Shown here piece after piece: positions 1 through 64,000 of a stretch of DNA of 64,000 nucleotides (within the stretch, counting starts at the first letter, position 1; every line of letters starts with the position of its first letter). A program made the translations under genes and the position numbers. The DNA comes from Kiritimatiellia bacterium (GTDB lineage: Bacteria; Verrucomicrobiota; Kiritimatiellia; RFP12; UBA1067). The notes beneath the pieces are model-generated. The model did no database searches and was not told the DNA's origin. It was given only the letters and a program-made list of their open reading frames with translations. The stretch covers positions 886 through 64,885 of the forward strand of contig JAQUCE010000012.1 in the NCBI GenBank assembly GCA_028686345.1. Reading direction: 5' to 3'.

Positions 1-404
1 TAGATTCCCTCCTCACCTTGCGCCAGAACATAGATCCCGAAGAGCGTGCCCTGATCCGCATCAGAACCATTGCTATTGGTGATTTCAAGACCGTCGACCT
101 CATAATAGGATGGATTTTCCAGCAGGACTCCGGCGATATGCGCTCCTTTTGCCTGGATTTGCGGACGGGCTCCCTCACCAAAAGCGGCTATCCTGATCAA
201 TGCGCCCGCCCTCCCTTTACCCCTCGGGGCTAACATACCGGTGAACAGCATACCACGCCGTAACAAAATGGCATCGCCCGGCTGCAGTTCAATCCGGCTG
301 ACTGCTTCAAACTTCTGCTGCGAGTCCACCCGGTACTCACGCGCATAGCAGCGTGTCGCTAACAACATAAAAAAGACAATTGAACATAGAGGGTGTAATT
401 TCAT
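1..404 (-). CDS. secreted parallel beta-helix (pectate-lyase fold) protein, 5' part only; gene continues past the left edge
   Basis: Absent from the ORF track because no stop lies in the window. The reverse-strand ATG at 404-402 opens a frame that stays open to position 1. It encodes MKLHPLCSIVFFMLLATRCYA (signal peptide), then REYRVDSQQKFEAVSRIELQPGDAILLRRGMLFTG...IAAFGEGARPQIQAKG...YYEVDGLEITNSNG, a typical beta-helix protein N-terminus. Confidence 0.5.
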   Translation of the reverse strand, partial: MKLHPLCSIVFFMLLATRCYAREYRVDSQQKFEAVSRIELQPGDAILLRRGMLFTGMLAPRGKGRAGALIRIAAFGEGARPQIQAKGAHIAGVLLENPSYYEVDGLEITNSNGSDADQGTLFGIYVLAQGEEGI

Positions 405-641
405 TCCATTTCCTTGCCTAATGACAGATGTAACCGGCAGTAAGGTATCTGTTTGAACGCGGCATGGATACATAATACCATGACTTGAAACCGTTTAAAA
501 CCTGAAAACTCATCTAAAAATCGACCTCTAAGGGCCAATTTTCATCTTTTTCAGGAGCTAAAGAATTATATATTAACATCTTGTGGAGGCTTGGCGTCGA
601 TACAACCACTGTCTATAGTTGGAGCCTTCGGCGCGGAGCAA

Positions 642-690
642 GGAAGTCGTCCGCTATGCGGGTGGCACGCAAATGATCAGCAGGGCACGC
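642..690 (+). repeat. CGCTATGCG-core hairpin module + AATGATCAGCAGGGYACGC tail
   Basis: GGAAGTCGTCCGCTATGCGGGTGGCACGCAAATGATCAGCAGGGCACGC closely matches 38576-38622. Confidence 0.8.
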
Positions 691-820
691 ACTCTAGTCG
701 GCAGGGTCAGTTTAAACTCGTCCATGATGTTGCGCTGCACAGGGCTGGTCTCTTCGTACTACTATCATTCATTTTCGTGCTTTTTATGCACATTTCATTA
801 TCACTTTTAAGGTAACTTTT

Positions 821-853
821 AAAATCCAAAATCACAAATCCAAGATCATAAAT
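821..853 (+). repeat. OL oligo-repeat (CCAAAATCACAAATCC type) abutting a gene stop
   Basis: AAAATCCAAAATCACAAATCCAAGATCATAAAT ends directly at the stop codon (854-856) of the oxidoreductase gene. Confidence 0.85.
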
Positions 854-2008
854 CTACAAACCCACCGGCCTACCCGTCCGATAGCACTCCTGGGCGGCAA
901 AGACAATCGCGTGTGTTTTAATTGCATCCGCGAGGTTGCAGTGTGACTCCACATTATTCTGAATGCAATTCACAAAGTGGTCGATCTCGCCTTGGAAGGG
1001 GTGGTGCGAGACATCGGCGCTGTCAGGACGGATCGTATCGAACTCGATCCAATCTCTCTGCTCCGGGTAACGATGCGACCAGATTTTGTTATCCTTAGCT
1101 GAGCCCTGGTCGCCGAAGATCTGTACTGGAAAACGGTAGGGCTGGATACACTCGAAGTTAACCCCCACCTTGCCGAGCACCCCGTTGGAAAATTTAACCA
1201 GAATCATCTCAACCCCAGCGTACTCCAGCGGCTCGCCTTCATGCCAGCTATTAGTGACGGGATTGTATTGCGTGGTGGAGCGCCCGCGCTTGCCACCCTC
1301 GTATGCGAAAATCTCAATTGGATCGGCTGCTTCAAACTCGCCCTGGGCTGCAAACCAGCGCAAGGCATCAATGGCGTGACACCCTGCCACCAGCATGGCG
1401 CTGCCACCTTTTGCTAGGGTGCGCCCCAGCGAAAACCCGCCCCACCAGTCGCCACTGTAGCTCTGGTAGTCGGTTTCCACACAGAAAATCTCGCCGAAAT
1501 CGCCTGCCGCGCTCATCTGCTTGAGCTTAACAAACATCGGATTCCAGCGCAGCACAAAGCTGACTACACTCTTAACCCCTGCCCGGCTGATCGCCGCCTG
1601 CATGGCGTGCAGCTCCGCCATGCTCTGCGCGGCCGGCTTCTCGATCACAACATGCTTACCAGCATCCGCCGCGGCGATCACATGCTCGGCGTGCAGATGC
1701 TGCGGCGTGCAGATTGAGATAATGTCAACCCCCGGCTGCGCCAGTGCTGCCGCGTAATCCTCAAAGCAGGGCACATCCAGCCCAAACTCGGCCGCGCGCT
1801 GGCGGGCACCCTTAACAGTGCGACTGGAAATCGCCACAACTTCAGTATTGGGGTTAGCCGCGAAAGCCGCGATATGCTGGGTTGAAACCCAGCCCGCACC
1901 GTGGATTAAAACACCTAAAGGTGTTTGGATTTTGGATTTGTGATTTTGGGTTTTGGATTGGTTGCTCATTTGTGATTTTGGTGTTTGGGTTTTGGGTTGA
2001 TTATTCAT
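854..2008 (-). CDS. Gfo/Idh/MocA family oxidoreductase
   Basis: 384-aa ORF with a Rossmann N-terminus (GVLIHGAGWVSTQHIAAF) and an EKP motif (VVIEKPAA). The first ~35 codons translate the CCAAAATCACAAATCC repeat, so the true start may be the ATG at 1969 or later. Confidence 0.85.
   Translation of the reverse strand: MNNQPKTQTPKSQMSNQSKTQNHKSKIQTPLGVLIHGAGWVSTQHIAAFAANPNTEVVAISSRTVKGARQRAAEFGLDVPCFEDYAAALAQPGVDIISICTPQHLHAEHVIAAADAGKHVVIEKPAAQSMAELHAMQAAISRAGVKSVVSFVLRWNPMFVKLKQMSAAGDFGEIFCVETDYQSYSGDWWGGFSLGRTLAKGGSAMLVAGCHAIDALRWFAAQGEFEAADPIEIFAYEGGKRGRSTTQYNPVTNSWHEGEPLEYAGVEMILVKFSNGVLGKVGVNFECIQPYRFPVQIFGDQGSAKDNKIWSHRYPEQRDWIEFDTIRPDSADVSHHPFQGEIDHFVNCIQNNVESHCNLADAIKTHAIVFAAQECYRTGRPVGL
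1921..1999 (-). repeat. OL oligo-repeat, extended copy, inside the annotated 5' end of ORF 854-2008
   Basis: GTGTTTGGATTTTGGATTTGTGATTTTGGGTTTTGGATTGG...TTTGTGATTTTGGTGTTTGGGTTTTGGG is the reverse complement of the CCAAAATCACAAATCC family. Confidence 0.85.
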
Positions 2009-2160
2009 TTTCTTGACCGGGCGGTTATTATGGATTTGGCGAATATTGCGGTGAGAGCGTCGGCTTCTTTATGTAATGGTTCGGCTAGCGCGCGATCAAT
2101 AAGCGTGATTATTCTCGAAGCAAAATTTTTGGTTCGTTCCTTCAACTCACCTTCGTTCAT
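2005..2160 (-). pseudogene. remnant of a four-helix-bundle (23S rRNA intervening-sequence family) protein, 51 codons
   Basis: Not in the track (<60 aa). Translation is MNEGELKERTKNFASRIITLIDRALAEPLHKEADALTAIFAKSIITARSRK. It keeps the N-terminal ELKERT.FA.RI and C-terminal EA.EL.AIF..SI.TA signatures, but the ~60-aa middle is missing. Its TGA overlaps the ATG at 2008 (ATGA). Confidence 0.4.
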
Positions 2161-2200
2161 GGTTAGCCCCTTCAGTATTTGGTTACAAACACCTGTCTCG

Positions 2201-2235
2201 CAAATCCAAAATCCAAAATCACAAATCCAAAATCT
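2201..2235 (+). repeat. OL oligo-repeat copy between two co-directional genes
   Basis: CAAATCCAAAATCCAAAATCACAAATCCAAAATC lies just 3' of the stop at 2241. Confidence 0.85.
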
Positions 2236-2240
2236 CTACC

Positions 2241-3518
2241 CTACACCCCCCACGGTGCCCGCATAGCGCTGACCAGCAGCTTGTTGGCCTCAGGATCATC
2301 AGGGAAGATCTCACGCGCTGGATCCCACTTCAGTTTGCTCTGCAGCTGACAGGCAATGCCGCCCAGCAGTGCGCTGGAGGTGGCGCGGTGAGCAACCTCA
2401 GCCGGGGTGATGGTCTCAGCGCGCGTTTTAACACAGTCAAAAAAGTTCTGGGCATGATCTGGACTGCGGTAAAGATGCGTCTCGCTCGGAGCGATCACCT
2501 CTTTCAGCAGCGAGTTCGGTTCAGCCTCTATCCCGCCGCGGGTAAAGATCCAACCATGCTCCCCGATGAATGTGACCCCATGCCGGTTTTTACCGGTGTC
2601 GGTCATGCTCAGCTTCACCCCGTTGACGTATTCAAAGGTTATATCAAAGGTCAGCACTGTGTCGAAAATGCCATCCTTTGGATAGACCCCCTTGCCCTCA
2701 ACCGAGATGGGGCCGCTCCGCTCCAGCCCCATTGCCCACTGGGCAATGTCAAGGTCATGTACCCCATACCCGGCGATCCACCCAGCTTTGCTGTAATCCG
2801 AGACAAAGTACCACCCACGCAGCCCGATGCCGGGGATATCCCCGATTTTTATTGATGCGTATGGAGTAACCGGCGCGGGGCCGAGCCACATGTCGTAGTG
2901 CAGCCCAGCAGGCACCTGCTCCGCCGCTGGCCAGCCAAAAGCATGTCCAGCCGGTGAGCCGATACGGATCTCTTTCAATTTACCGAGCCGTCCGTTGCGC
3001 ACCAGCTCGCAGGCGCGGTGTACGCCGCTCATGCTGTGCAGCTGGGTGCCATGCTGGAAAATCGCGCCGTAACGCTCGGCAGTGTTGACCAGCGCCCGCC
3101 CCTCGGTGATGGTGTTGCTGAGCGGCTTTTCACAGTAAACATCCTTGCCCGCTTTCATCGCCGCAATTGAGATCGGCACATGCCAGTGATCGGGGGTAGC
3201 AACCGCCACAGTGTCAACATCAGCTCTTGCGAGAAGCTCACGGAAATCCAAGTAAGCATCTTTTTCTGTTAGCCCAAGTGCTTTACGATAACTCTCCCGG
3301 TTGTTATCCTGAACATCACAGACCGCGACACCTTGCACACCTTTACAGCGCTTCATCGCTCCCCACACTCCGCCCATGCGCCCGCCGACACCGATCAATC
3401 CGACGGTAATACGGTTGGAAGGCGCGGTCGCCCCATCCTTGCCAAGCACACTTGACGGTATAATGATCGGCATCGCCAACGCGGATGCCGCGACTTTGAT
3501 AAATGCTCTTCTTTTCAT
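2241..3518 (-). CDS. Gfo/Idh/MocA family oxidoreductase with twin-arginine (Tat) signal
   Basis: 425 aa. The N-terminus MKRRAFIKVAASALAMPIII is Tat-like. Rossmann motif VGLIGVGGRMG and motif CEKPL are present. Confidence 0.9.
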   Translation of the reverse strand: MKRRAFIKVAASALAMPIIIPSSVLGKDGATAPSNRITVGLIGVGGRMGGVWGAMKRCKGVQGVAVCDVQDNNRESYRKALGLTEKDAYLDFRELLARADVDTVAVATPDHWHVPISIAAMKAGKDVYCEKPLSNTITEGRALVNTAERYGAIFQHGTQLHSMSGVHRACELVRNGRLGKLKEIRIGSPAGHAFGWPAAEQVPAGLHYDMWLGPAPVTPYASIKIGDIPGIGLRGWYFVSDYSKAGWIAGYGVHDLDIAQWAMGLERSGPISVEGKGVYPKDGIFDTVLTFDITFEYVNGVKLSMTDTGKNRHGVTFIGEHGWIFTRGGIEAEPNSLLKEVIAPSETHLYRSPDHAQNFFDCVKTRAETITPAEVAHRATSSALLGGIACQLQSKLKWDPAREIFPDDPEANKLLVSAMRAPWGV

Positions 3519-3695
3519 AATTCTCTCCGTTTTTTAGATATCCGTTTTGCCGCAGAGGCGTTTTTTCATCTAGGCATCGATAAGCAAGCGCTTCGCAGGC
3601 AGCAGTTATTCGCCAGACAATCCATTTCCGAGCCCCCCGAGGTCGCGGCCCTCGGCTACAGTGCTCCGCACTACAACTCACAGAATGCCGCAACT

Positions 3696-3745
3696 CTCCT
3701 CTGTGTCTCTGTGGTAAAAAAATCCAAAATCACAAATCCAAAATC
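3696..3745 (+). repeat. CTCTGTG-type + OL composite spacer module
   Basis: CTCCTCTGTGTCTCTGTGGTAAAAAAATCCAAAATCACAAATCCAAAATC ends at the stop of the 1016-aa gene. Same composite as 6803-6867. Confidence 0.85.
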
Positions 3746-6700
3746 AATACACCTCCAGCTCCACAATATGCATCCCTGGATTGGCGCTGTTCTTGAGCAT
3801 GGTCACACGCACATAGCGGGCCTGAACAGCATCAAGTTTAAAGCTGACCCCCTGCTCAGTGGCTGGTGCCGTGTTGTCGCTCAGGTCAGCTACCTTGCGC
3901 CAGCTCTGGTTGTCACTTGAAAGCTCCACAACATACTGGTAGTAACGCCCGTCACCAAAATAGTTAATGACCTTAATGCGCGCAAGCTTTTCAACTGCGC
4001 CGAGGTCAACACTGATCCATGCTGGCGAGTGTGCGCAGCTCCAGAAGGTGTTCAATTTGCCATCAAGGGCCAACTCGGGTTTGTGGCTATCCTGCCACGG
4101 ATGCGAAGATGTGACAGGCTTGCCTTTGGCGATGTTCACACTGGCAAGCTCAATCAAGTAATCCTCAATCTCCCTGCGCACCTTTGCATCGCGCACACCA
4201 GGCAGCGCTGTTTTAAGGGCGCGGGATTGTTCAGTCACAGAGGCGGTGTTCTTTGCCAGACGCAGCAGACCCGCGCCAGCCAGACGGTTGAGCGCGTCAG
4301 CGGGCGTCGGATCGGCAATCACTGCCAGCATGGGCTGGATGGCGCTACTCTCCGGCCAGTTGAGCAGGGCGCGCACAGCAGCTTCGTCTTTCGATTGACT
4401 GACAAAGGCCAACGCAACCTCGCCGCCAATCTCCGGCAGAGCACTGATCATGGCGGTGCGCGCCTCGCCGGTCAGTTTGGGTGCGTCCTGCAGCATTGCT
4501 GCCAGGGGCGCATCCGGCGTGCGTTTGCAGATCAGCACCATGGCCGCCGCGGCCGCGGGCTTGACTGCATTGTCACCATCGAGCAGAATCTGGCGCAGTG
4601 CCGGCAGATGCGCGGCGGTTCCATTGCTGCGTATAACCCCGATCGCCGCTGTGGCAACACCGACGATCGGCGAGCTGGCCATCTCCAGCATCAGCTCTAG
4701 TGCGCCAGGGTCGGCGCGGTCAGCAATCAACTTCAGCGCAATTTGAGATAGTTTTACGTCCTGGCTGGCAGCCGCTCCAGCCAGCACATCAAACACCCCT
4801 ACGCCACTCAGCTGCGTCAGCGTGAGCTTGGCCTCAGCACCAGTCGCGCCGCCCGCCGCAACCATTTTCAACAGAGGACGCACCGCAGCCTGCCCCCCTA
4901 TTTCCCGAAGAGCGCGCACAGCTGCGAGCCCAAGCTCCGGGGAATAGTGAGCTAATAGGAACACGAGCAACTTTTCGCTCTCCTTGATCGCTCTGTCGCC
5001 CAAAGTTGTAACAACCGCCAGCCGGGCGCTCTCAGGCAGAGCGTCTAACCTGGCACTCAGATCGAGCAACATCTCTTTGTTAAGCAAGCGCATGGCCGCC
5101 GCACCCCCGTTTTGAAGCTGCGCATCCGTGGAGGTTAAGACAGAGTAAATCTCGTCGTCGGTCGCCTGCGAGCAGCGGACCAGAGCAATCAGGGCTGCGC
5201 TCCTTTGCGCGGCACTGGCCGTGGAGCCCGGCTTCCAAATTGTGCGGTAAATGTTGAGTGCAACCGGATCTTGTCCCAGAGCATCAGCGCAGGCCAGGCG
5301 CGCATCAATAAGCTGCTCCTGCAGCTCTGGAATCTGCTTGAGTTCGCTCAGTGCCTGGGCCGCCGCGGATGTGCCCAGTTTGCCAATGCCGTTGATCGCC
5401 GCCGCTGCAACAATCTCATCGCCCCCAGCGGCCCTAGTTGCCAGCGCAGGCAGGGCAGCCTCATCCTTGCGCGCTCCCAGGGCTTGTATCACGGCTGCGG
5501 CACGTTCAGCAGGGAGCGTGGGCAGAGTGTTGATCATGGTTGCGGTGGCAGCGGCACCCGGAAGAGCGGCAATCGCGTCGAGCGCCTGCATCCAGGAGTT
5601 CTGCGCAAGAAAGGCGGCAGACAGGGGCAGCGAAGCTTCGCTGCCGCAGAGCTGTAGCTGGCGAAAAGCCCAGCACTGGAAATCAGATGACGTCGCGCCT
5701 GCTGACAGGATGGCAAGCAAACGTTGCTCCGAGTTGTGCCTGTCCTGGACGGGCTGCTCGCGGATAGCCTGCTCAACCGCTGCCAGCAGCGTGCGATCAC
5801 TGCCATATTGGTAGCCAGCCATTTTCAACAGAGGATCAGCCATGTCCCCGGCGTAACTGGAAAAAAGTTTTTCCGGTGGAGTTGCGAGCCCATCACCGCT
5901 TCTGATGATGACGCGGAAGGCGAGCTCCAGCGGCTGGCCGGGTTTCAACGCATAAGCCATGCCTGCGGCGGGAAAGGTTGGCTGCAGCCAAGGCAGATCT
6001 TCAAAGCTCACCCAATCACCTGGGTAGTGCGGATTGGCGGGGTGTTGCAACAGAAATATGCCGACTGTGTTTTGCCCTTTTGGCGGCTTGCCGCTCAGCT
6101 CAGCCCAGGCGCGGCAGGGGTACGCGCCGGGTGAATCACGGTGCCGACTGATTTTCAGGTCGCTGAACCGCGACATGCGAAAGTTGAGGCCGCCATACGA
6201 TGTCCGCTGACGCCGTGCAAGGGTGATGCTGTTCTGCAGGGCCTCAAACTTAAACTGAAAGTCAATGACGCGCAGACCATCTTTTGCCGGATAAGCGGTA
6301 ATGGTTGCGAACTCACGCACGATCTCCTCGGTGTCGCCCCATTTCCAGATATTCTCGGCTGTGATGATCGCCGAGTTCTGATCCGCGCTCTGTTTGAGTA
6401 TTTTGACCGGGCGGGCGAAGAGCCCCTGCAGCGCGTGCAGGTCGCGGGTCTCGCCCTTATAGGTCACCTCCGGCCAGGCCCAGTAGATGCCGCGGTGGTG
6501 GGGGTGATCCTTGGAAAAATCCTCGGTCAGGATCTCGCCTGCCGCCCCGTAGAGCGGGTGCACGTAGTTGCCGCGGGCAACCGCGTATTTTCCGCCCACA
6601 CCCTCGGGCACTGGGACTGTGCCGAAGTTATAGGTCAGCACTTGCTGGCCGCTCTCATTAATTGTGTAGCGTTGCGTGGCCTCATCGACCTTGATCGACA

Positions 6701-6794
6701 TCTCAGCCAGAGAGATCGCTGTGGTCAGACAGATAGTCAATGTCATCAAATTTATTCGGTATGTTTTCATAACCTCTCTTTCAGCGCAGCCCAT
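3744..6794 (-). CDS. multidomain secreted protein: PmoA-like (DUF6807) N-domain + HEAT/ARM-like Ala/Leu-rich repeats + C-terminal F5/8 type C (discoidin) domain
   Basis: 1016-aa ORF. N-terminal region has DHPHHRGIYWAWPEVTYKGETRDLHALQG (PmoA-family signature). A long helical A/L-rich middle follows. C-terminus is LALDGKLNTFWSCAHSPAWISVDLG...RYVRVTMLKN (discoidin). The likely true start is the ATG at 6773 (MKTYRINLMTLTICL signal peptide, preceded by AGAGAGG). Confidence 0.8.
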   Translation of the reverse strand: MGCAEREVMKTYRINLMTLTICLTTAISLAEMSIKVDEATQRYTINESGQQVLTYNFGTVPVPEGVGGKYAVARGNYVHPLYGAAGEILTEDFSKDHPHHRGIYWAWPEVTYKGETRDLHALQGLFARPVKILKQSADQNSAIITAENIWKWGDTEEIVREFATITAYPAKDGLRVIDFQFKFEALQNSITLARRQRTSYGGLNFRMSRFSDLKISRHRDSPGAYPCRAWAELSGKPPKGQNTVGIFLLQHPANPHYPGDWVSFEDLPWLQPTFPAAGMAYALKPGQPLELAFRVIIRSGDGLATPPEKLFSSYAGDMADPLLKMAGYQYGSDRTLLAAVEQAIREQPVQDRHNSEQRLLAILSAGATSSDFQCWAFRQLQLCGSEASLPLSAAFLAQNSWMQALDAIAALPGAAATATMINTLPTLPAERAAAVIQALGARKDEAALPALATRAAGGDEIVAAAAINGIGKLGTSAAAQALSELKQIPELQEQLIDARLACADALGQDPVALNIYRTIWKPGSTASAAQRSAALIALVRCSQATDDEIYSVLTSTDAQLQNGGAAAMRLLNKEMLLDLSARLDALPESARLAVVTTLGDRAIKESEKLLVFLLAHYSPELGLAAVRALREIGGQAAVRPLLKMVAAGGATGAEAKLTLTQLSGVGVFDVLAGAAASQDVKLSQIALKLIADRADPGALELMLEMASSPIVGVATAAIGVIRSNGTAAHLPALRQILLDGDNAVKPAAAAAMVLICKRTPDAPLAAMLQDAPKLTGEARTAMISALPEIGGEVALAFVSQSKDEAAVRALLNWPESSAIQPMLAVIADPTPADALNRLAGAGLLRLAKNTASVTEQSRALKTALPGVRDAKVRREIEDYLIELASVNIAKGKPVTSSHPWQDSHKPELALDGKLNTFWSCAHSPAWISVDLGAVEKLARIKVINYFGDGRYYQYVVELSSDNQSWRKVADLSDNTAPATEQGVSFKLDAVQARYVRVTMLKNSANPGMHIVELEVY

Positions 6795-6802
6795 CTTTTT
6801 AT

Positions 6803-6867
6803 CTCCTCTGTGTCTCTGTGCCTCTGTGGCAAAAAAACCAAAATCACAAATCCAAAATCACAAATCC
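6803..6867 (+). repeat. CTCTGTG-type + OL composite spacer module
   Basis: CTCCTCTGTGTCTCTGTGCCTCTGTGGCAAAAAAACCAAAATCACAAATCCAAAATCACAAATCC fills the 80-bp spacer between the URO-D stop and the next start. Confidence 0.85.
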
Positions 6868-6874
6868 CCAGCGG

Positions 6875-7927
6875 CTAGCCGCTGTAATACCCCATATACC
6901 GCTCCAGCGCATCCATCAGCGCTTTCACATTCTCCAGCGGCACCCCTGGATATAGACCGTAGATCATGGTCAGGCCGCCCTCTCTGGAGCCCAGTTTTTC
7001 AACTTCCTCGCGGATCAAAGCATCAATCTGGGCTGGCGTACCGCTGGGCGTGATGCTCTGGCGGTCAATATCAAGATCAATACATACTTTACCGACAAAT
7101 TTGCTCTTAATCCAATCAATTCCATTGACTAAATCCTGGAGGTTGAGCACTTCAACGCCGCCATCGATGATATCATCGGCCAGAGTTCTGATATCCCCGT
7201 CAGAGTGCATGTGCACAATCAGCCCGCGCTCGCGCGCTGGCTGAATGATCCGCTGGTAGCTGGGTTTGATGTATTTGCGAAAGTGATCCGGCGAGAGCAT
7301 GGGCCCTATCTGCATGCCGAGGTCCTCAGGATATGCAATGAAATCCGCCCCCAGATCAATGTAGCGCTGCACCAACACCTGGTTAAAATCTTCAATCAGC
7401 TCGATCAGGCGCATCAGGCGCGGCTCTCCATCTATCATATCGAACATCAGATTCTCGTAGCCGCGGATGTCGACCAACTGCAGAAAGGTGTGACCATGAC
7501 GCAGCAGCGCCATGGCCAGGTTGCCGCTGGCTTTGGCGGCTTGCAGGCGCTCCGCCTCCACGGCCCAGCTGATTGGAAAGAGACCATCACTCTGCTCCGG
7601 ATCAGGGGCTTGGTAGCCTTCAAAGGCCGCCCAGTCAGCTAGCGGATGCTGATGCACTGCGCCGGTGATGCCATCCGTCAACGTCTGCCAGACGCAGCCC
7701 CAGGGGTCGGTATAGGGGTGATCTTTGCGCTGAACCAGCGAGAACTGCGGTTCAACTGTTGCGACAGCTTGATATCCTGGAAAGAGCAGCGGGTGTTCAA
7801 CCATCAGCGCTTGCAGGTCATCATGCGGGTAGTGATTCCAGCAGGCGGGGTTAATATGGAACTCCATTGGAATCCACTCCGGTCGTTCAAACCGTATCGC
7901 CCGTCTAAGATTTTCACCTGTTGTCAT
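6875..7927 (-). CDS. uroporphyrinogen decarboxylase (URO-D) family protein
   Basis: The ORF track extends to 8017. The ATG at 7927 (MTTGENLRRAIRFERPEWIPMEF) fits the URO-D-like family N-terminus often found in sugar-utilisation clusters. Confidence 0.8.
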   Translation of the reverse strand: MTTGENLRRAIRFERPEWIPMEFHINPACWNHYPHDDLQALMVEHPLLFPGYQAVATVEPQFSLVQRKDHPYTDPWGCVWQTLTDGITGAVHQHPLADWAAFEGYQAPDPEQSDGLFPISWAVEAERLQAAKASGNLAMALLRHGHTFLQLVDIRGYENLMFDMIDGEPRLMRLIELIEDFNQVLVQRYIDLGADFIAYPEDLGMQIGPMLSPDHFRKYIKPSYQRIIQPARERGLIVHMHSDGDIRTLADDIIDGGVEVLNLQDLVNGIDWIKSKFVGKVCIDLDIDRQSITPSGTPAQIDALIREEVEKLGSREGGLTMIYGLYPGVPLENVKALMDALERYMGYYSG

Positions 7928-8129
7928 ATCACGTACCAATAACTTACTCAGTGGCCAGTGGCTAGTGGCCAGCTTGCCTATAACTTCGATTTTAACTTGT
8001 AAAACATTGCTGCTCACGTATAACTAAACGCACCGCTTAGGGACAGGCACTGATTTCCCTTAATCCCAATCCTCATCTTTTTCGGCTACGTGATCTAGTC
8101 ACCTCAACGTTTTTTCTCTTTGTCGCAAA

Positions 8130-8161
8130 CTTAGGCGACTAGAAAAAACAATTAATTGTTC
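8130..8161 (+). repeat. L module (hairpin GTCGCCTAAGCGAC-type + A-run + palindrome AACAATTAATTGTT), truncated copy
   Basis: CTTAGGCGACTAGAAAAAACAATTAATTGTTC, with the palindrome at 8147-8160. Confidence 0.85.
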
Positions 8162-8206
8162 ATTCCACTCCGACAAAGTTCGCGACAAAGCTTCCCTGTA
8201 ACTCAA

Positions 8207-8269
8207 GGTCGGGGTCGGGGTCGAAGGGCGCAAGAGATCGACTTCACGACTTCCGATTTCTATACTGCC
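8207..8269 (+). repeat. GGTCGGGG / CGACTTCCGATTT module
   Basis: GGTCGGGGTCGGGGTCGAAGGGCGCAAGAGATCGACTTCACGACTTCCGATTTCTATACTGCC matches 38050-38136. Confidence 0.8.
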
Positions 8270-8271
8270 GA

Positions 8272-8310
8272 GCCTGACTCCTGACTCCTGCCTCCTGCCT
8301 CCTGACTCCC
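8272..8310 (-). repeat. heptamer tandem array (GNCAGGA)x5, inverted relative to 10326-10392
   Basis: GCCTGACTCCTGACTCCTGCCTCCTGCCTCCTGACTCCC is the reverse complement of GTCAGGA/GGCAGGA units. Confidence 0.85.
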
Positions 8311-8376
8311 TCAAAACACCATAAGCATACGCCATCTAAAATGATATTGCGTTCAAGATAGTATTGCAGTACAATT

Positions 8377-9255
8377 TTGAACATGAAGAACATACTCATT
8401 GACCCGGCCAACAATCGCAAGATCGTTGATTTCCGCAGGCGCGGTTTTAAGGATGTATTGGCATTGGGACGTTACAGCTATGCCCAGGCGCATGCACCGT
8501 TGAAAGAGCACACGCACGGGGATATGTTTGAGATCTGCTATCTGGAAGAGGGGGCTCAGAGTTACGAGGTGGAGGGCGAGAGCTTTACTTTAAAAGGCGG
8601 CGATATTTTTGTCACCTTCCCGCACGAGGCGCATGGCTCCGGGGGGACACCTCTCAACCGCGGCCGACTCTACTGGATGCTGATCGCCGTGCCTGCCAAG
8701 CGGGAGCGATTTTTGAACCTGCCGCCAGGAGAGGGACAGGAGCTGGTCAGCCGCCTGCTCAGCATCCCCAGTCGCCACTTCAAAGGTGGTGCACAGCTCA
8801 AAACCCTGCTGGAACAGATTCTGAAAGTCCATGATGAGTGCGGGAGCGGGCTGCAATCAGCGAATATCAAAAACTGGATGCTGCGCTTTCTGCTGGACGT
8901 TCTGGAGCTGGCCGAACTGCATGGCCGCAACGCTATTTCGCCGGCAATTGCCGGGGTGTTGCGGTATATTGAGGGGCATGTCGAAGAGGTGCCGCCGCCT
9001 ATGGCCGAGTTGGCCCTGATGGCCAACCTTTCGGTATCCCGGTTCAAGGCGCGCTTCAAAGAGGAGAGCGGTATGTCACCGGGCAGCTACATTAACCTGC
9101 AAAAGATAGAGCTGGCAAAAAAATATTTAAAAGAGGGCGCACTTTCAATCACGGAGATCGCCTATCAGCTCGGGTTTTCTTCCAGTCAGTATTTCGCCAC
9201 GGTCTTCAAACGCCACACCACTATGCAGCCCCTTGAGTGGCGCGCCAGGGGATGA
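8377..9255 (+). CDS. AraC family transcriptional regulator (cupin sensor + HTH)
   Basis: 292 aa. Cupin-like N-domain (GDIFVTFPHEAHGSGG) and a C-terminal AraC HTH (ITEIAYQLGFSSSQYFATVFKRHTTMQP). Divergent from the oxidoreductase/URO-D cluster. Confidence 0.9.
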   Translation: MNMKNILIDPANNRKIVDFRRRGFKDVLALGRYSYAQAHAPLKEHTHGDMFEICYLEEGAQSYEVEGESFTLKGGDIFVTFPHEAHGSGGTPLNRGRLYWMLIAVPAKRERFLNLPPGEGQELVSRLLSIPSRHFKGGAQLKTLLEQILKVHDECGSGLQSANIKNWMLRFLLDVLELAELHGRNAISPAIAGVLRYIEGHVEEVPPPMAELALMANLSVSRFKARFKEESGMSPGSYINLQKIELAKKYLKEGALSITEIAYQLGFSSSQYFATVFKRHTTMQPLEWRARG

Positions 9256-9419
9256 TTTTCCCCAATGATAATCCTAACCGAAAACGCCTGATCACTGAAC
9301 ATAGGGGGTCAAGATGGTTGCACTTTAATTTTTGACCTTAAAATTTTTCCTCGCAGAGCAGCGGAGTTGAAGAATTCGACAAACTAATTTAGCCGGTAAG
9401 CCCAACTGCAACTCCGCAC

Positions 9420-10325
9420 TTGCGACAACCAATGCTCTTTATGTATCATACGGCAATGACAGATCAACTCACAAATCAAGAGCTGCAGTTTTTTATTTTG
9501 ATGTTCGCGCTTTTCTCCACCTTTTTTGGAGCCTGCGTCGGCAGTTTTCTCAATGTATGCATCTACCGTATACCGCGTGATGAGTCGGTGATCAAGCCCC
9601 GCTCGCACTGTCCGCACTGCGGTATGCTGATCCCCTGGTATCTGAACATCCCTGTTTTAAGCTGGATCGCGCTACGCGGCAAATGCGCGCAATGCAAGGG
9701 CAGGATCGCGTTTCGCTACACCCTGGTGGAGCTGCTGACCGCCATGCTCTTTCTAACGGTTTATATGGCCTGGGCCATGCCAGCTCAGATGCCGGTGCAG
9801 CCTATCGCCCATTTTGCTTTGGTGCCCATCTACTGGCTGATTCTGGGCGGTTTTGTCCTGGGCACCTTTGTGGATTTTGAGCACTTCATCATCCCTGATT
9901 CAGTGACCATTGGCGGCATGATTGCCGGGCCGATTCTGAGCGTGCTCTACCCCATACTGCATAGCCAGGAGATCTGGTGGCGCGGATTGATGAGTTCCTC
10001 AATCGGGCTGTTGGCTGGTTTCGGTATCCTGTTTGCAATCGCGGAGCTCGGCACTTGGGCGTTCAAAAAGGAGGCCATGGGTTTTGGCGATGTCAAACTC
10101 ATGGGCGCCATTGGCGCGTTTTTAGGCTGGAAGGCGGTGCTCTTCACTGTTTTCGCCTCAGCAACTCTGGGCAGCATTGTGGGCATCGCCCTGATACTCT
10201 CCGGCAAAGCCGAAAAGCAGAGCCAGATACCCTTTGGCCCCTACATCTGCGCGGGTGCCACAATCTGGATGTTCTGGGGCCAACAGATCTTTGAGAGTTA
10301 TATGAAACTCGTGATGCGGGGGTAA
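9420..10325 (+). CDS. A24 family prepilin peptidase / N-methyltransferase
   Basis: Motifs GSFLNVCIYRIP, the zinc tetrad CPHCG...CAQCKG, and GFGDVKLMGAIGAFLGW. The start is uncertain (TTG 9420; ATGs at 9432, 9441, 9456). No other pilus genes are adjacent. Confidence 0.9.
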   Translation: MRQPMLFMYHTAMTDQLTNQELQFFILMFALFSTFFGACVGSFLNVCIYRIPRDESVIKPRSHCPHCGMLIPWYLNIPVLSWIALRGKCAQCKGRIAFRYTLVELLTAMLFLTVYMAWAMPAQMPVQPIAHFALVPIYWLILGGFVLGTFVDFEHFIIPDSVTIGGMIAGPILSVLYPILHSQEIWWRGLMSSSIGLLAGFGILFAIAELGTWAFKKEAMGFGDVKLMGAIGAFLGWKAVLFTVFASATLGSIVGIALILSGKAEKQSQIPFGPYICAGATIWMFWGQQIFESYMKLVMRG

Positions 10326-10392
10326 GAGACAGGAGTCAGGAGTCAGGAGACAGGAGACAGGAGTCAGGAGTCAGGAGACAGGAGACAGGTGT
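10326..10392 (+). repeat. heptamer tandem array (G[AT]CAGGA)x9 with 28-bp higher-order period
   Basis: GAGACAGGAGTCAGGAGTCAGGAGACAGGAGACAGGAGTCAGGAGTCAGGAGACAGGAGACAGGTGTC lies immediately after the prepilin peptidase stop. Confidence 0.9.
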
Positions 10393-10437
10393 CCCGTCCT
10401 ATGATAGGTTGTCACTTTAAAAAGAAGCAACAAGGAA

Positions 10438-10818
10438 ATGAAGAAAAAAGTGACAACTTTAAATCAGGACTGGACAGTTTTCATCTACGAGAAGACGGAT
10501 GACGATGATACCCGCACAGGACGACTGAATATTCTCCATACGGTATTCGTTGATCGCTCAAGGGCCGCAGATTTTCAGACAACATCCGGTCTCTTACGCA
10601 TAATTCAAAACGACGGAAATCTCGATGATATTTTGGCTTTTTTTAGTGAACGCATGCTCCCACTCGATGAGATTCAGGCTCAGACTCTCGCGAAAGAAGT
10701 GCTTGCAAATCCCCCGGGGATTGGCTATTTTACTATTTCAAACGCCTTACAATGGCGGTTACAATACAGCCGAGTGATTCAGCAGGCTGGGACTATTTCT
10801 GGTATCGAGGCACTATGA
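10438..10818 (+). CDS. hypothetical protein (126 aa), AT-rich islet
   Basis: ATG-started ORF with no family I recognise. Its TGA overlaps the ATG of the next ORF (ATGA at 10815-10818). It is visibly more AT-rich than the flanks. Confidence 0.5.
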   Translation: MKKKVTTLNQDWTVFIYEKTDDDDTRTGRLNILHTVFVDRSRAADFQTTSGLLRIIQNDGNLDDILAFFSERMLPLDEIQAQTLAKEVLANPPGIGYFTISNALQWRLQYSRVIQQAGTISGIEAL

Positions 10819-11624
10819 GCGTAAAAAAGGAATTCGGAGATTTTCAGACTCCAGAGAGCCTGGCTACAAGGGTAGTTACCCTCGTAGCCAGTCTTTATGC
10901 TCCTCCAAATTTGGTAGTTGAGCCTACGGCAGGGTTGGGAGCATTTCTTAAATCATCCGCAGAACACTGGCGCGACAGCTCCACATCTGAGGGCTACGAA
11001 ATCAACCAGGACTACGTCGAAGCTGCCAGATCTAATCTAAGTTCACTCGGTGTGAAGATCGTTCATCGAGACTTCTTTACCGAAGACTGGAAGAGCAACC
11101 TCTCAAAAACAGAAAAACCACGAGTTCTTGTTATCGGTAATCCACCGTGGGTCACAAACTCTGAGCTTGGACAACTGGGGAGCAACAATCTCCCTCAAAA
11201 AACTAATTTTCAGGGCTTGCGTGGATTTGACGCAAAAACAGGCAAGTCAAATTTTGATATTGCAGGTGATGCTTGCTTGTTTTATGTCACCGGAGCACGA
11301 ACAGATGATAGGGTGGCAACAGTTTATACAGATCTTAGTATTTCTTCGGATGCTACTAAATTTGGCTTCATTTATGGCGACTTAGTCTCTGATATTGACA
11401 GCTATCAGGCACACCGCAATCTGGATGGAGTTTCCTCGGTTTATACTTGGCGTTCAGGTGTTAAGCATGACGCAGCCAAGGTGGTGGAGTTTTCAAGGCA
11501 AGACGGTCAGTTGATTAATGGGTATGGGGAATTAATCGAAATCGAGGACGATTATGTATTTCCGTTGCTAAAGTCATCTGACCTTGGCAACGGTCGTGTG
11601 ATTATCCGCAAGTCGGTGTTATAA
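10815..11624 (+). pseudogene. degraded N6-adenine DNA methyltransferase (NPPW class), internally deleted and C-terminally truncated
   Basis: Contains FGDFQTPESLA, SAM motif I VVEPTAGLGAF and motif IV VIGNPPWV. The region after KSNFDIA looks collapsed, and the ORF ends only 7 bp before the next gene, so the usual C-terminal ~100 aa are missing (judged from memory of the family). Confidence 0.55.
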
Positions 11625-11631
11625 ACAACAA

Positions 11632-12192
11632 ATGAAAATAATAAAAAGATATTTAAGTGCTGAGGAGTACCACCTGGATAGCTTCCGGCTGGGGCGCATG
11701 ATTATCGACAGCGGCTGGGTGCCGGATGACATGATCGCACTCTGGCGCGGCGGTGCGCCGGTGGGGGTCATTGTCCATGAGTTTTTGCACTACCACGGCT
11801 TCCGCCCGCGCCACCGCGCACTCAAATGCCAATCCTACACTGGCATCAAAGCGCACACCCCGGAGGTCTTTTTTGAGAATGCCGATGAAATCTTCAACTC
11901 TATCATTCCGGGTTCCAGGGTACTGATTGTAGATGATGTGTTCGACACCGGCAACACGGCGCAAGCAGTGGTGCAAAGGCTTGCGCCCTTTAAGCTGGAT
12001 CTGAAATTCGCCACCGTCTTCTGGAAACCAGAGCAAAACCAAACCGAGCTGCAACCCGATTTCTATGTTGTTAAAACAGACCAATGGATTGTCTTCCCAC
12101 ATGAACTTGATGGTTTGACAAAACAGGAGGTCAAACTAAAACACCCGGCCATCTATGATTTACTGGTGATGGACCTATTGCAAAAAAGGTAA
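11632..12192 (+). CDS. phosphoribosyltransferase family protein (purine PRT-like)
   Basis: 186 aa with the PRPP-binding loop VLIVDDVFDTGNT. Confidence 0.85.
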   Translation: MKIIKRYLSAEEYHLDSFRLGRMIIDSGWVPDDMIALWRGGAPVGVIVHEFLHYHGFRPRHRALKCQSYTGIKAHTPEVFFENADEIFNSIIPGSRVLIVDDVFDTGNTAQAVVQRLAPFKLDLKFATVFWKPEQNQTELQPDFYVVKTDQWIVFPHELDGLTKQEVKLKHPAIYDLLVMDLLQKR

Positions 12193-12197
12193 TAACG

Positions 12198-13529
12198 ATG
12201 AGTGAACACGTTGTCCAACTTGACCATTTTGATTTCAACCGCCGCATGACCGCCCTGCGGGCAGCGGCGGCCACAGCTGAGTTTCCACCGGCCAGCACGC
12301 TTGTCAACATGCACTGCCACTCTTTCTTTTCCTACAACAGCGAAGGGTGGTCGCCCGCACACATTGCTTTCAGCTGCGCGCAGAGAGGACTTTACGCGGC
12401 GGCCCTGTGTGATTTTGACGTGCTGGATGGGCTGGAGGAATTTTATCAGGCAGCTCAGCTGCTCGGCCTGCGCGCAGCTGTGCACCTGGAAACGCGGGCA
12501 TATGTCAAAGAGCAAGCGCAGATTGACATCAGCTCCCCGGGCGAGCCGGGCGTGGCCTATATCATGGGCTGCGGCTTCACCTATCCGCCTGCGCCGCAAA
12601 GCTCAGCCGGCAAAACCCTGGCCATGTTGCGCCAGGGCGCTCAGGATCGTAATCTGGCCCTCATCGCCCGCATCAACCATGCCCTGCCAGCAATTGCAGT
12701 TAATTATCAAACTGATGTGGTTCCTCTGACTCCGAAAGGGGTGGCCACCGAGCGACACATTATGCAGGCCTACCGAATGCGGGCCAAAACAATTTTCCCG
12801 ACCAGCGCGGCACGCGCGGCCTTCTGGTCCCCCCTGCTGGGCTGCTCTGTAACAGAGTTCGCGGCGGTTGAGGCGAACACACCTAAGTTCGAGGATCTGA
12901 TCCGCAACGCGCTGGCCAAACGCGGCGGTATTGGCTACATTCAACCAACTGAACAGACCTTCCCGCTGGCAGACGACTTTATCAACTGGGTCAAAAATTG
13001 CGACGCCATACCGACAATCGCCTGGCTGGATGGAACCAGCGACGGCGAAGCAGATGCCGAGCAACTTGTGGAGCTGATGACCGGCAAAGGCTGCGCGGCA
13101 CTGAACATTATCCCTGACCGCAACTGGAACATCAAAGACAGCGCCACAGCTGCGCTCAAACAAAAAAAATTGAACGAGATTATTCAGGCTTGCGTGAAGC
13201 GCGATATTCCAATTAATATCGGTACCGAGATGAACAAGGGCGGCCTGCCTTTTGTCGATGATATCACCGGAGCCGTGCTCAAGCAGTATGCGGATATATT
13301 CACAGCCGGCGCTGAGATCATGGTCGGCCACACAGTTCTGACACGCTATGCCGCCATGCCCTACACAGGTCAGCGGGCTGCCGAGGAGTTTCGCAGCGTT
13401 AAGGCGCGCAACGCCTTCTTTGCCGCAGTCGGCGCATTGCCCCCATTGACCGCAGGCGCCAGCGATGAATTGCTGGCCGCTACCCCTGAGGCTGCGTACA
13501 GTAAACTGAAAGACCGGACAGGCCTCTGA
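12198..13529 (+). CDS. PHP-domain metal-dependent phosphoesterase-like protein
   Basis: 443 aa with an N-terminal NMHCHSFFSYNSEGWSP (PHP H-x-H signature). Starts 5 bp after the PRT gene, so probably co-transcribed. Confidence 0.7.
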   Translation: MSEHVVQLDHFDFNRRMTALRAAAATAEFPPASTLVNMHCHSFFSYNSEGWSPAHIAFSCAQRGLYAAALCDFDVLDGLEEFYQAAQLLGLRAAVHLETRAYVKEQAQIDISSPGEPGVAYIMGCGFTYPPAPQSSAGKTLAMLRQGAQDRNLALIARINHALPAIAVNYQTDVVPLTPKGVATERHIMQAYRMRAKTIFPTSAARAAFWSPLLGCSVTEFAAVEANTPKFEDLIRNALAKRGGIGYIQPTEQTFPLADDFINWVKNCDAIPTIAWLDGTSDGEADAEQLVELMTGKGCAALNIIPDRNWNIKDSATAALKQKKLNEIIQACVKRDIPINIGTEMNKGGLPFVDDITGAVLKQYADIFTAGAEIMVGHTVLTRYAAMPYTGQRAAEEFRSVKARNAFFAAVGALPPLTAGASDELLAATPEAAYSKLKDRTGL

Positions 13530-13607
13530 TCTGAAAATAAAGCCGTTGCTTGCATTTAAAAATTTCAGTATAATTTTGTTTATGCGCTATGCCTATTTTA
13601 ATATTAA

Positions 13608-16600
13608 TTGGTTTTGCGTAGCACAGAACAAGAGGCGCTTATCTTACACAAACAACATATAAAATACTCATTGTTGCTCGTTCTGACAGCAGCATCGCTG
13701 TGCTTTTGCAATGCGCAGCTCCCCTTTATCAATGAGGTGGTCAGTGCTGACAACAAGGAGTTTGCCGATGAAGATGGCAGCTTTGAAGACTGGGTTGAAA
13801 TCCACAACCCATCCGGGCAGCCGGTTTCATTGTTGAACTGGTATCTCTCTGATGACCCCTTGTTGCCTGAAAAATGGCAGTTCCCGGCTGTCACGCTCAG
13901 TGCCGGCGGCCACCTGCTGGTCTGGGCCTCCGGCAAGGAGCGCCGTCCACCGGCAAGTGCCCCCAAGGAACCCATGCTCCTGGTAGCTGACAATGCGCTC
14001 TGGCGCTATCGCGACACCGGCCAACCCGCGCCCGCAGATTGGACAACCTCCGCGTTTGACGACAGTGCCTGGCCCTCTGGTCCCGGAATGCTGGGATATG
14101 GCTGCCCCTCTGTGGCAACGACCCTCAGCTATGGCGGAAACTATTGGAATAAGCATATTACCTCTTACCTGCGGCACACGTTCAATCTCACACTGGCAGC
14201 CGGGGAGGTCAAAGATACCGGAACCATCAAACTGTGGGTGGATGACGGTGCCGTTGTCTACCTCAATGGCATCGAGATTTTAAGGGTGCGCATGCCAGCC
14301 GGCGCTGTTAATTACCAAACCCCTGCCTCAACTCTTGTGAACAGTAATGGCGGGTGGGAAACCTTCACTGTCTCACTGGCTGCACTGCGCCAGGGGCCTA
14401 ATCTCATCGCAGCCGAGGTTCATCAGTTCAACCAAACCAGCGGGGATCTCTGCTTCTGGTGCGAGGTTCAGGCAATGCCGTCAGATCTGCACACCAACTT
14501 CAAAATCAGCTCCGGCAATGAGCCGGTGCTACTCTCAAATCCGGCGGGTGAGCTAGTTGACACGGCGCCAGCCTGGGGTGTTCCGGAGGGCGCATCAATT
14601 GGCAGGGCCTCCGACATCCGTACCAACAACTGGGTCATTTTCCCTGTGCCAACCCCTGGCACGAACAACGCCGCCTTTGGTTACATCGACATCCTGGAAG
14701 CACCGCAGTTCTCTGTGGCCCCCGGGTTTTATGAGGCCCCGATTTCACTGGCCCTCTCCCACCCGCAGCCAGGGGTTGAGATCTACTACACCACCGACGG
14801 TTCAGCACCCACTAATCAGGTAACCGCCAGCTGCCGCCGCTACATTGAGGCGATCACCCTCACCAACCGCACTCCGGTTGCCAACACCATTGCAATGATC
14901 CGTACCAACCCGCCCGAGATGACAAGCAACACCCAGTACGGATGGTTGGAGCCGGCGGCCAATCTCAGCAAAGGCAACGTCATCCGCGCACAGGCGTTCA
15001 AGGTGGGGCACTACTCACCACAAGCTGCTGCCGGAAGCTGGTTCATCGGGCCTGAAATACTGCAACACTCCCTGCCGGTGATCTCCCTAATCTCGGACAA
15101 CACCAACTTTTTCAGCGATGCCGTTGGACTCTTTGTTCCAGGTGAGATCTACAACAACCTGGGCTGGAACGGCCACGCGGTGGGTGAACCCAATGCCAAC
15201 TACTTTCAACGCGGCGACGAGTGGGAGCGGGCGGTGGTGATGCAGATGTTTGATCAAGACCGCGTCCCGATTTTCACACAAACGCTCGGCATCCGCAATC
15301 ACGGCGGGTGGTCGCGCGCTGCGGCCCAGAAAACTCTGCGCGTCTACGCCCGCTCAGCATACGGTAAAAGTGCGCTGGAAGCCCAGCTTTTTCCAAGCCA
15401 AAGCGACAGCCGCTTCAAGCGCTTTCTGCTGCGCAACAGCGGCAACGACTGGAGCAGCACTGGTTTGCGCGACATGGTCATGCAGCGCATTTTCCGTGAG
15501 GCGGCGCGCACCGACACCCAGGACGGCACTCCAGCGGTGCTCTATGTGAATGGCGAATACTGGGGCATTCAGAACATACGCGAACACTACAGCCAACACT
15601 ACTTTGAGCGCAAGTATAAGGTACTCCCTGAAAACCTGGACTTTGTCAAAGCAATCGCCAACTCTGAGAGTGTGGAGGTTTCCTCGGGCGACGACCTTGA
15701 TTACAGAGAGGTTTTGAACTATATCAAAACCCATAACATGGCGGATGCTGAGCATTACGCCTGGGCTGAGAGCCGCATGGATCTGGACAACATGATCGAC
15801 CACTATGCCTGTGAGATCTACTGCAGTAACAACGACTGGCCCGGCAACAACCTCGGTCTCTGGCGGGAGCGCACCAGCTTCAATCCAGCGGCAGCCCCTG
15901 GCAGGGATGGACGCTGGCGCTGGGCAATGTACGACACAGATCATGGCTTTGGGCTCAACGGCACCGAAACCACAGACATGATGTGGCAGGCGCGCCGCAG
16001 CGGGCGCGGCTTGTGCCAACCGCAGTTTGACCGGCTGCTGGCGAATCCGGATTTTAAGAATCGATTTGTCAACCGCTTTGCGGATCTGATCAACACCGCC
16101 TTCCTGCCAGCGCGGGTGAACACGATTATCGACCAGGCCGCCGCTGCAGTGGAGAGTGAAATCCCGCGCCACATCGAACGTTGGCGGCGCATGGGAAGCC
16201 TCGCCAATTGGCGCGGCAACATTGCCCGCATGAAAACCTTTGCCAACAATCGGCCAACACCGGCCTTGAATAACATCATCAACGAATTCAGCCTGCAAGG
16301 CATATCAGAGTTGACAATTGACATCAGCAATGGCGTCGGTGTTGTCACATGCAACACCATCACCATCAACCAGCAGACCCTTGGCCTCAGCAACCCGGCG
16401 CGTCCCTACCCATGGAGCGGGCGGTATTTCAAAACAATCCCGCTCATGCTGACCGCCACCGCTGACCCGGGCTTCTTTTTCAGCCACTGGCAAACAGCGC
16501 ATGGAGAACTGCCCGACAACCCTCTGATCCTCACCCCCTCCAACAACACCGCGGTCACGGCCGTGTTCCAAGCTGGAGTTGCGCCGCGGGTCGCGATCAA

Positions 16601-18752
16601 TGAGCTGATGGCTGACCCCAGCGCAGCCAGCACCACCGTACACCCGGTCACAGGCAGCGCCCTGGACTGGTTTGAGTTGCTGAATGAAGGCTCAACCACG
16701 GTTGATTTAAGCGGCTGGTGGCTGGTTGATGACAATCCGGCAAATATTTGCCGGATCCCGCCTGGGTTCGCGCTCGCCCCCGGGGAGATTGCGTTGGTCT
16801 GGGCTGCGAGCACACTGCCGCCGGGGCTGAACCCTGACGGCTCGCTCAATGTCACCTTTGCCCTGGGGCGCAAAGGCGACACCATCACGCTGCTAATGCC
16901 TGACCAGCAAACCGTCATGGACAGCGTAACCTTTGGCCAACAGAGCACGGATATCAGCACAGCAAGATGGCCCAACGGCGGGGCGGGTCTCTGGGGCCCC
17001 GCCCCGCTGCCAACCCCCGCCCTGCCGAACTGCAACCCGCTGCTGCACAGCGGCGCTCTGCCGCTCTACCCTGTTCAGAATATCCTGCCAGAGCAACCCT
17101 TCAGCATTTCACTGCAAGCCCAGCAAAGCGTCTCCAACCCGGCATACTCAGTGGCGGCAGGTGAGAGTGGCGCGACAATCGATGCCAACGGCATCTTCCA
17201 GTGGACACCGCCTGCGTCACTGCCATCCGGGCTCTACCCCTTTCGCGTTCTTTTAATGGGCATGATCGATGACGTGGCCATCACCGATGAAACCACACTG
17301 CTGCTCTATCTTTACAACAGCTCGCTCTTTCAGATTGATCTCAACGCCTCCCCGGCCATAGGCGGCGCAGTGTTTGGGGCAGGGGTTTATCAACAGAATG
17401 AAACTGTCAACCTCGCAGCTCAAGCCGCCCCGCTGTGGCGTTTTGTCAAGTGGAGTGACGGGCAAAGCTCCGCCACCCGTCAGATTACAGCAATGCGGGA
17501 TGTGACCTACACCGCCTTCTTTGCCTACGGGCTGGAGATACCCAGCGGCATTGGCGCCACCTTTATCAATGGCAGGCCTCTGATTTACTGGAGTGCTCAG
17601 AGAGGCGCGCAATCCTACACAATCAGTCGCGCCACCTCCCCTGCCGGCCCCTTCACAACCGTTGGAACAACCGTTGATTCGTTCTTAATCGACCAAAACG
17701 CGCCTGCTGGCACATCCTCCTATTACACTGTAAGCGCTACGGCCTTTGACACAAGCACTCAGGCAAGCCAACCCCTGCAGCCCTTTGCAAGCGGAGTGTT
17801 ACGTGAGCTCACAGGCACTGTGATCGGAACACTGGGCTCATATGAAAGCATTCCCGACCGTACTCGGGAGCAGGTCTTTGACAAAAACCTGGAAACCTTC
17901 TATGATGCCGCCGCTGACGGCGGGTGGCCAGGACTGGATCTCGGCAGCCGACACTACCGCTACCTGCAGAAAATCCGCTATTGCCCGCGGCGTCAACACG
18001 CAGACCGTATGATCAACGGCGAGTTCCAACTCGCGCTGGAGTCCGATACCTTTAATACCTTTGACAACCCAATCCTGCTGCATCGCATCGTCCAGCGTCC
18101 CCCTGTCAACACCTACACCACGGTGTTGATAGACAACAACTTTGAGTTTCGCTACTTCCGCTATCTGCCACCGCCTGGCGGATGGGGCAACATTGCCGAA
18201 GCTGAGTTGTACGGCTATGACGCGATTCCAGCTACTCCGCAGGGGCTCTCTCTGGCAACCGAAAGCGACAGCGTCACTCTGAGCTGGAATCCGGTACTCC
18301 ATGCCAACGGCTACCTGATCAGCCGAACAGATCCCTTGACCGCCCAGCGCACGCTGGTTGGATACAGCACTGAGAGCAGCTTCAGCGAGCGCGGGCTGCC
18401 GCCGGAGCAGGAGTTGACGTACTCCCTCGCGGCGGTCAACGGCAGCAGCTACAGCGCGCAGAGCACGCCTGCCTCCATTACAACCGACCCGATCAACGTG
18501 GCCGCCTTTGTGGTGTCTGCTCAGGGCAGCGGTGTTTTGCGTCAGAACGGAACACTCCGTCTGACGCTCTCGGGCGCGCTTGACCCGCGTTTGGTGCTGA
18601 TCTGCTCCACCACCCTCAGCACCCCGCTCGCAAACTGGGAGGCTGTCGCTGCACCCGCTTTCTCCGCGCCGGATCCCATCGACGGCAAGGTGACGATTCT
18701 CATCTCCACCAATGCCCCCACTCTCTTCTTCGCTGTGCGTCTGCGGGAGTGA
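13608..18752 (+). CDS. giant secreted CotH-family protein with lamin-tail (LTD), chitobiase-C-like, FN3 and F5/8 type C domains
   Basis: 1714 aa. LTD-like INEVVSADNKEFADEDGSFEDWVEIHNPSG, and a second LTD at INELMADP...DWFELLNEG. CotH core is LLRNSGNDWSSTGLRDMVMQ...YVNGEYWGIQNIREHY. A discoidin-like segment (FDKNLETFYDAAADGGWPGLDLG) is also present. TTG start, hydrophobic signal-like N-terminus. Confidence 0.85.
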   Translation: MVLRSTEQEALILHKQHIKYSLLLVLTAASLCFCNAQLPFINEVVSADNKEFADEDGSFEDWVEIHNPSGQPVSLLNWYLSDDPLLPEKWQFPAVTLSAGGHLLVWASGKERRPPASAPKEPMLLVADNALWRYRDTGQPAPADWTTSAFDDSAWPSGPGMLGYGCPSVATTLSYGGNYWNKHITSYLRHTFNLTLAAGEVKDTGTIKLWVDDGAVVYLNGIEILRVRMPAGAVNYQTPASTLVNSNGGWETFTVSLAALRQGPNLIAAEVHQFNQTSGDLCFWCEVQAMPSDLHTNFKISSGNEPVLLSNPAGELVDTAPAWGVPEGASIGRASDIRTNNWVIFPVPTPGTNNAAFGYIDILEAPQFSVAPGFYEAPISLALSHPQPGVEIYYTTDGSAPTNQVTASCRRYIEAITLTNRTPVANTIAMIRTNPPEMTSNTQYGWLEPAANLSKGNVIRAQAFKVGHYSPQAAAGSWFIGPEILQHSLPVISLISDNTNFFSDAVGLFVPGEIYNNLGWNGHAVGEPNANYFQRGDEWERAVVMQMFDQDRVPIFTQTLGIRNHGGWSRAAAQKTLRVYARSAYGKSALEAQLFPSQSDSRFKRFLLRNSGNDWSSTGLRDMVMQRIFREAARTDTQDGTPAVLYVNGEYWGIQNIREHYSQHYFERKYKVLPENLDFVKAIANSESVEVSSGDDLDYREVLNYIKTHNMADAEHYAWAESRMDLDNMIDHYACEIYCSNNDWPGNNLGLWRERTSFNPAAAPGRDGRWRWAMYDTDHGFGLNGTETTDMMWQARRSGRGLCQPQFDRLLANPDFKNRFVNRFADLINTAFLPARVNTIIDQAAAAVESEIPRHIERWRRMGSLANWRGNIARMKTFANNRPTPALNNIINEFSLQGISELTIDISNGVGVVTCNTITINQQTLGLSNPARPYPWSGRYFKTIPLMLTATADPGFFFSHWQTAHGELPDNPLILTPSNNTAVTAVFQAGVAPRVAINELMADPSAASTTVHPVTGSALDWFELLNEGSTTVDLSGWWLVDDNPANICRIPPGFALAPGEIALVWAASTLPPGLNPDGSLNVTFALGRKGDTITLLMPDQQTVMDSVTFGQQSTDISTARWPNGGAGLWGPAPLPTPALPNCNPLLHSGALPLYPVQNILPEQPFSISLQAQQSVSNPAYSVAAGESGATIDANGIFQWTPPASLPSGLYPFRVLLMGMIDDVAITDETTLLLYLYNSSLFQIDLNASPAIGGAVFGAGVYQQNETVNLAAQAAPLWRFVKWSDGQSSATRQITAMRDVTYTAFFAYGLEIPSGIGATFINGRPLIYWSAQRGAQSYTISRATSPAGPFTTVGTTVDSFLIDQNAPAGTSSYYTVSATAFDTSTQASQPLQPFASGVLRELTGTVIGTLGSYESIPDRTREQVFDKNLETFYDAAADGGWPGLDLGSRHYRYLQKIRYCPRRQHADRMINGEFQLALESDTFNTFDNPILLHRIVQRPPVNTYTTVLIDNNFEFRYFRYLPPPGGWGNIAEAELYGYDAIPATPQGLSLATESDSVTLSWNPVLHANGYLISRTDPLTAQRTLVGYSTESSFSERGLPPEQELTYSLAAVNGSSYSAQSTPASITTDPINVAAFVVSAQGSGVLRQNGTLRLTLSGALDPRLVLICSTTLSTPLANWEAVAAPAFSAPDPIDGKVTILISTNAPTLFFAVRLRE

Positions 18753-18768
18753 GCTGCTCGGTGTTTAG

Positions 18769-18862
18769 TGTAGTAGTCGCCCGCATAGCGGACGACTTCC
18801 TGCTGCGCGTCTTGTCAATCAGAGTAAGCGCGAAAGGAAGTCAGTCGCTATGCGGCTGACCA
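18769..18862. repeat. two CGCATAGCG-core hairpins, the first with a GTAGTAG head
   Basis: GTGTAGTAGTCGCCCGCATAGCGGACGACTTCC and GGAAGTCAGTCGCTATGCGGCTGACC lie directly downstream of the CotH gene stop. Confidence 0.8.
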
Positions 18863-18870
18863 GATCATTA

Positions 18871-18971
18871 AAAACATGTTGTCCGGGGCCAATCCTAATC
18901 CCAATCTTAATCTCAATCCTCGTCTCTTTCGGGCTGCCCTGATTACTGCGTCTTGATTAGGATTATGATTA
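18871..18971 (+). repeat. N module (AATCC/AATCT oligo-run with inverted GATTAGGATT partner)
   Basis: AAAACATGTTGTCCGGGGCCAATCCTAATCCCAATCTTAATCTCAATCCTCGTCTCTTTCGG...TTGATTAGGATTATGATTAG is co-linear with 50431-50530. A partial copy is at 8059-8090. Confidence 0.8.
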
Positions 18972-19096
18972 GTACCTCTTTTCTTAAATCCTATCATGTT
19001 TGCGAAAGAAAGAACTTCCATCTTTTCTATGCAACGCATAGCGTTGTTGACTAAACCAGCGGGGCATATCACACAATTGTTCAATGAGAGAGAAAT
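18971..19096 (+). repeat. P126 repeat (126 bp), uninterrupted copy
   Basis: AGTACCTCTTTTCTTAAATCCTATCATGTTTGCGAAAGAAAGAACTTCCATCTTTTCTATGCAACGCATAGCGTTGTTGACTAAACCAGCGGGGCATATCACACAATTGTTCAATGAGAGAGAAAT recurs at 48494-48710 with an 88-bp insertion. Confidence 0.9.
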
Positions 19097-19178
19097 AATT
19101 TCGCATATCACATAGGCTCAGTTTGGTTCCGGCTCCGCTGGTTTAGGATTTTCTAGGGACAGGCACTGATTTCTGCCA

Positions 19179-19450
19179 GGGCGCGCCTTTCACGAGCCTG
19201 GAGCAAAATACCGCTCGTAGAGCGGCTACTACACCCAACGACAACCCTTGCACTCCGCAGTGCAGCGCATGTGTAGTAGTCGCTCTACCAGCGACATCGG
19301 CCGACGATGTTGTGCGACGATGTTGACCGACGATTGGGATCATGCGGAAAATCGTCCACCAGCATCGCCGCCGCTATCGTCAACCGCAGGCGCGCTGACC
19401 TTAGTAGCTCCGGTTTCCAACCGGACAGTCCGATTGGAAATCGGACCTAC
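19179..19450 (-). repeat. Composite B (co-linear multi-hairpin element), copy B1
   Basis: Order of parts: GGCGCGCCTTTC; the hairpin CCGCTCGTAGAGCGG + CTACTAC; spacer; GTGTAGTAG + GTCGCTCTACCAGCGAC; the GACGATG/CATCGTC inverted-repeat block; then AGTAGCTCCGG...TCCGATTGGAAATCGGACCTAC. Same modules as 26331-26530, 38629-39070 and 51473-51807. Confidence 0.85.
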
Positions 19451-19520
19451 AATGAAGTACCTCAAGCTTCCAGCTTGAATGAAAATATTTTCTGCAAGCA
19501 AGATGCTTGCACTACTTCAT
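19444..19520 (+). repeat. H2 module (double hairpin TCAAGCT-TCC-AGCTTGA and GCAAGCA-AGA-TGCTTGC + CATTATCACTTT tail)
   Basis: GAAGTACCTCAAGCTTCCAGCTTGAATGAAAATATTTTCTGCAAGCAAGATGCTTGCACTACTTCATTATCACTTTC. This family has 7 or more copies in the window. Confidence 0.9.
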
Positions 19521-19623
19521 TATCACTTTCGCGATAGTTTATTTTTTGGTTCACCTTATAACTTCGAAATGATATAATTTTGCGTAATTATTTTTTTTGG
19601 TTTTATCACAGAAGAGGCTTACG

Positions 19624-20958
19624 ATGTTTTATCAAGACTGCGCCCATGACATTGACACGCCGGTGCATCCGGTCAGTGCTCCGGACTACATGCCGATCGG
19701 GCAGCTGCGTGCACTCCAGCTCCACCGTCTGCAAGGGGTGGTACGGCGTATCTATGACAATGTGCCACTGACGCGCAAACGCATGGACGAGCGCGGTGTC
19801 AAGCCCGAGCATATCCAAACCCTGGCGGATATCGCCCTGCTCCCTTTCTCCGTGAAGAGCGATCTGCGCGACGAATATCCCCACGGACTTTTTGCCAGTC
19901 CCATGAACGAGATTGTTCGTTTTCACTGTTCCAGCGGCACGACCGGCAAGCCGATCGTGATTGGCAACACGCGCAACGATATTATCCTCTGGCAGCAAAC
20001 CTGTATGCGGGCGCTGGCCATGTGCGGGGTGCGCAGCTCAGATGTGATGCAGGTCACCTATGGGTATGGCCTCTTTACCGGCGGTCTGGGATTGCACTAC
20101 GGCGGCGAAGGCATCGGCTGCGCGGTGCTGCCCATCTCAGGCGGTAACACCGAACGTCAACTGATGATGATGCGGGATATGGGTGTAACGGTGATCGCCT
20201 GTACTCCCAGTTACTTTCTGCACCTGGTTGATGAGGGCCACAAACGCGGCATCAATTTTCGCACTGACACAAAACTCAAACACGGCATCTTTGGCGCTGA
20301 GCCTTGGAGCGAAGAGATGCGCACCAAGATTCAGGATGCAACCGGTATCACTGCGCACGACATCTATGGACTGACCGAGATCTGCGGGCCAGGGGTGGCC
20401 AACGACTGCCAGTATCACAATGGTCTGCATATCTTCGAAGATCACTTCTACCCTGAAATCATTGACCCCGAGACACTCGAGCCGCAGCCGGACGGCATCG
20501 CGGGCGAGCTGGTCTTCACCACGCTGACCCGCACCGGAACCCCGATGCTGCGCTACCGCACCCGTGACATCTCCCGGCTCAACACCAAGGCGTGCGAATG
20601 CGGACGCACCATCCGCACCTTTGAGCGTGTCAGTGCCCGCAGTGATGACATGCTGATCATCCGCGGTGTCAATGTGTTTCCCTCGCAGATCGAGAGTGGC
20701 TTGCTGCAGGTTGACAAAGTGTTGCCACACTATATGATCAACATCACGCGCGAGGGCGACTTGGACAAACTTGAGATCCAGGTGGAGGTCACCCGCGAGA
20801 CATTCGGCGATGACATCCGATCGCTGGAGATCCTGCGCTCCGAGATTGCGCACTCAGTGCAGCGCATCATCAACATCTCAGCCAGCATTAGATTGGTGGA
20901 ACCCAACACCCTGCCGCGCAGTGAAGGGAAAATACAACGTGTGCGCGATATGCGCTGA
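19624..20958 (+). CDS. paaK: phenylacetate--CoA ligase family protein (copy 1)
   Basis: The ATG at 19624 gives MFYQDCAHDIDT. AMP-binding motif CSSGTTGKP, YGLTE, and the family-typical C-terminal GKIQRVRDMR. Confidence 0.9.
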   Translation: MFYQDCAHDIDTPVHPVSAPDYMPIGQLRALQLHRLQGVVRRIYDNVPLTRKRMDERGVKPEHIQTLADIALLPFSVKSDLRDEYPHGLFASPMNEIVRFHCSSGTTGKPIVIGNTRNDIILWQQTCMRALAMCGVRSSDVMQVTYGYGLFTGGLGLHYGGEGIGCAVLPISGGNTERQLMMMRDMGVTVIACTPSYFLHLVDEGHKRGINFRTDTKLKHGIFGAEPWSEEMRTKIQDATGITAHDIYGLTEICGPGVANDCQYHNGLHIFEDHFYPEIIDPETLEPQPDGIAGELVFTTLTRTGTPMLRYRTRDISRLNTKACECGRTIRTFERVSARSDDMLIIRGVNVFPSQIESGLLQVDKVLPHYMINITREGDLDKLEIQVEVTRETFGDDIRSLEILRSEIAHSVQRIINISASIRLVEPNTLPRSEGKIQRVRDMR

Positions 20959-21124
20959 GTGGTTCGTGATCCGGGATCGGAATCGCGCATTTTTCGATAT
21001 TGATTCCGACCGCGGCCCGACCCCGAGAAATAGAAAAACTTTGTCGCAGGCTTTGGCGCGAACTTTGTCGCAAACTTTGGCGGAGCGAGCATCTGTCATG
21101 ACCTCTTCCAGTATCAGGAACGTG

Positions 21125-21185
21125 CACTGCGAAATGCAAGGGTGGTCGTTCGGTGTAGTAGCCGCTCTATGAGCGGCATTGCATG
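21125..21185 (+). repeat. partial Composite B (spacer + GTAGTAG hairpin) inside the paaK-ACT spacer
   Basis: GCACTGCGAAATGCAAGGGTGGTCGTTCGGTGTAGTAGCCGCTCTATGAGCGGCATTGC. Confidence 0.8.
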
Positions 21186-21225
21186 TTTTTACGCTGGCAC
21201 GGGAGTGCCTCACAAGGAGAATAAA

Positions 21226-21657
21226 ATGAAAATTAATCAAATATCGCTGTTTCTGGAGAACAAGCCAGGGCATTTGAATGCCATCTGCCGCACACTGGCC
21301 AGCAACAACATCAACATTGTAACGCTCTCACTGGCCGACACGCAGCAGTTCGGCATTGTGAGGTTGATCGTAGAAGAGTGGAAAAGAGCGCAGGAGGTGC
21401 TTGAAAAGGCTGGCCATGTGGTCAATGTGCGCGAGGTCGTGGCTGCCACGGTGAGTGATAAACCTGGCGGCATGGCAGAGTTGCTGGACACCATCAGCAA
21501 GGCCGGGGTCAACATTGAGTATATGTACGCCTTTACCTTCCGGCATGGGGCTGAGGCAGTGCTGATCTTCCGTTTTGATGATCCTGACCGGGCAATCAAC
21601 GCGCTGCGGGCTGCTGGCCGCAATGTGCTCGATTTTATTACCCTTTTTTCCAACTGA
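21226..21657 (+). CDS. ACT domain-containing (amino-acid-binding) protein
   Basis: The ATG at 21226 is preceded by AAGGAGA. MKINQISLFLENKPGHL and a second ACT repeat (ATVSDKPGGMAELL) match the small tandem-ACT proteins that accompany paaK-like ligases. Confidence 0.85.
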   Translation: MKINQISLFLENKPGHLNAICRTLASNNINIVTLSLADTQQFGIVRLIVEEWKRAQEVLEKAGHVVNVREVVAATVSDKPGGMAELLDTISKAGVNIEYMYAFTFRHGAEAVLIFRFDDPDRAINALRAAGRNVLDFITLFSN

Positions 21658-21707
21658 GCCCCCAGCGCGCATGCTGCGCCGACAAGCTGAGCAACTGAAA
21701 TATACTG

Positions 21708-23039
21708 ATGAATACAATACCGATTATTGAAAACCGCATCTGGAACCCTGAGTGCGAGTGCATGGAGCGTCGTGAGCTGGAGGCCTTGCAGGCCAAACGG
21801 TTGCAAGAGGCGGTCGTGCGTGCATCCAGGAACCCTTTCTATCAGGAGGCCTTCGGTCGCCTTAAGATCACACCCGCACAAATACACAGACTGGAGGATC
21901 TGCAACGGTTGCCGCTGACAACCAAAGAAGATCTGCGTGACAGTTACCCGCTCGGATTCATGGGTGTGCCGCGCAATGAAATAGCCCGTTATCAGGGCAC
22001 CAGCGGCACCACAGGCAAGCCCACCTGGGTGGCCTACACTGAAAATGATGTTGAAAACTGGAGCAACCTCTGCGCCCGCTTTCTCGTCTCCGGCGGTCTG
22101 AAAAAAGAGCACACAGTGCAGCTCTCCTTTGGGTTTGGTCTCTTCACCGGCGGTTTCGGGCTACACTTCGGCATCCAGAAGGTTGGCGCCGCGATTATCC
22201 CGATCTCCAGCGGCAACTCAGAGCGGCAACTGACCTGCATGTTAGACCTGAGCCCCGAGATACTGATCTGCACCCCGTCATATGCGCTCAAACTGATGGA
22301 GACCATTCAGGCAGGCGATGTTGACCGCAGTCAACTCCGACTGGAGCACGCCTATTTTGGCGGCGAGCCGTGGACTGAGAGTATGCGGGCGCGAATTGAA
22401 GAGGGATTGCAGATCAAGTGCTGGAATAACTATGGGCTGGCCGAGGTGCAGGGGCCGGGTATCAGCGGCGAATGCGCCTATCGCAACGGCATGCACATCC
22501 AGGAGGATCACTTCATCTTTGAGGTCATTGACCCTGAAACCCTGGAACCGCTGCCAGATGGTGAGCGCGGCGAAATTGTGGTCACACCGCTCTGCCGCGA
22601 GGGCTTTCCTGTGATTCGCTACCGCACACGCGACATTGGGTATATCTTCAACGACGGAGCTTGCCCCTGCGGACGCACCACGCGCCGCATGAGCCGCATT
22701 CTCGGGCGTACCGACGACATGCTCATCATTCGCGGCGTAAATGTTTTCCCGTCGCAGATCGAGACCGCGCTGATGCGGATTGATGCTGTGGCGCCGCACT
22801 ACATGATTGAGGTCAGCCGACCTGAGGCGATGGACACAGTGACGGTACACATTGAGATTAAGCCCGAGCTGTTTTCTGACAGCATGAGAGAGATGCACGC
22901 CATCAAAAAAGAGATTGTAGCCACCATTATGCAGATCACCGGCCTGCGGATGGAGGTCAACCTTGTCTCCCCCAAAACGCTGGCTCGCTTTGAAGGCAAG
23001 GCTAAGCGTGTGATTGACCACCGCAACCTGGTTGATTGA
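21708..23039 (+). CDS. paaK: phenylacetate--CoA ligase family protein (copy 2)
   Basis: 443 aa, a paralogue of 19624-20958 (QGTSGTTGKP, YGLAE, GKAKRVIDHR). Confidence 0.9.
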   Translation: MNTIPIIENRIWNPECECMERRELEALQAKRLQEAVVRASRNPFYQEAFGRLKITPAQIHRLEDLQRLPLTTKEDLRDSYPLGFMGVPRNEIARYQGTSGTTGKPTWVAYTENDVENWSNLCARFLVSGGLKKEHTVQLSFGFGLFTGGFGLHFGIQKVGAAIIPISSGNSERQLTCMLDLSPEILICTPSYALKLMETIQAGDVDRSQLRLEHAYFGGEPWTESMRARIEEGLQIKCWNNYGLAEVQGPGISGECAYRNGMHIQEDHFIFEVIDPETLEPLPDGERGEIVVTPLCREGFPVIRYRTRDIGYIFNDGACPCGRTTRRMSRILGRTDDMLIIRGVNVFPSQIETALMRIDAVAPHYMIEVSRPEAMDTVTVHIEIKPELFSDSMREMHAIKKEIVATIMQITGLRMEVNLVSPKTLARFEGKAKRVIDHRNLVD

Positions 23040-23318
23040 TCAAGGTTTGTTGTGCAGGCCTTCAATGTCCGGCGTGCTGAAGCACAGGTGCCCAACAGCA
23101 ACAGGAGCATTAACCTCGACGGTACGCTGGGCTGTCAGAATATTTGTAAACACTACGGTGCTGCCAGCGCCGCCGGGTTGCGAGTTGCTGAGCCAGTTGG
23201 AGTCAACTGACCATAGACCATTGCTGTCAACATTCCAAGCGCCATCAACGGCCAACAGATGGGAACCGCACATCATAAGACATGTAACTGCCACACATAG
23301 TTTTTGTGTCATATTCAT
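23040..23318 (-). pseudogene. N-terminal stub of an autotransporter-associated beta-strand-repeat (PATR-like) surface protein
   Basis: 92 aa: a signal peptide (MNMTQKLCVAVTCLMMCGSHLLA), then GAWNVDSNGLWSVDSNWLSNSQPGGAGSTVVFTN. This is the typical first repeat of proteins that are normally hundreds of aa long. The ORF stops exactly where the convergent paaK copy 2 ends. Confidence 0.4.
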
Positions 23319-23542
23319 ACTCCTGTTATTTCTAAATACCCAACAACCTAAACTTCTGTATTCCAGCAGGGGTTATGCCAAAACCACACTTAGGATTGCT
23401 GCTGCGCGCCACAAAATGATGGCCAAGGTTTGCCGTATTTGGTATTGTGACTTGAAGTATAGCGGAGTCGAAGTTAGAGTCTATTTTAAGTGCTTTTCGA
23501 TGCCGATTCCGATAGCGAGTTATAAGCAAAGGATGCACCCGT

Positions 23543-26263
23543 ATGAAAACTCTGCCCAAGGTTGGCATGCTCAACCAGATCTCTTTACTTGCTTTGGCCT
23601 CTCTCTCAACAGCAAACCTCATTGCTGGTGAAGGCGCCAACCTGCTCTACTACTCCAAACCTGCCCGGAGCTGGGAGCGCGAGGCGCTGCCGCTCGGTAA
23701 TGGCCGCCTAGGCGCCATGATCTTCGGGGGTGTCAACAAGGAGCACATTCAATTCAACGAGGACTCGCTCTGGATCGGCGATGAGTCAGATACCGGTGCC
23801 TATCAGGCCTTTGGCGACCTCTATATTGAAATGGGCGCGACCGCCGAGCCCCTGCCCGGGGTTTCCAACCCCAGCGGACACACAGCCTCCCCTGGTCAGG
23901 ATGTGTCGAAAACAATTGATGGCGCGGCCAACACCAAGTGGTGCGTGGAGCATGAGAGACGGCCAATCATCTGGCAGCTCGCCCTCCCCGACTCTCCGCC
24001 GCTCCCGCTCCGGAGCTACACCTTGGCCAGCGGCAACGATGTGCCCACCCGTGATCCGGCCAAGTGGCAGTTGCTGGGCTCCAATGACAGCCGCAACTGG
24101 ACTCTCATGGATGAGCAGACTCTGGACGCCCCCTTTGAAAAGCGCAACTCTGAGAGGCGCTTCTCCTTCCAGAATACAGCAAGGTTCAAGCTCTACCGCT
24201 TTGTTTTCCAGCCCACCGATCCCAGCCACTTCCAAATCGCAAAGATCGAGCTGGGCGAACCAGGCTCGCCCTTCAGAGCTGTCGCCGAACAGCCGCAGCC
24301 ATCCGGACCCTATCGGCGGGAGCTGGATCTCGCCCGCGGCGTGCACACCATTACCTACCAGCAGGGAGGTGTCACCTATCAACGCGAATATTTTGCCAGC
24401 AACCCCGATCAGGTGCTGGTCTTCCGCCTGTCAGCAGGTCAACCCGGCATGCACACCGGCTCGATTGAACTCACCGACAGCCACCGGGCCAAGATCACAG
24501 CCGATAAAAACCGGCTGACCTCCTCCGGCAACCTGAGTGGCTACGTCTACGAAGGCGGCAGCAACGCCGGTAAAAAGGGGCTCAAGTACAGTATCGCACT
24601 GGACTATGAAGCCCAAGTGCTGGTGCTGAATGAGGGCGGCAGCGTCGCGGCGGCCGATGGCCGGATCAGCTTTACAGAGGTTGACGCGCTGACGATTCTA
24701 CTGGCAGCTGACACCAACTACCTCAACCAGCGCGATCAGGGCTGGACCGGTGCGCACCCCCATCAGCAGATTACCGCGCAGCTGGCCGCTGCAGCGGCCA
24801 AGCCCTACAGCGAACTGCTGCAAAACCATGTTCAGGATTATCAGAGTCTCTTCCAGCGTGTTACGCTGAACATCGGTAAATCCGCGGCAGCCACGCTGCA
24901 ACTGCCAACCGACAAGCGCATGGCCGCCTACCGGGCCGGGCAACCTGATCCAGAGCTGGAGGAGCTGGTCTTTCAATATGCGCGCTACCTGATGATCTCC
25001 TGCTCGCGCCCCGGCGCCATGCCGGCCAACCTCCAAGGGCTTTGGAACATGAGCAATCAGCCACCCTGGCGCTCCGACTATCACACGGATGTCAACCTGC
25101 AGATGAACTACTGGTTTGTGGACCAAGCCAACCTCTCCGAGTGCTTTGAGCCGCTGGCTGAATGGGTTGAATCCATCCGCAAGGTGCGCAGGGAGGAAAC
25201 CAAGGCTGTTTTCAACACGCGAGGCTGGATCTCGCGCGCCGAAAACGGCGTTTTTGGCGGATCATCCTGGGAGTGGTCCAAAGGTGATGCAGCCTGGATC
25301 GCCCAAAACCTCTGGGATCACTACGCCTACACCGGTAACCGGGAGTATCTGGCCAACCGGGCCTATCCGGTTATGAAAGAGCTGTGTGAGTTCTGGGAGG
25401 ATCACCTGAAGGCGCTGCCCGACGGTACGCTGGTCTCGCCGGATGGATTCTCCCCTGAGCACGGACCGCGGGAGGACGGTGTCTCTTTTGATCAGCAGCT
25501 GGTCTGGGATCTCTTCACCAACACCATCGAGGCCTCTGAAATTCTCGGCCTAGATGCCGCCTTTCGTTTGAAGCTGACTGCCATGCGGGCGAAACTCCTG
25601 GGGCCCAAGATCGGCAAATGGGGGCAACTCCAGGAGTGGATGGTTGACCGTGATGACCCCAAAGACACCCATCGCCACCTTTCACACATGATTGCCCTGC
25701 ACCCTGGACGGCAGATCTCGCCGCTGACCACCCCTGAGCTGGCCGCGGCAGCCGAGGTTTCAATGAATGCGCGCGGTGATGGCTCAACCGGCTGGAGCCG
25801 CGCCTGGAAAACCGCTATCTGGGCGCGCTTGCACGATGGCGACCGCACCTACAGCATCCTTAAAGGCATGCTGCAGGCGCAATTTGCCGATAATCTCTTT
25901 GATCTGCATCCCCCCTTCCAGATCGACGGCAACTTCGGCTACGCTGCCGGCATCTGCGAGATGCTGCTGCAATCGCAGATAGGGCAGGTTCATCTGCTGC
26001 CCGCGCTGCCGCAGGCCTGGGCGGACGGCAGTGTCAAGGGGCTGCGGGCGCGTGACGGCTTTGAAGTGGATATCAGTTGGCGTGCGGGAGCGCTCGTCAA
26101 TGCAGTGATCCGCTCCAACCGCAACACCCCTTGTTTGCTGCGTACAGCCCTTCCCGTGTCGGTGCACTGCAACGGTAAGCTGGTTAAAGTGAAACAGATC
26201 AAAGCAGGCCTCATCTCATTCCCAACAGAGAGTGCGCGGGAGTATACCGTCACCCCACACTAA
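23543..26263 (+). CDS. glycoside hydrolase family 95 (alpha-L-fucosidase-like) with inserted F5/8 type C domain
   Basis: 906 aa with a signal peptide. GH95 N-terminus is [41 protein letters not shown]. The discoidin insert is [15 protein letters not shown]...YRFVFQP. Catalytic-region motifs such as NLQGLWN and [13 protein letters not shown] are present. Confidence 0.9.
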
Positions 26264-26330
26264 GTTAAGTGCCTGGATCCGCGCGGAACGCGGAGTGGAA
26301 ATTTTGGGTTTTGGATTTCAAAGGTCGATC

Positions 26331-26530
26331 GACGATAACGGCGACGATGCTGGTGGACGAGCCCACGCATGCTCCTAATCGTCCACCAGCATCGTCGCAC
26401 AGCATCGTCAACCGATGTCGCTGGTCGAGCGACTACTACACATGCGCTACACTGCGGAGTGCAAGGGTTGTCGTTCGGTGTAGTAGCCGCTCTACCAGCG
26501 GCATTTTGCTGCAGGCATGTAAAAAGTGCG
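26331..26530 (+). repeat. Composite B, copy B2 (contains a perfect 20-bp-arm hairpin)
   Basis: GCGACGATGCTGGTGGACGA...TCGTCCACCAGCATCGTCGC (about 26344-26400), then GTCGCTGGTCGAGCGAC + CTACTAC, spacer, GGTGTAGTAGCCGCTCTACCAGCGGC. Confidence 0.85.
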
Positions 26531-26540
26531 CTACAAGATA

Positions 26541-26597
26541 CGACAGACAACTTTTTGGAAAGAACAATTAATTGTTTTTTCTTGTCGCCTAAGCGAC
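26541..26597 (-). repeat. L module, 32 nt upstream of the EEP gene ATG
   Basis: CGACAGACAACTTTTTGGAAAGAACAATTAATTGTTTTTTCTTGTCGCCTAAGCGAC, palindrome at 26563-26576. Inverted relative to 27451-27520. Confidence 0.85.
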
Positions 26598-26628
26598 GAA
26601 GCCAGAAAGAAAGCAGAAAGGAAAAAAC

Positions 26629-27438
26629 ATGATAATCACTAACCACAGCACACAGCTTATGGTAAATTTATTGTTCGCGCTCGGTGTGATCACCAGCGCA
26701 TACGGGACGGAAAACACTCCCGCAGAAGGCGCCTCGCTACGCCTGCTCTCCTACAACATCAGACATGGAAGGGGCATGGACGACGGAATTGACCTAAAAC
26801 GGATTGCCGCGGTGATCGCGAATCAAAAGCCGGATCTGGTCGCCTTGCAGGAGGTCGACAAAGTTTGCAAACGCAGCGGCAATCGCGATATTGCAGCCGA
26901 GCTAGCCAAGCTGCTCGGTATGGAGCATCGCTTTGGAAAGTTTATGGATTTTCAGGGCGGCGAATATGGGTTGGCAATCCTCTCACGCTTTCCCATCCAG
27001 GAGAGCATCCATCATCGGCTCCCGAAAGGGTCGGAGCCGCGCTGCGCGCTGGAGGTCACAGTTCACCCGCCCGGGATGAAAACACCGCTCGCATTTGTCA
27101 GTATCCACAACGACTGGATCACCGAGGAGATCCGGGTTACACAGGTCCAAACCCTGCTCGATGGCCTTGCGGAACGCAGGCACCCGATAATTCTGGCTGG
27201 CGATTTTAACGGCGAACCCAGCGATGCTTCCATGAAACTCCTGGAAAAGAGCGGGTGGAGTGTGCTTAAAAAGGATGATGCAGCGGCAACCCTGACCTTT
27301 CCATCAGATAAGCCTAATACAGAGATTGACTTTTTTGTGATTAAAGGGCTGCCCCCCTTCTCATATAAACATCAGGTGGTGGATGAGCGCATGGCCTCCG
27401 ACCACCGTCCAATTGCAGCTGTGATTCAGCTGCAATGA
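26629..27438 (+). CDS. endonuclease/exonuclease/phosphatase (EEP) family protein, secreted
   Basis: 269 aa with a signal peptide. Motifs LRLLSYNIRHGRG, LQEVD, GDFNGEP and SDHRP. Confidence 0.85.
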   Translation: MIITNHSTQLMVNLLFALGVITSAYGTENTPAEGASLRLLSYNIRHGRGMDDGIDLKRIAAVIANQKPDLVALQEVDKVCKRSGNRDIAAELAKLLGMEHRFGKFMDFQGGEYGLAILSRFPIQESIHHRLPKGSEPRCALEVTVHPPGMKTPLAFVSIHNDWITEEIRVTQVQTLLDGLAERRHPIILAGDFNGEPSDASMKLLEKSGWSVLKKDDAAATLTFPSDKPNTEIDFFVIKGLPPFSYKHQVVDERMASDHRPIAAVIQLQ

Positions 27439-27450
27439 CTATGTTAGTCA

Positions 27451-27739
27451 CTTAGACGACTGGAAAAACAATTAATTGTTCTTTGCAAAAAAATTGTCTA
27501 TCGGGCCTTATTGCGGCTTGTTTCGCAGTCATCCACCGCATAGCGGCGGATATACTTTGCAAACATCCACCGCATAGCGGCGGATATACTTTGCAAACAT
27601 CCACCGCATAGCGGCGGATATACTGTGTTGCTTTCAGTATGTCCGCCGCTATGCGGTGGATGCCCATTTTTTACCTCAACATTTTTTACCTCAAAAACAG
27701 CGCAGCAATATTTTCTTACCCCAAATATTCTTACCTTTT
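27451..27739 (+). repeat. Composite A, copy A1: L module + 34-bp tandem units + REPIN-like doublet + TTCTTACC module
   Basis: L module at 27451-27520. Units ATCCACCGCATAGCGGCGGATATACTTTGCAAAC at 27531-27564 and 27565-27598, with a third from 27599. An inverted copy at 27636-27661 forms a 26-bp-arm hairpin with 27599-27624. The tail ATTTTCTTACCCCAAATATTCTTACC runs into the dgkA stop. Confidence 0.9.
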
Positions 27740-28130
27740 AGATCTCGATCTCCAGCAACTTCAGGATATAGGGGCCAAGGGTGAGCAGGCCAATCGCAAT
27801 CGAGCCAATCGCCGTTGTAAGCACTGCCGCGGCTGCCACATCCTTGGCCTTCTCAATCAGAGGGTGATAATCCGGGGAGACCACATCGGAGAGAAACTCT
27901 ATCGACGTGTTAAAGGCCTCAGCGGTCCAGACCGCCACCATGGCCAGCACCAGCCAGCACCACTCAGATTGAGAGATCCCAAAGTAGAGCCCCGCCACAA
28001 TGACGACCAGCGTTGAGACAGCGTGAAACCAAGAGCTGTGCTGGGTCTCCAACAGCGTCCACAATCCCTTGAAAGCGTACTTGAAGCTCCTAATCCGATC
28101 CCCTAAGTGAAACTTCTTGCGTTTTTTCAT
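27738..28130 (-). CDS. dgkA: diacylglycerol kinase (prokaryotic DgkA family)
   Basis: 130 aa: RIRSFKYAFKGLWTLLETQHSSWFH, three TM helices, and EAFNTSIE with DVAAAAVL. Confidence 0.9.
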   Translation of the reverse strand: MKKRKKFHLGDRIRSFKYAFKGLWTLLETQHSSWFHAVSTLVVIVAGLYFGISQSEWCWLVLAMVAVWTAEAFNTSIEFLSDVVSPDYHPLIEKAKDVAAAAVLTTAIGSIAIGLLTLGPYILKLLEIEI

Positions 28131-28369
28131 ATACCTGCATTATGCCACAAAAGGCCGCAAAAAAACTACAAAAAAATGCTAGCTAAAAATTATGAGCTTT
28201 TAACTCTGATGCAGTTGGAGCGTTTTTTATAGCAGCGGGCTCTTAATCACAAACTTCTGAATGAGAGCGACGACCTTCCGCACACCACACAAACTCTTTT
28301 GGTTGCCTGCCTGTGCGTAGCACGCAGACAGGCGGCGGCCGGCTGCTTTAGTTGCTATTCTTTATAGAT

Positions 28370-28470
28370 GAAGTACCTCAAGCTTCCAGCTTGAATGAAA
28401 ATGTTTTCTGCAAGCAAGATGCTTGCACTACTCCATTATCACTTTTACGGTAACGTCTCAATAATCCGCT
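28370..28470 (+). repeat. H2 module with CGTCTCAATAA extension
   Basis: GAAGTACCTCAAGCTTCCAGCTTGAATGAAAATGTTTTCTGCAAGCAAGATGCTTGCACTACTCCATTATCACTTTTACGGTAACGTCTCAATAATCC. Confidence 0.9.
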
Positions 28471-28526
28471 TTGCATCCGACCGCCAAGGTAGTATCATGC
28501 AATTTCCTGATTGAGAAAGTTTTCCA

Positions 28527-28700
28527 ATGAAAATATGTCCATATTGCGCTGAAGAAAGTCAAGATGCGGCGATTAAATGCAAACACTGTGGCGAGTTTTT
28601 GGATGAACGCGCACGACCAAATTTGCCGGACAACACGATTCTGTGGTACTATCGCACCACTTTTATTGTTACTGAAAGGACACGCCGTTGCAAAAAATAG
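28527..28700 (+). CDS. zinc-ribbon domain miniprotein (57 aa), probably C-terminally truncated
   Basis: Not in the track. Translation is MKICPYCAEESQDAAIKCKHCGEFLDERARPNLPDNTILWYYRTTFIVTERTRRCKK. The CPYC...CKHC ribbon is intact, but the usual hydrophobic tail after WY.RT.F is missing. The last 13 nt overlap the rnd TTG start. Confidence 0.45.
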   Translation: MKICPYCAEESQDAAIKCKHCGEFLDERARPNLPDNTILWYYRTTFIVTERTRRCKK

Positions 28701-29815
28701 AGATAGTCACGACGCCAAAGCGACTAAAAGAAGTTTCCAACCTGATTCTTCAAACCTCAGCCGTGGCTGTTGACACCGAATTTTTCTGGGAAAGAACGTT
28801 CTATCCAATTTTAGGTCTGGTGCAAATAGCCACTGCTGATGGTGCCTGCTGGCTGGTTGATGCGGTCACAATGCCGGATATCAGTGACCTGGCTCCTCTG
28901 CTGGAGAGCGAGAGTCTCGTTAAAGTCCTACATGACGCGCCTCAGGATCTTGGCATTCTGGCCCAGGCCACCGGAGCTGCGCCGCACCAAATATTCGATA
29001 CGCGGGTCGCCGCAGGCTTTGCCGGCTTCGACTCAACCTGCTCCCTGCAATCCCTCTTACGCGAGACACTCAAGATTGAGATATCAAAAGATGAGACCCG
29101 CTCCAACTGGCTCCGCCGTCCGCTACACGAAAACCAGCTGCGCTATGCGGCCGACGATGTTTTACACCTGCTTCCACTCCGGGAGCACCTGATCCAGGCC
29201 TGCTCGAGCGACACGGTGCGCGGCTGGCTGGCTGAGGAGTGCGCCCAGCTAAACAAACCGGAGGTCTATCAGGAACGTGATCCCCGTATGATGTACCTAA
29301 GAGTCAAAGGCAGCTCGCGCCTAAATGCGCGCCAGCTCGCCGTTCTGCGGGAGATCACAGCTTGGCGCGAAGAGGTGGCCCACCAACGTGACTGGCCGCG
29401 CGGCCATGTGCTGCGTGACCCAATCCTGATTGAAATCGCGCAAATGGCCCCCACCGATGTTGTGGATCTGATGAATCTGCCGGATTTTCCCCAGAGAATG
29501 CCCGCCGAAGTGGTGGCAGCACTGATGGATGCTGTGGAAAGAGGCAGTGAGCTGCCCGATGAGCTATGCCCGCAGCCGGACGAAATCACCTTTGCCACCC
29601 GCCGCTCGCTCCAATCCGGTGCCAAACGGCTACTCAGCCAAATCCGCAACAGGTGCGCCAAGTACGGGATTGACCCTGCGCTTGTGGCCTCCCGCTCCGA
29701 TGTGGAGTCTTTTCTCGTACACGACCATAATAGCGACCAGCCGCACAGGCTAACACAAGGATGGCGCAAAATCTTACTTGAGGGAGTGGATTCCAGTAAG
29801 GGAACTACACAATAA
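28688..29815 (+). CDS. rnd: ribonuclease D
   Basis: 375 aa. DEDD exonuclease motifs (AVAVDTEFF, VKVLHDAPQDL, YAADDVLHL) and an HRDC domain (LAVLREITAWREEVAHQRDWPRGHVL). Apparent TTG start. Confidence 0.85.
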   Translation: MQKIEIVTTPKRLKEVSNLILQTSAVAVDTEFFWERTFYPILGLVQIATADGACWLVDAVTMPDISDLAPLLESESLVKVLHDAPQDLGILAQATGAAPHQIFDTRVAAGFAGFDSTCSLQSLLRETLKIEISKDETRSNWLRRPLHENQLRYAADDVLHLLPLREHLIQACSSDTVRGWLAEECAQLNKPEVYQERDPRMMYLRVKGSSRLNARQLAVLREITAWREEVAHQRDWPRGHVLRDPILIEIAQMAPTDVVDLMNLPDFPQRMPAEVVAALMDAVERGSELPDELCPQPDEITFATRRSLQSGAKRLLSQIRNRCAKYGIDPALVASRSDVESFLVHDHNSDQPHRLTQGWRKILLEGVDSSKGTTQ

Positions 29816-29847
29816 CCGGCCAAACGCTGAAGCGTGAACAGCAAACG

Positions 29848-29921
29848 GCTGCTCCGTAAGGTTTGTTGTTCAGCCTTTAGGCTGCTCCGTAAGGTTTGTT
29901 GTTCAGCCTTTAGGCTGCTCC
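29848..29921 (+). repeat. 33-bp tandem repeat x2.2 (GCTGCTCCGTAAGGTTTGTTGTTCAGCCTTTAG)
   Basis: Perfect copies at 29848-29880 and 29881-29913, then a partial third. Related inverted sequence occurs at about 38355-38420. Each unit can pair with the upstream GTGAACAGCAAAC. Confidence 0.85.
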
Positions 29922-29990
29922 AGGCGGGTTCTTGAGAAGTGAACCTAAAAGTGATAATGGAGTAGTGCAAGCATCTTGCTTGCAAAAAAT
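29920..29990 (-). repeat. H2 module, partial (second hairpin + tail only)
   Basis: AAAAGTGATAATGGAGTAGTGCAAGCATCTTGCTTGCA. Confidence 0.8.
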
Positions 29991-30151
29991 AATTGCACTT
30001 TAATTTTGAAACCAAATTTAGTTTGCCCAGAGAACTCCCACCCCCTCTGTTCCTCGGTTTTGATTTGCCAAACCAACGGGTTTTTGGTTTAATTCATTGC
30101 AATGGCTGGCGTGGTGCGGGCCTATTACTGTTACAACCAAGGGTGTTACGA

Positions 30152-31003
30152 ATGATTAAATCACTGATGTTGGGCGTGGGTGTTCTGGGGCTTGCTTTTG
30201 CACTCCATGCAGAGCAGCGTATAGTGGAAATTTGGCCAGCTGGCAAGATCCCCCTGCTGAAAGAGACGCCGCCCGAGAAAATCAATGATTCCAAGGATGA
30301 TATCGTACGGCTGACCAATGTCAGCACGCCTACGCTGACAATTTACCCAGCCCCGGAGAGTGCGCAGCCCGCGCCTGCGGTTCTGGTCTGCCCTGGTGGC
30401 GGCTACAGCATTCTGGCTTGGAATCATGAGGGCACTGAGGTGGCCGAGTGGTTCAACAAACAGGGCTTTACCGCCTTTGTGTTGAAATACCGGACACCAG
30501 GTCAGCGTGATGCCGCATTCTGTGACGCTCAGCGGGCGCTGCGTTTCATCCGCGCCAACGCCGATGAGTTTAAGGTGAACCCTGCTAAACTCGGGATCAT
30601 GGGTTTCTCGGCTGGCGGACATCTAACGGTACGCGTCAGCAATAACTATGCAGCCTCACTGTACGAACCAGTGGACAGTGCTGACAAGCTCTCCTGCCGC
30701 CCTGACTTTTCGGTGCCGGTTTATCCCGCCTATTTGAATCAGAAGGGCACCTTTGAGATGGTGGATGAGTTTGCCATCAGCGGGCAGACGCCTCCGACCT
30801 TCATCATAGCCGCCGAGGACGACCACTCTTTTGTGGATTGCAGCATTGCCTACTACATTGCGCTGAAGCAAGCCAAGGTGCCAGCCGAAATGCACCTTTT
30901 CCCCAGCGGCGGCCATGGCTTCGGCATGCGCAAACGCGGTGGTTCGATTGACACCTGGAGCGACCTTCTGGCAACCTGGCTGCAGCAACACGTTTTGAAA
31001 TAA
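30152..31003 (+). CDS. secreted alpha/beta hydrolase (esterase/lipase, carbohydrate-esterase-like)
   Basis: The ATG at 30152 gives the signal peptide MIKSLMLGVGVLGLAFALHA. Oxyanion motif VCPGGGY, nucleophile elbow GFSAGGH and C-terminal GGHGF are present. Confidence 0.85.
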   Translation: MIKSLMLGVGVLGLAFALHAEQRIVEIWPAGKIPLLKETPPEKINDSKDDIVRLTNVSTPTLTIYPAPESAQPAPAVLVCPGGGYSILAWNHEGTEVAEWFNKQGFTAFVLKYRTPGQRDAAFCDAQRALRFIRANADEFKVNPAKLGIMGFSAGGHLTVRVSNNYAASLYEPVDSADKLSCRPDFSVPVYPAYLNQKGTFEMVDEFAISGQTPPTFIIAAEDDHSFVDCSIAYYIALKQAKVPAEMHLFPSGGHGFGMRKRGGSIDTWSDLLATWLQQHVLK

Positions 31004-31514
31004 GCTTTCTTTGTTTCTTATCTTTATCCTCAAACCACTTTTTCAGGGTTTCTTGAGTTATGGGTAGTGGCTGCCACCCGGAGAGCAGACGTTCGGCGCA
31101 CCAGCGACCATGTTCCACCTCTGCTAACAATCTCAAGGTTTTTTGCTCTTTAAGCTGGGATTGTAAGCGCGCTTTATCAACCCTGCTTTTTCCCGCATGC
31201 CCCAGCAAACAAAACTTTATTGTTAAGTGATCAGAGACCTGCCGATTAGAGTCGCGCTCCCACTCCTGCCGCGTAATCCAATTCATATCTCTGAAACATT
31301 TTCTGCTCTGGTGATCGAATTTTTCCATGCTTTGCCGGGCTTCCTCACACGACCATTTAAATTCGTACGCCAAAATTAAAAATACATAAAGAGGTATTAT
31401 AAGACCGATTGATTTCCATAGATTGTTGATTGCCCACCGGCCCCTCTGCTCTCCCAATTGGCTATATCCAAATGTGCCAAGCACAACAGTGGCAGCCGCC
31501 ACGAACAGAGGCAC
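30804..31514 (-). CDS. hypothetical membrane protein; 3' 200 nt overlap the convergent hydrolase gene
   Basis: GTG-started 236-aa ORF with two hydrophobic helices. It carries an EVEHGRWCAERLLSGW motif reminiscent of RyR-like domains (weak recollection). The tail beyond ~31003 is probably non-native read-through. Confidence 0.3.
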   Translation of the reverse strand: MPLFVAAATVVLGTFGYSQLGEQRGRWAINNLWKSIGLIIPLYVFLILAYEFKWSCEEARQSMEKFDHQSRKCFRDMNWITRQEWERDSNRQVSDHLTIKFCLLGHAGKSRVDKARLQSQLKEQKTLRLLAEVEHGRWCAERLLSGWQPLPITQETLKKWFEDKDKKQRKLISKRVAAARLPEGRSRCQSNHRVCACRSHGRRWGKGAFRLAPWLASAQCSRQCCNPQKSGRPRRL

Positions 31515-31769
31515 TTGATAAATTATCTCTCACAGAGGCACAGAGGCCACAGAGAGAGAAAGTATACACTCTGAGAATTCTGTGCCTCTGTGAGAGATAA
31601 GAAACGTGCCTATAACTCGGTTTTAGGGTTTAAGTTTATAGCCGCAAAGGGCGCATAAAACGGGCCCGATGCCGACGGGGACATCGGCGCGACGATCAAG
31701 ACAGCCCCGATAAACACGAAAAGTAACACGCACACTGCTAACAACTTAATGCTTGTCTTAAATATTTCG

Positions 31770-32081
31770 CTTAGGCGACTAGAAAAAAACAATTAATTGT
31801 TCTTTTCAAATAGTTGTCTGTCGGGGCTTGTTGCGGATATACTTCGCAATAATCCACCGCATAGCGGCGGATATACTGTGTTGCTTTCAGTATGTCCGCC
31901 GCTATGCGGTAGACACCCGTTTTTCACCTCTCAGATTTTTTGCCCGCGAAACGAAGCGTAGCCCAGCAGGGCATCATCGAGGATGAAGCAAGGAGCAAAG
32001 CGACTGGCAATCTCCGCGAGCTCTGCCGCTCTGCGAGGAAAAATTTTAAGGTAAGAAAATTTGGGGTAAGAAAATGTTGCC
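31770..32081 (+). repeat. Composite A, copy A2
   Basis: L module (palindrome 31788-31801), a partial 34-bp unit, a REPIN-like doublet (31852-31877 pairs with 31889-31914), extra inserted sequence, then an inverted TTCTTACC module at about 32047-32081. Confidence 0.85.
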
Positions 32082-32165
32082 GTTAATATTTGACATTACT
32101 CGGAATTATCAATTATACTCCTCCATTTATGTCGCCTTGTCTTTACTTCAAATTAACGCTGTTAT

Positions 32166-33374
32166 ATGCGTTCGATTGTCGAACAAATGCGTGATATGTC
32201 AAAGAGAGGAGGAAGTGGCAACATGGTTCCAGTGAGAAAGCACACCCAACTTGCGCCAGTGAATCGCTTTGACAAAAAGGAGATCGACCGTCAGGTCGCG
32301 CGCGTCGCCAAAACTCCGTTGCTGTGCAATCAGCTTGATATGATACCCGATGCAATCATGATTCTCAATGAAAAGCATCAGATAGTTTTTGCCAACCGTG
32401 CGGCTGCATCTCTGCTAAACGTTCTCAAACACAGCGATCTTTATGGGATGCGTCCCGGTGAAGCCTTGGGCTGTGTTCACGCGAATGAATCTGAACACGG
32501 CTGCGGAACCACAATGTTCTGCCGTACCTGCGGGGCAGTTAAATCAATCCTCACCGCTTTTCAGGGCACTCGCTCTGTTGAAGAGTGCCACGTCAAAGCC
32601 AACCATAGACACCTGTCTTATGATTTTCGTGTAACAACATCACCGTACTTCTTTGACGATGAACATTTTGTCATGCTTGTGCTGAACGACATCAGCAATG
32701 AAAAACGGCGGGAGGTGCTTGAGAGAACTTTTTTTCACGATGTCAATAACACGCTTCAAGTTTTATTGTCAACCGCCGAGATCATGCCGCCGCACGCCAC
32801 GACCCATGAAAACGAGCTGGCACAAGTAATCAACACCGGCATAAGGATGCTCGCCAATGAAGTCAAATCGCAACAAAGCTTATTGCTTGCGGAAGATGGC
32901 GGCCTCGCGCTGGAGTTACAGCAGCTTGGCTCAAAGAAAACACTGAGCGAGATTATTTCTCTCTACAGCCACTACGATTGCGCTCAGAAAAAGAAAATTG
33001 AGATTGATGACCAGACCGTTGATGCCGTGTTTATCAGCGATAAAATCCAGTTTTCGCGCGTAATTGGCAATATGCTCAAAAACGCGATGGAAGCGTCGTC
33101 GCACCCGAACATAGTGACTGTCGGATGCAAAAAACCCAGTGACGGGCAGATCCTTTTCTGGGTTCACAACGAGCAGCACATGGCTCAAAAAATCAAGGAT
33201 CAAGTTTTCAACCGCTCTTTTTCAACTAAAGGCACCGGGCGAGGTGTTGGCACATACAGTATTAAATTGCTTGGTGAAGTTTACCTCGGCGGCAAAGTCA
33301 GTTTCACCTCAACACCGGAGGCAGGAACAACCTTCTTCATTGAACTGCCGGTAGCCGGCCCACCCAGAGCATAA
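32166..33374 (+). CDS. sensor histidine kinase (cytoplasmic, PAS-like sensor with Cys cluster)
   Basis: 402 aa. H-box FFHDVNNTLQVL, N-box NMLKNAMEAS, G-box TKGTGRGVGTYSIKLL. The sensor region carries C-x10-C-x6-C-x2-C (GCVHANESEHGCGTTMFCRTCG). No response regulator is adjacent. Confidence 0.85.
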   Translation: MRSIVEQMRDMSKRGGSGNMVPVRKHTQLAPVNRFDKKEIDRQVARVAKTPLLCNQLDMIPDAIMILNEKHQIVFANRAAASLLNVLKHSDLYGMRPGEALGCVHANESEHGCGTTMFCRTCGAVKSILTAFQGTRSVEECHVKANHRHLSYDFRVTTSPYFFDDEHFVMLVLNDISNEKRREVLERTFFHDVNNTLQVLLSTAEIMPPHATTHENELAQVINTGIRMLANEVKSQQSLLLAEDGGLALELQQLGSKKTLSEIISLYSHYDCAQKKKIEIDDQTVDAVFISDKIQFSRVIGNMLKNAMEASSHPNIVTVGCKKPSDGQILFWVHNEQHMAQKIKDQVFNRSFSTKGTGRGVGTYSIKLLGEVYLGGKVSFTSTPEAGTTFFIELPVAGPPRA

Positions 33375-33385
33375 CAAAGATGAGA

Positions 33386-36238
33386 TTACATCTCAAGCTC
33401 ACAGCTTGAATGAAGCACCTCTTTCAAAAATTGTCCGGTGTACGATTTTTTGGAGCGCGCAATTTTCTCCGGCGGGCCAAAGGCCACCACTCGCCCACCC
33501 TCGTCACCGCCACCAGGGCCAAGGTCGATGATATAATCCGCACTCTTAATAACATCCAGATTGTGCTCAATCACAACCACGGTGTTACCAGACTCCCGCA
33601 GCTTGAGTAGCAGGTCGAGCAGTTTGTGCACATCGGCAAAGTGCAGACCAGTGGTCGGCTCATCCAGCAGATAGAGGGTCTTGCCGGTGGCCCGCTTGGA
33701 GAGCTCGGAGGCCAGTTTAATCCGCTGCGCCTCTCCGCCCGAGAGCGTGGTGGAACTCTGCCCCAGCTGTACATACCCTAGACCCACCTCCACCAGGGTC
33801 TTGAGCTTGCGGTGAATGACCGGGATGGGCTGAAAGAACTCGCAGGCCTCATCAACTGTCATGGCCAGCACCTCGGCAATGTTCTTGCCGCCGTAACGCA
33901 CCTCCAGGGTCTCTTTGTTATAGCGCTGGCCACCGCACTGCTCACAGGTCACATACACATCCGGCAAAAAGTGCATCTCCAGACGCCGTAGCCCATCCCC
34001 TTTACAAACCTCACAGCGCCCCCCTTTCACGTTAAAGCTGAACCGCCCCAGGTTATACCCGCGTATTTTAGAGGCAGGTGTCTCGGAGAATAATTTTCGG
34101 ATTGGACTGAACGCGCCGGTGTAGGTCACAGGATTACTGCGCGGTGTGCGGCCAATCGGACTCTGGTCGATCTCAATCACTTTATCGAGAAACTCAACCC
34201 CCTCAATCTTTTTAAAGGCTCCCGGACGCTCGGTTGACTTATAAATCACCTTGAAAAGCTGCCGTTTTAAAATATCGCTGATCAGGGTGGATTTGCCGGA
34301 GCCAGAGACACCGGTCACGCAGACAAAACATCCCAGCGGGATCTTCACATCAATGTTTCTAAGATTGTTTTCCGAGGCACCTGTCACGCTCAGCCACTGC
34401 TCGTTAGGGACGACCCGCTCGCCCGGTATTGCAATCGACTTGCGGCGGGTCAAGTACGCCGCGGTCTCGGAGCGTACACATTTCAACAGCCCCTTGTACG
34501 CCCCCTGATAGACCACCTCGCCGCCCTCACGCCCAGCCCCTGGCCCAAGGTCAACAATGTAATCAGCGGTCTCGATCATCCGCTCATCATGCTCCACCAC
34601 CACCACGGTGTTACCGCGCTTCTGCAGGTGATGCAGCATGTCGATCAACCGCTCGTTGTCACGCGGATGCAATCCAATGGTCGGTTCATCCAGTACGTAC
34701 AACACCCCTACCAGCCCTGAGCCAATCTGCGTGGCAAGCCGGATGCGCTGCATCTCGCCACCGGAGAGGGTCGAGCTCTCACGCGCCAGCGAGATGTAAT
34801 CCAACCCAACATCTGAGAGAAAGCTGAGCCGCCGCCGGATCTCTTTCAAGACCTCAACCACCATCGTCTCTTCAGCAGCACTCAGTTTAATATCCTCAAA
34901 AAACGCGCGGCACTCCTTGATACTCAGATCCATGACCTCAACAATATTGCGCCCAGCCACTGTGCAGGCCAGCGACTCCTTGCGCAACCGTTTGCCGCGG
35001 CAGCCGGGACACTGCAGCGAGCTCATGAATTTGCGCAGTTTTTCGCGCACTGCATCAATCTCGCTCTCCACATAGCGGCGCTGCATGCTCGGCAACACCC
35101 CTTCAAATGGCTTGTCAGATTTGTGCCACTTGCCACGCATCCAGAGGCGCAAAGGCACCGGCTCATCACCGGAGCCATGCAGCAGAATGTCGCGAAAGCT
35201 CTGCGGCAGCTCCTCAAACGGGGTTTCCATATCGATTTCATACACAGCGGCAACTGCTTTTAAAAGCTTCTTGTAATAAACCACCATGCGATAGCCACCC
35301 CTGCGCCAAGGCATTACAGCACCCTCCTCGAGCGAAAGATGTTTGTCCGGCACCACCAGATCCTCATCAAAGACCAGCTGTGATCCCAAGCCATGACAGA
35401 GCGGGCAGGCACCGTAAGGGCTGTTAAATGAAAATGCGCGCGGCTTCAGCTCCTCAAAGCTCAAGGAGCAAGGGGCGCAGGCGTTCTTCTCAGAGAACAG
35501 AACCTCCTTCTCGCGTTTTTCTGGGTCAATCTGCAGCACACGGATAATGCCGCTGCCCTGCTTTAAAGCCAACTCGATCGAGTCGGTCAGACGGCCCCGG
35601 ATGTCTGCCCGTACTGTCAGCCGGTCGACCACGGCCTCAATCACATGCGCCCTGTTACGGTCCAACGCCGGCACATCCTCAACAGCCATGACCTCGCCGT
35701 TGACACGTACACGCACAAAGCCCTGCTTACGCACAGCGGCAAAGACCTCCTCATGCCGCCCTTTACGACCGCGCACCAAAGGGGCGAAGATAATCAGCTT
35801 GGTCTGCTCCGGCAGTGCCATCAGCGCATCCACGATCTGCTCCGCGCTCTGCTTGGCAACTGGCTGACCGCACTCAGGGCAGTGTGCTTTGCCGATGTTG
35901 CCGTAGAGCAGACGCAGATAGTCATGGATCTCGGTCACAGTGGCCACAATTGAACGGGGATTGCCGCCCGAGGTGCGTTGTTCAATCGCGATTGCGGGCG
36001 AGAGCCCCTCAATGTGCTTCACATCCGGCTTCTGCATCTGATCCAGGAATTGGCGCGCATAGGCCGAGAGGCTCTCAACATAGCGGCGCTGCCCTTCGGC
36101 GTAGAGGGTATCAAAGGCCAGTGAAGACTTGCCCGAGCCGCTCAGCCCGGTGATCACAGTCAGGGAGTTGCGCGGAATGCGTACGTCGATATTTTTCAAG
36201 TTGTGCTGACAAGCACCGGTTATAATTATGTCGGTCAT
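33386..36238 (-). CDS. uvrA: excinuclease ABC subunit A
   Basis: 950 aa. Starts [59 protein letters not shown]. Has two ABC modules and zinc-finger cysteines. Confidence 0.97.
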
Positions 36239-36240
36239 AG

Positions 36241-36320
36241 GTTAGGGGTTAGGGGCCAGGGGTTAGGGAGCTGGAGAGGTTAAGGGCTAGGGTTAGTGTT
36301 TAGGGATTAGGGGTTGGGGT
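36241..36320 (+). repeat. TTAGGG-like degenerate G-run array (G-quadruplex-capable)
   Basis: GTTAGGGGTTAGGGGCCAGGGGTTAGGGAG...GGTTAAGGGCTAGGGTTAGTGTTTAGGGATTAGGGGTTGGGG lies between the uvrA start and the dsbD-like stop. Confidence 0.85.
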
Positions 36321-36363
36321 CGAGAGAATCGAGATAATCGAAGGGGTCGAGGTAATCAAAGGG

Positions 36364-36395
36364 GTCGATTCAGTCGATTCAGTCGATTCAGTCGA
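36364..36395 (+). repeat. 9-bp tandem repeat (GTCGATTCA)x3.5
   Basis: GTCGATTCAGTCGATTCAGTCGATTCAGTCGA, preceded by degenerate GGGGTCGAG/ATCGA units. Confidence 0.9.
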
Positions 36396-36433
36396 ACCCT
36401 TCGAAAAACCTTATAGTATCAATTGTTTTCCCC

Positions 36434-38041
36434 TCACTTTTCATTCTTCAAGATCGCAAAACCTGGCAGGCCGCGCACGCCAAATGCGGCGAGCATCTCT
36501 TTGGCCGGGCTTTTGTCAGGGGTCTCGGCCTGGACCTTGACCACAACATAGTTTTGCAGCCGTTTCACAACCTCCTCATCCTTGAAGGTTTTCTGCTCCA
36601 TGACTGAGCAGTTTTTGCACCAGGTGGCCCAGAAATCAAGGAAAATCGGCTTACCCGCAGATCTGGCCTCGTCCAGTTTCGCAGCCCATGCAATCTGGTC
36701 GCCGGCAAGGATCGAGCCTTCCCGGGCCTCACTGCCGCGCAAAAAGCCGCTCCCCGCAACATAGAGGTAGTAGCCTGCCAAGATCAGCAGGAAAACGCCG
36801 AAAAACTGCTTGACCCGCACCATCCACATGCCAGGTCCGGGCAGCACGGAGAGCCCGGCACCGGCAAAGGGCCAGGGTAAGGCCATGCCTGCGCCAAGCA
36901 CAAATGGCAGAAACTGCGCGCTGACAACACCCTTGCCATAGAGATTGCCAGCCAGCAGCAGCACCGCAAGAACCACTGGCGCCACGCAGGCGCCGGCCAG
37001 CAGCGCGGAGAGCGCCCCTGCGCCAAAGGCGGCGGCAATCCCCTTCCTCTGTCCCTCGCCTGCCTTGGGTGTGATTAAGGCTGCAAAATCAATGATAAAC
37101 AGATCAAAGAGGGCCAGTGACAGCAGAACAAAAACAACTCCGATCACAAGATTAAACCAGGGCGAACTTTGAATTGCGCCAAAGAAAATACCGCTCCTGA
37201 GGATCACCCAGCCCAAGCCGCCATAAACCGTCACAATCCCCAGCCCGTAGGCTGAGCCCAGTGTGAACCCCTTGGTGCGCGTTCCAGCACCGGCACCGAT
37301 GATCGCCAGATTAATCGGAATCATCGGCAATACACAGGGTGTCATGTTGAGCAGTAAGCCGCCCAGCAAGACCAGAATCAGGGTCAGCACCATTCCATGT
37401 TTCTGCAGGAAAGAGACCGGATCATTCAGAAAGCCTTTAAATCCGGCGGTTTCGGCCGGCTCCCGTCCCTCAACCTTATCCAGGAACGCAAGAAAATCAG
37501 CGGCCGACATATAACCGCCTGCGGTCTCCAACTGCATCCCGCTGGTCCAGGGGTTAACGGCTGTTGCAACCTCTGCAATCTCTGCCGGCTGCTCGCCGGC
37601 ATCATGTTTTTCAAACTTACCCTGGCTGAAACGGAACTGGTGCGACTCCGGCATGAAGCAGGTCGCCTTGTCGCACCCCTGATAGTCAACAGTCACAACC
37701 GCACCTTCGCCCGCTGGGGAGAGTTTATAGGTGGCCTCCATAGAGTGCGCAAAAACCTTTACAATGGTGTCAGGATCCAGCAAATCCGGTTTTTCCTCAA
37801 TCTTAGGCGCTTTGACCAGCTCCAGCTTAAAACCTTCCGCCGCCTTCACAGAGAAACTCTCATAGTAAATCATATGCTCAGCCGGAATATCCAGCTGCAC
37901 CGAGAGCTCAACTCCATCAACAGTTTTCTCGCCCGCCACCAGGCGCACACCAAAGGGAGATCGGCCAAACTGGGCCAAAACTGAAAAGCCGGCCAATGCC
38001 ATCAATAAAAAAATTGTTAAACGTTTCATATACATCTCCAT
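36434..38041 (-). CDS. DsbD-like thiol:disulfide interchange protein (CcdA/DsbD membrane core + C-terminal thioredoxin)
   Basis: 535 aa with a signal peptide. Membrane core has TPCVLPMIP. The C-terminal thioredoxin fold has FWATWCKNC. The start may be the ATG at 38029 (MKRLTIF). Confidence 0.85.
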   Translation of the reverse strand: MEMYMKRLTIFLLMALAGFSVLAQFGRSPFGVRLVAGEKTVDGVELSVQLDIPAEHMIYYESFSVKAAEGFKLELVKAPKIEEKPDLLDPDTIVKVFAHSMEATYKLSPAGEGAVVTVDYQGCDKATCFMPESHQFRFSQGKFEKHDAGEQPAEIAEVATAVNPWTSGMQLETAGGYMSAADFLAFLDKVEGREPAETAGFKGFLNDPVSFLQKHGMVLTLILVLLGGLLLNMTPCVLPMIPINLAIIGAGAGTRTKGFTLGSAYGLGIVTVYGGLGWVILRSGIFFGAIQSSPWFNLVIGVVFVLLSLALFDLFIIDFAALITPKAGEGQRKGIAAAFGAGALSALLAGACVAPVVLAVLLLAGNLYGKGVVSAQFLPFVLGAGMALPWPFAGAGLSVLPGPGMWMVRVKQFFGVFLLILAGYYLYVAGSGFLRGSEAREGSILAGDQIAWAAKLDEARSAGKPIFLDFWATWCKNCSVMEQKTFKDEEVVKRLQNYVVVKVQAETPDKSPAKEMLAAFGVRGLPGFAILKNEK

Positions 38042-38049
38042 AATTGTTC

Positions 38050-38136
38050 GGGGTCGGGGTCGCTATCGGTATCGAAAAGCGAGAGAGATCGACTTGGCGA
38101 CTCCACGACTTGGCGACTTCCGATTTATATGCTGCC
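38050..38136 (+). repeat. GGTCGGGG / CGACTTCCGATTT module (longer copy)
   Basis: GGGGTCGGGGTCGCTATCGGTATCGAAAAGCGAGAGAGATCGACTTGGCGACTCCACGACTTGGCGACTTCCGATTTATATGCTGCC lies directly upstream of the dsbD-like start. Confidence 0.8.
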
Positions 38137-38235
38137 ACACTTCAGCCTCTTTAACCCGTTCCTTTAAAAGGTACAATATTAACACAGTGCAGGCAATTAC
38201 AGCAAGATCGGGAATTAAAGTTCAGTAAAGGTTCG

Positions 38236-38282
38236 TCTTGCGCTACTCCATTATCACTTTTAGGATCACGTCTCAATAACCA
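38236..38282 (+). repeat. H2 module, tail fragment with CGTCTCAATAA extension
   Basis: CTTGCGCTACTCCATTATCACTTTTAGGATCACGTCTCAATAACC. Confidence 0.75.
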
Positions 38283-38302
38283 GCCACAGAGCAGCCTTCC
38301 GT

Positions 38303-38474
38303 CTTCAGGCTTCGCAATAGCTACGCCCGGACAAGTCGCACTTCGCAGCTACGCCGGACACGGAAAGGCTGAACAACACACCTTACATGGCAGTTGTTTG
38401 TTGTTCACGCTTCCCTGTCACCGTGTAAAAGCAAAGCTCGACTTGTCCGGGCGTAGCTATTGCGAAGCCTGAAG
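38303..38474. repeat. 36-bp perfect inverted repeat pair enclosing ~100 bp
   Basis: CTTCAGGCTTCGCAATAGCTACGCCCGGACAAGTCG (38303-38338) against CGACTTGTCCGGGCGTAGCTATTGCGAAGCCTGAAG (38439-38474). Confidence 0.9.
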
Positions 38475-38510
38475 CCGGAAGCGTGCTCTTTGCTCTATGT
38501 TTGGTTTTTG

Positions 38511-38622
38511 AGAGGTCAGCCGCATAGCGAGTGACCTCCTTCCGCGCTTGCTCCATTTGGCCAGATGCGGAGGGGGAGGTCGTCCGCTATGCGGGCGAGC
38601 GCGAATGATCAGCAGGGTACGC
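38511..38622. repeat. two CGCATAGCG-core hairpins in opposite orientation
   Basis: GAGGTCAGCCGCATAGCGAGTGACCTCC and GGAGGTCGTCCGCTATGCGGGCGAGC + AATGATCAGCAGGGTACGC. Confidence 0.85.
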
Positions 38623-38628
38623 AAAAAC

Positions 38629-39070
38629 GTAGCTCCGATTTCCAATCGGATATGGCGGTTTTAAAAACGGAGCTACTGAGGTCGGACACGTCTCCGGTGA
38701 CGATAGCGGCGACGATGCTGGTTGACGATTTTCAAGGGCGGGGTTTTCAATCGTCCGCCAACATCGTCGCACAGCATCGTCAACCGATGCCGCTCTACGA
38801 GCGGCATACTGCTGCAGGCATATGAAAGGCGCGCCCCGGGGTGTAGTAGCCGCTCTGCGAGCGGCATACTGCAGCAGGTTCGTGAAAGGCGCACCCCGGG
38901 GTGTAGGGTTGCTTCCAGCATGTCCGCCGTAGCCTTGGCGAAGGAGGATGAAGCAATTAGCGGACACCGGGCGATTGTTCGCCAAAGGCGCGCCATGGGA
39001 TTTTATTATCTTTGTTTGGCTCATCCGTCTTCGTCCCGCAAGCGGAACTACGCCGGACAAGTTCCGCCAA
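38629..39070 (+). repeat. Composite B, copy B3 (longest; duplicated GTAGTAG-hairpin unit)
   Basis: Order of modules: GTAGCTCCG...CGGAGCTAC; the GACGATG/CATCGTC block; GCCGCTCTACGAGCGGCATACTGCTGCAGG; GAAAGGCGCGCCCCGGGGTGTAGTAGCCGCTCTGCGAGCGGC; GTTGCTTC...GAAGCAAT; then a tail of about 120 bp. Co-linear with the reverse complement of 51473-51807. Confidence 0.85.
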
Positions 39071-39104
39071 CCTGCACATTTCAACTTTAATGAAATCTGC
39101 AAGT

Positions 39105-39174
39105 CGCAATAAAGCCCGATAGGCAACTTTTTGCAAAGAACAATTACTTGTTTTTTCTAGTTGCCTAAGCGACG
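39105..39174 (-). repeat. L module, 10 nt from the fprA-family stop
   Basis: CGCAATAAAGCCCGATAGGCAACTTTTTGCAAAGAACAATTACTTGTTTTTTCTAGTTGCCTAAGCGACG. The palindrome has one mismatch (39139-39152). Confidence 0.85.
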
Positions 39175-39183
39175 AGACCACAC

Positions 39184-40368
39184 TCACTCCGCCTGCAGCG
39201 CAACCCGCGCCAGAGCGCGGCCAGCCTCGCGGCACTCAGCCAGGGTGGCAGCATCGGCGCTAAACTGACATGCAATCGGATCGCAGACAAACTCCATGCC
39301 CATGGCCTGCATATAACCGGCAACTTCCTCACTGCCCTTGGCCGCCCAGCCATAAGAGCCAAAGGCAACGCCGGTTTTGCCCTTGGGTTTGAGGCCGCGC
39401 AGGTAGGTCAAGGCGCTGGCCATGCGCGGCATAATCCCCATATTCAAGGTCGGTGAACCAAAAGCCACTGCCGCGGCATCCATGATATCTGTCACAAAGG
39501 TGGTGTTGTTATTGTCCGCCATATCCAGCAGGTGAACATTGACATCATACTCTTCAGCACCTTCGGCGATCGCTTTGGCCATGTTGCGGGTGGAATTCCA
39601 CATGCTGGTGAAAGCGATCACAACCTTTTTTACCGGCTTGCTCACACGCCATCCCTGATAGGCTGCCATGATCTCCGCAATGTGCGAACGCCAGATCACG
39701 CCATGACTGGGCGCAATCATCCTGATCTTCAAGCCGCCCAGCTTTTCAAGCGCCCTGCCAACCGGACGCTCAAACGGCAACACAATGTTGGCGTAATACA
39801 TCTTGGCCTCCTGCATGATCTCGGGCATATCCGCCTCATCATCAAAGCGGTAGGATGTTGCATAGTGCTGGCCAAAGGCATCCATGGAGAAGAGGATCTC
39901 TTCCTCCATATAATAGGTTACCATTGACTCAGGCCAGTGCACCATGGGAGTATCAAAGAATTGCAGGGTTTTGCTGCCAAGCGAGAGCGTGTCACCCTCT
40001 TTGACCACCAGGAACTTCCAGTCGCTGACATCAAAATGGCGCGCCAAGGCGGCCTGGCACTTTGCATTGCAGACCACGGTCGCGTTGGGACATGCTTTAA
40101 GAGCAGCGGGAAATCCGCCCGAGTGATCCGGCTCAGCGTGATTACAGATAATATAGTCAACCTTATCCAGCGGAATCTGAGCGGCAATACGCGCCAAAAA
40201 ATCATCGGCATACTGAGCTTTGACAGTGTCAATCACAGCATTTTTTTCATCTTCGATCAGATACGCATTGTAGGTCGATCCGCGCGCGGTCACATATCCG
40301 TGAAAATCCCGCACATTCCAGTCAACAAATCCCACCCAGGTAACCCCATCAGCCAATGTACTTTTCAC
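39184..40368 (-). CDS. FprA-family A-type flavoprotein (flavodiiron protein: MBL-like diiron + flavodoxin)
   Basis: 394 aa. Diiron ligands NHAEPDHSGG and a C-terminal flavodoxin-like domain (KVVIAFTSMWNSTRNMA). Confidence 0.9.
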   Translation of the reverse strand: MKSTLADGVTWVGFVDWNVRDFHGYVTARGSTYNAYLIEDEKNAVIDTVKAQYADDFLARIAAQIPLDKVDYIICNHAEPDHSGGFPAALKACPNATVVCNAKCQAALARHFDVSDWKFLVVKEGDTLSLGSKTLQFFDTPMVHWPESMVTYYMEEEILFSMDAFGQHYATSYRFDDEADMPEIMQEAKMYYANIVLPFERPVGRALEKLGGLKIRMIAPSHGVIWRSHIAEIMAAYQGWRVSKPVKKVVIAFTSMWNSTRNMAKAIAEGAEEYDVNVHLLDMADNNNTTFVTDIMDAAAVAFGSPTLNMGIMPRMASALTYLRGLKPKGKTGVAFGSYGWAAKGSEEVAGYMQAMGMEFVCDPIACQFSADAATLAECREAGRALARVALQAE

Positions 40369-40475
40369 AAAAATGTCCTCTCAGTTTTTTCAATCATTAA
40401 CCATCCATAAACAAGGTTTGAAGTATAGCGGTTTTACCCCCCGCCTTCAATTGCAATTTGACGCGCAGCAAAGAG

Positions 40476-40570
40476 CACGCTAAAGCGTGAACTACTTACC
40501 CCGGAAACCGTATGTAGTTCACGCTTTAGCGTGTTTTCTGAACAGGTGCGCGGTCATAATTAGAATTGCA
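40476..40570 (+). repeat. HP25 element: ~25-bp-arm hairpin + TTTCTGAACAGGT...AATTAGAATT tail
   Basis: CACGCTAAAGCGTGAACTACTTAC-loop-GTATGTAGTTCACGCTTTAGCGTG. Same element as 62294-62385. Confidence 0.9.
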
Positions 40571-40584
40571 GGCTGCTCCAGTGC

Positions 40585-40649
40585 GGGTTATTGAGACGTG
40601 ACCGTAAAAGTGATAATGGAGTAGTGCAAGCATCTTGCTTGCAGAAAAT
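40585..40649 (-). repeat. H2 module, partial (second hairpin + tail + extension)
   Basis: GGGTTATTGAGACGTGACCGTAAAAGTGATAATGGAGTAGTGCAAGCATCTTGCTTGCAGAAAAT. Confidence 0.85.
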
Positions 40650-40750
40650 TGTAAAAATCGTATTTTTTATCTCTCACAGAGTCACCAAGTGCGCAGAGCG
40701 AGGTCAAAAAAGCCAGCGACAAATTTTTCGGGTGCTCTGAATTCAGAGCA

Positions 40751-40805
40751 CCCGACATACGGGGTCAAATTGGTTGCACTTTAATTTTTGAAACCACAAG
40801 GAGCA
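40751..40805 (+). repeat. M module (GGTCAAATTGGTTGCACTTTAATTTTTGAAACC)
   Basis: Copies or partials occur at 9304-9337, 29993-30013 and 50595-50643 (inverted). Confidence 0.8.
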
Positions 40806-40867
40806 CATAGTTCACAAAGATTGCTGCGTTGTTTTTTAGGTTAAAAAAAGAGGTACAGGAAAATATT

Positions 40868-40929
40868 GATCTGGTCAGCCGCATAGCGACTGACCTCCTC
40901 CTGCAAGCAAGATACTTGCGCTACTTCAT
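40868..40929. repeat. CGCATAGCG hairpin + H2 fragment overlapping the permease stop codon
   Basis: TCTGGTCAGCCGCATAGCGACTGACCTCCTCCTGCAAGCAAGATACTTGCGCTACTTCAT. The permease's last codons (ATG AAG TAG on the reverse strand) lie in the H2 consensus CACTACTTCAT. Confidence 0.8.
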
Positions 40930-43026
40930 GCTGGGCAACACAATGCCACGTAGAATCACCCGCTGGCAGGCAATAAAAACCAGAGCGGTAGGGAGAGAGA
41001 TCAACACAAAGCCAGCCATGACCGCCCACGGTTGTCCGCTGAATTGCTGACTCATCTGATACATCCAGACCGCCAGCGTCCAATAACTCTGTTTCTGGCA
41101 GACCAGCAGCGCCCACTCCCAACTGTTGTAGGTCACAACAAAGGCATGCAATGCGTTCACGGCCAGAATAGGGGTTGTCATAGGCAGCGTAATACGCAAG
41201 AAAATCTGCCACTCTTTCGCCCCGTCCACGGTGGCCGCTTCATAGAGTTCGCGGGGCAGCCCGTCGAAAAATCCTTTTAAAATGAAGATCGACATTCCAT
41301 TGGCCACAGTTGGCAGCACCAGGGCCGCAAAGGTATTGAGCAGCCCCAGATCACGAATCAACAGAAATCCGGGAATAGCGGTCACAGCCGCGGGAAAGGC
41401 CATGGTTGAGAGCAGAAAAAGCAGAATTTTTTCTGTTGACCTCAAACCAAATCTTGAAAGTGCGTACGCTGCCAGGGGGTTGACAGTCAAGGTGGCCAGG
41501 ATGGACAGCGCGAGCAGCAACAGGGTATTGCCAAAGGCCCGGCCCCGCAAGAAGAGATACTCTCCCACCAGCCGATAGTTCGAAAGCACGCCAGCGAAAA
41601 ACTTCTGCCACCCGCGTTTTTTGAAGGTTACAGCAAGCGCCTCACGCACAGGAAAGCGAGCCTCTTCAATCCGCTGCAACTCCCACCCGTAGCTCGCATT
41701 AACACCTGCCACACTCCCGTATTTTTCTAACAAAAAGCGCTGCCACTCGCTCTCCGCACTTAAAACCGTCAGTGATCCCAACGGCACCCGCGCCGCGAAA
41801 TTACGCCAGAGCGAGCTGTTTTCATACGAGTGGAGCGTGATCTCGGCAAACGAGCTGATCGCCACACCTGTCAGCTTGGTATAGGCGGCCGTACTTTTGC
41901 AGAGATTTGCGACATAGCCCTGAAACTCAGCTTCCAGCGCGGGGGTGACTTTGATGCGCAGCAAGCGGCGCGGATAAGAGTTATGGATAAAATCGGCCCA
42001 GACTTGCCGCAGCATCGGTGAAGAATCCTCCGGTAATGGAAACGGCAGGTGCTGAAAGGAGCGGCAGAGGTGGCCTGCAACAGCGCTGTAATCAGCCGGG
42101 GAGAATTGATTCTCCTCCGCCAACCCCAGTTTCACCTGCGTGTCCGGCAGCGCTAAAAATTTCAGCCAAAGGTTGCGCGAGGCATACGGGATAGAGGCGC
42201 TCATGGGCGAGACAGATGCTGCATAGTGTTTGAAAGCTCGCCAATTTTCCTCGGTGGCCCCCCCCTTGGCAGCCGCGTAGCTGCGCCAGCCCTGACACCC
42301 GGTTTCAAATTCAAGCTCGCGGTAGGCGCGTTTGAACTCCTGGTAAAGCGCGAACTTGGGGTTGTCGGGAGGATAATCCCAACTTGCATGGTGCAAAGGG
42401 GCGCGCTCCTCCGCCACCATACGTATGCCGAAAAAACTGCGGTAGCGGATCAGCCACTCCTGATTCATCATCTGCAACGCGGCATCCTGTCGGGCGGAGC
42501 TGCGCATGGCAGCATAACCCTGAGGATCTTGCGCTCGAACACGCCTCTCAAAATGCGCACGTACAAACGCGGCAATATGGCGGGGGTCATAGTTGCAGCT
42601 GCTGTTAAGCGGGTCGTAATCGAGATTAAAGTTAGCATAGTCGGCGGCCGCCCGCTGCCAGCGTTGGAAGGTGGCGGGGTCATCAACTGCGGCCAATTGC
42701 CCGGCAGCGAAGGCGCGGCATCCGGCCTCATCGCGGGAGACGACAATCCAGCTGCCCCACTGCTCGGGGGCATCGGGATAGAACTCCAGCGGAAAGCGCT
42801 CGAAGCAGCTCGAGATATGACGCATGAAACGGTCGGGACGATCCCAAAACGCGCGCACCACCGGTGAGTAGCGATGATAGTCGTAAGCTGAGGTGAACGA
42901 GGCGGAGAGCATTACCAGAAAAGGCCACACCATGGTTAAACCTCCAATGGTCAGCACCGCATAGATCAAGGCCAGGAACAAACGCGCTTTAGTGCTTTTG
43001 CGTTCGGCTGGCAGTATAACGGGCAT
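40921..43026 (-). CDS. carbohydrate-type ABC transporter permease (MalG/BPD family) with a ~430-aa insertion after TM1
   Basis: 701 aa. TM1 is LFLALIYAVLTIGGLTMVWPFLVML, followed by a long non-hydrophobic segment. The canonical permease core follows, with the EAA loop LPRELYEAATVDGAKEWQIFLRITLPM. No ATPase, binding protein or partner permease lies in the window. Confidence 0.8.
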   Translation of the reverse strand: MPVILPAERKSTKARLFLALIYAVLTIGGLTMVWPFLVMLSASFTSAYDYHRYSPVVRAFWDRPDRFMRHISSCFERFPLEFYPDAPEQWGSWIVVSRDEAGCRAFAAGQLAAVDDPATFQRWQRAAADYANFNLDYDPLNSSCNYDPRHIAAFVRAHFERRVRAQDPQGYAAMRSSARQDAALQMMNQEWLIRYRSFFGIRMVAEERAPLHHASWDYPPDNPKFALYQEFKRAYRELEFETGCQGWRSYAAAKGGATEENWRAFKHYAASVSPMSASIPYASRNLWLKFLALPDTQVKLGLAEENQFSPADYSAVAGHLCRSFQHLPFPLPEDSSPMLRQVWADFIHNSYPRRLLRIKVTPALEAEFQGYVANLCKSTAAYTKLTGVAISSFAEITLHSYENSSLWRNFAARVPLGSLTVLSAESEWQRFLLEKYGSVAGVNASYGWELQRIEEARFPVREALAVTFKKRGWQKFFAGVLSNYRLVGEYLFLRGRAFGNTLLLLALSILATLTVNPLAAYALSRFGLRSTEKILLFLLSTMAFPAAVTAIPGFLLIRDLGLLNTFAALVLPTVANGMSIFILKGFFDGLPRELYEAATVDGAKEWQIFLRITLPMTTPILAVNALHAFVVTYNSWEWALLVCQKQSYWTLAVWMYQMSQQFSGQPWAVMAGFVLISLPTALVFIACQRVILRGIVLPSMK

Positions 43027-43057
43027 AATCTCTCGCTTTCATTTGCTTTCTTAGTCG

Positions 43058-43246
43058 CTTAGGCGACTAGAAAAAACAACTAATTGTTCTTTCCAAAAAG
43101 TTGTTTATCGGCTCTTATTGCGGCGTGCTTCACAATCATCCACCGCATAGCGGAGGATATACTTCACAATCATCCACCGCATAGCGGAGGATATACTTCG
43201 CAATCATCCACCGCATAGCGGAGGATATACTTCGCAATCATCCACT
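43058..43246 (+). repeat. Composite A, copy A3: L module + 34-bp tandem array x3.2
   Basis: L module (palindrome variant 43075-43088). Units ATCCACCGCATAGCGGAGGATATACTTC[AG]CAATC at 43138-43171, 43172-43205 and 43206-43239, plus a partial fourth. It begins 32 nt upstream of the permease ATG. Confidence 0.9.
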
Positions 43247-43294
43247 AACATCGTCGCCGTTATCGTTAACCGACCTCCGGACTCCACCGCCAGG

Positions 43295-44575
43295 CTACGG
43301 GGATAGTAATGTTTTTAACTCCTTTGCAAGTGTCAGCAGGGAGTTTGCTTTTAATGGAAGGGAGGAGAAAAGAGCGGTTTCACAATCAGGGCCGGCTAAT
43401 CCATGGGTGCCTTTAATACGCGAGGTGTCCTGGGAGGTGCGAAAGGGATTTGAGCCGAAAAAGAGTTCGCATGGGTCATACCCTGGTTTGTTATGAATAT
43501 CAACATGGCCGGCGTATTCAGGGGCTTCGGATGGATTGTGCCACCAGGGGTAGGCAAACCAGTAGCCGGGTTTGGCGGTCATTAAGAGATCTCCGCTACG
43601 GGGGTGATCAACCTGGAGTTCGCGCTGCCCGGCAGCGTCGGTCACGCCGCCAACGCCTTCGAGCGCCTGCAGCACCTCAGCTGTCCGCTGGATTGCACTT
43701 TGGTCAAAGCAGGTGACCATGGCCACCTGATGATCAACGACTGCAAAGGCGCGGCTCTGGTGCAGATCGGGGTAAAGCATTTTTCGGACGCGGCGTGTTT
43801 TAAAGAGCCCCGCGTTTCGGAGCGCCTGATTGGGAAAGACGGCCCCCCCGGTAACATCGCTGATAGCGTAATCGCCGTAGGCGACAGCGTGGTAGCCATT
43901 CTCCTGTGCGGTTTTAAACAGGAGGGTTAACTCGCGTCGCAACTCTTGAGCGGCTCTTTTACTCTTTGAGTGGCGCGTACCGTAACGTTGCAGGGCGTAA
44001 TCCAGGCAGGGCAGATAGGTAATCAAAAGCTCCGGCGCATCGGCGGAGCTCAACATGCCGGCAACCGCTTTGGCAATCCAGCGTGAACTGGCAGTGGAGG
44101 CCAGCGGCCCCCAGTAGCGGTGCAGCTTAAAGGGCGAGCCGGTCCATTGCTGCACGCCTGCGTAGAGCGACTCCGGTGTGCTGCTGCAATCCATGATCAT
44201 GCCGCCATTGTGTTTATGGATCGGAGCAGGCGAAATGATCTGATCAACGCTCTCCCCCAGGCTTTGCTGAAAGAAGGTCATAGCAACTGTACCGCCCTGC
44301 CCGCGCAGGCTCTCCCAGAGACGTTCGCCTTTGACAAGTGCCGAAGATTGCTCCCAGAAGAGTGGTCGACGCAAGGTGCGCTCCATAAAGCCGTTGGCAA
44401 TCATCCCATGCTGAGCAGGCGCACTCGCGGTGCGCAGGGTGGCCTGCGCGGTGCAGGTGAGCCCGGGAAAGAGAGGTTGAAGCGGTTTTACTTCAAAACC
44501 CTCGATCTCTGTCAAGCCGTTATCACTGGCAAAGTTCAGGCCGAGTCCGGCCACCTGTATTATAAGTATTTTCAT
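43295..44575 (-). CDS. alkaline phosphatase superfamily protein (nucleotide pyrophosphatase/phosphodiesterase-like)
   Basis: 426 aa: MKILIIQVAGLGLNF...FPGLTCTAQATLRT (metal/nucleophile Thr region) and a later DY...H motif typical of the AP superfamily. Confidence 0.75.
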   Translation of the reverse strand: MKILIIQVAGLGLNFASDNGLTEIEGFEVKPLQPLFPGLTCTAQATLRTASAPAQHGMIANGFMERTLRRPLFWEQSSALVKGERLWESLRGQGGTVAMTFFQQSLGESVDQIISPAPIHKHNGGMIMDCSSTPESLYAGVQQWTGSPFKLHRYWGPLASTASSRWIAKAVAGMLSSADAPELLITYLPCLDYALQRYGTRHSKSKRAAQELRRELTLLFKTAQENGYHAVAYGDYAISDVTGGAVFPNQALRNAGLFKTRRVRKMLYPDLHQSRAFAVVDHQVAMVTCFDQSAIQRTAEVLQALEGVGGVTDAAGQRELQVDHPRSGDLLMTAKPGYWFAYPWWHNPSEAPEYAGHVDIHNKPGYDPCELFFGSNPFRTSQDTSRIKGTHGLAGPDCETALFSSLPLKANSLLTLAKELKTLLSP

Positions 44576-44581
44576 TTCTAA

Positions 44582-45766
44582 TCACTCCTCTCCCAACAAC
44601 AAATCCATCAACTCGGAGCCTTTCATCAAACCAAGCGAGCCTGCCAAAACAGAGTGCTCATCAAAGCTCTGAACTGCGTCAGGCTCCACCCCCGGCTGCC
44701 AGATTGAGACCGGCACCGGGGTGCGGGTGTGTTTTCCAGTGGCGATCGGCACAGGGTGGTCGGGCAGCACGCAGAAAGCGACTTGCTCACCAGCCCGTTG
44801 CATTACCGCTCCGACAATGCGGCGATCAAAATCTTCGATTGCCTGGAGTTTGAGCTTGAGGTCTTGGGCATGTGAGACCTCATCCGGTGCCTCGACATGC
44901 AGGTAGATGAAGTCATAGCCATTCGCCAGCGCCTGGAGGGCGGCTTCGGCTTTACCCTCGTAGTTGGTGTCAATATATCCGGTGGCTCCCGGCACGTGGA
45001 TGACATCCATACCCATGCAGTGGCCCAGCCCTTTGATCACATCAACTGCGGAGATGACCGCGGCTTTGACATTGTAGCGTTGGCTGACGCTGTGAATAGC
45101 ACCGGTTTTACCGCCGCTCCAGGGCCAGATCGCGTTGGCTTTGCGTCCTCTGAGAAGCTGTGCAGCTTGGAGGATCAGCTCTCGAAGAATTGACGCGGTG
45201 TGCTCGGAGTTCTCTGCATTTGCCTGCGGCAGGTGCTCGGCAACCGGGTTGCCGTGATTGTCATCCGGTTTCTGGCAGATCACCTCAGATGTGAACTCAT
45301 CGCCAGTGAGGATCAGTAGATTGCGATAGCTGACGCCAGCGGCAAAACGAACTTTTTCAGAGCCCAGATTTTTATTCAGCAAGGTGACCGTCGCCTCCGC
45401 ATCGCACTGCGCGATATGGCCGCCGGAAAAATCCCGCAGGATGCCCTGCTCATCCACGGAGACAAGGTTCATGCGAAAAGCGATCTGGTTGGATGCCAGC
45501 ACGATGCCTTGACTGGCGGCTTCAAGCGGACCGCGTCCGCAGAGCTCTGTTGCCAGATCGCCGCCCAGCACCGACATATTAGCCACGTCGCTGGAGGTAG
45601 GGAAACCCTCCGGAAGGGTTAAGAAGGTTCCGCTACGCCCACAGGCGGCAATTTTATCCATAAAAGGGGTGTGCGCGGCCTGCAACGGGGTGCAATGGTT
45701 GAGTTCAGCAATCGGCTCATCAGCCATGCCGTCGCCTAAAAATATCACTGCCTTCTGCTTTTTCAT
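44582..45766 (-). CDS. cofactor-independent phosphoglycerate mutase family protein (ApgM / proposed homoserine kinase clade)
   Basis: The ATG at 45766 gives MKKQKAVIFLGDGMADEPIAELNHCTPLQAAHTPFMDKIA...FPTSSDVANMSVLG, then YLHVEAPDEVSH. Stops 6 bp upstream of the AP-family gene. Confidence 0.85.
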   Translation of the reverse strand: MKKQKAVIFLGDGMADEPIAELNHCTPLQAAHTPFMDKIAACGRSGTFLTLPEGFPTSSDVANMSVLGGDLATELCGRGPLEAASQGIVLASNQIAFRMNLVSVDEQGILRDFSGGHIAQCDAEATVTLLNKNLGSEKVRFAAGVSYRNLLILTGDEFTSEVICQKPDDNHGNPVAEHLPQANAENSEHTASILRELILQAAQLLRGRKANAIWPWSGGKTGAIHSVSQRYNVKAAVISAVDVIKGLGHCMGMDVIHVPGATGYIDTNYEGKAEAALQALANGYDFIYLHVEAPDEVSHAQDLKLKLQAIEDFDRRIVGAVMQRAGEQVAFCVLPDHPVPIATGKHTRTPVPVSIWQPGVEPDAVQSFDEHSVLAGSLGLMKGSELMDLLLGEE

Positions 45767-45878
45767 ATGCCTGTGTAGTTTGGCAAAAACAAGCGGTGCT
45801 GTCAATTACTTCGAACTCCTCGCGGCGGTGAACTCTGAACCAACAGATGTGCGGGCGCATCTGCAAATCGGTGCAATA

Positions 45879-45944
45879 ATCCACCGTGTAACGGCGGATT
45901 TACTTTATTTGCAACATAAGTATGTCCTCCGCTATGCGGTGGAC
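45879..45944. repeat. REPIN-like doublet, diverged variant of the 34-bp unit
   Basis: ATCCACCGTGTAACGGCGGATTTACTT...AAGTATGTCCTCCGCTATGCGGTGGAC. Outer flanks (CTGCAAATCGGTGCA / TGCACCGATTCGCAG) extend the imperfect palindrome. Confidence 0.8.
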
Positions 45945-46109
45945 AACAATGATTTTCAAGATTATTCGGTAATATGCACCGATTCGCAGATGTGCAGATG
46001 TGCCCGGCGTATAAATAGTGGTTGCCTAGCGTTATCCTTTTCAGTATTATCATTATCACGTTTCATATTTTATAAGTAGCGTTTATTAAACAGAAAAGGA
46101 GAAAAAATA

Positions 46110-46760
46110 ATGGAAGAACAAAAAAGCAGTATGCCTTTACTGGGTGACGCATTCCCGGCGATGAAAGTCCAAACCACGCATGGTCCAATGACTCTACCCG
46201 GCGATTTGGCGGGTGGCTGGTTTGTGCTCTTCAGCCATCCAGCTGACTTCACTCCGGTTTGCACCACGGAGTTCGTAGCATTTCAAAAGCGTTATGATCA
46301 ATTCAAGGAATTGGATTGCACGCTGGTCGGTATGTCGGTGGACCAGGTCTTCTCACACATCAAGTGGATCGAGTGGATCAAATCCGAGTTGGATGTTGAG
46401 ATCGAATTCCCGGTGGTTGCCGCCAATGACAGCATTGCCATGAAACTCGGCTTATTGCATCCAGGAAAAGGAAGCAACACTGTCCGCGCTGTCTATATTG
46501 TCGACCCTGCTGGTGCTATCCGTCTGATCATGTACTATCCGCAGGAGATCGGGCGCAATATTGACGAGGTTGTCCGGGCGGTAAAAGTCCTGCAGATCTC
46601 TGATGCCAAGAAAGTGGCGATGCCGGCTGGCTGGCCTGACAATGAGCTGATCAAGGATCACGGCATTATTTCGCCTGCCACCGACATGGCCACAGCGGCA
46701 AAACGCGCGCAGGAATATGAGTGCTTTGACTGGTGGTTCTGCCACAAATCTCTGGATTGA
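46110..46760 (+). CDS. peroxiredoxin (Prx6/1-Cys-like)
   Basis: 216 aa with [16 protein letters not shown] (peroxidatic Cys motif). Confidence 0.9.
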
Positions 46761-46878
46761 TCAGGCGCGGGCTTTGCCCGCTAATCTACGCGAAAGATTA
46801 CTTTTAAGAGCATTTAAGAATAATTAAACCGGCGTCATTGTCCAAATGGTCAATGACGCCTTGCATTGGAGAAAAATT

Positions 46879-48258
46879 ATGTTGTTTCAGCAATTCAAGG
46901 TTGATGGATTAGGCTGTCTTTCTTATCTTGTGGGGTGCCCGGGGGCAGGGGTTGCCTGTGTGGTTGACCCAGAACGCCACGTCGACCGTTATCTGCAGGC
47001 TGCCCAGGACAACGGCGTGCGCATCACTCATATTTTTGACACCCACTTGCATGCTGATCACATCACCGGCACCATTGAGCTGGCGGAGCGCACTGGCGCA
47101 ACGATCTACGTTCATCCTGGTGTCAAGGCTGCATTTCCGCATCAGGAGCTGCATGAAGGCGAGCGTTTTCACTTTGGCGCAGCGGAGCTGGAAGTTATTG
47201 AGACCTTTGGTCACACCCCAAACTCCGTCAGCTTTGCAGTCACGGATCACGCCCGCTCGGAAGATGTTTTCGCGCTGTTGACCGGTGATCTGCTGTTTGT
47301 CGGCGATATTGGCCGCCCGGATCTGGCTGGCTCCGATCTGCTGGAAGAACAAGTCAGAAACTTGTACGACAGCCTGTACAACAAACTGGCCCGTTTCCCG
47401 GACTGGACTGAAGTCTATCCAGCGCATGGGGAGGGCTCGCTGTGCGGACGCGGCATGAGTGCCAAACCAGTCAGCACCCTGGGTTTTGAACGGCGCAACA
47501 ATCCGCTTTTGAACAAGATGCCGTTCGAGAAGTTCCACGAGATCATGACCACTGGCTTCCAGGTCAGACCGGATAATTTTGCCGTGATGGTAGACAAAAA
47601 CCAGCGCGGCCCGCTGCCGCTGGCGGAGGCCGCGCCATTTGGTTTAATGACAACCCAGCAGGTGGAACGGGCGCTTAGCAATGGCGCAACAATTGTTGAC
47701 ACGCGGGTTCCAAGCGCGTTCGGGGCCGCGTATATTCGCGGTTCCGTCAATATCGGCCTGACCCCCTTGTCGGTCAACTGGCTGGGCATGACCATCGCGG
47801 CTGACACGGAGATCATCATTGTTGCCGACACCAAAGCCCGGGCTCACGAGGCTGCTTACATATATCGCCGGGCCGGTTATGACCGTCTGATTGGTTATCT
47901 GGGGGACGGCATCAGCAGCTGGGCCGCGCAGGCCAAACCGCTTGATCATCTGCCGCAGTTGACACCTGAGAGTCTGAAGCATGTTCTCGGCAAATATTCC
48001 AATCACATCATACTTGATGTGCGCTCCGATGTGGAGTGGGAGTCAGGTCATCTCGAAGAGGCTATCCATATTCCGATCAATAACATTATGGAGGGCGATT
48101 TCACGCTGGACAAAGATCAGCACATCACAATCATCTGTGGTTCTGGATACCGCGCCAACATTGCAGGCAGTCTCCTGAAATCAATGGGCTATTCAAAGGT
48201 GTTCAGCCTGATTGGCGGCATGGCCGCCTGGCAGGCATCGCAGGCAGCTAAGGCGTGA
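46879..48258 (+). CDS. MBL-fold hydrolase fused to two rhodanese domains (persulfide dioxygenase-sulfurtransferase-like)
   Basis: The ATG at 46879 gives MLFQQFKVDGLGCLSYLVGC. Metal motif THLHADHITG. The C-terminal rhodanese domain has CGSGYRAN as active-site loop. Confidence 0.85.
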   Translation: MLFQQFKVDGLGCLSYLVGCPGAGVACVVDPERHVDRYLQAAQDNGVRITHIFDTHLHADHITGTIELAERTGATIYVHPGVKAAFPHQELHEGERFHFGAAELEVIETFGHTPNSVSFAVTDHARSEDVFALLTGDLLFVGDIGRPDLAGSDLLEEQVRNLYDSLYNKLARFPDWTEVYPAHGEGSLCGRGMSAKPVSTLGFERRNNPLLNKMPFEKFHEIMTTGFQVRPDNFAVMVDKNQRGPLPLAEAAPFGLMTTQQVERALSNGATIVDTRVPSAFGAAYIRGSVNIGLTPLSVNWLGMTIAADTEIIIVADTKARAHEAAYIYRRAGYDRLIGYLGDGISSWAAQAKPLDHLPQLTPESLKHVLGKYSNHIILDVRSDVEWESGHLEEAIHIPINNIMEGDFTLDKDQHITIICGSGYRANIAGSLLKSMGYSKVFSLIGGMAAWQASQAAKA

Positions 48259-48273
48259 GCGTTTAAAACGCAC

Positions 48274-48310
48274 GGACGAATGGGACGAATGGGACGAATG
48301 GGAGATGGGA
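48274..48310 (+). repeat. 9-bp tandem repeat (GGACGAATG)x3 plus a degenerate unit
   Basis: GGACGAATGGGACGAATGGGACGAATGGGAGATGGGA lies just after the MBL-rhodanese stop. Confidence 0.9.
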
Positions 48311-48349
48311 CTTGTAGGATTGATGGGAAGCATGTTTGCGGTAGGTTCT

Positions 48350-48460
48350 TGAAAAGTGCGCCATGGGGTGTAGCAGCCGCTCTGCGAGCGGCAGACTGCA
48401 GCAGGCTCTTGAAAGGCGCGCCCTGGGGTATAGTGTTGCTTCTATGAAGCAATTTGCGAA
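48350..48460 (+). repeat. partial Composite B (GTAG hairpin + collapsed GTTGCTTC/GAAGCAAT hairpin)
   Basis: GGGGTGTAGCAGCCGCTCTGCGAGCGGCAGACTGCAGCAGG...GAAAGGCGCGCCCTGGGGTATAGTGTTGCTTCTATGAAGCAATTTGCG. The large loop seen at 38895-38945 is reduced to TAT here. Confidence 0.8.
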
Positions 48461-48493
48461 TACCTGGCGTTTGTTTGTCAAAGGCGCGTCCTT

Positions 48494-48710
48494 AGTACCT
48501 CTTTTCTTAAATCCTATCATGTTTGCGAAAGATTTTGCGACTTTTGCGTTTTTTTGCGGCTAAACATAGCGAAGCAAAGGAAAAAAGGAATAGCCGCAAA
48601 AAGGCGCAAAAAGGCGCAAAAGAAAGAACTTCCATCTTTTCTATGCAACGCATAGCGTTGTTGACTAAACCAGCGGGGCATATCACACAATTGTTCAATG
48701 AGAGAGAAAT
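48494..48710 (+). repeat. P126 repeat interrupted by an 88-bp hairpin insertion (about 48533-48620)
   Basis: The two halves match 18971-19096. The insert contains TTTTTGCGGCTA...TAGCCGCAAAAA inverted arms and GGCGCAAAA direct repeats. Confidence 0.9.
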
Positions 48711-48754
48711 CATTAATAATTTTTAGTCGCCTAAGCGCCTAAACAGGAGTGCCG

Positions 48755-50422
48755 ATGAAAGAGCATATCTTTTCAGCTGGATCATGGTTGTGGAATTACA
48801 AGCGCCAGGATCTGCAGGGCGATTTTCTGGCCGGTCTGGTTGTAGCTGTCATGCTGGTTCCACAGGCCATGGCGTACGCCATGCTGGCTGGCCTGCCGCC
48901 GGTGTATGGCCTTTATGCCGCGACGCTGCCTCTGGTGGCCTACGCACTTGTCGGGACTTCGCGGCAGCTGGCGGTCGGGCCGGTAGCCATTGTCTCCCTG
49001 CTGGTGGCTGATGCCTGTTCCGGGCTGGTCAGCGCCGGCGCTGATGCTGCCGCGATTGCCGGTTTTGTTGCTCTTCTAGCTGTGCTGATTGGTGTCATTC
49101 AGATTGGCCTGGGTTTATGCCGGGCAGGTTTTCTGATCAATTTTGTTTCACATGCTGTTGTCAGCGGCTTTACAGCGGCCGGGGCCATCATGATCGGGCT
49201 TAGTCAATTGCAGCACCTGCTGGGCATCAAAATGTCGGGCGGGCACTCAGCCCTGGCCCTGTTGTTGGAAGCAGTGCGGCATCTTGGTGAAGCGCACGCT
49301 TTGACTCTGGCTATCGGCCTGAGCGCGACGGCGGTTCTACTTCTGGCGCGGCAGCAACGCTGGCGTTTCCCTGCCACGCTGCCGGTGATCGTCATCTCGG
49401 TTTTAGTGGTCAGGTACTTTGAGTTGGAGGCGCAAGGGGTGCGAGCTGTCGGCGCTGTTCCGGGCGGATTGCCGCTCCCGCGGCTGCCCTCTTTCTCTGT
49501 TGCCAGCGTGCGCTCAATGTTACCCTCAGCCCTGGTGATTGTCTTTATTGGTGTTATGGAATCAATTGCTGTGGCGAAATGGATTGCGACCAGGGAAAAG
49601 TACCGTATTGATGCCAACCGCGAGATGCTTGGTCTGGGCTTGGCCAGCTTGGTGGCGGGGTTGTTTTCCGGCTATCCGGTAACCGGCGGTTTTTCGCGCA
49701 CAGCGGTGAATTATCAGGCTGGTGCGCGAACACAGCTGGCTTCGCTGTTCACGGCCGCGCTGGTGCTGCTGACACTGTTGTTTCTGACTCCACTCTTCAC
49801 GCATCTGCCCAATGCTGTACTCGCGGCCATCATCATGGTCGCTGTTATCGGGCTGATTGACTTCAGGGAAGCACGCCAGCTCTTCAAGGTCAAGAGCGCT
49901 GACGGGTGGGTCTATGTCGTGACCTTTCTGGTCACCCTAAGCCTGGGAATGGACAAGGGGCTGTTGGCTGGAATCATATTTTCGCTGGGACTGTTTATCC
50001 TGCGCAGTGCCAGACCGCGTCTGGCAATCCTGGGTCAAGTCAACGAACATGAATTTCGCGATCTGCGCCGTTATCCAAATGCAAGCACCGATCCGGCGGT
50101 GCTTATTTTAAGGGTTGAGGCCAGCCTGTATTTTGCCAATGCCAATTTTGTTGAAGAGTGGATTCGGGCGCGGCTGGTTCAGCAGCCCGCGCTCCGCTGG
50201 GTTGTGCTGGAGATGTCAGGTGTCAACGACATAGACGGCGTGGCAGTTGCCATGCTGACTGAGTTGATGCGTGATTGCGCTTTGACTGGGGTGCAGTTCG
50301 TTTTTTCAGGTATGAAGGCAACGGTACGAGACATTGTCGAATCTGCTGGCTGGAAAGAGCTGCTCGGTGGCCGGATGTCGTATGTCAACCTAGCGCAGGC
50401 CCTGGCCGCTTTAGGCACTTAG
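48755..50422 (+). CDS. SulP family inorganic anion (sulfate) permease with STAS domain
   Basis: The ATG at 48755 is preceded by AGGAG. DLQGDFLAGLVVAVMLVPQAMAYAMLAGLPPVYGLY, many TM segments, and a C-terminal STAS domain (VVLEMSGVNDIDGVAVAML). Confidence 0.9.
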   Translation: MKEHIFSAGSWLWNYKRQDLQGDFLAGLVVAVMLVPQAMAYAMLAGLPPVYGLYAATLPLVAYALVGTSRQLAVGPVAIVSLLVADACSGLVSAGADAAAIAGFVALLAVLIGVIQIGLGLCRAGFLINFVSHAVVSGFTAAGAIMIGLSQLQHLLGIKMSGGHSALALLLEAVRHLGEAHALTLAIGLSATAVLLLARQQRWRFPATLPVIVISVLVVRYFELEAQGVRAVGAVPGGLPLPRLPSFSVASVRSMLPSALVIVFIGVMESIAVAKWIATREKYRIDANREMLGLGLASLVAGLFSGYPVTGGFSRTAVNYQAGARTQLASLFTAALVLLTLLFLTPLFTHLPNAVLAAIIMVAVIGLIDFREARQLFKVKSADGWVYVVTFLVTLSLGMDKGLLAGIIFSLGLFILRSARPRLAILGQVNEHEFRDLRRYPNASTDPAVLILRVEASLYFANANFVEEWIRARLVQQPALRWVVLEMSGVNDIDGVAVAMLTELMRDCALTGVQFVFSGMKATVRDIVESAGWKELLGGRMSYVNLAQALAALGT

Positions 50423-50430
50423 CGAAGGGC

Positions 50431-50530
50431 AAAACATGTTGTCGTGAGGTAATCTTAATCTCAATCCTAATCTCAATCCTTATCTCTTTCGACAGCCACA
50501 GGCAGCCGTTGTTTGATTGGGATTACGATT
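50431..50530 (+). repeat. N module copy
   Basis: AAAACATGTTGTCGTGAGGTAATCTTAATCTCAATCCTAATCTCAATCCTTATCTCTTTCG...TTGATTGGGATTACGATT is co-linear with 18871-18971. Confidence 0.8.
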
Positions 50531-50763
50531 TAAAGCGCAATATTCGCGGAGAGTCGCGGGGAAAAAATTGGTTGCGGCTATGCTGCGCTAGGTTCTTTGT
50601 GGTTTCCAAAATAAAGTGCAACCGTTTTGACCCATATGTCCGGTGATGCGCACTTGCGGAGCAAGGAGGTCAGTCGCTATGCGGCTGACTATACTGCGTG
50701 CCAGTCATGCGCGGGCGATCCACAGTCGCCCGCACAGCGAACGACTTTCTTGACCCGCGCCGT

Positions 50764-50880
50764 GGTTTCCAACCGGACATGACGATTGAAAATCGGAGCT
50801 ACGTTGCTCCCGCACAAACGGCTCCATCTCTTTAACTCGCGCACTCGCGCACTTTTCCACTCCGCGCCCGGCGCGGATTT
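50764..50880 (+). repeat. T-flank repeat, left copy (117 bp)
   Basis: GGTTTCCAACCGGACATGACGATTGAAAATCGGAGCTACGTTGCTCCCGCACAAACGGCTCCATCTCTTTAACTCGCGCACTCGCGCACTTTTCCACTCCGCGCCCGGCGCGGATTT is a direct repeat of 51769-51892. Confidence 0.85.
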
Positions 50881-51160
50881 AGTAGCTTAAAGCCTCAAAA
50901 ACACGCTCAAACTTCTGAATGATAGCGGCGACCTCCCGCACACACACAGTGTCTTTTGGTTGCCACTGAGACACTGAGGAGCAACGAGGGTGAGCTTGGT
51001 TGTTTATAGGGTAGAAAAATAGAGGGGTAGAAAAAATCTGTTGCAGCCTGGTAGATTTATGGTACAAACACGGCATCCTTTCTAACATCCATATCGTCTT
51101 TGCACTGTCTTTGCGCTTGATACTCGCGCAACATAGCTGTAATATAGAACGATTCTTTTA

Positions 51161-51247
51161 GCCAGAGTGGTGGAATGGCAGACACACCGGACTTAAAATC
51201 CGGAGCGGGTAAACCGCGTGGGGGTTCGAGTCCCCCCTTTGGCACCA
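51161..51247 (+). tRNA. tRNA-Leu (anticodon UAA), CCA encoded
   Basis: GCCAGAG acceptor stem pairs with CTTTGGC. Anticodon arm is CCGGA-CTTAAAA-TCCGG, giving anticodon TAA. It has a long variable arm (GCGGGTAAACCGCG), a T arm GGGGG-TTCGAGT-CCCCC, and a terminal ACCA. Confidence 0.9.
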
Positions 51248-51472
51248 TTTATAAGCCGTTTCAGCAGCCTATGATTTAATAAGGCAGTTTAAAAATAAAG
51301 AGAATCATTGCGCTGTTGTCAAATGGAGTAAGCGCGGAAGGAGGTCAGTCGCTATGCGGCTGACTAAACCGCGCACCTGATGGCTCGAATGCCGCCCGTA
51401 GTCGCCCGCGACTTCCTTGCTTCGCGCCTACCGCGCGACCTGCAAGCTTCATCACAGTGGAAACGTGTAGAG

Positions 51473-51807
51473 TTGGCGGCCCTTGTCCGGCATAGTTCCG
51501 CAATGCCACGGCGTAGCCCCGCTTGCGGGCGAAGCCGGGTTGCGGGACGACGACGGATGAGCCAAACAAAGATAATGAAATCCAATGGCGCGCCTTTGAC
51601 GAACAATCGCCCGGCATCCGCTAATTGCTTCTGAGAAGCAACTCTACATCCCAGGGCGCGACTTTCATATGCCTGTTGCAAAATGCCGCTCGTAGAGCGG
51701 CTACTACACCGAACGGCAACCCTTGCGTTCCGCAGTGCAATCAACGGCGCAGCGGCTCCAGTAGCTCCGGTTTCCAACCGGACAGTTTGATTGTAAATCG
51801 GAGCTAC
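51473..51807 (-). repeat. Composite B, copy B4
   Basis: Its reverse complement is co-linear with 38629-39070, with a single GTAGTAG-hairpin unit, a small-loop GTTGCTTC/GAAGCAAC hairpin and a ~38-bp indel in the tail. Confidence 0.85.
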
Positions 51808-51892
51808 GTTGCTCCCGCGCTAACGGCACCATCTCTTTAACTCGCGCAATAACGCACTCGCGCACTTTGACACTTCGCGCCGAGCGCGGAGT
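51769..51892 (+). repeat. T-flank repeat, right copy (124 bp)
   Basis: Direct repeat of 50764-50880 with a small insertion. It ends 20 bp before the sulfatase stop. Confidence 0.85.
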
Positions 51893-51911
51893 TAGCCCTT
51901 ACCAAAGTACA

Positions 51912-53270
51912 TCACCTTTTTTTCCGGCTGCGCGTCTGATGCTCCAGCGCCTCCATCTCGGTCTGCGCCCCTTTATCGCCCTGAGCCAGCATCCATGCAT
52001 CCAATTGAGCTTGCAGCTCTTTAATGACCGGTGCATGCTCCGGATTATCGGCGATGTTGCGCATTTCCAGCGGGTCTTTGACGATGTCGTAAAGCTCAAT
52101 GGCTGGACGGAACCTGTAGCGCTGCACCAGCTCAGCCGCATTGGCATCACCGGCAGCTGCTTTGTCCTCCCAGGACTTGAATTCAGCGCTCTGCGTGCAG
52201 GCATTCTTGAATTCAACCTCAGGCGTTAAATTGACAATCAATTTGTGAGTGCCGGAGCGCACCGAACGGATTCCATAATGATCTGATCCGTTAATAATGC
52301 CGCGGGTGGTCATGATTCCGTAAACATATTTTTTGTGTTCATCGGTCTTGCCTTTCAAAACATCCATGAAGCTTTTGCCATCCAATATTTCAGGGACTTC
52401 TGCACCGGCTGCGTTGATGAAGGTTGGGCACACATCCACATACTCGACCATGGCATTGGCAACGCTGCCAGGCTTAATGACCCCTGGCCAGCGGCAGATC
52501 ATGGCACTCTGCAGACCGCTGTCATAACAGCTCCACTTGGCGAACGGAAAACTGTTGCCCTGTTCGCTGGTGACCATCACAAATGTGTTGTCCTTAATCC
52601 CGTGTTTTTCCAGCAGCCTGAGGATATCGCCGACCTGACCATCATAGTAGGTGACCTCTGCCAGATATTTTGAAAACTGAACTCTGAGTAGTGGTGTGTC
52701 CACATAGTAGGGTGGAAGAGTAACCTTTTCAGGCGGGTAACGTGATGGATCACCTTTGTTGTAGGGTGTGTGGGGTTCATTGGAGGTGGCAAAGAGACAG
52801 AAGGGAGTGCCTGCACTCTTTGACTCAGCCATCAGCCTGTCAATGACCTCCATCTCCGGGTTGTTGTCTTTGCCGGAGTATTCGAAAGGGAACACCTCTT
52901 TGGGAGCGATATGTGTTTTACCGCTCAATGCGACGCGGTAGCCAAGCGGCTGGAGATAGTGGACAATGCTTTTGGTGCCATGCTTGGCGAATGTGTGATT
53001 CGGGTAGGCCCCGGTCTTGACTGGATAAAGGCCGGTATAGATGTTGTGGCGGGTGGGGGAGCACATCGGCGCAGCCTGAAAGCAACGTTTGAACAGCATA
53101 CCCTCCCGTGCCAGCCGGTCGATGTTAGGGGTGAAGGCCTGCCCGCCATAGCATCCAAACTCACGGTGGGTACAGTCATCCGCCATGATATAGACCAGAT
53201 TTGGTCTGGCCGCAAAGGCAAGCGTTGCGGCAAGAGTGCCCAGGGTTATCAGGGTTGTCAGTTTTTTCAT
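51912..53270 (-). CDS. sulfatase (formylglycine-dependent arylsulfatase family), secreted
   Basis: 452 aa with a signal peptide, NLVYIMADD, and the C-x-P-x-R motif in PMCSPTRHNIYTG. Confidence 0.9.
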   Translation of the reverse strand: MKKLTTLITLGTLAATLAFAARPNLVYIMADDCTHREFGCYGGQAFTPNIDRLAREGMLFKRCFQAAPMCSPTRHNIYTGLYPVKTGAYPNHTFAKHGTKSIVHYLQPLGYRVALSGKTHIAPKEVFPFEYSGKDNNPEMEVIDRLMAESKSAGTPFCLFATSNEPHTPYNKGDPSRYPPEKVTLPPYYVDTPLLRVQFSKYLAEVTYYDGQVGDILRLLEKHGIKDNTFVMVTSEQGNSFPFAKWSCYDSGLQSAMICRWPGVIKPGSVANAMVEYVDVCPTFINAAGAEVPEILDGKSFMDVLKGKTDEHKKYVYGIMTTRGIINGSDHYGIRSVRSGTHKLIVNLTPEVEFKNACTQSAEFKSWEDKAAAGDANAAELVQRYRFRPAIELYDIVKDPLEMRNIADNPEHAPVIKELQAQLDAWMLAQGDKGAQTEMEALEHQTRSRKKR

Positions 53271-53339
53271 CTTTTCTCCTTAAAACAGCCGACGCAGATG
53301 CAGTGCCACTGGTTATTAAGAGGCTTAAGTATACCATAG

Positions 53340-54040
53340 AGTTCAACCGAATATCACTTTTATTATGGAGCCAAAATAAGTGCGGGCAAAGATGAGCTTA
53401 TCCATTTCGCACTCGATGTTAAGAACCCCTCTGATCAGGCTGTGGCGGCTATTCGTTATCCCTGCTTTGCCTCTGCTCATGTTCTGGGTGAAGATGCGTC
53501 CGATGATCGTCTCCTCTTTCCGCAGAGTCATAGCGATGGGATTGTTGTAGATTCACCGGGACAGCTTAACCGCCACCTGCATGGCGCTTATCCGGGTTGT
53601 GCGGCTGTTCAGATGATGGCTCACTATGATTCCACGGCTGGCCTGATGCTCGCCACACAGGATCCTGGCGGATATTGCAAGAACTTCGAGGTGAATATGG
53701 TCTCGAACCGTTTTGTTGAATTCAAGATCACCCATCTCAGACCGGAGCTGCCTGGAGATGGCGGTGTACCCTACAACACAGTGATGGGAACCTTCACCGG
53801 TAACTGGCGCGCCGCTGCCGACCTTTATAAACGGTGGGCTCGTAACCAGCCTTGGTGCGCACGGTGATTGTTAATGCCACCCCGCTCTTGCAAAAGGCGA
53901 CGGTTGAGTTTGCGGAGCAGGGGCACTCGGCAAAGCTGCACAGGAGCGATAAATCAGTTGAAAGGAGCTTTGATTCCCTGCCGCAGGATTTGATCGTGGA
54001 ACTGGAACCTTTCGGTGTGCGCATGCTCATTGTCAGATGA
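53340..54040 (+). pseudogene. decayed DUF6259-like (glycoside-hydrolase-associated) gene: N-terminus missing, internal deletion/frameshift near 53860
   Basis: The frame is open from 53340 (…ELIHFALDVKNPSDQAVAAIRYPCFA…AAVQMMAHYDSTAGLMLATQDPGGYCKNF…WRAAADLYKRWARNQPW) and stops at 53867. A second frame (53852-54040) encodes what looks like the family's extreme C-terminus (…LIVELEPFGVRMLIVR). Together this is far shorter than the intact family, as I recall it. Confidence 0.45.
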
Positions 54041-54062
54041 GATTTCATCTGACAGCGGATTG

Positions 54063-56480
54063 CTAGCGCTGCGCATCAATGTCAACCGAAAGGATACCAA
54101 CTGAGGTTCTGGCGTGCTGCGGCTGCATGACAATCCTAATCCGCCGCGTGACAAGTGCCTCTTTGGGCTGCACCGTGTTGTAGCAATCAGGCAGCACACT
54201 GTAACGGTCAGTCAAATAGAGCTCCACCCTCTCCCAGAGATCGCCTTTTTTGGTCTCCAGCCACCACTCTGCCGGAACCTGCACCCCGCCTTTGTCGTCA
54301 TACCAGTAAACGCCAACATTGCGGATGGCAGAGGTTGCTCCAAGGTCAATCTCCAGCCACTGTGGCTGGCCGACCTGCGGCCATGCAGTCCAGCGGGGAA
54401 CTGAGGTGTCAAAAGATGATTTCGGTGTCTGCCTGAGGGAGACCGCCAAGGTGGTGTCCGCCTCCCATGTGTGCGATGCTGTTACTGCTTTGAATTTCAG
54501 GTTTTCTGGTCGGTAGAGATCCGGCACCGCGATCTCGCGCTTGGTTCCGATCCAGGTGATCATTGAGCTGCGGTCACGGTTGCTCCAGGCAAAGTAAGGG
54601 ATCATCTTCAACTCCGCGCTCTTAGAGCTGTCAGCTGTCAACTCTTTGGCGGGAATGGTTATGCCTGGCAAGCCGGCCAGCACACCCTCGCTAATCATCG
54701 CCGCTTGCGCCCCTTGCACTGCCAGCAAGGGGTCAACAAAGAACCGCTGCACCGCGCCGTCATTGTCCACGCCCTCGGCGCAGAGCACCAGCGGGCCGCG
54801 AGTGAAGGCCACGCGATCACGATTCGCCTCAACCTGTTCTACGCAGCGGCTGGCCCTGACCGGCATTGGCAGCTCAAGCTGCACTGTGTCACCAGTGCGC
54901 CACTCACGGTCAATCACAACAAAACCGTGCGCTGCCTCAGCTTTAACGGCCTGGCCATTGATCGAGAGTTTAAAGCCGCCGCCCTGATCAACATAGGAGT
55001 AAAGCTCACCAGGAACAAATCTCGTACCGCACCAGGTGGGGATGCGCAGACAGAGTTTAAACCTGCCGCGCTGCTCAGGATTCAATGTGAGTTTGACATC
55101 GCCTTGGTATGGATAGCCGCTGACCTGCTCCACTTTAACCGGAGTTCCATTCACACTCAACTCCGCGGCACTGGAGCCGTAAAGCACCAGATAGAGCGCA
55201 TCCTTGTCAACCGCATACATATAGCCGGGAATCTGCGGTATCAGCCGCGCGATATTGGAGGGGCAGCAGGCGCAGCCAAACCAGCCGGAACGGGGAGTGT
55301 GACCTTGGTCGCACTCCAGCGGATTGGGGTAGAAAAAACTGGTTCCATCCAGCCCCACACCTGAGAGGCAATTGTTTAACAGCGCGACCTCGGCCACATC
55401 AATATAACGTGCGTCGCGATACTTAAGGAACATGCGCATGTTGAAGAACACATTGCCAACCGCCGCGCAGGTCTCCAGGTAGGTTGCCTTGTTTGGCAGC
55501 AGGTATGAGGGGCCGAACCCTTCGATGTTGGGAACCGCACCCAGCCCCCCGGTGAAGTGCATCTTGGTGTCAACAATATCATGCCAGATCGCGTCCAGCG
55601 CGGCAGAGTACTTATCCGTCCCCTGCAGGCTGTCGATCTCGGCCATCGCGGCATAGAGGTAGGTGGCGCGCACCGCATGTCCAACTGCCTGACGCTGCTC
55701 AGCCACGGGCTGGTGCTGTTGAGCATACTCACCGCCCTTAGGAACAAAGGTGACACCGCGAATCTCCAAAAAGCGCTGCGCCATCTCCCGGTAAAGCTCC
55801 TTGCCGGTATAGTTGTAAAGCTTGATCAATCCCAGCTCAATCTCCTGATGGCCAGGGGCCTGCATCACTGGTTTGCCATCATTATAATTCGGATCACCGA
55901 CAAAGATCACCTGGTTCACATGCCGTGCGCTCTTCTCCGCCACATCCAGAAACTTTGTTTTACCAGTGGCGCGGGCATAAGCCACCGCGGCCTCATACAA
56001 GTGGCCAATATTGTAGAGTTCATGGCTGTGAATAATATGGCTGTATGGACGCGTTCCCATGTTGCCCGGGGTCGGATTGCCGCAGATGTGGGAGACATAG
56101 AGATAACCGTCCGCCTGCTGCGCCCGCGCAATGATGTCGATCATGCTGTCCATTAACGCCTCAATCTCCGGGTTAGGCTCAGCCTGGAGCATCATTGCGC
56201 CCCCTTCCATCACCTTGTAAAGATCGGAGGTGTTAAAGGGGTGCGGCTCAGGCTTCGGGCCGCTGCGGCCACGCTCCAGATACTCCGCGCACATCCGCAG
56301 ACGGTTCAGGCCAACCTCGGATTGCTTGAAAGCGTGCGGCAGGGTTTTGGTTGCCAGCCGCTTAATCTGCGGCTTCCAAAGTTCATCCTGCATGCGCACC
56401 TTTTCAAAGGGCACCATCTTAATCGAATCCGCCGCCGCGAACGCGGCAATCAAAAAGCAACCGGTTACTATTTTTTTCAT
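54063..56480 (-). CDS. glycoside hydrolase family 127 (beta-L-arabinofuranosidase, DUF1680) with C-terminal F5/8 type C domain
   Basis: The ATG at 56480 gives the signal peptide MKKIVTGCFLIAAFAAA. HELYNIGHLYEAAVAYARATG is present. Zn/catalytic cysteines are in GCACCPSNIARL. C-terminal discoidin is QPQWLEIDLGATSAIRNVGVYW. Confidence 0.9.
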   Translation of the reverse strand: MKKIVTGCFLIAAFAAADSIKMVPFEKVRMQDELWKPQIKRLATKTLPHAFKQSEVGLNRLRMCAEYLERGRSGPKPEPHPFNTSDLYKVMEGGAMMLQAEPNPEIEALMDSMIDIIARAQQADGYLYVSHICGNPTPGNMGTRPYSHIIHSHELYNIGHLYEAAVAYARATGKTKFLDVAEKSARHVNQVIFVGDPNYNDGKPVMQAPGHQEIELGLIKLYNYTGKELYREMAQRFLEIRGVTFVPKGGEYAQQHQPVAEQRQAVGHAVRATYLYAAMAEIDSLQGTDKYSAALDAIWHDIVDTKMHFTGGLGAVPNIEGFGPSYLLPNKATYLETCAAVGNVFFNMRMFLKYRDARYIDVAEVALLNNCLSGVGLDGTSFFYPNPLECDQGHTPRSGWFGCACCPSNIARLIPQIPGYMYAVDKDALYLVLYGSSAAELSVNGTPVKVEQVSGYPYQGDVKLTLNPEQRGRFKLCLRIPTWCGTRFVPGELYSYVDQGGGFKLSINGQAVKAEAAHGFVVIDREWRTGDTVQLELPMPVRASRCVEQVEANRDRVAFTRGPLVLCAEGVDNDGAVQRFFVDPLLAVQGAQAAMISEGVLAGLPGITIPAKELTADSSKSAELKMIPYFAWSNRDRSSMITWIGTKREIAVPDLYRPENLKFKAVTASHTWEADTTLAVSLRQTPKSSFDTSVPRWTAWPQVGQPQWLEIDLGATSAIRNVGVYWYDDKGGVQVPAEWWLETKKGDLWERVELYLTDRYSVLPDCYNTVQPKEALVTRRIRIVMQPQHARTSVGILSVDIDAQR

Positions 56481-56550
56481 AATTTTTCCCTTCTCCCAGC
56501 CGACCAACAACCATCAACCTTTTGGAGTCAAAGTGCACGGTTCTACGCTT

Positions 56551-56629
56551 TCTTCACTCCAGTATAGATGAGATTTCTTCTCAAGCTTCCAGCTTGAATG
56601 AAAATGTTTTCTGCAAGCAAGATGCTTGC
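56551..56629 (+). repeat. H2 module with CTTCACTCCAGTATAGATGAG head; left boundary of the RM cassette
   Basis: CTTCACTCCAGTATAGATGAGATTTCTTCTCAAGCTTCCAGCTTGAATGAAAATGTTTTCTGCAAGCAAGATGCTTGC is inverted relative to 62517-62614. Confidence 0.9.
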
Positions 56630-56816
56630 CATGCTGTTTATTGAGCGTATCGCAAAGATTGCACGTTGCCGTAAGGATATGCGGTCAGTTCAGCTCTCCA
56701 CGATCTGCCAATAAGCTAAATCAAATCAGCATTTCTGAATTGTCACATTAAAGGTTATTGTTGTCAAAACAAACTGTCTTACTCTTTTTGAAAAATGACT
56801 CAACCGCCCTTTTATC

Positions 56817-59495
56817 CTATGTTTTCCCTAAATAACCGATCGACATGTTCTCCGCCACTGTGTCGTGGGGGATCACTCGGTAAATCCATGGCTTGCCGCC
56901 ATGCTGGGAGGCATACGCTGTCGCATTCCCGCACCACCTCTCGGCAGCATCTCTCTTGGCAACCACATCAGCATCATTCAAGGCCGAACGCTTCTTGGGC
57001 TCCAGCATATAGATGGCATCGGCTGTCTCTGCAACAAAGTCGGGCTGATACTCGGGGTGCTCGGCACCCAGTTTGTAGAATATCTGGAATTGACCTTTGG
57101 CGGGTTTGAACCATTTCTCCGCCTCCCGATCCAGGATAACCGCGAGGATGCGTTCAGCTTCAGAGTCGAATTTCTGCACGGAATAAAGGCAGCGCCTAAA
57201 GCCGCCGAAGAGATACTTTGCCATGTTGCTCTTATCTTTGGGGGAGACCTTGAAATCCAGCGGCTCCTCGGTGGCTGAGGCCGTATACGCGCTGGACTTC
57301 AGCTCAGTAAAGCCCTTGCTGATCACCACCTCGTATTCAACCTCTGCATCTTCCCAGTAGTGCTCCTGCATCTGAGCATGGATAAAAGCGGCGATCTCCT
57401 TCTGATGCTGCCAGAGAACTTTAGCGCTCTCCTCTTGGCTGAGATAGCCCCTGAAATGCGCTACTGTCTGGCTGGCAAGCCCGTAAAGCAGATCAGCGTG
57501 CTGCTCGTAATCAACGTCGTTGAAATCTTTGAGACCGTTAACAATGTAGTTCTCAAGACGCTGCTCTTTACCTCCCCCTTTTCCCAGGCCGATCACCTCG
57601 GCTTCGCCTGTTCTCAAGACCTGCCGCCAAAGCTCCTCTGAGATCGGCTGATATCTGAGACCAAAGAGATTCAGATCAAAGGCCCTGAAACCGGATTTTA
57701 CCTCGCCCTTGGGTACCACCAGGATGCGGGGAATGTCAATGGTTTGCTGAATAACCAACTCAGCGGTTTTTTTCACGATAGCCGCGATGTCAGGCTCTTC
57801 CAGAACGCCTTCCAGCTCCATCTGCGACGGGGTCAGGTATGCGGCGACCTCCCGCACCACCTCTGCCTGAACCTCGGGAGAGACAAGGTAGCTGGTTGTC
57901 GGCACCCGCCCCGGCTGACTCTCCAACCTCCTGATGCAGGCGTAAACAGCCTGGGCCACTCGCTGATCAGCAGGCGATGAAAAAACCGCGTTTTCCGAGC
58001 TCACAGCTACCTTTGTTGAGTCAGTGGCCTGCGGTGGAGCGACACCAAGCTGGCTGGCCAGCGTACTTTGGGAGACAACTGTCTTTGTCTTGCCCTCAAT
58101 CTCATCCGGATCAAGCACAACGCTCTGCATACGGATCTGCGAATCAGGCCGATTCGCCTCGTCCACAATCTCCTGAAATCTGTCGTGCGCCACAATGCTG
58201 AGACGGTCTATTGCCGGAACTCCCACGCGCTTGCCATAGGGCAGACGCAGGCCGCGGCCAATGGATTGCTCGATCAGTATCCGGGCGTTTGCAGCACGCA
58301 GCGGGATGATGGTGTAGAGGTTGGTCACATCCCACCCCTCTTTGAGCATATTCACATGGATCACGATCTCGGTTGGTTCGTCAAAATGCTCGACTTTAAG
58401 CAGACGATTAATCATCTCCTCTTCGTCCGCACCGGTTTTACTGGAGTCCACCTGGATGACTTTTTCCTGATAACGACCTCCGAAAAAGTCAGCGGACTCG
58501 ATCATAGCTTTCAACTGTGCGGCGTGGGTTGTATCTCGAGCGATGATAAGGACAAAGGGCTTGACGATCTCACGGTTTGTTTCGCGGGCGTATGTTTCGA
58601 GCTGCACCTTGGTCTGCTCGTGCAGACGAATGCCGTCTCCGAGCTTCAGCTCTTCGATCGCCTCCCTGCTCATGCCTTCTGGATTGAAGTTCTTGCGCGT
58701 CACCACAGCAGGCTCTTTTACAAAGCCGTCGGCAATGGCGCGACCAAGCGCGTAGTCGTAGATCACATTGTTGAACGGCACTGCCCCTTTTGCGGTTTCC
58801 ACAAACGGCGTGGCAGTCAGCTCCAACCCGAGAATCGGCTTCAGTTCGTTGATGGCGCGCACCCCGGCGCTGGCGCGATAGCGGTGGGACTCGTCCATCA
58901 GGAGCACCAGATCCGGCAGCGCGGCGAGGTATTCAAAGTAGCTCTCTCCAATATACTCTGAAAGTCGCTTGATCTTCGGCGCTTTACCGCCGCGCACCTC
59001 TGAGTTGATCTTGCTGATGTTGAAAATATTAATCTTACAGCGCAGCACAAGGTCAAAAAGCGTGCTTGTTTTGGATTCGTAGTCATCCCCGGTAATGATC
59101 TCCGGCGCCTCCTGCGCAAACTCGGCAATGCCTTTAAAGACATATTTGGGCGTGTTGGGCGTAAAGTCAGCAATCAGCTTGTTGTAGATCGTCAGGTTCG
59201 GCGCAAGCACAAAGAAATTGTTGAGGCCATGGGCAAGATGCAGATAGGTGACAAAAGCGCCCATCAGCCTGGTCTTGCCAACCCCGGTGGCAAGGGCGAA
59301 GCAGAGCGAGGGAAACTCCCGCTCGAAATCGGTCACCGATGGGTATTCGCTTTGAATCAACTCCAAGGCTTCCGCCACTACCGTCGATTTACTCGGCACC
59401 ACGATCTCGGTGATGCGGTCGAGAATCTCAAGCGACCGGCGTTGCGGCGGGCGCAGACTGAGCCGTCCGGAAATAGAGTTTACGTGAGGGGTCAT
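56817..59495 (-). CDS. res: Type III restriction endonuclease, Res subunit (SF2 helicase + C-terminal nuclease)
   Basis: 892 aa. Walker A is LATGVGKT and motif II is LLMDESHR. Helicase motif VI-like is QSIGRGLRL. The C-terminal PD-(D/E)xK candidate is QPDFVAETADAIYMLEPKK. Its start overlaps the rhuM stop (ATGA at 59492-59495). Confidence 0.9.
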   Translation of the reverse strand: MTPHVNSISGRLSLRPPQRRSLEILDRITEIVVPSKSTVVAEALELIQSEYPSVTDFEREFPSLCFALATGVGKTRLMGAFVTYLHLAHGLNNFFVLAPNLTIYNKLIADFTPNTPKYVFKGIAEFAQEAPEIITGDDYESKTSTLFDLVLRCKINIFNISKINSEVRGGKAPKIKRLSEYIGESYFEYLAALPDLVLLMDESHRYRASAGVRAINELKPILGLELTATPFVETAKGAVPFNNVIYDYALGRAIADGFVKEPAVVTRKNFNPEGMSREAIEELKLGDGIRLHEQTKVQLETYARETNREIVKPFVLIIARDTTHAAQLKAMIESADFFGGRYQEKVIQVDSSKTGADEEEMINRLLKVEHFDEPTEIVIHVNMLKEGWDVTNLYTIIPLRAANARILIEQSIGRGLRLPYGKRVGVPAIDRLSIVAHDRFQEIVDEANRPDSQIRMQSVVLDPDEIEGKTKTVVSQSTLASQLGVAPPQATDSTKVAVSSENAVFSSPADQRVAQAVYACIRRLESQPGRVPTTSYLVSPEVQAEVVREVAAYLTPSQMELEGVLEEPDIAAIVKKTAELVIQQTIDIPRILVVPKGEVKSGFRAFDLNLFGLRYQPISEELWRQVLRTGEAEVIGLGKGGGKEQRLENYIVNGLKDFNDVDYEQHADLLYGLASQTVAHFRGYLSQEESAKVLWQHQKEIAAFIHAQMQEHYWEDAEVEYEVVISKGFTELKSSAYTASATEEPLDFKVSPKDKSNMAKYLFGGFRRCLYSVQKFDSEAERILAVILDREAEKWFKPAKGQFQIFYKLGAEHPEYQPDFVAETADAIYMLEPKKRSALNDADVVAKRDAAERWCGNATAYASQHGGKPWIYRVIPHDTVAENMSIGYLGKT

Positions 59496-60520
59496 TCCTG
59501 CCCTCCTTTTAAATATTTTGCAAAGGCCAGATCGAAGTTAGACAAATAATCTCGGTCCTGCCGCACCCGAAATTTGTCATACTCGACATGTGCTTTTGTT
59601 ACAGCCATCTCATGAGAGATTGTGCCTGCATGCTCCAGCAACTCCTGATCGTTAAACTCCATAAAACGTCTCACCTGTTCCAGCCAGTCCTGCATGGTCA
59701 TCGCTTGCCGATTCAGTGCCCGAAACTCTGCGTTATCAATGAACATAACCACCAGTCGGTTCAATCGATCCAGCTCTTTTTCATTCAGGTAGTTCTTGGC
59801 GATGCTCACATCACTTTTCAGCACCTTGCCCTTCGGTGAATTTTTCCAGGTAGTCAGCCCCATATAGGGTTTCTCACTATCTGCCCGATCATACACGATT
59901 TCCGCTGCGGTTTGTCCTGTCGTGGCATAATGAATCTGATTCTGGACAATCTTATAAAACTGCTTGGTCTCCTCGCTGTCGCTCCGGTAATCGCTGCTGC
60001 ACTGCTCAAAAATATCCGCGATTTTTTGATAGACACGCCGCTCGCTGGAACGGATCTCTCGGATACGTTCCAGAAGTTCGTCGAAATAGTCCTGTCCAAA
60101 GGCACGCCCGTTCTTGAGCATGTCATCATTGAGCATAAAGCCCTTCACCATAAACTCCCTCAGGGTATTCGTTGCCCAAATGCGGAAGTGCGTCGCTTTG
60201 ATGGAATTCACGCGATAGCCAACAGCGATCACTCCGTCCAGGTTGTAATATTCGAGCTGGCGGGCAACATCTCGCGTACCCTCCTGTCTAACTGTTTCCA
60301 AAATGGAAACAGTTGCTTCCCGCTGTAGCTCCCCAGAAGCAAAGATATTGGAAAGGTGCTTGGCAACGGCTGGCACCTGCACACCAAACAGCTCCGCCAT
60401 AGCCTTCTGCGTCAACCAAAAGTTATCCCGTGCGAAAAGCACGTCGACCGTCACCTTCCCGTCATCCGTTTGATATAGAACGATTTTAGACGGCTGCGAA
60501 TTCTGAAGTTCATCGCTCAT
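59492..60520 (-). CDS. rhuM: RhuM family (virulence-associated) protein embedded in the RM operon
   Basis: 342 aa: VDVLFARDNFWLTQKAMAELFGV...YNLDGVIAVGYRVNSIKATHFRIWATNTLREF...SSERRVYQKI, the conserved RhuM core. Confidence 0.85.
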   Translation of the reverse strand: MSDELQNSQPSKIVLYQTDDGKVTVDVLFARDNFWLTQKAMAELFGVQVPAVAKHLSNIFASGELQREATVSILETVRQEGTRDVARQLEYYNLDGVIAVGYRVNSIKATHFRIWATNTLREFMVKGFMLNDDMLKNGRAFGQDYFDELLERIREIRSSERRVYQKIADIFEQCSSDYRSDSEETKQFYKIVQNQIHYATTGQTAAEIVYDRADSEKPYMGLTTWKNSPKGKVLKSDVSIAKNYLNEKELDRLNRLVVMFIDNAEFRALNRQAMTMQDWLEQVRRFMEFNDQELLEHAGTISHEMAVTKAHVEYDKFRVRQDRDYLSNFDLAFAKYLKGGQE

Positions 60521-60531
60521 TACTCACCTCC
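60518..60531 (-). promoter_or_regulatory. Shine-Dalgarno plus stop/start overlap coupling mod to rhuM
   Basis: The reverse strand reads GGAGGTGAG-TAATG. A strong SD sits inside the 3' end of mod, and the mod TAA shares its last A with the rhuM ATG. Confidence 0.7.
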
Positions 60532-62139
60532 CTTGTCAAAGAGTTCCAGTTGCCCTTGTTTCGGCGGGGCGGCTGGCAGGTTCTCCACTTTGAGGCTGTA
60601 GTCGTCTTTGCCCCATTCGCAGCGGTTGAGAACAGCTTTGGGGATCTTTTTAACTGTCAGGTTGGGGTAGCCCTCCTGACTGCCGCGGAAGGAGGTGCAG
60701 ACCACAAGCAGAGTGCGACCAAGGCCGACTTCGTCGCTGAGCTGTTGAAGCTGGGCATGGGTGAGGCTGGCAGTGGTGACATAGATAAAATCCTGCTCAG
60801 TGGAGTGGCCGTGCTGCCAGTAGAGGCTATCGCTCGGCGCATAGGTAAAGCCCTCCAGCTTGCAGAGCGCCTCGGCCAGCATGGCAGCGTTGTACTCCTT
60901 GCTGATCACCCAGTTATCCCACTTATCCTTTTCCAGCAGCGAGGGCGCAAGCTTGTAGTAGCGAAAACCGCCGCCCCCCTTCCAATTAACCGCCTTGGTG
61001 ATGCCGCCGGGATCTTCGCCGTCGATGACTTTCTTAAGGCGCGGAATGCAGTGCGTGTGGCAATGCTCTCCGAGTTCGATTCCAATCCAGCGACGCCCCA
61101 TCTTGTGGGCAACAGCGGCGGTTGTACCGGAACCGAGGAAAGAGTCGAGCACAAGGTCACCGGGGTTGGTGGCAATCTCTAAAACCCGAGATAGGAGTCG
61201 TTCAGGCTTAGGGGTATCGAAGATATCGGTACTATTAAGCGCAATCGTTTCCTTTTTCGCTTCTTGCGTATTGCCAACCGATTCGTGAAGCCAGATAGAT
61301 TGAGGTATGATTCCGTTCTTAACATCACTCAAAAATCGTTTAATTCGCGGGACACCTTTCCCGTCTACACCAAACCAAAGTCTATTATCGGCAATCAGTC
61401 TTGGTACCTCTTCTTTATTAAACCTCCATGAACTGCCAGGTGGAGGCAATACTTTTCTGCCAGCCGGAGTGGTAATTTCATAATAAGCATATTCTCTGTA
61501 CTCCCTTCTGAGAGAATCTCCAGAAGTCCACGGTCCACGCGGATCATTATCTGGATTTTTGTACCGCGAATCCATTTCAGCGGTTCTCGGAAGCAAGTTT
61601 AATTCTAGAGCTGAAATGTCCTTAGCGATCACGAGAATATGATCATGATTGTTGTCTATGAATTTTGCATCGTTTTGAGGAGAGAATTTCTTCTGCCATA
61701 TCCCATTTGAAACAAAATTCCTCCTCCCAAAAATCTCATCACATAGAACCTTGAGATAATGCGCCTCGTTGTCATCAATCGTGATCCATAACGATCCTTC
61801 AACTGAAAGCAATCGTTTAATAAGCTCAAGTCGATCACGCATCAGCGACAGCCACAACGAATGCTCCACCCCGTCATCATAGTGTTCAAATGCTGAGCCA
61901 GTATTATACGGAGGGTCAATAAACACACACTTGACCGTACCAGCGTAATCCTGCTCCAGGGCTTTAAGGGCGAGCAGATTATCACCGAAGATCAGCTTAT
62001 TATCGAATATATCGCGCTTCCCGACGTGCTGCAAAGCATGGTAGGATTTTTTTGGATCTTCGACCAGAATGCGCGGTTCCAGCTGCGCTCGGTTCTCCTT
62101 GCCGATCCAGGTCAGTTCAAGTTTTTGTTTCCGAATCAT
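60520..62139 (-). CDS. mod: Type III RM DNA methyltransferase, Mod subunit (beta-class N6-adenine/N4-cytosine)
   Basis: 539 aa. Motif IV is VFIDPPYNTG, upstream of motif I DSFLGSGTTAAVAHKMGRRWIGIE (beta-class order). Its TAA overlaps the rhuM ATG (TAATG at 60518-60522). Confidence 0.9.
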   Translation of the reverse strand: MIRKQKLELTWIGKENRAQLEPRILVEDPKKSYHALQHVGKRDIFDNKLIFGDNLLALKALEQDYAGTVKCVFIDPPYNTGSAFEHYDDGVEHSLWLSLMRDRLELIKRLLSVEGSLWITIDDNEAHYLKVLCDEIFGRRNFVSNGIWQKKFSPQNDAKFIDNNHDHILVIAKDISALELNLLPRTAEMDSRYKNPDNDPRGPWTSGDSLRREYREYAYYEITTPAGRKVLPPPGSSWRFNKEEVPRLIADNRLWFGVDGKGVPRIKRFLSDVKNGIIPQSIWLHESVGNTQEAKKETIALNSTDIFDTPKPERLLSRVLEIATNPGDLVLDSFLGSGTTAAVAHKMGRRWIGIELGEHCHTHCIPRLKKVIDGEDPGGITKAVNWKGGGGFRYYKLAPSLLEKDKWDNWVISKEYNAAMLAEALCKLEGFTYAPSDSLYWQHGHSTEQDFIYVTTASLTHAQLQQLSDEVGLGRTLLVVCTSFRGSQEGYPNLTVKKIPKAVLNRCEWGKDDYSLKVENLPAAPPKQGQLELFDKGGE

Positions 62140-62293
62140 TTGATTTATTTGTTTTGTTGCACTAAAAAATTACAATCGCGTTAGCTTTTTCCACTAGCAG
62201 GTGTTTAAGGTAGGTAAGTTGTTATTCTCTCAAATGCTGCTGTGAAAAACAAGACGTTTAGATAACCATCAGCAATTCGAATTATGGTTGAAG

Positions 62294-62385
62294 ACACGCT
62301 AAAGCGTGAACTACATACCCCTGAAACCGTATGTAGTTCACGCTTTAGCGTGTTTTCTGAACAGGTACACGGTCACAATTAGAAT
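62294..62385 (+). repeat. HP25 element: perfect 25-bp-arm hairpin + tail
   Basis: ACACGCTAAAGCGTGAACTACATAC-CCCTGAAACC-GTATGTAGTTCACGCTTTAGCGTGT, then TTTCTGAACAGGTACACGGTCACAATTAGAATT. Confidence 0.9.
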
Positions 62386-62516
62386 TTTTGCAAAACACAA
62401 CGCACACGCGTTTACAAGAACATGCCAAATCACACTAAGCAGCTTTCCGTGTCCGGCGCAACTGCGAAGCGTGGAGACGGAAGCCTGCTCCAGGGCTGGT
62501 TATAGAGCTGTTAATG

Positions 62517-62614
62517 TAAAAGTGATAATGGAGTAGTGCAAGCATCTTGCTTGCAGAAAACATTTTCATTCAAGCTGTAAGCTTGAGGTTAAACTCATCT
62601 ATGCTGGAGTGAAG
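62517..62614 (-). repeat. H2 module with head; right boundary of the RM cassette
   Basis: The reverse complement reads CTTCACTCCAGCATAGATGAGTTTAACCTCAAGCTTACAGCTTGAATGAAAATGTTTTCTGCAAGCAAGATGCTTGCACTACTCCATTATCACTTTT. Confidence 0.9.
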
Positions 62615-62674
62615 AGGTCGCGTATTTTGTGCGGAAGCAACGGACGTTGCGTGACTAGGATTTGATTTAGTTCG

Positions 62675-62815
62675 GGAAAGGCGCGCCCTGAGATGTAGTG
62701 TTGCTTCTACCGTGTCCGCCGTAGCCGTGGCGAAGGAGGATGAAGCAATTTGCGAGCGCTGGGTGGTTTTTCGTCAAAGGCCGTCATGGGATTTCATAAT
62801 CTTTGTTGCAACCTT
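62675..62815 (+). repeat. partial Composite B (GAAAGGCGCGCC + GTTGCTTC...GAAGCAAT hairpin + tail fragment)
   Basis: GGGAAAGGCGCGCCCTGAGATGTAGTGTTGCTTCTACCGTGTCCGCCGTAGCCGTGGCGAAGGAGGATGAAGCAATTTGCG...CAAAGGCCGTCATGGGATTTCATAATCTTTGTT. Confidence 0.8.
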
Positions 62816-62876
62816 TGTCGGATTTGCATCGCTGAACAAAAGCTGCAAATCACTTAAAATAATAAAGGACATCTAA

Positions 62877-62984
62877 ATGGCAAAACTATTAAACCCACCA
62901 GTACCGCTCGTATCACAAAAAACCGGACGGAATGAGTCTTGCCCTTGCGGGAGCGGTAAAAAGTACAAAAAATGCTGTGGTTGA
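62877..62984 (+). CDS. SEC-C metal-binding-motif miniprotein (35 aa)
   Basis: Not in the track. Translation is [35 protein letters not shown]. The last 20 aa reproduce the SecA C-terminal zinc motif (GRN[16 protein letters not shown]) apart from a Ser for Pro and CCG for C-H-G. AAAGGA lies 8-13 nt upstream of the ATG. Confidence 0.45.
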
Positions 62985-63326
62985 GTTTAAATATGAGCGG
63001 AGCTATTTCCGTTTGACTGCCTGATGCAGTGGCAAAAAACTCATCTACGCCCCCTTTTCGTGCTTTTCGTGGTTTTCGTGGTTTAAATTGAGGGTAGAAA
63101 AATAGAGGGGTAGAAAGAGATTTACAGCGTAGAGAACCATGCTTAAAAACAACGCAGCGCACCCTCTGCGCAGCTCTGCGCGAGATATTCACGCCCCGCA
63201 CCTTGCAAACTTCACGCAATGTTGAAACTTGCAGGGCTGGCGGGACATGTCCGGCGCAGTTCCGCCATGCCGCAGCGCAGCACGCGGCCCCGCCCGCATC
63301 ATCATTTTCATGAACGCCTCAACGGC

Positions 63327-64000
63327 TCAAAAACGATATATTGCCGCAAGGCCTGTTTTGGTCGGCATCCGCTTGGTCGGAACCACCACGACTTGACCGC
63401 CGGTCTTTAAGACAAATGCGCCAAGATCATCGAGCAGGTCATCTGCCACTGGATTGGCCAAGTCGTCAAACTCGATCCCCCCAGTCACGACATCAACCCT
63501 GCCTGGTATGTGGCGATCAGCTTCAACCAGCAACGTCGACACCCGGCCAGACACAGCAGCCCGCATGGCCTGCGCCAAGTCGGCGGTACCCAGCTCCCTG
63601 GATTGCGCCGCGCCAAACATCTCGATTATACCGTCCAGCCTGGCGATATAATATGGCTCCAAGTGCTGCCAGACCTGCTTGCAGAGTGCCGAGAGCGACA
63701 AAGCGTCCGGATGAGACTCAATCCCTGTTGCCAACAGCATCGGGTTGCGACTGATCCGGCGAAAACTCGCCTGGTGCTCCGGAAGCGTCGCCAGCAACAA
63801 CGGCAGGCCCGACGGCTGCGAGTAGTATTTAAGAATCGCGCGGTCAACAGCATGGAAAAACCGCTCCGTGCGATGCTCAGCCTGGCACTCCTCGATGTGC
63901 CCGTGGCGCGCTCTACTCCCTGTCTTGCCAGTGCCGAACGTCCACGACTCGGCACGCGGCTTATCCTGACCCTTCTCCAGCGCCGCGGCAATCGCCTGAG
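63327..64000 (-). CDS. bacterial eRF1-like (baeRF family, probably family 3) protein, 3' part; gene continues past the right edge
   Basis: The track starts it at TTG 63800, but I checked the same frame codon by codon and it stays open to 64000 (…ERFFHAVDRAILKYYSQPSGLPLLLATLPEHQASFRRISRNP…). The C-terminus is DDLLDDLGAFVLKTGGQVVVVPTKRMPTKTGLAAIYRF. The family assignment is from memory of that tail. Confidence 0.55.
   Translation of the reverse strand, partial: QAIAAALEKGQDKPRAESWTFGTGKTGSRARHGHIEECQAEHRTERFFHAVDRAILKYYSQPSGLPLLLATLPEHQASFRRISRNPMLLATGIESHPDALSLSALCKQVWQHLEPYYIARLDGIIEMFGAAQSRELGTADLAQAMRAAVSGRVSTLLVEADRHIPGRVDVVTGGIEFDDLANPVADDLLDDLGAFVLKTGGQVVVVPTKRMPTKTGLAAIYRF

Follow-up and report, generated by a model that had tools for sequence, protein, structure and literature searches.

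REP/BIME-type repeats of many families in the intergenic spacers of a Kiritimatiellia genome

Repeat modules in the intergenic spacers

The DNA analyzed here (the window) is a 64,000-nucleotide stretch of a metagenome-derived contig of a Kiritimatiellia bacterium, in which 17 of the 27 spacers of at least 20 nt between genes contain shared repeat modules, the 10 module-free ones being mostly short. The first-pass annotation had described almost every spacer as a mosaic of such modules, which was an overstatement, although 17 of the 18 spacers that it listed do contain them (coverage of 16% to 94%). The exception, at 36239-36433, has no shared modules and consists instead of tandem heptamer repeats (GGTTAGG and GTCGATTCA). 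Self-BLAST of the window gave 58 repeated stretches with a sum of 5375 nt, nearly all of them intergenic. When the window was compared with related Kiritimatiellia loci totaling 977 kb, 3 or more matches were obtained for 39.0% of the intergenic bases but only 0.28% of the genic ones, and 10 or more for 20.7% and 0%, an enrichment in intergenic DNA.

The most conspicuous family shares the core CGCATAGCG/CGCTATGCG, of which about 20 copies had been estimated by eye. We counted 22 exact copies versus 0.80 ± 0.93 expected (0 of 100 shuffles reached 22), 20 of them intergenic. The two genic copies, at 2260 and 29141, are without complementary flanks and look like chance matches. All the variants quoted earlier for this and the GTAG-headed family (GGTCAGCCGCATAGCGACTGACC, GTCGCCCGCATAGCGGACGAC, TCCACCGCATAGCGGCGGA, CAACGCATAGCGTTG, GTGTAGTAGCCGCTCTACGAGCGGC, and GTAGCTCCG...CGGAGCTAC) are present in the window. 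The units of the CGCATAGCG family, assigned to types A to D, are as follows (strand in brackets; z, folding score):

646-666 (+), type C-like unit
18776-18860, inverted doublet of a type C hairpin, 18776-18796 (-), with a GTAGTA tag directly 5' of it, and type A, 18840-18860 (+); one long hairpin, z = -5.0
19027-19049 (-), type D unit (CAACAACGCTATGCGTTGCATAG) within a 96-nt block with a second copy at 48619-48714
27530-27661, type B array with three 34-nt units in tandem (CATCCACCGCATAGCGGCGGATATACTTTGCAAA) and then an inverted one, 27641-27661; TRF period 34, 2.8 copies, 100% matches; z = -10.6
31852-31914, type B inverted pair, 31852-31872 (-) and 31894-31914 (+)
38515-38599, inverted doublet of type A, 38515-38535 (-), and type C, 38579-38599 (+); z = -3.8
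40874-40894 (-), type A unit
43128-43245 (-), another type B array, 3.5 tandem copies of a 34-nt unit (TRF); stem variant TCCTC/GTGGA, a T.T mismatch replacing G.T
45924-45944 (+), lone type B unit, variant GTCCTC/GTGGAC
48641-48663 (-), second type D unit
50669-50745, type A, 50669-50689 (+), with a degenerate type C partner (core CGCACAGCG), 50725-50745 (-)
51344-51364 (+), type A unit just downstream of tRNA-Leu

In all, we distinguish at least 15 module families, each recurrent, found in both orientations and variously combined, in agreement with the 12 to 15 or more proposed earlier. At least six distinct ones are tagged with GTAG. A hairpin follows GTAG within 0 to 3 nt in 24 of 81 intergenic cases (30%) versus 8 of 203 genic ones, with a background of 3.8%. 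GTAG heads are thus strongly enriched beside hairpins. The headline CGCATAGCG family is mostly untagged (no tag in types A and B, a tag in some copies of type C). The GTAG-tagged families G1 to G5 and other modules are listed below:

19210-19295, G1 REP doublet with GTAGTAG tags inward, GCCGCTC type 19210-19232 (-) and GTCGCT type 19273-19295 (+); z = -5.2
19404-19450, G3 REPIN-like inverted doublet, GTAGC-TCCGGTT-tcc-AACCGGA and a partner with compensatory G>A and C>T changes; z = -5.6
19452-19531 (-), G2 composite, GTAG-TGCAAGCA-tct-TGCTTGCA at 19493-19515 and inverted partner hairpin GTACC-TCAAGCT-tcc-AGCTTGA at 19457-19478; z = -5.7
21155-21177 (+), G1 REP in the PaaK-ACT spacer
26417-26502, G1 REP doublet, 26417-26439 (-) and 26480-26502 (+), in a 186-nt block that is an inverted copy of 19196-19381
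28368-28469 (-), G2 composite, G2 at 28409-28431 and partner at 28373-28394
29912-29990 (+), G2 unit (29962-29984) with a conserved left arm of ca. 50 nt
38288-38489, long inverted repeat with GTAGCTATTGCGAAGCCTGAAG on its arms, 38303-38324 (-) and 38453-38474 (+)
38629-38677, G3 doublet, GTAGCTCCGATTTCCAATCGGA ... CGGAGCTAC
38789-38906 (+), tandem pair of 60-nt units with a G1-type hairpin at the end of each (GTAGTAGCCGCTCTGCGAGCGGC at 38843-38865)
39034-39051 (-), G5 REP, GTAG-TTCCGC-tt-GCGGGA; related copy at 51513-51530 (+)
39100-39175 (+), AT-rich linker module F12 (CAACTTTTTGCAAAGAACAATTAATTGTT); further copies, usually adjoining type B arrays, at 26548-26576, 27467-27495, 31788-31816, and 43075-43103
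40476-40533, G4 doublet, GTAGTT-CACGCT-tt-AGCGTG in both orientations
40570-40649 (+), G2 unit (40621-40643) with left arm
40901-40924 (-), degenerate G2 copy
48370-48392 (+), G1 variant GTAGCAGCCGCTCTGCGAGCGGC
51685-51707 (-), G1 REP with the exact consensus
51761-51806, G3 doublet; related copy at 50764-50806
62295-62352, G4 doublet; z = -12.4
62463-62591 (+), G2 composite, G2 at 62533-62555 and partner at 62570-62591

The modules are thus short, imperfectly palindromic, and restricted to intergenic DNA; they form single units, REPIN-like inverted doublets, tandem arrays, and BIME-like mixed clusters, and many are tagged 5' by GTAG. Head-to-tail tandem arrays of 34 to 35 nt are common, and the copies within arrays are 98 to 100% identical.

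Folding, stem covariation, and a role in RNA

All the inverted doublets tested fold as long hairpins (z of -3.8 to -12.4), and none of 200 shuffles folded as well. Pairing had been said to be preserved across different stem sequences, and the covariation analysis bears this out. In the CGCTATGCG family, 81.5% of the stem cells were paired, versus 71.4 ± 1.5% in shuffles and 29 to 56% with slid partners, while changes on both sides occurred in 39 cells versus 20.2 ± 3.7 in shuffles (0 of 500 reached 39). In G1, across about 1 Mb, units with GTCGCTC/GAGCGAC stems numbered about 90 and those with GCCGCTC/GAGCGGC stems about 105, versus 6 hybrids, and there was a further subfamily, GCGCCTC/GAGGCGC.

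The imperfect stem positions of the CGCTATGCG family hold GU (14) and UG (6) at one pair and UG (8) at the next, so the wobble strand pairs fully as RNA while the opposite strand has C.A mismatches. This would fit hairpins that are mainly cis elements of RNA (mRNA 3'-end stabilizers, attenuators, or processing sites), their pairing being selected and their spread secondary. The genes on either side of many units are tandem or convergent, as such a role would favor, and G-T pairing in other REPs has been read likewise (PMC3733652). Against it, both orientations occur within one spacer, the likely transcript carries the wobble strand in about 8 copies and the mismatch strand in about 5 (hand count), divergent (promoter) spacers are also filled with modules (32% coverage), and the units have neither an Rfam family match nor T runs after them. 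We consider it unlikely as the main explanation; it is compatible with REP mobility, and classical REPs combine an RNA role with mobility.

Copies in relatives and the search for a transposase

The modules are not confined to the window. They are shared genome-wide with a sister species (MAG SO_2017_CLC_139) and occur in other metagenome contigs, in differing order. An assembly or chimera artifact of a metagenome-type contig is hardly credible: although the alignment of short-read contig L001 stops inside repeat modules, it matches window positions 19511-21162 at 99.5% identity, and the same modules appear in comparable contexts across independent JGI, ENA, NCBI MAG, and Logan assemblies.

Presence/absence polymorphism, which had been suggested as a check, was found in one orthologous spacer, PaaK-ACT. 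The window has a 162-nt block (20962-21122) beside its G1 unit, L002 (a relative 89.5% identical to the window) has G1 only, and L004 has neither; among these, the block is found only in the window's strain. This is the one clean case, and therefore no insertion target or excision footprint is defined. The difference points to recent movement, which argues against fossil REPs whose mosaic arose solely by recombination, gene conversion, and slippage among old repeats after transposition had ceased. Such fossils would account for multi-module blocks duplicated whole (19196-19381 in 26331-26516, inverted; 19290-19450 in 38629-38794), for the near-identity of tandem copies, and for the lack of a cognate RAYT in the window and about 1 Mb of related loci. 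However, two species ca. 89.5% identical in coding DNA have exact or nearly exact copies at numerous unlinked loci, and we regard the fossil explanation as improbable.

No transposase was found in the window, as noted earlier, either by Pfam or NCBIfam scans of all the larger genes or with a RAYT HMM on six-frame ORFs. The sister genome has a genuine RAYT (L160), the single one in about 1 Mb of related loci, with 86.6 bits to NCBIfam REP_Tyr_transpos (cut-off, 80), E. coli TnpA-REP (4er8) as its sole PDB match, and both the HUH motif and the YxxxNP tyrosine. REP arrays flank it on both sides, but their unit (GGGAGCGCCGACGTCCTCGTCGGC) has zero copies in the window. No RAYT flanked by any window family was found in Kiritimatiellia DNA (window plus about 1 Mb of related loci).

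The only window family tied to RAYT genes is G2, and in Cyanobacteria rather than Kiritimatiellia. There, G2 (GTAGTG..ATCTT..) lies on the flanks of RAYT genes, and G2-type units occur in frame inside them (L047, with 109.6 bits, and L192). Over 23 nt, the unit GTAGTGCAAGCATCTTGCTTGCA matches a high-copy unit of Anabaena sp. FACHB-1237 exactly, and it is also found in Dolichospermum, Anabaena CRKS33, an uncultured cyanobacterium MAG, and a Brocadiia MAG. A RAYT of the cyanobacterial type was not found in the about 1 Mb of Kiritimatiellia loci, and the link of RAYT to the window's repeats is only indirect.

The mover might also be an ordinary multi-copy insertion sequence transposase instead of a domesticated RAYT, the modules being miniature IS200/IS605 derivatives (PATE-like ends) or other MITEs. 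An integrase/tRNA island of the sister genome does contain a truncated Y1 gene of IS200-like type (L002 2199-2744), which covers only positions 2-60 of 121 of the Pfam Y1_Tnp profile and reaches 29.3 bits against a cut-off of 55 for NCBIfam transpos_IS200, and some modules have conserved arms of 50 to 100 nt around the hairpin. Yet the G2 alignment had no terminal inverted repeats with target-site duplications, and its conserved arms are longer in some copies than in others, as is usual in mosaics; no intact IS200/IS605 or DDE transposase was found in about 1 Mb of related loci; and a GTAG tag with a short hairpin is the signature of RAYT, not of IS ends (PMC3733652). We give this origin little credence.

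Taken together, the spacers probably hold a multi-family population of REP/REPIN/BIME-type elements spread by the REP/RAYT mechanism. We infer that the families are mobilized by a RAYT acting in trans on single strands, as worked out for REP/RAYT and IS200/IS605. A unit would form a hairpin on single-stranded DNA at replication forks, and a RAYT-type Y1 HUH transposase encoded elsewhere in the genome would read the tag and the hairpin shape, not the stem sequence. Cutting and rejoining of the strand would copy units or doublets to other intergenic sites. Clusters would grow by repeated insertion beside existing units, by slippage (the 34- to 35-nt arrays), and by recombination between copies, and the mosaic would result because these processes reshuffle them. 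What counts against the REP/RAYT reading is the lack of a family-flanked RAYT in the Kiritimatiellia DNA covered, the mostly untagged CGCATAGCG family, tandem arrays of a kind rare in described REPs, and the single clean presence/absence case.

Relationship to known repeat systems

The clusters resemble enterobacterial BIMEs in that a small number of REP types alternate in orientation and are accompanied by linker motifs that recur, and the partners of a doublet differ in stem (types A and C; the GCCGCTC and GTCGCTC forms of G1) as do the Y and Z REPs of E. coli. BIME classes are defined in part by binding of IHF, gyrase, or Pol I. Compared with enterobacterial BIMEs, the window has a far larger range of unit types and linkers, and its sequences are not related to theirs. 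Intergenic mosaics of short modules are also typical of NIMEs (Neisseria intergenic mosaic elements), which are bounded by dRS3 repeats (phage integration sites), and of Correia elements, which are MITEs with terminal inverted repeats and TA duplications; neither kind of boundary was seen in the window modules.

The closest systems are the GTAG REP/REPIN-RAYT ones, that is, E. coli REP/TnpA-REP, Pseudomonas REPIN-RAYT, Stenotrophomonas SMAGs, and GTAG-1 to GTAG-24 (PMC3733652). Shared features are a 5' GTAG beside a 5- to 9-bp stem with a 2- to 5-nt loop, subfamilies with compensatory stem changes and G-T pairs, extragenic location, several coexisting families, head-head and tail-tail doublets 1 to 100 nt apart that form long hairpins, and a RAYT in the lineage. 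Published REPs likewise have GTAG tags, stem G-T pairs, HH/TT/HT dimers, and several families per genome (PMC3733652). The window differs in that no RAYT flanked by its own families was seen, in its common head-to-tail arrays, rare among described families (PMC3733652), and in its at least six GTAG families plus other modules in 64 kb, at the high end of descriptions. The "unusual diversity" first claimed is thus relative, since Opitutus terrae, Rhodopirellula baltica, and Stenotrophomonas maltophilia have several REP families and several RAYTs per genome (PMC3733652). Regarding Cyanobacteria, where Group 4-type RAYTs are common (PMC5581495) and published REP families include GTAG-12/15/16 (PMC3733652), the GTAGTG-stem-ATCTT-stem family (its RAYT annotated as RayT) has many stem variants, versus essentially one in Kiritimatiellia, and the flanking arms are wholly different between the phyla.

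REPs tagged with GTAG, genomes with more than one REP family, and the occurrence of REPs in the PVC superphylum (Opitutus terrae, Rhodopirellula baltica, and Planctomyces) have been published (Di Nocera 2013, PMC3733652), while no published description of REPs in the class Kiritimatiellia was found in the literature. The window repeats are therefore a known REP/BIME kind of mobile "junk" DNA in an unstudied group, with added interest from a REP that is identical across phyla and from the tandem REP arrays.

Repeat load of the intergenic spacers

Comparison of the window with itself returned 58 repeated stretches (5.4 kb in total), nearly all of them intergenic. When 977 kb of related Kiritimatiellia DNA was searched, 39% of the intergenic bases of the window had at least three matches, versus 0.28% of the genic bases, bearing out the intergenic enrichment predicted for a REP/BIME-like system. 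The first-pass annotation, which had been made from the sequence alone, described 18 spacers as mosaics of such modules mobilized in trans and extended the description to almost every spacer. Shared modules were found in 17 of the 18, covering from 16% to 94% of each; the exception was 36239-36433, which holds GGTTAGG and GTCGATTCA tandem repeats. The generalization was too strong, with modules in 17 of the 27 spacers of 20 nt or more. Its estimate by eye of about 20 copies of the CGCATAGCG core, which defines a mostly untagged hairpin family, was close to the 22 that we counted (0.8 expected). Twenty of these were intergenic, and the two genic ones had no complementary flanks.

The genes of the window form an ordinary chromosomal set that includes GH95 and GH127 glycosidases, a sulfatase, Gfo/Idh/MocA oxidoreductases, UvrA, RNase D, DsbD, a flavorubredoxin, a SulP transporter, and a type III restriction system. 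The window is part of a Kiritimatiellia genome (PVC superphylum). The phenylacetate-CoA ligase (PaaK) had 97% protein identity to a Kiritimatiellia MAG protein, and its best named relatives were all Kiritimatiellia. As had been noticed from the sequence, there was no transposase among the window genes, and the profile for RAYTs (REP-associated Y1 HUH transposases) had no match in any of the six-frame ORFs.

The modules are short (about 20 to 40 nt) imperfect palindromes that form stem-loops, according to both the hairpin lists and folding, and they are dispersed, high-copy, and extragenic in the 977 kb of related loci and in listings of at least 59 and at least 120 stretches. We consider it very probable that they are REP-type repeats. 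Other classes were considered and rejected. At the gathering score, the Rfam covariance models recognized the tRNA-Leu at 51161-51247 alone, which is the sole known RNA gene in the window, and below that score only chance miRNA-hairpin matches appeared; a known structured RNA family was therefore discarded for the modules. A CRISPR array was rejected on the grounds that the 34-nt arrays have identical inter-repeat sequence, without unique spacers, and that the window has no cas genes. Along similar lines, spacer 38042-39183 had no match in PLSDB (plasmid origin), and a 23-mer of G2, one of the GTAG-tagged families described below, had none in IMG/VR (phage origin).

We also observed a second class of intergenic repeats, made of short heptamer or nonamer tandem arrays and not of hairpin modules, reminiscent of the STRR repeats of cyanobacteria. 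In the oxidoreductase cluster, four consecutive minus-strand genes have AAATCCA arrays around their starts.

Short tandem arrays in the window
822-854, 1924-1959, 2202-2234, 3720-3746, and 6834-6867: AAATCCA
8273-8309: CCTGACT
10326-10393: GAGACAG/GAGTCAG
36240-36320: GGTTAGG, G-rich and telomere-like
36364-36395: GTCGATTCA
48274-48311: GGACGAATG

Hairpin families, doublets, and mosaics

At least six GTAG-tagged families were present in the window. A hairpin began 0 to 3 nt after 24 of the 81 intergenic GTAG tetramers (30%), versus 8 of the 203 genic ones (4%), the value for all tetramers being 3.8%. The unpaired GTAG stood at the hairpin end in families G1 to G6 and G8. Types A, B, and D of the CGCATAGCG family, which are distinguished by their stems, lack this tag, and type C carries it in some copies (18770-18796 and a degenerate copy near 51400).

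Hairpin families of the window
G1: GTAGTA-GCCGCTC-tac-GAGCGGC; 8 copies
G2: GTAG-TGCAAGCA-tct-TGCTTGCA; 5 exact copies, usually partnered by an inverted GTACC-TCAAGCT-tcc-AGCTTGA hairpin
G3: GTAGC-TCCGGTT-tcc-AACCGGA; inverted doublets in every case
G4: GTAGTT-CACGCT-tt-AGCGTG; two doublets
G5 and G6: further GTAG families, listed beside a long inverted repeat bearing GTAGCTATTGCGAAGCC
CGCATAGCG type A: stem GTCAGT/GCTGAC
CGCATAGCG type B: stems ATCCGC/GTGGAT and GTCCGC/GTGGAC
CGCATAGCG type C: stem GTCGTC/GGCGAC
CGCATAGCG type D: stem CAA/TTG

Pairing was kept across differing stems, as had been proposed. In G1, across about 1 Mb, about 90 units with GTCGCTC/GAGCGAC stems and about 105 with GCCGCTC/GAGCGGC stems were set against six hybrids. 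The CGCATAGCG family has an invariant CGC-TAT-GCG core and a common outer GTC...GAC part, with stems that vary yet pair. Among 42 distinct copies from about 1 Mb, in which amplified subfamilies are counted repeatedly, 81.5% of the stem cells were paired, versus 71% after shuffling and 29 to 56% with slid partners, and there were 39 two-sided stem changes versus 20 expected, a value reached by none of 500 shuffles. On the CGCTATGCG strand, one inner stem position is a G.T wobble, which makes it a C.A mismatch on the opposite strand. This asymmetry between strands points toward hairpins that act at the RNA level; against this, in a hand count over the window the G.T-paired strand was not biased in orientation with respect to transcription, divergent spacers are filled too, and an RNA-level role would be compatible with REP mobility. 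Possibly, the CGCATAGCG hairpins represent an untagged REP class in which the loop and the closing pairs are conserved, the stems are free, and a G.T/mismatch position is fixed, and they may be read via the loop by a different protein instead of via the GTAG tag.

Many units are arranged as inverted pairs with a conserved short distance that fold as one long hairpin (z from -3.8 to -12.4), which is the form of a REPIN. Types A and C of the CGCATAGCG family pair with each other in this way, much as Y and Z REPs do in the BIMEs of E. coli. Type B units are arranged in 34-nt tandem arrays closed by one inverted unit.

Inverted doublets and mosaic spacers
19404-19450, 38629-38677, and 51761-51806: G3 doublets
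40476-40533 and 62295-62352: G4 doublets
19210-19295 and 26417-26502: G1 doublets
18776-18860 and 38515-38599: CGCATAGCG A/C doublets
18753-19596, 26264-26628, 38042-39183, and 50423-51911: spacers with common blocks in differing order and orientation

Mixed REP types in alternating orientation and AT-rich linkers that recur beside the hairpins (F12, for instance) give the window the composition of BIMEs, and multimodule blocks recur elsewhere in the opposite orientation. When 25 G2 copies were aligned with their flanks, the shared core was ca. 40 nt long, the neighbors varied by copy, the boundaries were variable, and the alignment contained neither terminal repeats nor target-site duplications. 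Such copies make up a mosaic and not a MITE, which would have target-site duplications and terminal inverted repeats matching an IS.

RAYT genes in Kiritimatiellia and cyanobacteria

RAYT genes were identified with NCBIfam model NF047646 (REP-associated tyrosine transposase; cutoff, 80 bits). An approximate E. coli YafM sequence was used in tblastn as a lead only, and all conclusions rest on Pfam, NCBIfam, or PDB matches. In about 1 Mb of Kiritimatiellia-type loci, there was one RAYT, at 3821-5128 on the minus strand of locus L160 (contig Ga0265294_10000066) from the sister MAG SO_2017_CLC_139. Its core scored 86.6 bits, its sole PDB match was E. coli TnpA-REP (4er8; E = 3.8e-9), and both the HUH motif and the catalytic Tyr (YxxxNP) were present, as expected for a Y1 HUH fold; together with the Anabaena CRKS33 gene (L047; 149 amino acids; 109.6 bits), with which it shares 32% identity over 109 aligned residues, it has the features of a RAYT protein. 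These matches indicate that a RAYT exists in the lineage. Putative neighbors, read from the translated flanks, are sufS- and sufU-like genes. The open frame of this RAYT extends across five REP units of 69 nt and so reaches 435 amino acids, with a repetitive N terminus.

The search for a mobilizing gene thus yielded a genuine RAYT in a sister MAG, but one with GGGAGCGCCGACGTCCTCGTCGGC arrays on either side, a family without any copy in the window. In other metagenome assemblies, a homologue with 76% identity is also flanked by the GGGAGCGCCGACGTCCTCGTCGGC hairpin. Neither the window nor the ca. 1 Mb of Kiritimatiellia-type loci yielded a RAYT cognate to the families of the window. Immediately upstream of the L160 gene is a degenerate G2 unit, and at four other loci (L006, L014, L022, and L024) an intact G2 unit is followed by the same leader sequence. 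At L014, which was read further past the leader, a REP doublet comes next and a RAYT gene is absent, which would fit loss of the gene or copying of the flank.

The Kiritimatiellia RAYT as a query had more than 5,000 relatives. Four proteins inspected among the top matches showed none of the window families at their loci, the DNA-level flanks being read for P0245, where GGGAGC-type REPs again flank the gene; P0241, P0243, and P0244 are located within or next to type I restriction-modification or Bro-N genes. RAYT-like Y1 genes 79 to 81% identical to the L160 RAYT were likewise observed in or beside type I restriction-modification genes (L184 to L187, L193, and L194). The gene directly follows hsdS in L184 to L187 and L193, with hsdM after it in L184 and L186; at L194, a Bro-N gene alone was seen upstream. 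JGI product names for some of these genes read "type I restriction enzyme R subunit/putative DNA methylase."

Two further candidates were rejected. A weak match to the RAYT HMM in L022 (E = 0.007) had no Pfam match, and its DNA reads as an antisense frame of a transporter gene. The Y1_Tnp gene near the PaaK relative in the sister locus L002 is truncated and IS200-like and lies in a tRNA/integrase island with no window modules flanking it. This truncated gene favors a rival reading of the modules as IS200/IS605-derived miniature elements, against which stands the fact that they have no IS-like ends. Fragments of a Y1 gene and of hsdS lie near each other in the same locus (2199-3329). Beside the truncated gene, some 300 nt (2761-3054) called as a 97-amino-acid ORF without a Pfam match appeared by eye densely self-complementary, with nested inverted repeats, and could correspond to a structured RNA or to the end of an IS.

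In cyanobacteria, GTAGTG-stem-ATCTT-stem hairpins of the G2 type, with four different stems, lie 3' of the Anabaena CRKS33 RAYT. The peptide ASILLA, found in many cyanobacterial RAYT homologues, is the in-frame translation of a G2-type hairpin (GCNAGCATCTTGCTNGC); DNA of locus L192 confirmed the ASILLA-coding hairpin (1760-1830), and the hairpin also flanks the RAYT gene there. Because G2-type hairpins adjoin RAYT genes and sit in-frame within them, G2 is a REP family associated with RAYTs in cyanobacteria. The best 120 protein matches to the Anabaena RAYT were all cyanobacterial. One or two in-frame insertions of the gene's own REP per cyanobacterial RAYT gene were observed between the HUH motif and the next conserved block (P0146, P0163, P0169, P0176, P0209, P0222, P0231, P0238, and P0240).

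We regard as likely a picture in which the modules are REP, REPIN, and BIME elements served by a RAYT in trans. The REP units would fold on single-stranded DNA, the Y1 HUH RAYT would recognize them by tag and shape and not by stem sequence, and slippage and recombination would then reshuffle them into mosaics. A rival to this picture takes the modules as purely recombinational fossils. The original observation was confirmed, and its interpretation found support in part. Its reading as a REP/BIME system holds, its link to a RAYT is indirect, and its extent and unusualness were overstated.

Distribution in relatives and across phyla

Coding DNA of the window and of the SO_2017_CLC_139-type relative was about 89.5% identical, and the same modules occurred in other orders. 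The comparison with related genomes revealed presence/absence polymorphism at the PaaK-ACT spacer, where the window and a same-strain Logan contig carry a G1 unit together with a 162-nt block, the relative carries the G1 unit without the block, and both are absent from a more distant relative. The diacylglycerol kinase locus of the relative (L084) has short, module-free spacers but was rejected as an empty site owing to broken synteny. The same-strain Logan contig L001 (1.7 kb) aligned to the window only at 19511-21162, from a G2 composite to a G1 hairpin; its alignment ends inside repeat modules, as expected for multicopy DNA, which suggests that short-read assemblies break at the repeats. 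The repeats themselves are not an assembly artifact, a reading that independent assemblies rule out. A degenerate G1 pattern gave at least 120 stretches in a metagenome scan, most among the matches listed being from JGI metagenome Ga0265294, taken to be the source of MAG SO_2017_CLC_139, and G1 formed 35-nt tandem arrays in the relative.

The G2 23-mer was scanned in one genome per species, with at least 59 stretches listed. Among these matches, about 20 were in MAG SO_2017_CLC_139, three in the Kiritimatiellae MAG GH19, unexpectedly about 33 in Anabaena sp. FACHB-1237, and two in a "Candidatus Brocadiia" MAG, with others in Dolichospermum, Anabaena CRKS33, and an uncultured cyanobacterium MAG. 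This 23-nt REP (GTAGTGCAAGCATCTTGCTTGCA) is letter-identical at many loci of Nostocales cyanobacteria, Kiritimatiellia, and a Brocadiia-class planctomycete, and its flanks are wholly different between phyla. The Brocadiia copies lie within a duplicated noncoding stretch of ca. 720 nt with no obvious transposase. In Anabaena sp. FACHB-1237 (L061 3480-3680, L013, L033, and others), the G2 hairpin was observed inside an element of ca. 110 nt delimited by TAAGCTG...CAGCTTA and in some cases in tandem arrays of 70 nt, a MITE-like carrier unlike the Kiritimatiellia context.

The exact identity across three phyla hints at transfer between them, and the low G+C content of the G2-containing modules (38 to 44% at 19452-19531, 28368-28469, and 62463-62595, versus 55% in genes and 48% in intergenic DNA) agrees weakly with import from a donor of low G+C content. 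That a REP/RAYT replicator was transferred recently and then amplified in its new host is a tentative and rather doubtful proposal. REPIN-RAYT systems are viewed as inherited almost strictly vertically, and such a transfer, if true, would run against this view.

GTAG-tagged REPs are known from more than 80 species in 8 phyla, including Cyanobacteria, Planctomycetes, and Verrucomicrobia, with Opitutus terrae "highly enriched" in them (Di Nocera et al. 2013, PMC3733652). The same work describes subfamilies with complementary stem changes and frequent G-T pairs, dimers of the head-head, tail-tail, and head-tail kinds, repeat-specific REPtrons, REP families common to distant organisms, and several families per genome (PMC3733652). 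Group 4 RAYTs are common in cyanobacteria (Bertels et al. 2017, PMC5581495). GTAG REPs of this kind are already known; what is added here is the host class Kiritimatiellia, for which we came across no account of REPs, the number of families that coexist, the frequency of tandem arrays, the untagged family with the CGCATAGCG core, and one REP that is exactly identical in three phyla. To our knowledge, work on REP/REPIN systems has been almost confined to Proteobacteria. The Kiritimatiellia lineage offers a test bed for whether a RAYT recognizes tag and hairpin shape or sequence and for whether REP replicators can move between distant hosts. Repeats that fill roughly 40% of the intergenic DNA also matter for binning and annotating genomes of the group, and frames through REP arrays, such as the 435-amino-acid frame of the L160 RAYT, can mislead gene callers.

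Two of the spacers contain putative small ORFs, seen by eye, at 28527-28700 and 62876-62984, one for a zinc-ribbon-like CxxC...CxxC peptide and one for a 35-amino-acid peptide with a C-terminal SEC-C-like motif; if real, they shorten the noncoding part of both. The type III-like restriction system (56817-62139, minus strand) consists, in order, of the res helicase, a RhuM-family gene, and the adenine methyltransferase (mod), with the RhuM gene placed between res and mod.

What the first reader, a model, noticed from the sequence alone, without database searches (positions are those of the whole stretch)
27451..27739. Composite A: L module followed by 34-bp tandem hairpin units ending in a REPIN-like doublet (three loci)
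The same architecture occurs at 27451-27739, 31770-32081 and 43058-43246. It starts with an L module. Next come one to three head-to-tail 34-bp units (ATCCACCGCATAGCGG[CA]GGATATACTTYRCAAWC), each an 8-bp-stem hairpin. In two copies an inverted unit follows, giving a 26-bp-arm hairpin with one mismatch (27599-27624/27636-27661 and 31852-31877/31889-31914). A TTCTTACC module then follows, also in two copies. Unit number differs between loci (2.8, 1.5 and 3.2), so the arrays expand and contract. Units within one array match each other better than units between arrays (GGCGG at 27.5 kb, GGAGG at 43.1 kb). That points to local amplification or conversion.
Basis: seen in the sequence. Interest (0 to 1): 0.62.

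Follow-up and report, generated by a model that had tools for sequence, protein, structure and literature searches.

The report
Tandem REP hairpin arrays, Kiritimatiellia genome
The three flagged sites are among about 210 places in this uncultured Kiritimatiellia genome where a 34-base selfish hairpin repeat (REP type) is stacked head-to-tail and usually closed by one inverted copy. A sister species keeps a matching REP-type transposase gene (there carrying one in-frame stop) between clusters of the same repeat, so this is an undescribed family and an unusual arrangement of a well-known kind of element.

Summary
The hairpin core TCCACCGCATAGCGG[C/A]GGA occurs 611 times in 212 clusters of this 5.3-Mb Kiritimatiellia MAG. 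The usual form is n direct 34-bp units (n = 1 to 15), then one inverted unit that makes a 27-bp-arm hairpin.

An 87-bp "L" module sits on the left of 96 clusters. L is a general end-module of the intergenic mosaics: 187 copies, half of them next to other repeats. The TTCTTACC words are not part of the composite.

Units within an array are far more alike than units between arrays, and 21 arrays carry private variants. Two orthologous arrays differ between species in unit number and period. Local amplification is therefore supported.

The family occurs in only three species of one genus. In one of them (G004) a RAYT-like HUH/Tyr transposase gene, with one in-frame stop, is flanked on both sides by this REP. 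Its intact orthologue in G002 is flanked by capped direct arrays of a sister REP. The own assembly lacks the gene, but contig C41 starts inside the matching flank array.

Verdict: a REP/REPIN-RAYT family inside BIME-like mosaics, with atypical head-to-tail organisation. This scan has already noted such mosaics in this and other Kiritimatiellae genomes. Function beyond selfish spread is unproven.

The parts
27444..27530 (+). L module, locus 1. It holds the P1 hairpin TTAGTCACTTAGACGACT, the palindrome GAAAAACAATTAATTGTTCTTTG and the tail ...TTGCGGCTTGTTTCGCAGTC. The tail ends in the same TTCGCAryC motif that precedes every unit.
   Evidence: nhmmer: 187 copies genome-wide. Its fold is not significant (z -1.3/-1.1).
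27531..27625 (+). Three direct A units of 34 bp (27531-27564, 27565-27598, 27599-27625). The linker TTTGCAAAC is private to this array.
27635..27662 (-). Inverted cap unit (b type, GTCC...GGAC variant). With the last A unit it forms a 28-nt-arm hairpin with a 9-nt loop at 27626-27634.
27663..27706 (+). R1 module: two CATTTTTTACCTCAA words, then AAACAGCGCAGC. The b hairpin plus CCCATTTTTT was the first-listed terminator-like site in the 17.6 kb scanned.
   Evidence: R1 follows 44 of 80 capped arrays
27707..27737 (+). TTCTTACC word doublet (reverse complement GGTAAGAAtAT...GGGTAAGAAAAT). It belongs to a separate word-module family and is not part of the REP composite.
31770..31851 (+). L module, locus 2 (31770-31836), followed by a unit tail ATATACTTCGCAATA (31837-31851).
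31852..31914 (+). A-b doublet (REPIN-like): 26-nt arms, 92% complementary.
32046..32075 (-). TTCTTACC word doublet in the opposite orientation, 130 bp from the doublet and just upstream of a strong promoter-like site (32090-32119).
43051..43137 (+). L module, locus 3. Its P1 end lies 25 bp from the ATG of the divergently read gene 40921..43026. The orthologous upstream region in G004 lacks L.
43138..43245 (+). Three full direct units plus a truncated fourth, all of the GGAGG variant. There is no inverted cap; the array is joined to another module (CATCGTCGCCG...).
45879..45944 (.). Doublet of the second subfamily (c/D types: CCGTGTAACGG paired with GGAGGAC) inside a longer element with inverted ends.
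26529..26603 (-). Another L module, followed by a different repeat family. Its P1 end lies 25 bp upstream of the ATG of gene 26629..27438.
   Evidence: (C195 27414-27488)
39099..39179 (-). Another L module, followed by a non-REP module.
   Evidence: C195 39984-40064

Best explanation
The 34-bp unit is a complete REP-type element: a 5' tail TTCGCAAYC, an imperfect hairpin ATCCACCGC-ATA-GCGGCGGAT with a fixed A.C mismatch, and a tail ATAC. It is not a hairpin plus a spacer.

- **Mobile core (inferred).** The core is the inverted doublet A-loop-b, which is REPIN-like. I infer that it was spread in trans by a RAYT-class HUH/tyrosine transposase that recognises the folded single strand.
- **Array growth (inferred from comparisons).** At a site, the A arm is multiplied head-to-tail by local duplication. 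This could be slipped-strand mispairing or unequal exchange between abutting units, or local reprocessing by the transposase. Arrays therefore grow, shrink and homogenise in place.
- **Mosaic context (shown).** The elements sit in BIME-like mosaics of many short modules (L, R1, R2, word doublets, other REP families). These mosaics make up about 40% of intergenic DNA.
- **Side effects on expression (inferred).** In one orientation the cap hairpin plus the T-run of R1 has the anatomy of an intrinsic terminator.

Shown here: abundance, hairpin constraint, array dynamics, and RAYT association in sister species. Inferred: transposase-driven spread in this genome, the slippage mechanism, and the terminator effect.
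For: - **Abundance and grammar.** There are 611 units in 212 clusters. Direct runs followed by one inverted unit are the dominant form. The period is 34 bp in 204 of 264 same-strand spacings.
- **Master-and-mutants population.** 27 identical copies of the 61-nt doublet exist, plus a cloud of one-step variants.
- **Hairpin constraint.** Pair 1-21 is A-T in 424 units and G-C in 134. Pair 9-13 is C-G in 574 and T-A in 35. Position 5-17 is a Watson-Crick pair in only 5 of 611 units, and it reads G.T on the other strand.
- **The unit includes its 5' tail.** The consensus TTCGCAATCA precedes the hairpin even where L is absent.
- **Local amplification.** See, and the orthologous arrays.
- **Narrow, uneven distribution.** Counts at up to one mismatch are 549, 171 and 18 copies in three species of one genus, and none in 28 other relatives.
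- **Presence or absence at orthologous sites**.
- **Transposase link in G004.** A roughly 200-aa ORF at G004:C13 is flanked by 8 units upstream and 5 downstream of exactly this REP.
- **Transposase link in G002.** The intact 60%-identical orthologue is flanked on both sides by capped direct arrays of a sister REP with the same CGCTATGCGG core.
- **Transposase features.** The proteins keep the HUH motif and the Tyr. Their best solved relative is E. coli TnpA-REP, 4ER8, at E = 7e-13, against about 1e-4 for IS200/IS605 TnpA.
- **Missing gene in G000.** Contig C41 starts inside the array that best matches both G004 transposase flanks.
- **Shared grammar.** L plus a direct array plus a cap also holds for the GTAGTA-tagged REP family. 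Other copies of that family flank a canonical RAYT (102 bits, cut-off 80).
Against: - No orthologue of the REP-flanked transposase is in the own assembly. The best match is 36% identical, as a domain fused inside another gene.
- No gene in G000 reaches the curated RAYT cut-off.
- The G004 copy has an in-frame TAA.
- The G002 protein gives no Pfam hit and scores 67.7 bits against a cut-off of 80 on NF047646.
- There is no GTAG or CGTC tag at the stem foot; GTAT stands there instead.
- Y1-like genes are numerous in the whole genus, including species without this REP.
- Array lengths come from short-read MAG assemblies. Several arrays touch contig ends or runs of N, so copy numbers are lower bounds.
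- Within-array identity could be inflated by assembler collapse.
Confidence: 0.75

Rival explanations
1. The composites are kept mainly because they work as RNA or transcription elements. Proposed roles are polar intrinsic terminators, 3' mRNA stabilisers at gene ends, or L as a portable promoter or leader.
For: - The b hairpin plus CCCATTTTTT was the first-listed terminator-like site in the region, and R1 follows 55% of capped arrays.
- The stem is kept by compensatory changes.
- The bottom strand folds without a mismatch, using G.U.
- Arrays between same-direction genes are more often antisense to the terminator orientation: 56 versus 32, p = 0.014. This fits selection against termination inside operons.
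- L's P1 end lies 9-50 bp from about 27 gene starts.
Against: - Clusters are not depleted from divergent (promoter) gaps: 26 divergent, 27 convergent and 88 tandem. This matches the genome-wide proportions.
- L abuts gene starts and gene ends equally (70 versus 68).
- The L fold is not significant.
- No Rfam family matches.
- Content at orthologous sites turns over between species.
- Terminator-like sites in the region are no more frequent than in shuffles (21 versus 21.2).
- The gene calls used were crude ORF calls.
Confidence: 0.2
2. The whole L-(unit)n-cap-R block is a modular MITE of the pneumococcal BOX type (boxA-boxBn-boxC). It would be moved as one piece by a DDE transposase of an insertion sequence.
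For: - It is modular, with a variable number of a middle unit between conserved end modules, like BOX elements (PMC3049150).
- L marks a sharp boundary with unique DNA.
Against: - L and R1 have no inverted-repeat relation to each other.
- L pairs with many other modules (97 of 187 copies) and with another REP family.
- Right-hand modules vary: R1 44, R2 18, other 18.
- A-b doublets occur without L.
- The cores flank a RAYT-like gene, not a DDE transposase.
- No target-site duplication was seen, although no clean empty site was available.
Confidence: 0.08
3. The arrays are binding platforms for a DNA-binding protein (gyrase, IHF-like or another nucleoid protein, as for E. coli BIMEs). They would be maintained for chromosome organisation.
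For: - They are regularly spaced identical sites (34 bp).
- L contains a perfect 14-24-bp palindrome typical of dimeric binders.
- The arrays sit in a BIME-like mosaic context.
Against: - There is no direct evidence.
- Copy number and position are not conserved between sister species.
- The conserved mismatch argues for recognition of a folded single strand rather than duplex DNA.
Confidence: 0.07
4. The three loci are simple segmental duplicates, or the arrays are artefacts of short-read assembly.
For: This is a MAG of 218 contigs. Several arrays lie at contig ends or next to runs of N.
Against: - There are 212 clusters with unique flanks.
- The same grammar appears in independently assembled genomes of other species, and at orthologous sites.
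- Arrays of up to 4 units (136 bp) are likely within one short read (my assumption; the read length is not known to me).
Confidence: 0.02

Closest known systems
REP / REPIN elements with their RAYT (TnpA-REP) tyrosine transposases (Bertels and Rainey 2011, PMC3116915; PMC3337134; Messing et al. 2012, PMC3479197)
   Same: - A short imperfect hairpin in hundreds of extragenic copies.
- Inverted doublets that fold into one long hairpin.
- A master sequence with a mutant cloud.
- Restriction to a narrow clade.
- A RAYT-like HUH/Tyr gene flanked on both sides by the repeat in sister species.
- E. coli TnpA-REP (4ER8) is the closest solved structure.
   Different: - The dominant organisation is head-to-tail arrays of one arm closed by a single inverted unit, not isolated doublets.
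- The tag next to the stem is GTAT, not GTAG.
- The associated protein is below the curated RAYT score and misses the Pfam model.
- The cognate gene is not in the own assembly.
GTAG- and CGTC-tagged REP super-families (Di Nocera et al. 2013, PMC3733652), which include PVC examples such as Opitutus terrae
   Same: - The stem-loop size and the occurrence of singletons, dimers and clusters.
- Some clusters reiterate single units in tandem.
- Several REP families coexist in one genome. A true GTAGTA-tagged family with its own RAYT coexists here.
   Different: [quoted passage not shown] Here direct spacings (264) far outnumber inverted ones.
- The tag is neither GTAG nor CGTC.
- The tags face inward in the cap dimer (a 'TT' arrangement).
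BIMEs of Escherichia coli (mosaics of REP/PU with extra motifs S, L, l, r and others; BIME-2 with variable repeat number). The comparison is from my own knowledge.
   Same: - Mosaic combination of REP hairpins with other conserved short motifs.
- A variable number of repeats at a locus.
- An AT-rich palindromic partner module.
   Different: - BIME units alternate in orientation (Y/Z). Here the units are direct, with one cap.
- The scale is far larger: about 7% of the genome in repeats with at least 5 copies.
- Protein binding (IHF, gyrase) was not tested.
Pneumococcal BOX elements, boxA-(boxB)n-boxC (Croucher et al. 2011, PMC3049150)
   Same: - End modules around a tandem array of a short unit whose number varies between strains.
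- Longer arrays vary more.
- The unit folds on its own, so its number can change without disturbing the rest.
   Different: - BOX elements have terminal inverted repeats and target-site duplications, and are attributed to an IS transposase.
- Here the end modules are unrelated to each other, recombine freely with other partners, and the core unit is tied to a RAYT-like gene.

Membership tests
REP / REPIN-RAYT | Short (20-40 nt) imperfect palindrome, high copy number, mainly extragenic | tested here: met
   The 21-nt hairpin sits within a 34-nt unit. There are 611 copies in 212 clusters. 44 clusters fell inside crude ORF calls, probably spurious ORFs across repeats.
REP / REPIN-RAYT | Two REPs in inverted orientation forming a long hairpin (REPIN), as a replicating population with a master sequence | tested here: met
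   The A-b doublet has 27-28-nt arms, -32.9 kcal/mol, z -10.6. There are 81 doublets, and 27 are identical to the master.
REP / REPIN-RAYT | A RAYT gene flanked by the same REP, in the genome that carries the REPs | tested here: inconclusive
   Own genome: none of 7-12 Y1-like loci is flanked on both sides. Contig C41 begins inside the array that best matches the G004 flanks. The assembly is 90% complete.
REP / REPIN-RAYT | A RAYT gene flanked by the REP in related genomes | tested here: met
   G004:C13 has 8 units upstream and 5 downstream of a RAYT-like ORF that carries one in-frame TAA. G002:C185 has the intact orthologue between capped arrays of a sister REP. The orthologue was not found in the REP-free species G001 and G005.
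REP / REPIN-RAYT | The transposase has the HUH motif and catalytic Tyr, and is closer to TnpA-REP than to IS200/IS605 TnpA | tested here: met
   H110, H112, Y172 and NPV are invariant. 4ER8 scores E = 7.4e-13 against 1e-4 or worse for IS200/IS605 TnpA structures. It is below the NF047646 cut-off (64-68 versus 80 bits).
GTAG/CGTC-tagged REP super-families | A GTAG or CGTC tetranucleotide at one end of the stem | tested here: not met
   The bottom strand reads (C/A)AGTAT or AGTAA directly before the stem in all four unit types. GTAG occurs only in the loop of a minor variant, CCGCGTAGCGG.
BIME | A mosaic of REPs with other conserved extra-REP motifs | tested here: met
   L, R1, R2, word doublets and other REP families occur in variable combinations. 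40% of intergenic bases are repeated at least 5 times.
BIME | Successive REPs alternate in orientation | tested here: not met
   Direct runs dominate. Only one cluster is fully alternating (C41).
BIME | Binding of IHF, gyrase or Pol I | not testable with these tools
   No binding data are available.
BOX-type modular MITE | Terminal inverted repeats on the end modules and a target-site duplication | tested here: not met
   L and R1/R2 share no inverted repeat. A target-site duplication could not be assessed for lack of clean empty sites.
Intrinsic terminator | A GC-rich hairpin directly followed by a T-run, placed at 3' ends of genes in the sense orientation | tested here: inconclusive
   The anatomy is present at the cap plus R1 in 44 of 80 capped arrays. 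The sense orientation is the rarer one between tandem genes (32 versus 56). No RNA data are available.
CRISPR array | Repeats separated by unique spacers | tested here: not met
   Units abut with no unique spacer. The linkers are themselves part of the repeat.

The most novel reading that the evidence does not exclude
The head-to-tail arrays closed by one inverted unit may be direct products of the RAYT reaction rather than of replication slippage. Each 34-nt unit would carry both the hairpin that the enzyme recognises and, at its end, the site after which a new unit is pasted, so copies stack next to an existing one. The inverted cap would mark the founding REPIN. This would explain why three different REP families of this genus show the same grammar, and why both flanks of the transposase gene in G002 are themselves capped direct arrays. 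If true, the arrays are a natural record of RAYT activity, which has been hard to observe.
Probability: 0.15. Interest if true: 0.6.

Novelty: new variant of a known kind. Interest (0 to 1): 0.4.

Why it matters
REP/REPIN-RAYT systems are mostly described from Proteobacteria. How REP clusters arise is still explained only by models.

This genus offers several useful features:
- Several coexisting REP families with the same array grammar.
- A transposase gene sitting between such arrays.
- Sister species with 0, 18, 171 and 549 copies.
- Orthologous arrays that changed unit number and period since the species split.

Together these make a workable comparative system for asking how REP arrays grow. 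They also show how a bacterium tolerates about 7% of its genome as short intergenic repeats. In practice these repeats break assemblies and synteny in Kiritimatiellia MAGs. They also create spurious ORFs and stop codons that annotators should expect.

Tried and rejected
- **Rfam.** The search at gathering threshold and the permissive search found only sub-threshold look-alikes of microRNA hairpins.
- **Y1 loci in the own genome.** I looked for a RAYT among the seven loci found with PF01797.
  - C218 and C93 are a 964-bp IS200-like element with its own GACGCTTCGCGTC hairpins.
  - C205 is flanked by AGGGACAGGCACTAA motifs.
  - C52 is a broken member of a Y1 family with many paralogues, and its intact G004 orthologue has no REP nearby.
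  - C114 has a doublet on one side only, 445 bp away.
  - C17 has no REP flanks.
  - All were rejected as the cognate gene.
- **Canonical RAYT of G004 (C162).** It is flanked by a different, GTAGTA-tagged REP.
- **Empty-site comparison at the three window loci.** This failed because the flanking genes lie on different contigs in both G004 and G002.
- **L as an outward promoter.** I rejected this as a general rule: L's P1 end faces gene starts and gene ends equally. It remains possible at single loci.
- **TTCTTACC as part of the composite.** Rejected.
- **Single-sequence searches with the G002 protein.** Searches against PDB and Pfam found nothing. A four-sequence profile was needed.

Full report
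**What is there**

Tandem Repeats Finder reports period-34 arrays at 27530-27624 (2.8 copies, 100% match) and 43128-43245 (3.5 copies, 98%). The 27-nt core matches nine times in the window and never in shuffles.

The inverted cap gives 28-nt arms at 27598-27625/27635-27662 (96% complementary, 9-nt loop). At 31853-31878/31888-31913 it gives 26-nt arms (92%). Locus 3 has no cap.

As single-stranded DNA, one unit folds into a 4+4-bp stem around one mismatch with a 3-nt loop (-5.8 kcal/mol, z -2.45). The doublet folds at -32.9 kcal/mol (z -10.6). On the opposite strand the mismatch becomes a G.T pair, so that strand folds without interruption.

**Scale**

The window is part of contig C195 of a 5.30-Mb, 218-contig, 53% G+C assembly. 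Exact matches to the core in public genomes come only from MAGs titled Kiritimatiellia or Kiritimatiellae.

In the own genome the core (up to 3 mismatches) occurs 611 times in 212 clusters. The dominant architectures are n direct units followed by one inverted unit. Same-strand spacings are 34 bp in 204 cases, 39 bp in 30 cases, and a few of 29-41 bp. The inverted partner lies 42 bp away in 75 cases.

Four unit types exist. Types A (ATCC...GGAT) and b (GTCC...GGAC, the cap) form the main family. Types D and c form a second family inside a longer element with inverted ends.

Internal arrays hold 1 to 15 direct units. Many arrays that looked uncapped actually carry a decayed cap. Some arrays touch contig ends or runs of N, so lengths are lower bounds.

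**The unit is a whole element**

The consensus TTCGCAATCA precedes the hairpin even where no L module is present. The 34 nt are therefore 5' tail + hairpin + 3' tail, and arrays are units abutting with no spacer.

**Constraint on the hairpin**

| Pair | Main state | Alternative state | Note |
|---|---|---|---|
| 1-21 | A-T, 424 units | G-C, 134 units | compensatory |
| 9-13 | C-G, 574 units | T-A, 35 units | compensatory |
| 5-17 | A.C, 534 units | A.A, 65 units | Watson-Crick pair in only 5 of 611 |

They reflect a few subfamily events, not hundreds of independent ones. Even so, they show that the stem and its asymmetric mismatch are both kept. REP hairpins recognised as folded single strands show the same pattern (PMC3733652, PMC3479197).

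**Array dynamics**

- Complete 34-bp units differ by 0.79 positions within arrays and 2.77 between arrays. 56% of within-array pairs are identical, against 6% of between-array pairs. No permutation out of 2000 reached the observed value.
- 21 of 71 multi-unit arrays hold a variant repeated within the array and found nowhere else. This includes the TTTGCAAAC linker of locus 1.
- Two arrays could be compared at orthologous sites with G004.
  - At C205, G000 has a cap plus four 34-bp units, while G004 has three 38-bp units and no cap.
  - At C208, G000 has five units, three of them sharing TTCTCAATC, while G004 has six units, mostly with TTCGCAATC.
- Other orthologous gaps hold quite different modules in the two species.

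These results support in-place expansion, contraction and homogenisation. The caveat is that short-read assemblers can collapse or homogenise arrays.

**Context: mosaics**

An nhmmer model of the L module finds 187 copies. 90 lie next to this REP and 97 lie next to other repeat modules. In G004, L also precedes an array of a different REP family.

L is a terminal module. Beyond its P1 hairpin the DNA is unique. That end abuts gene starts (70) and gene ends (68) about equally. 27 crude ORFs end on L's own TAG.

The right-hand neighbour of 80 capped arrays is:

| Right-hand module | Arrays |
|---|---|
| R1 (CCCATTTTTCACCTC words) | 44 |
| R2 (CGGAAATTACA...) | 18 |
| Other | 18 |

The TTCTTACC words belong to a family of GGTA(A)GAAAAT doublets related to R1. 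They are near REP clusters in only 2 of 55 cases.

A self-comparison of intergenic DNA shows that 40% of it (7% of the genome) recurs at five or more other places.

**Distribution**

With up to one mismatch the core occurs 549 times in G000, 171 times in G004 and 18 times in G002. It does not occur in three other genomes of the same genus or in 25 genomes of other genera of the family and order. The control pattern gave 0 everywhere.

**Transposase**

In the own genome seven to twelve Y1-like loci exist. None reaches the curated RAYT score and none is flanked on both sides by this REP.

In G004, a roughly 200-aa ORF at C13 has eight units of exactly this REP upstream and five downstream. It contains one in-frame TAA.

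Its intact orthologue in G002 is 60% identical. It lies between arrays of a sister REP, GTCAGTCGCTATGCGGCTGAC. That REP has the same CGCTATGCGG core and loop, with the mismatch shifted by one pair. Upstream there are five direct units at 43-44 bp plus one inverted cap. Downstream there are two direct units plus one cap.

The orthologue was not found in G001 and G005. It is only 31% identical in G003 and 36% in G000, where it is a domain fused inside a DUF1156 gene.

The proteins keep the HUH motif, the Tyr and NPV. A four-sequence profile hits E. coli TnpA-REP (4ER8) at E = 7.4e-13, well ahead of IS200/IS605 transposases. The single G002 sequence finds nothing in PDB or Pfam.

G000 contig C41 begins at base 1 inside an alternating array that is the best own-genome match to both G004 flanks. 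The gene may therefore sit in an assembly gap. That is an inference.

A separate, canonical RAYT in G004 (102 bits, cut-off 80) is flanked by a GTAGTA-tagged REP. That family has 244 copies in G000 and 524 in G004. In G004 it also forms five direct 35-bp units plus an inverted cap, preceded by L. The grammar is therefore shared by at least three REP families of the genus.

**Function**

In the 17.6 kb scanned, the first-listed terminator-like site was the cap hairpin plus CCCATTTTTT. However, such sites are no more frequent overall than in shuffles.

Between same-direction genes the composite is more often antisense to that terminator orientation (56 versus 32, p = 0.014). Clusters are not depleted from divergent gaps. 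This fits selfish elements whose terminating orientation is selected against inside operons. It rests on crude ORF calls and on no RNA data.

**Comparison with the literature and the scan**

Di Nocera et al. [quoted passage not shown] This family has GTAT and is mostly head-tail.

BOX elements (PMC3049150) share the end-module / variable-array / end-module layout. They differ in having terminal inverted repeats and an IS-linked origin.

A search of the paper library for Kiritimatiell* together with 'repetitive' and 'palindromic' surfaced no paper describing such repeats.

Earlier notes of this scan had already described REP/BIME-like mosaics in this genome and in other Kiritimatiellae. I treat those notes as leads only.

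Noticed in passing
whole genome (G000): About 40% of intergenic DNA (375 kb, 7% of the genome) recurs at 5 or more other places, and 3.5% of the genome recurs at 50 or more. Many module families combine freely.
   Followed up: partly
window 26700-28200, 30800-33200, 42300-44300 versus G004 and G002: At all three loci the two flanking genes lie on different contigs in both sister genomes. Adjacent blocks of G004 map to many different G000 contigs. Synteny seems to break at mosaic gaps, or the MAGs are fragmented or chimeric there.
   Followed up: partly
genome-wide L modules, e.g. window 27444 and 43051: 27 crude ORFs end on the first TAG of L (TTAGTCGC...) at an identical offset. Many genes run right up to the L boundary, so L may supply stop codons or have replaced gene ends.
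   Followed up: partly
G000:C218:126404-127367 and C93:2257-3220 (L002, L003): A 964-bp IS200-like element with a 241-aa Y1 transposase and its own subterminal GACGCTTCGCGTC hairpins. There are two full copies plus fragments on C210 and C202.
   Followed up: partly
G000:C5:10674-12281 (L004 1441-3048, minus strand): A RAYT-like domain (70.6 bits on NF047646) is fused in frame inside a DUF1156 anti-phage-associated gene. The rest of that gene continues as the next ORF.
   Followed up: no
G000:C205 (L005 940-1360 and 2740-2850): A 338-aa Y1-like gene is flanked on both sides by runs of the motif AGGGACAGGCACTAA. A 260-bp element just upstream has 15 or more copies at 95-99% identity elsewhere in the genome.
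   Followed up: no
window 31516-31608: A long hairpin, scoring sub-threshold on several microRNA-precursor models, lies next to a CACAGAGGC word array (31531-31554). It is probably another mosaic module.
   Followed up: no
window 32090-32119: The best promoter-like site of the region (TTGACA-18-TATACT, 11 of 12) lies directly downstream of the GGTAAGAAAAT word doublet and upstream of gene 32166..33374.
   Followed up: no
window 38789-38906: A 60-bp tandem repeat (2 copies, 87%) whose unit holds the hairpin GCCGCTCTACGAGCGGC and ends in GTGTAGTA. It appears to be a copy of the GTAGTA-tagged REP family that flanks a canonical RAYT in G004.
   Followed up: partly
window 29847-29921; 10326-10393; 36240-36395: Other perfect or near-perfect tandem repeats: a 33-bp unit x2.3; GAGACAG/GAGTCAG heptamers x9; GGTTAGG heptamers x11 followed by 9- and 18-bp repeats.
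   Followed up: no
G000:C38:21381-21510, C124:2480, C91:7158: Runs of N (scaffold gaps) start inside REP arrays or L modules, so the repeats limit assembly and the array sizes are minimum values.
   Followed up: no
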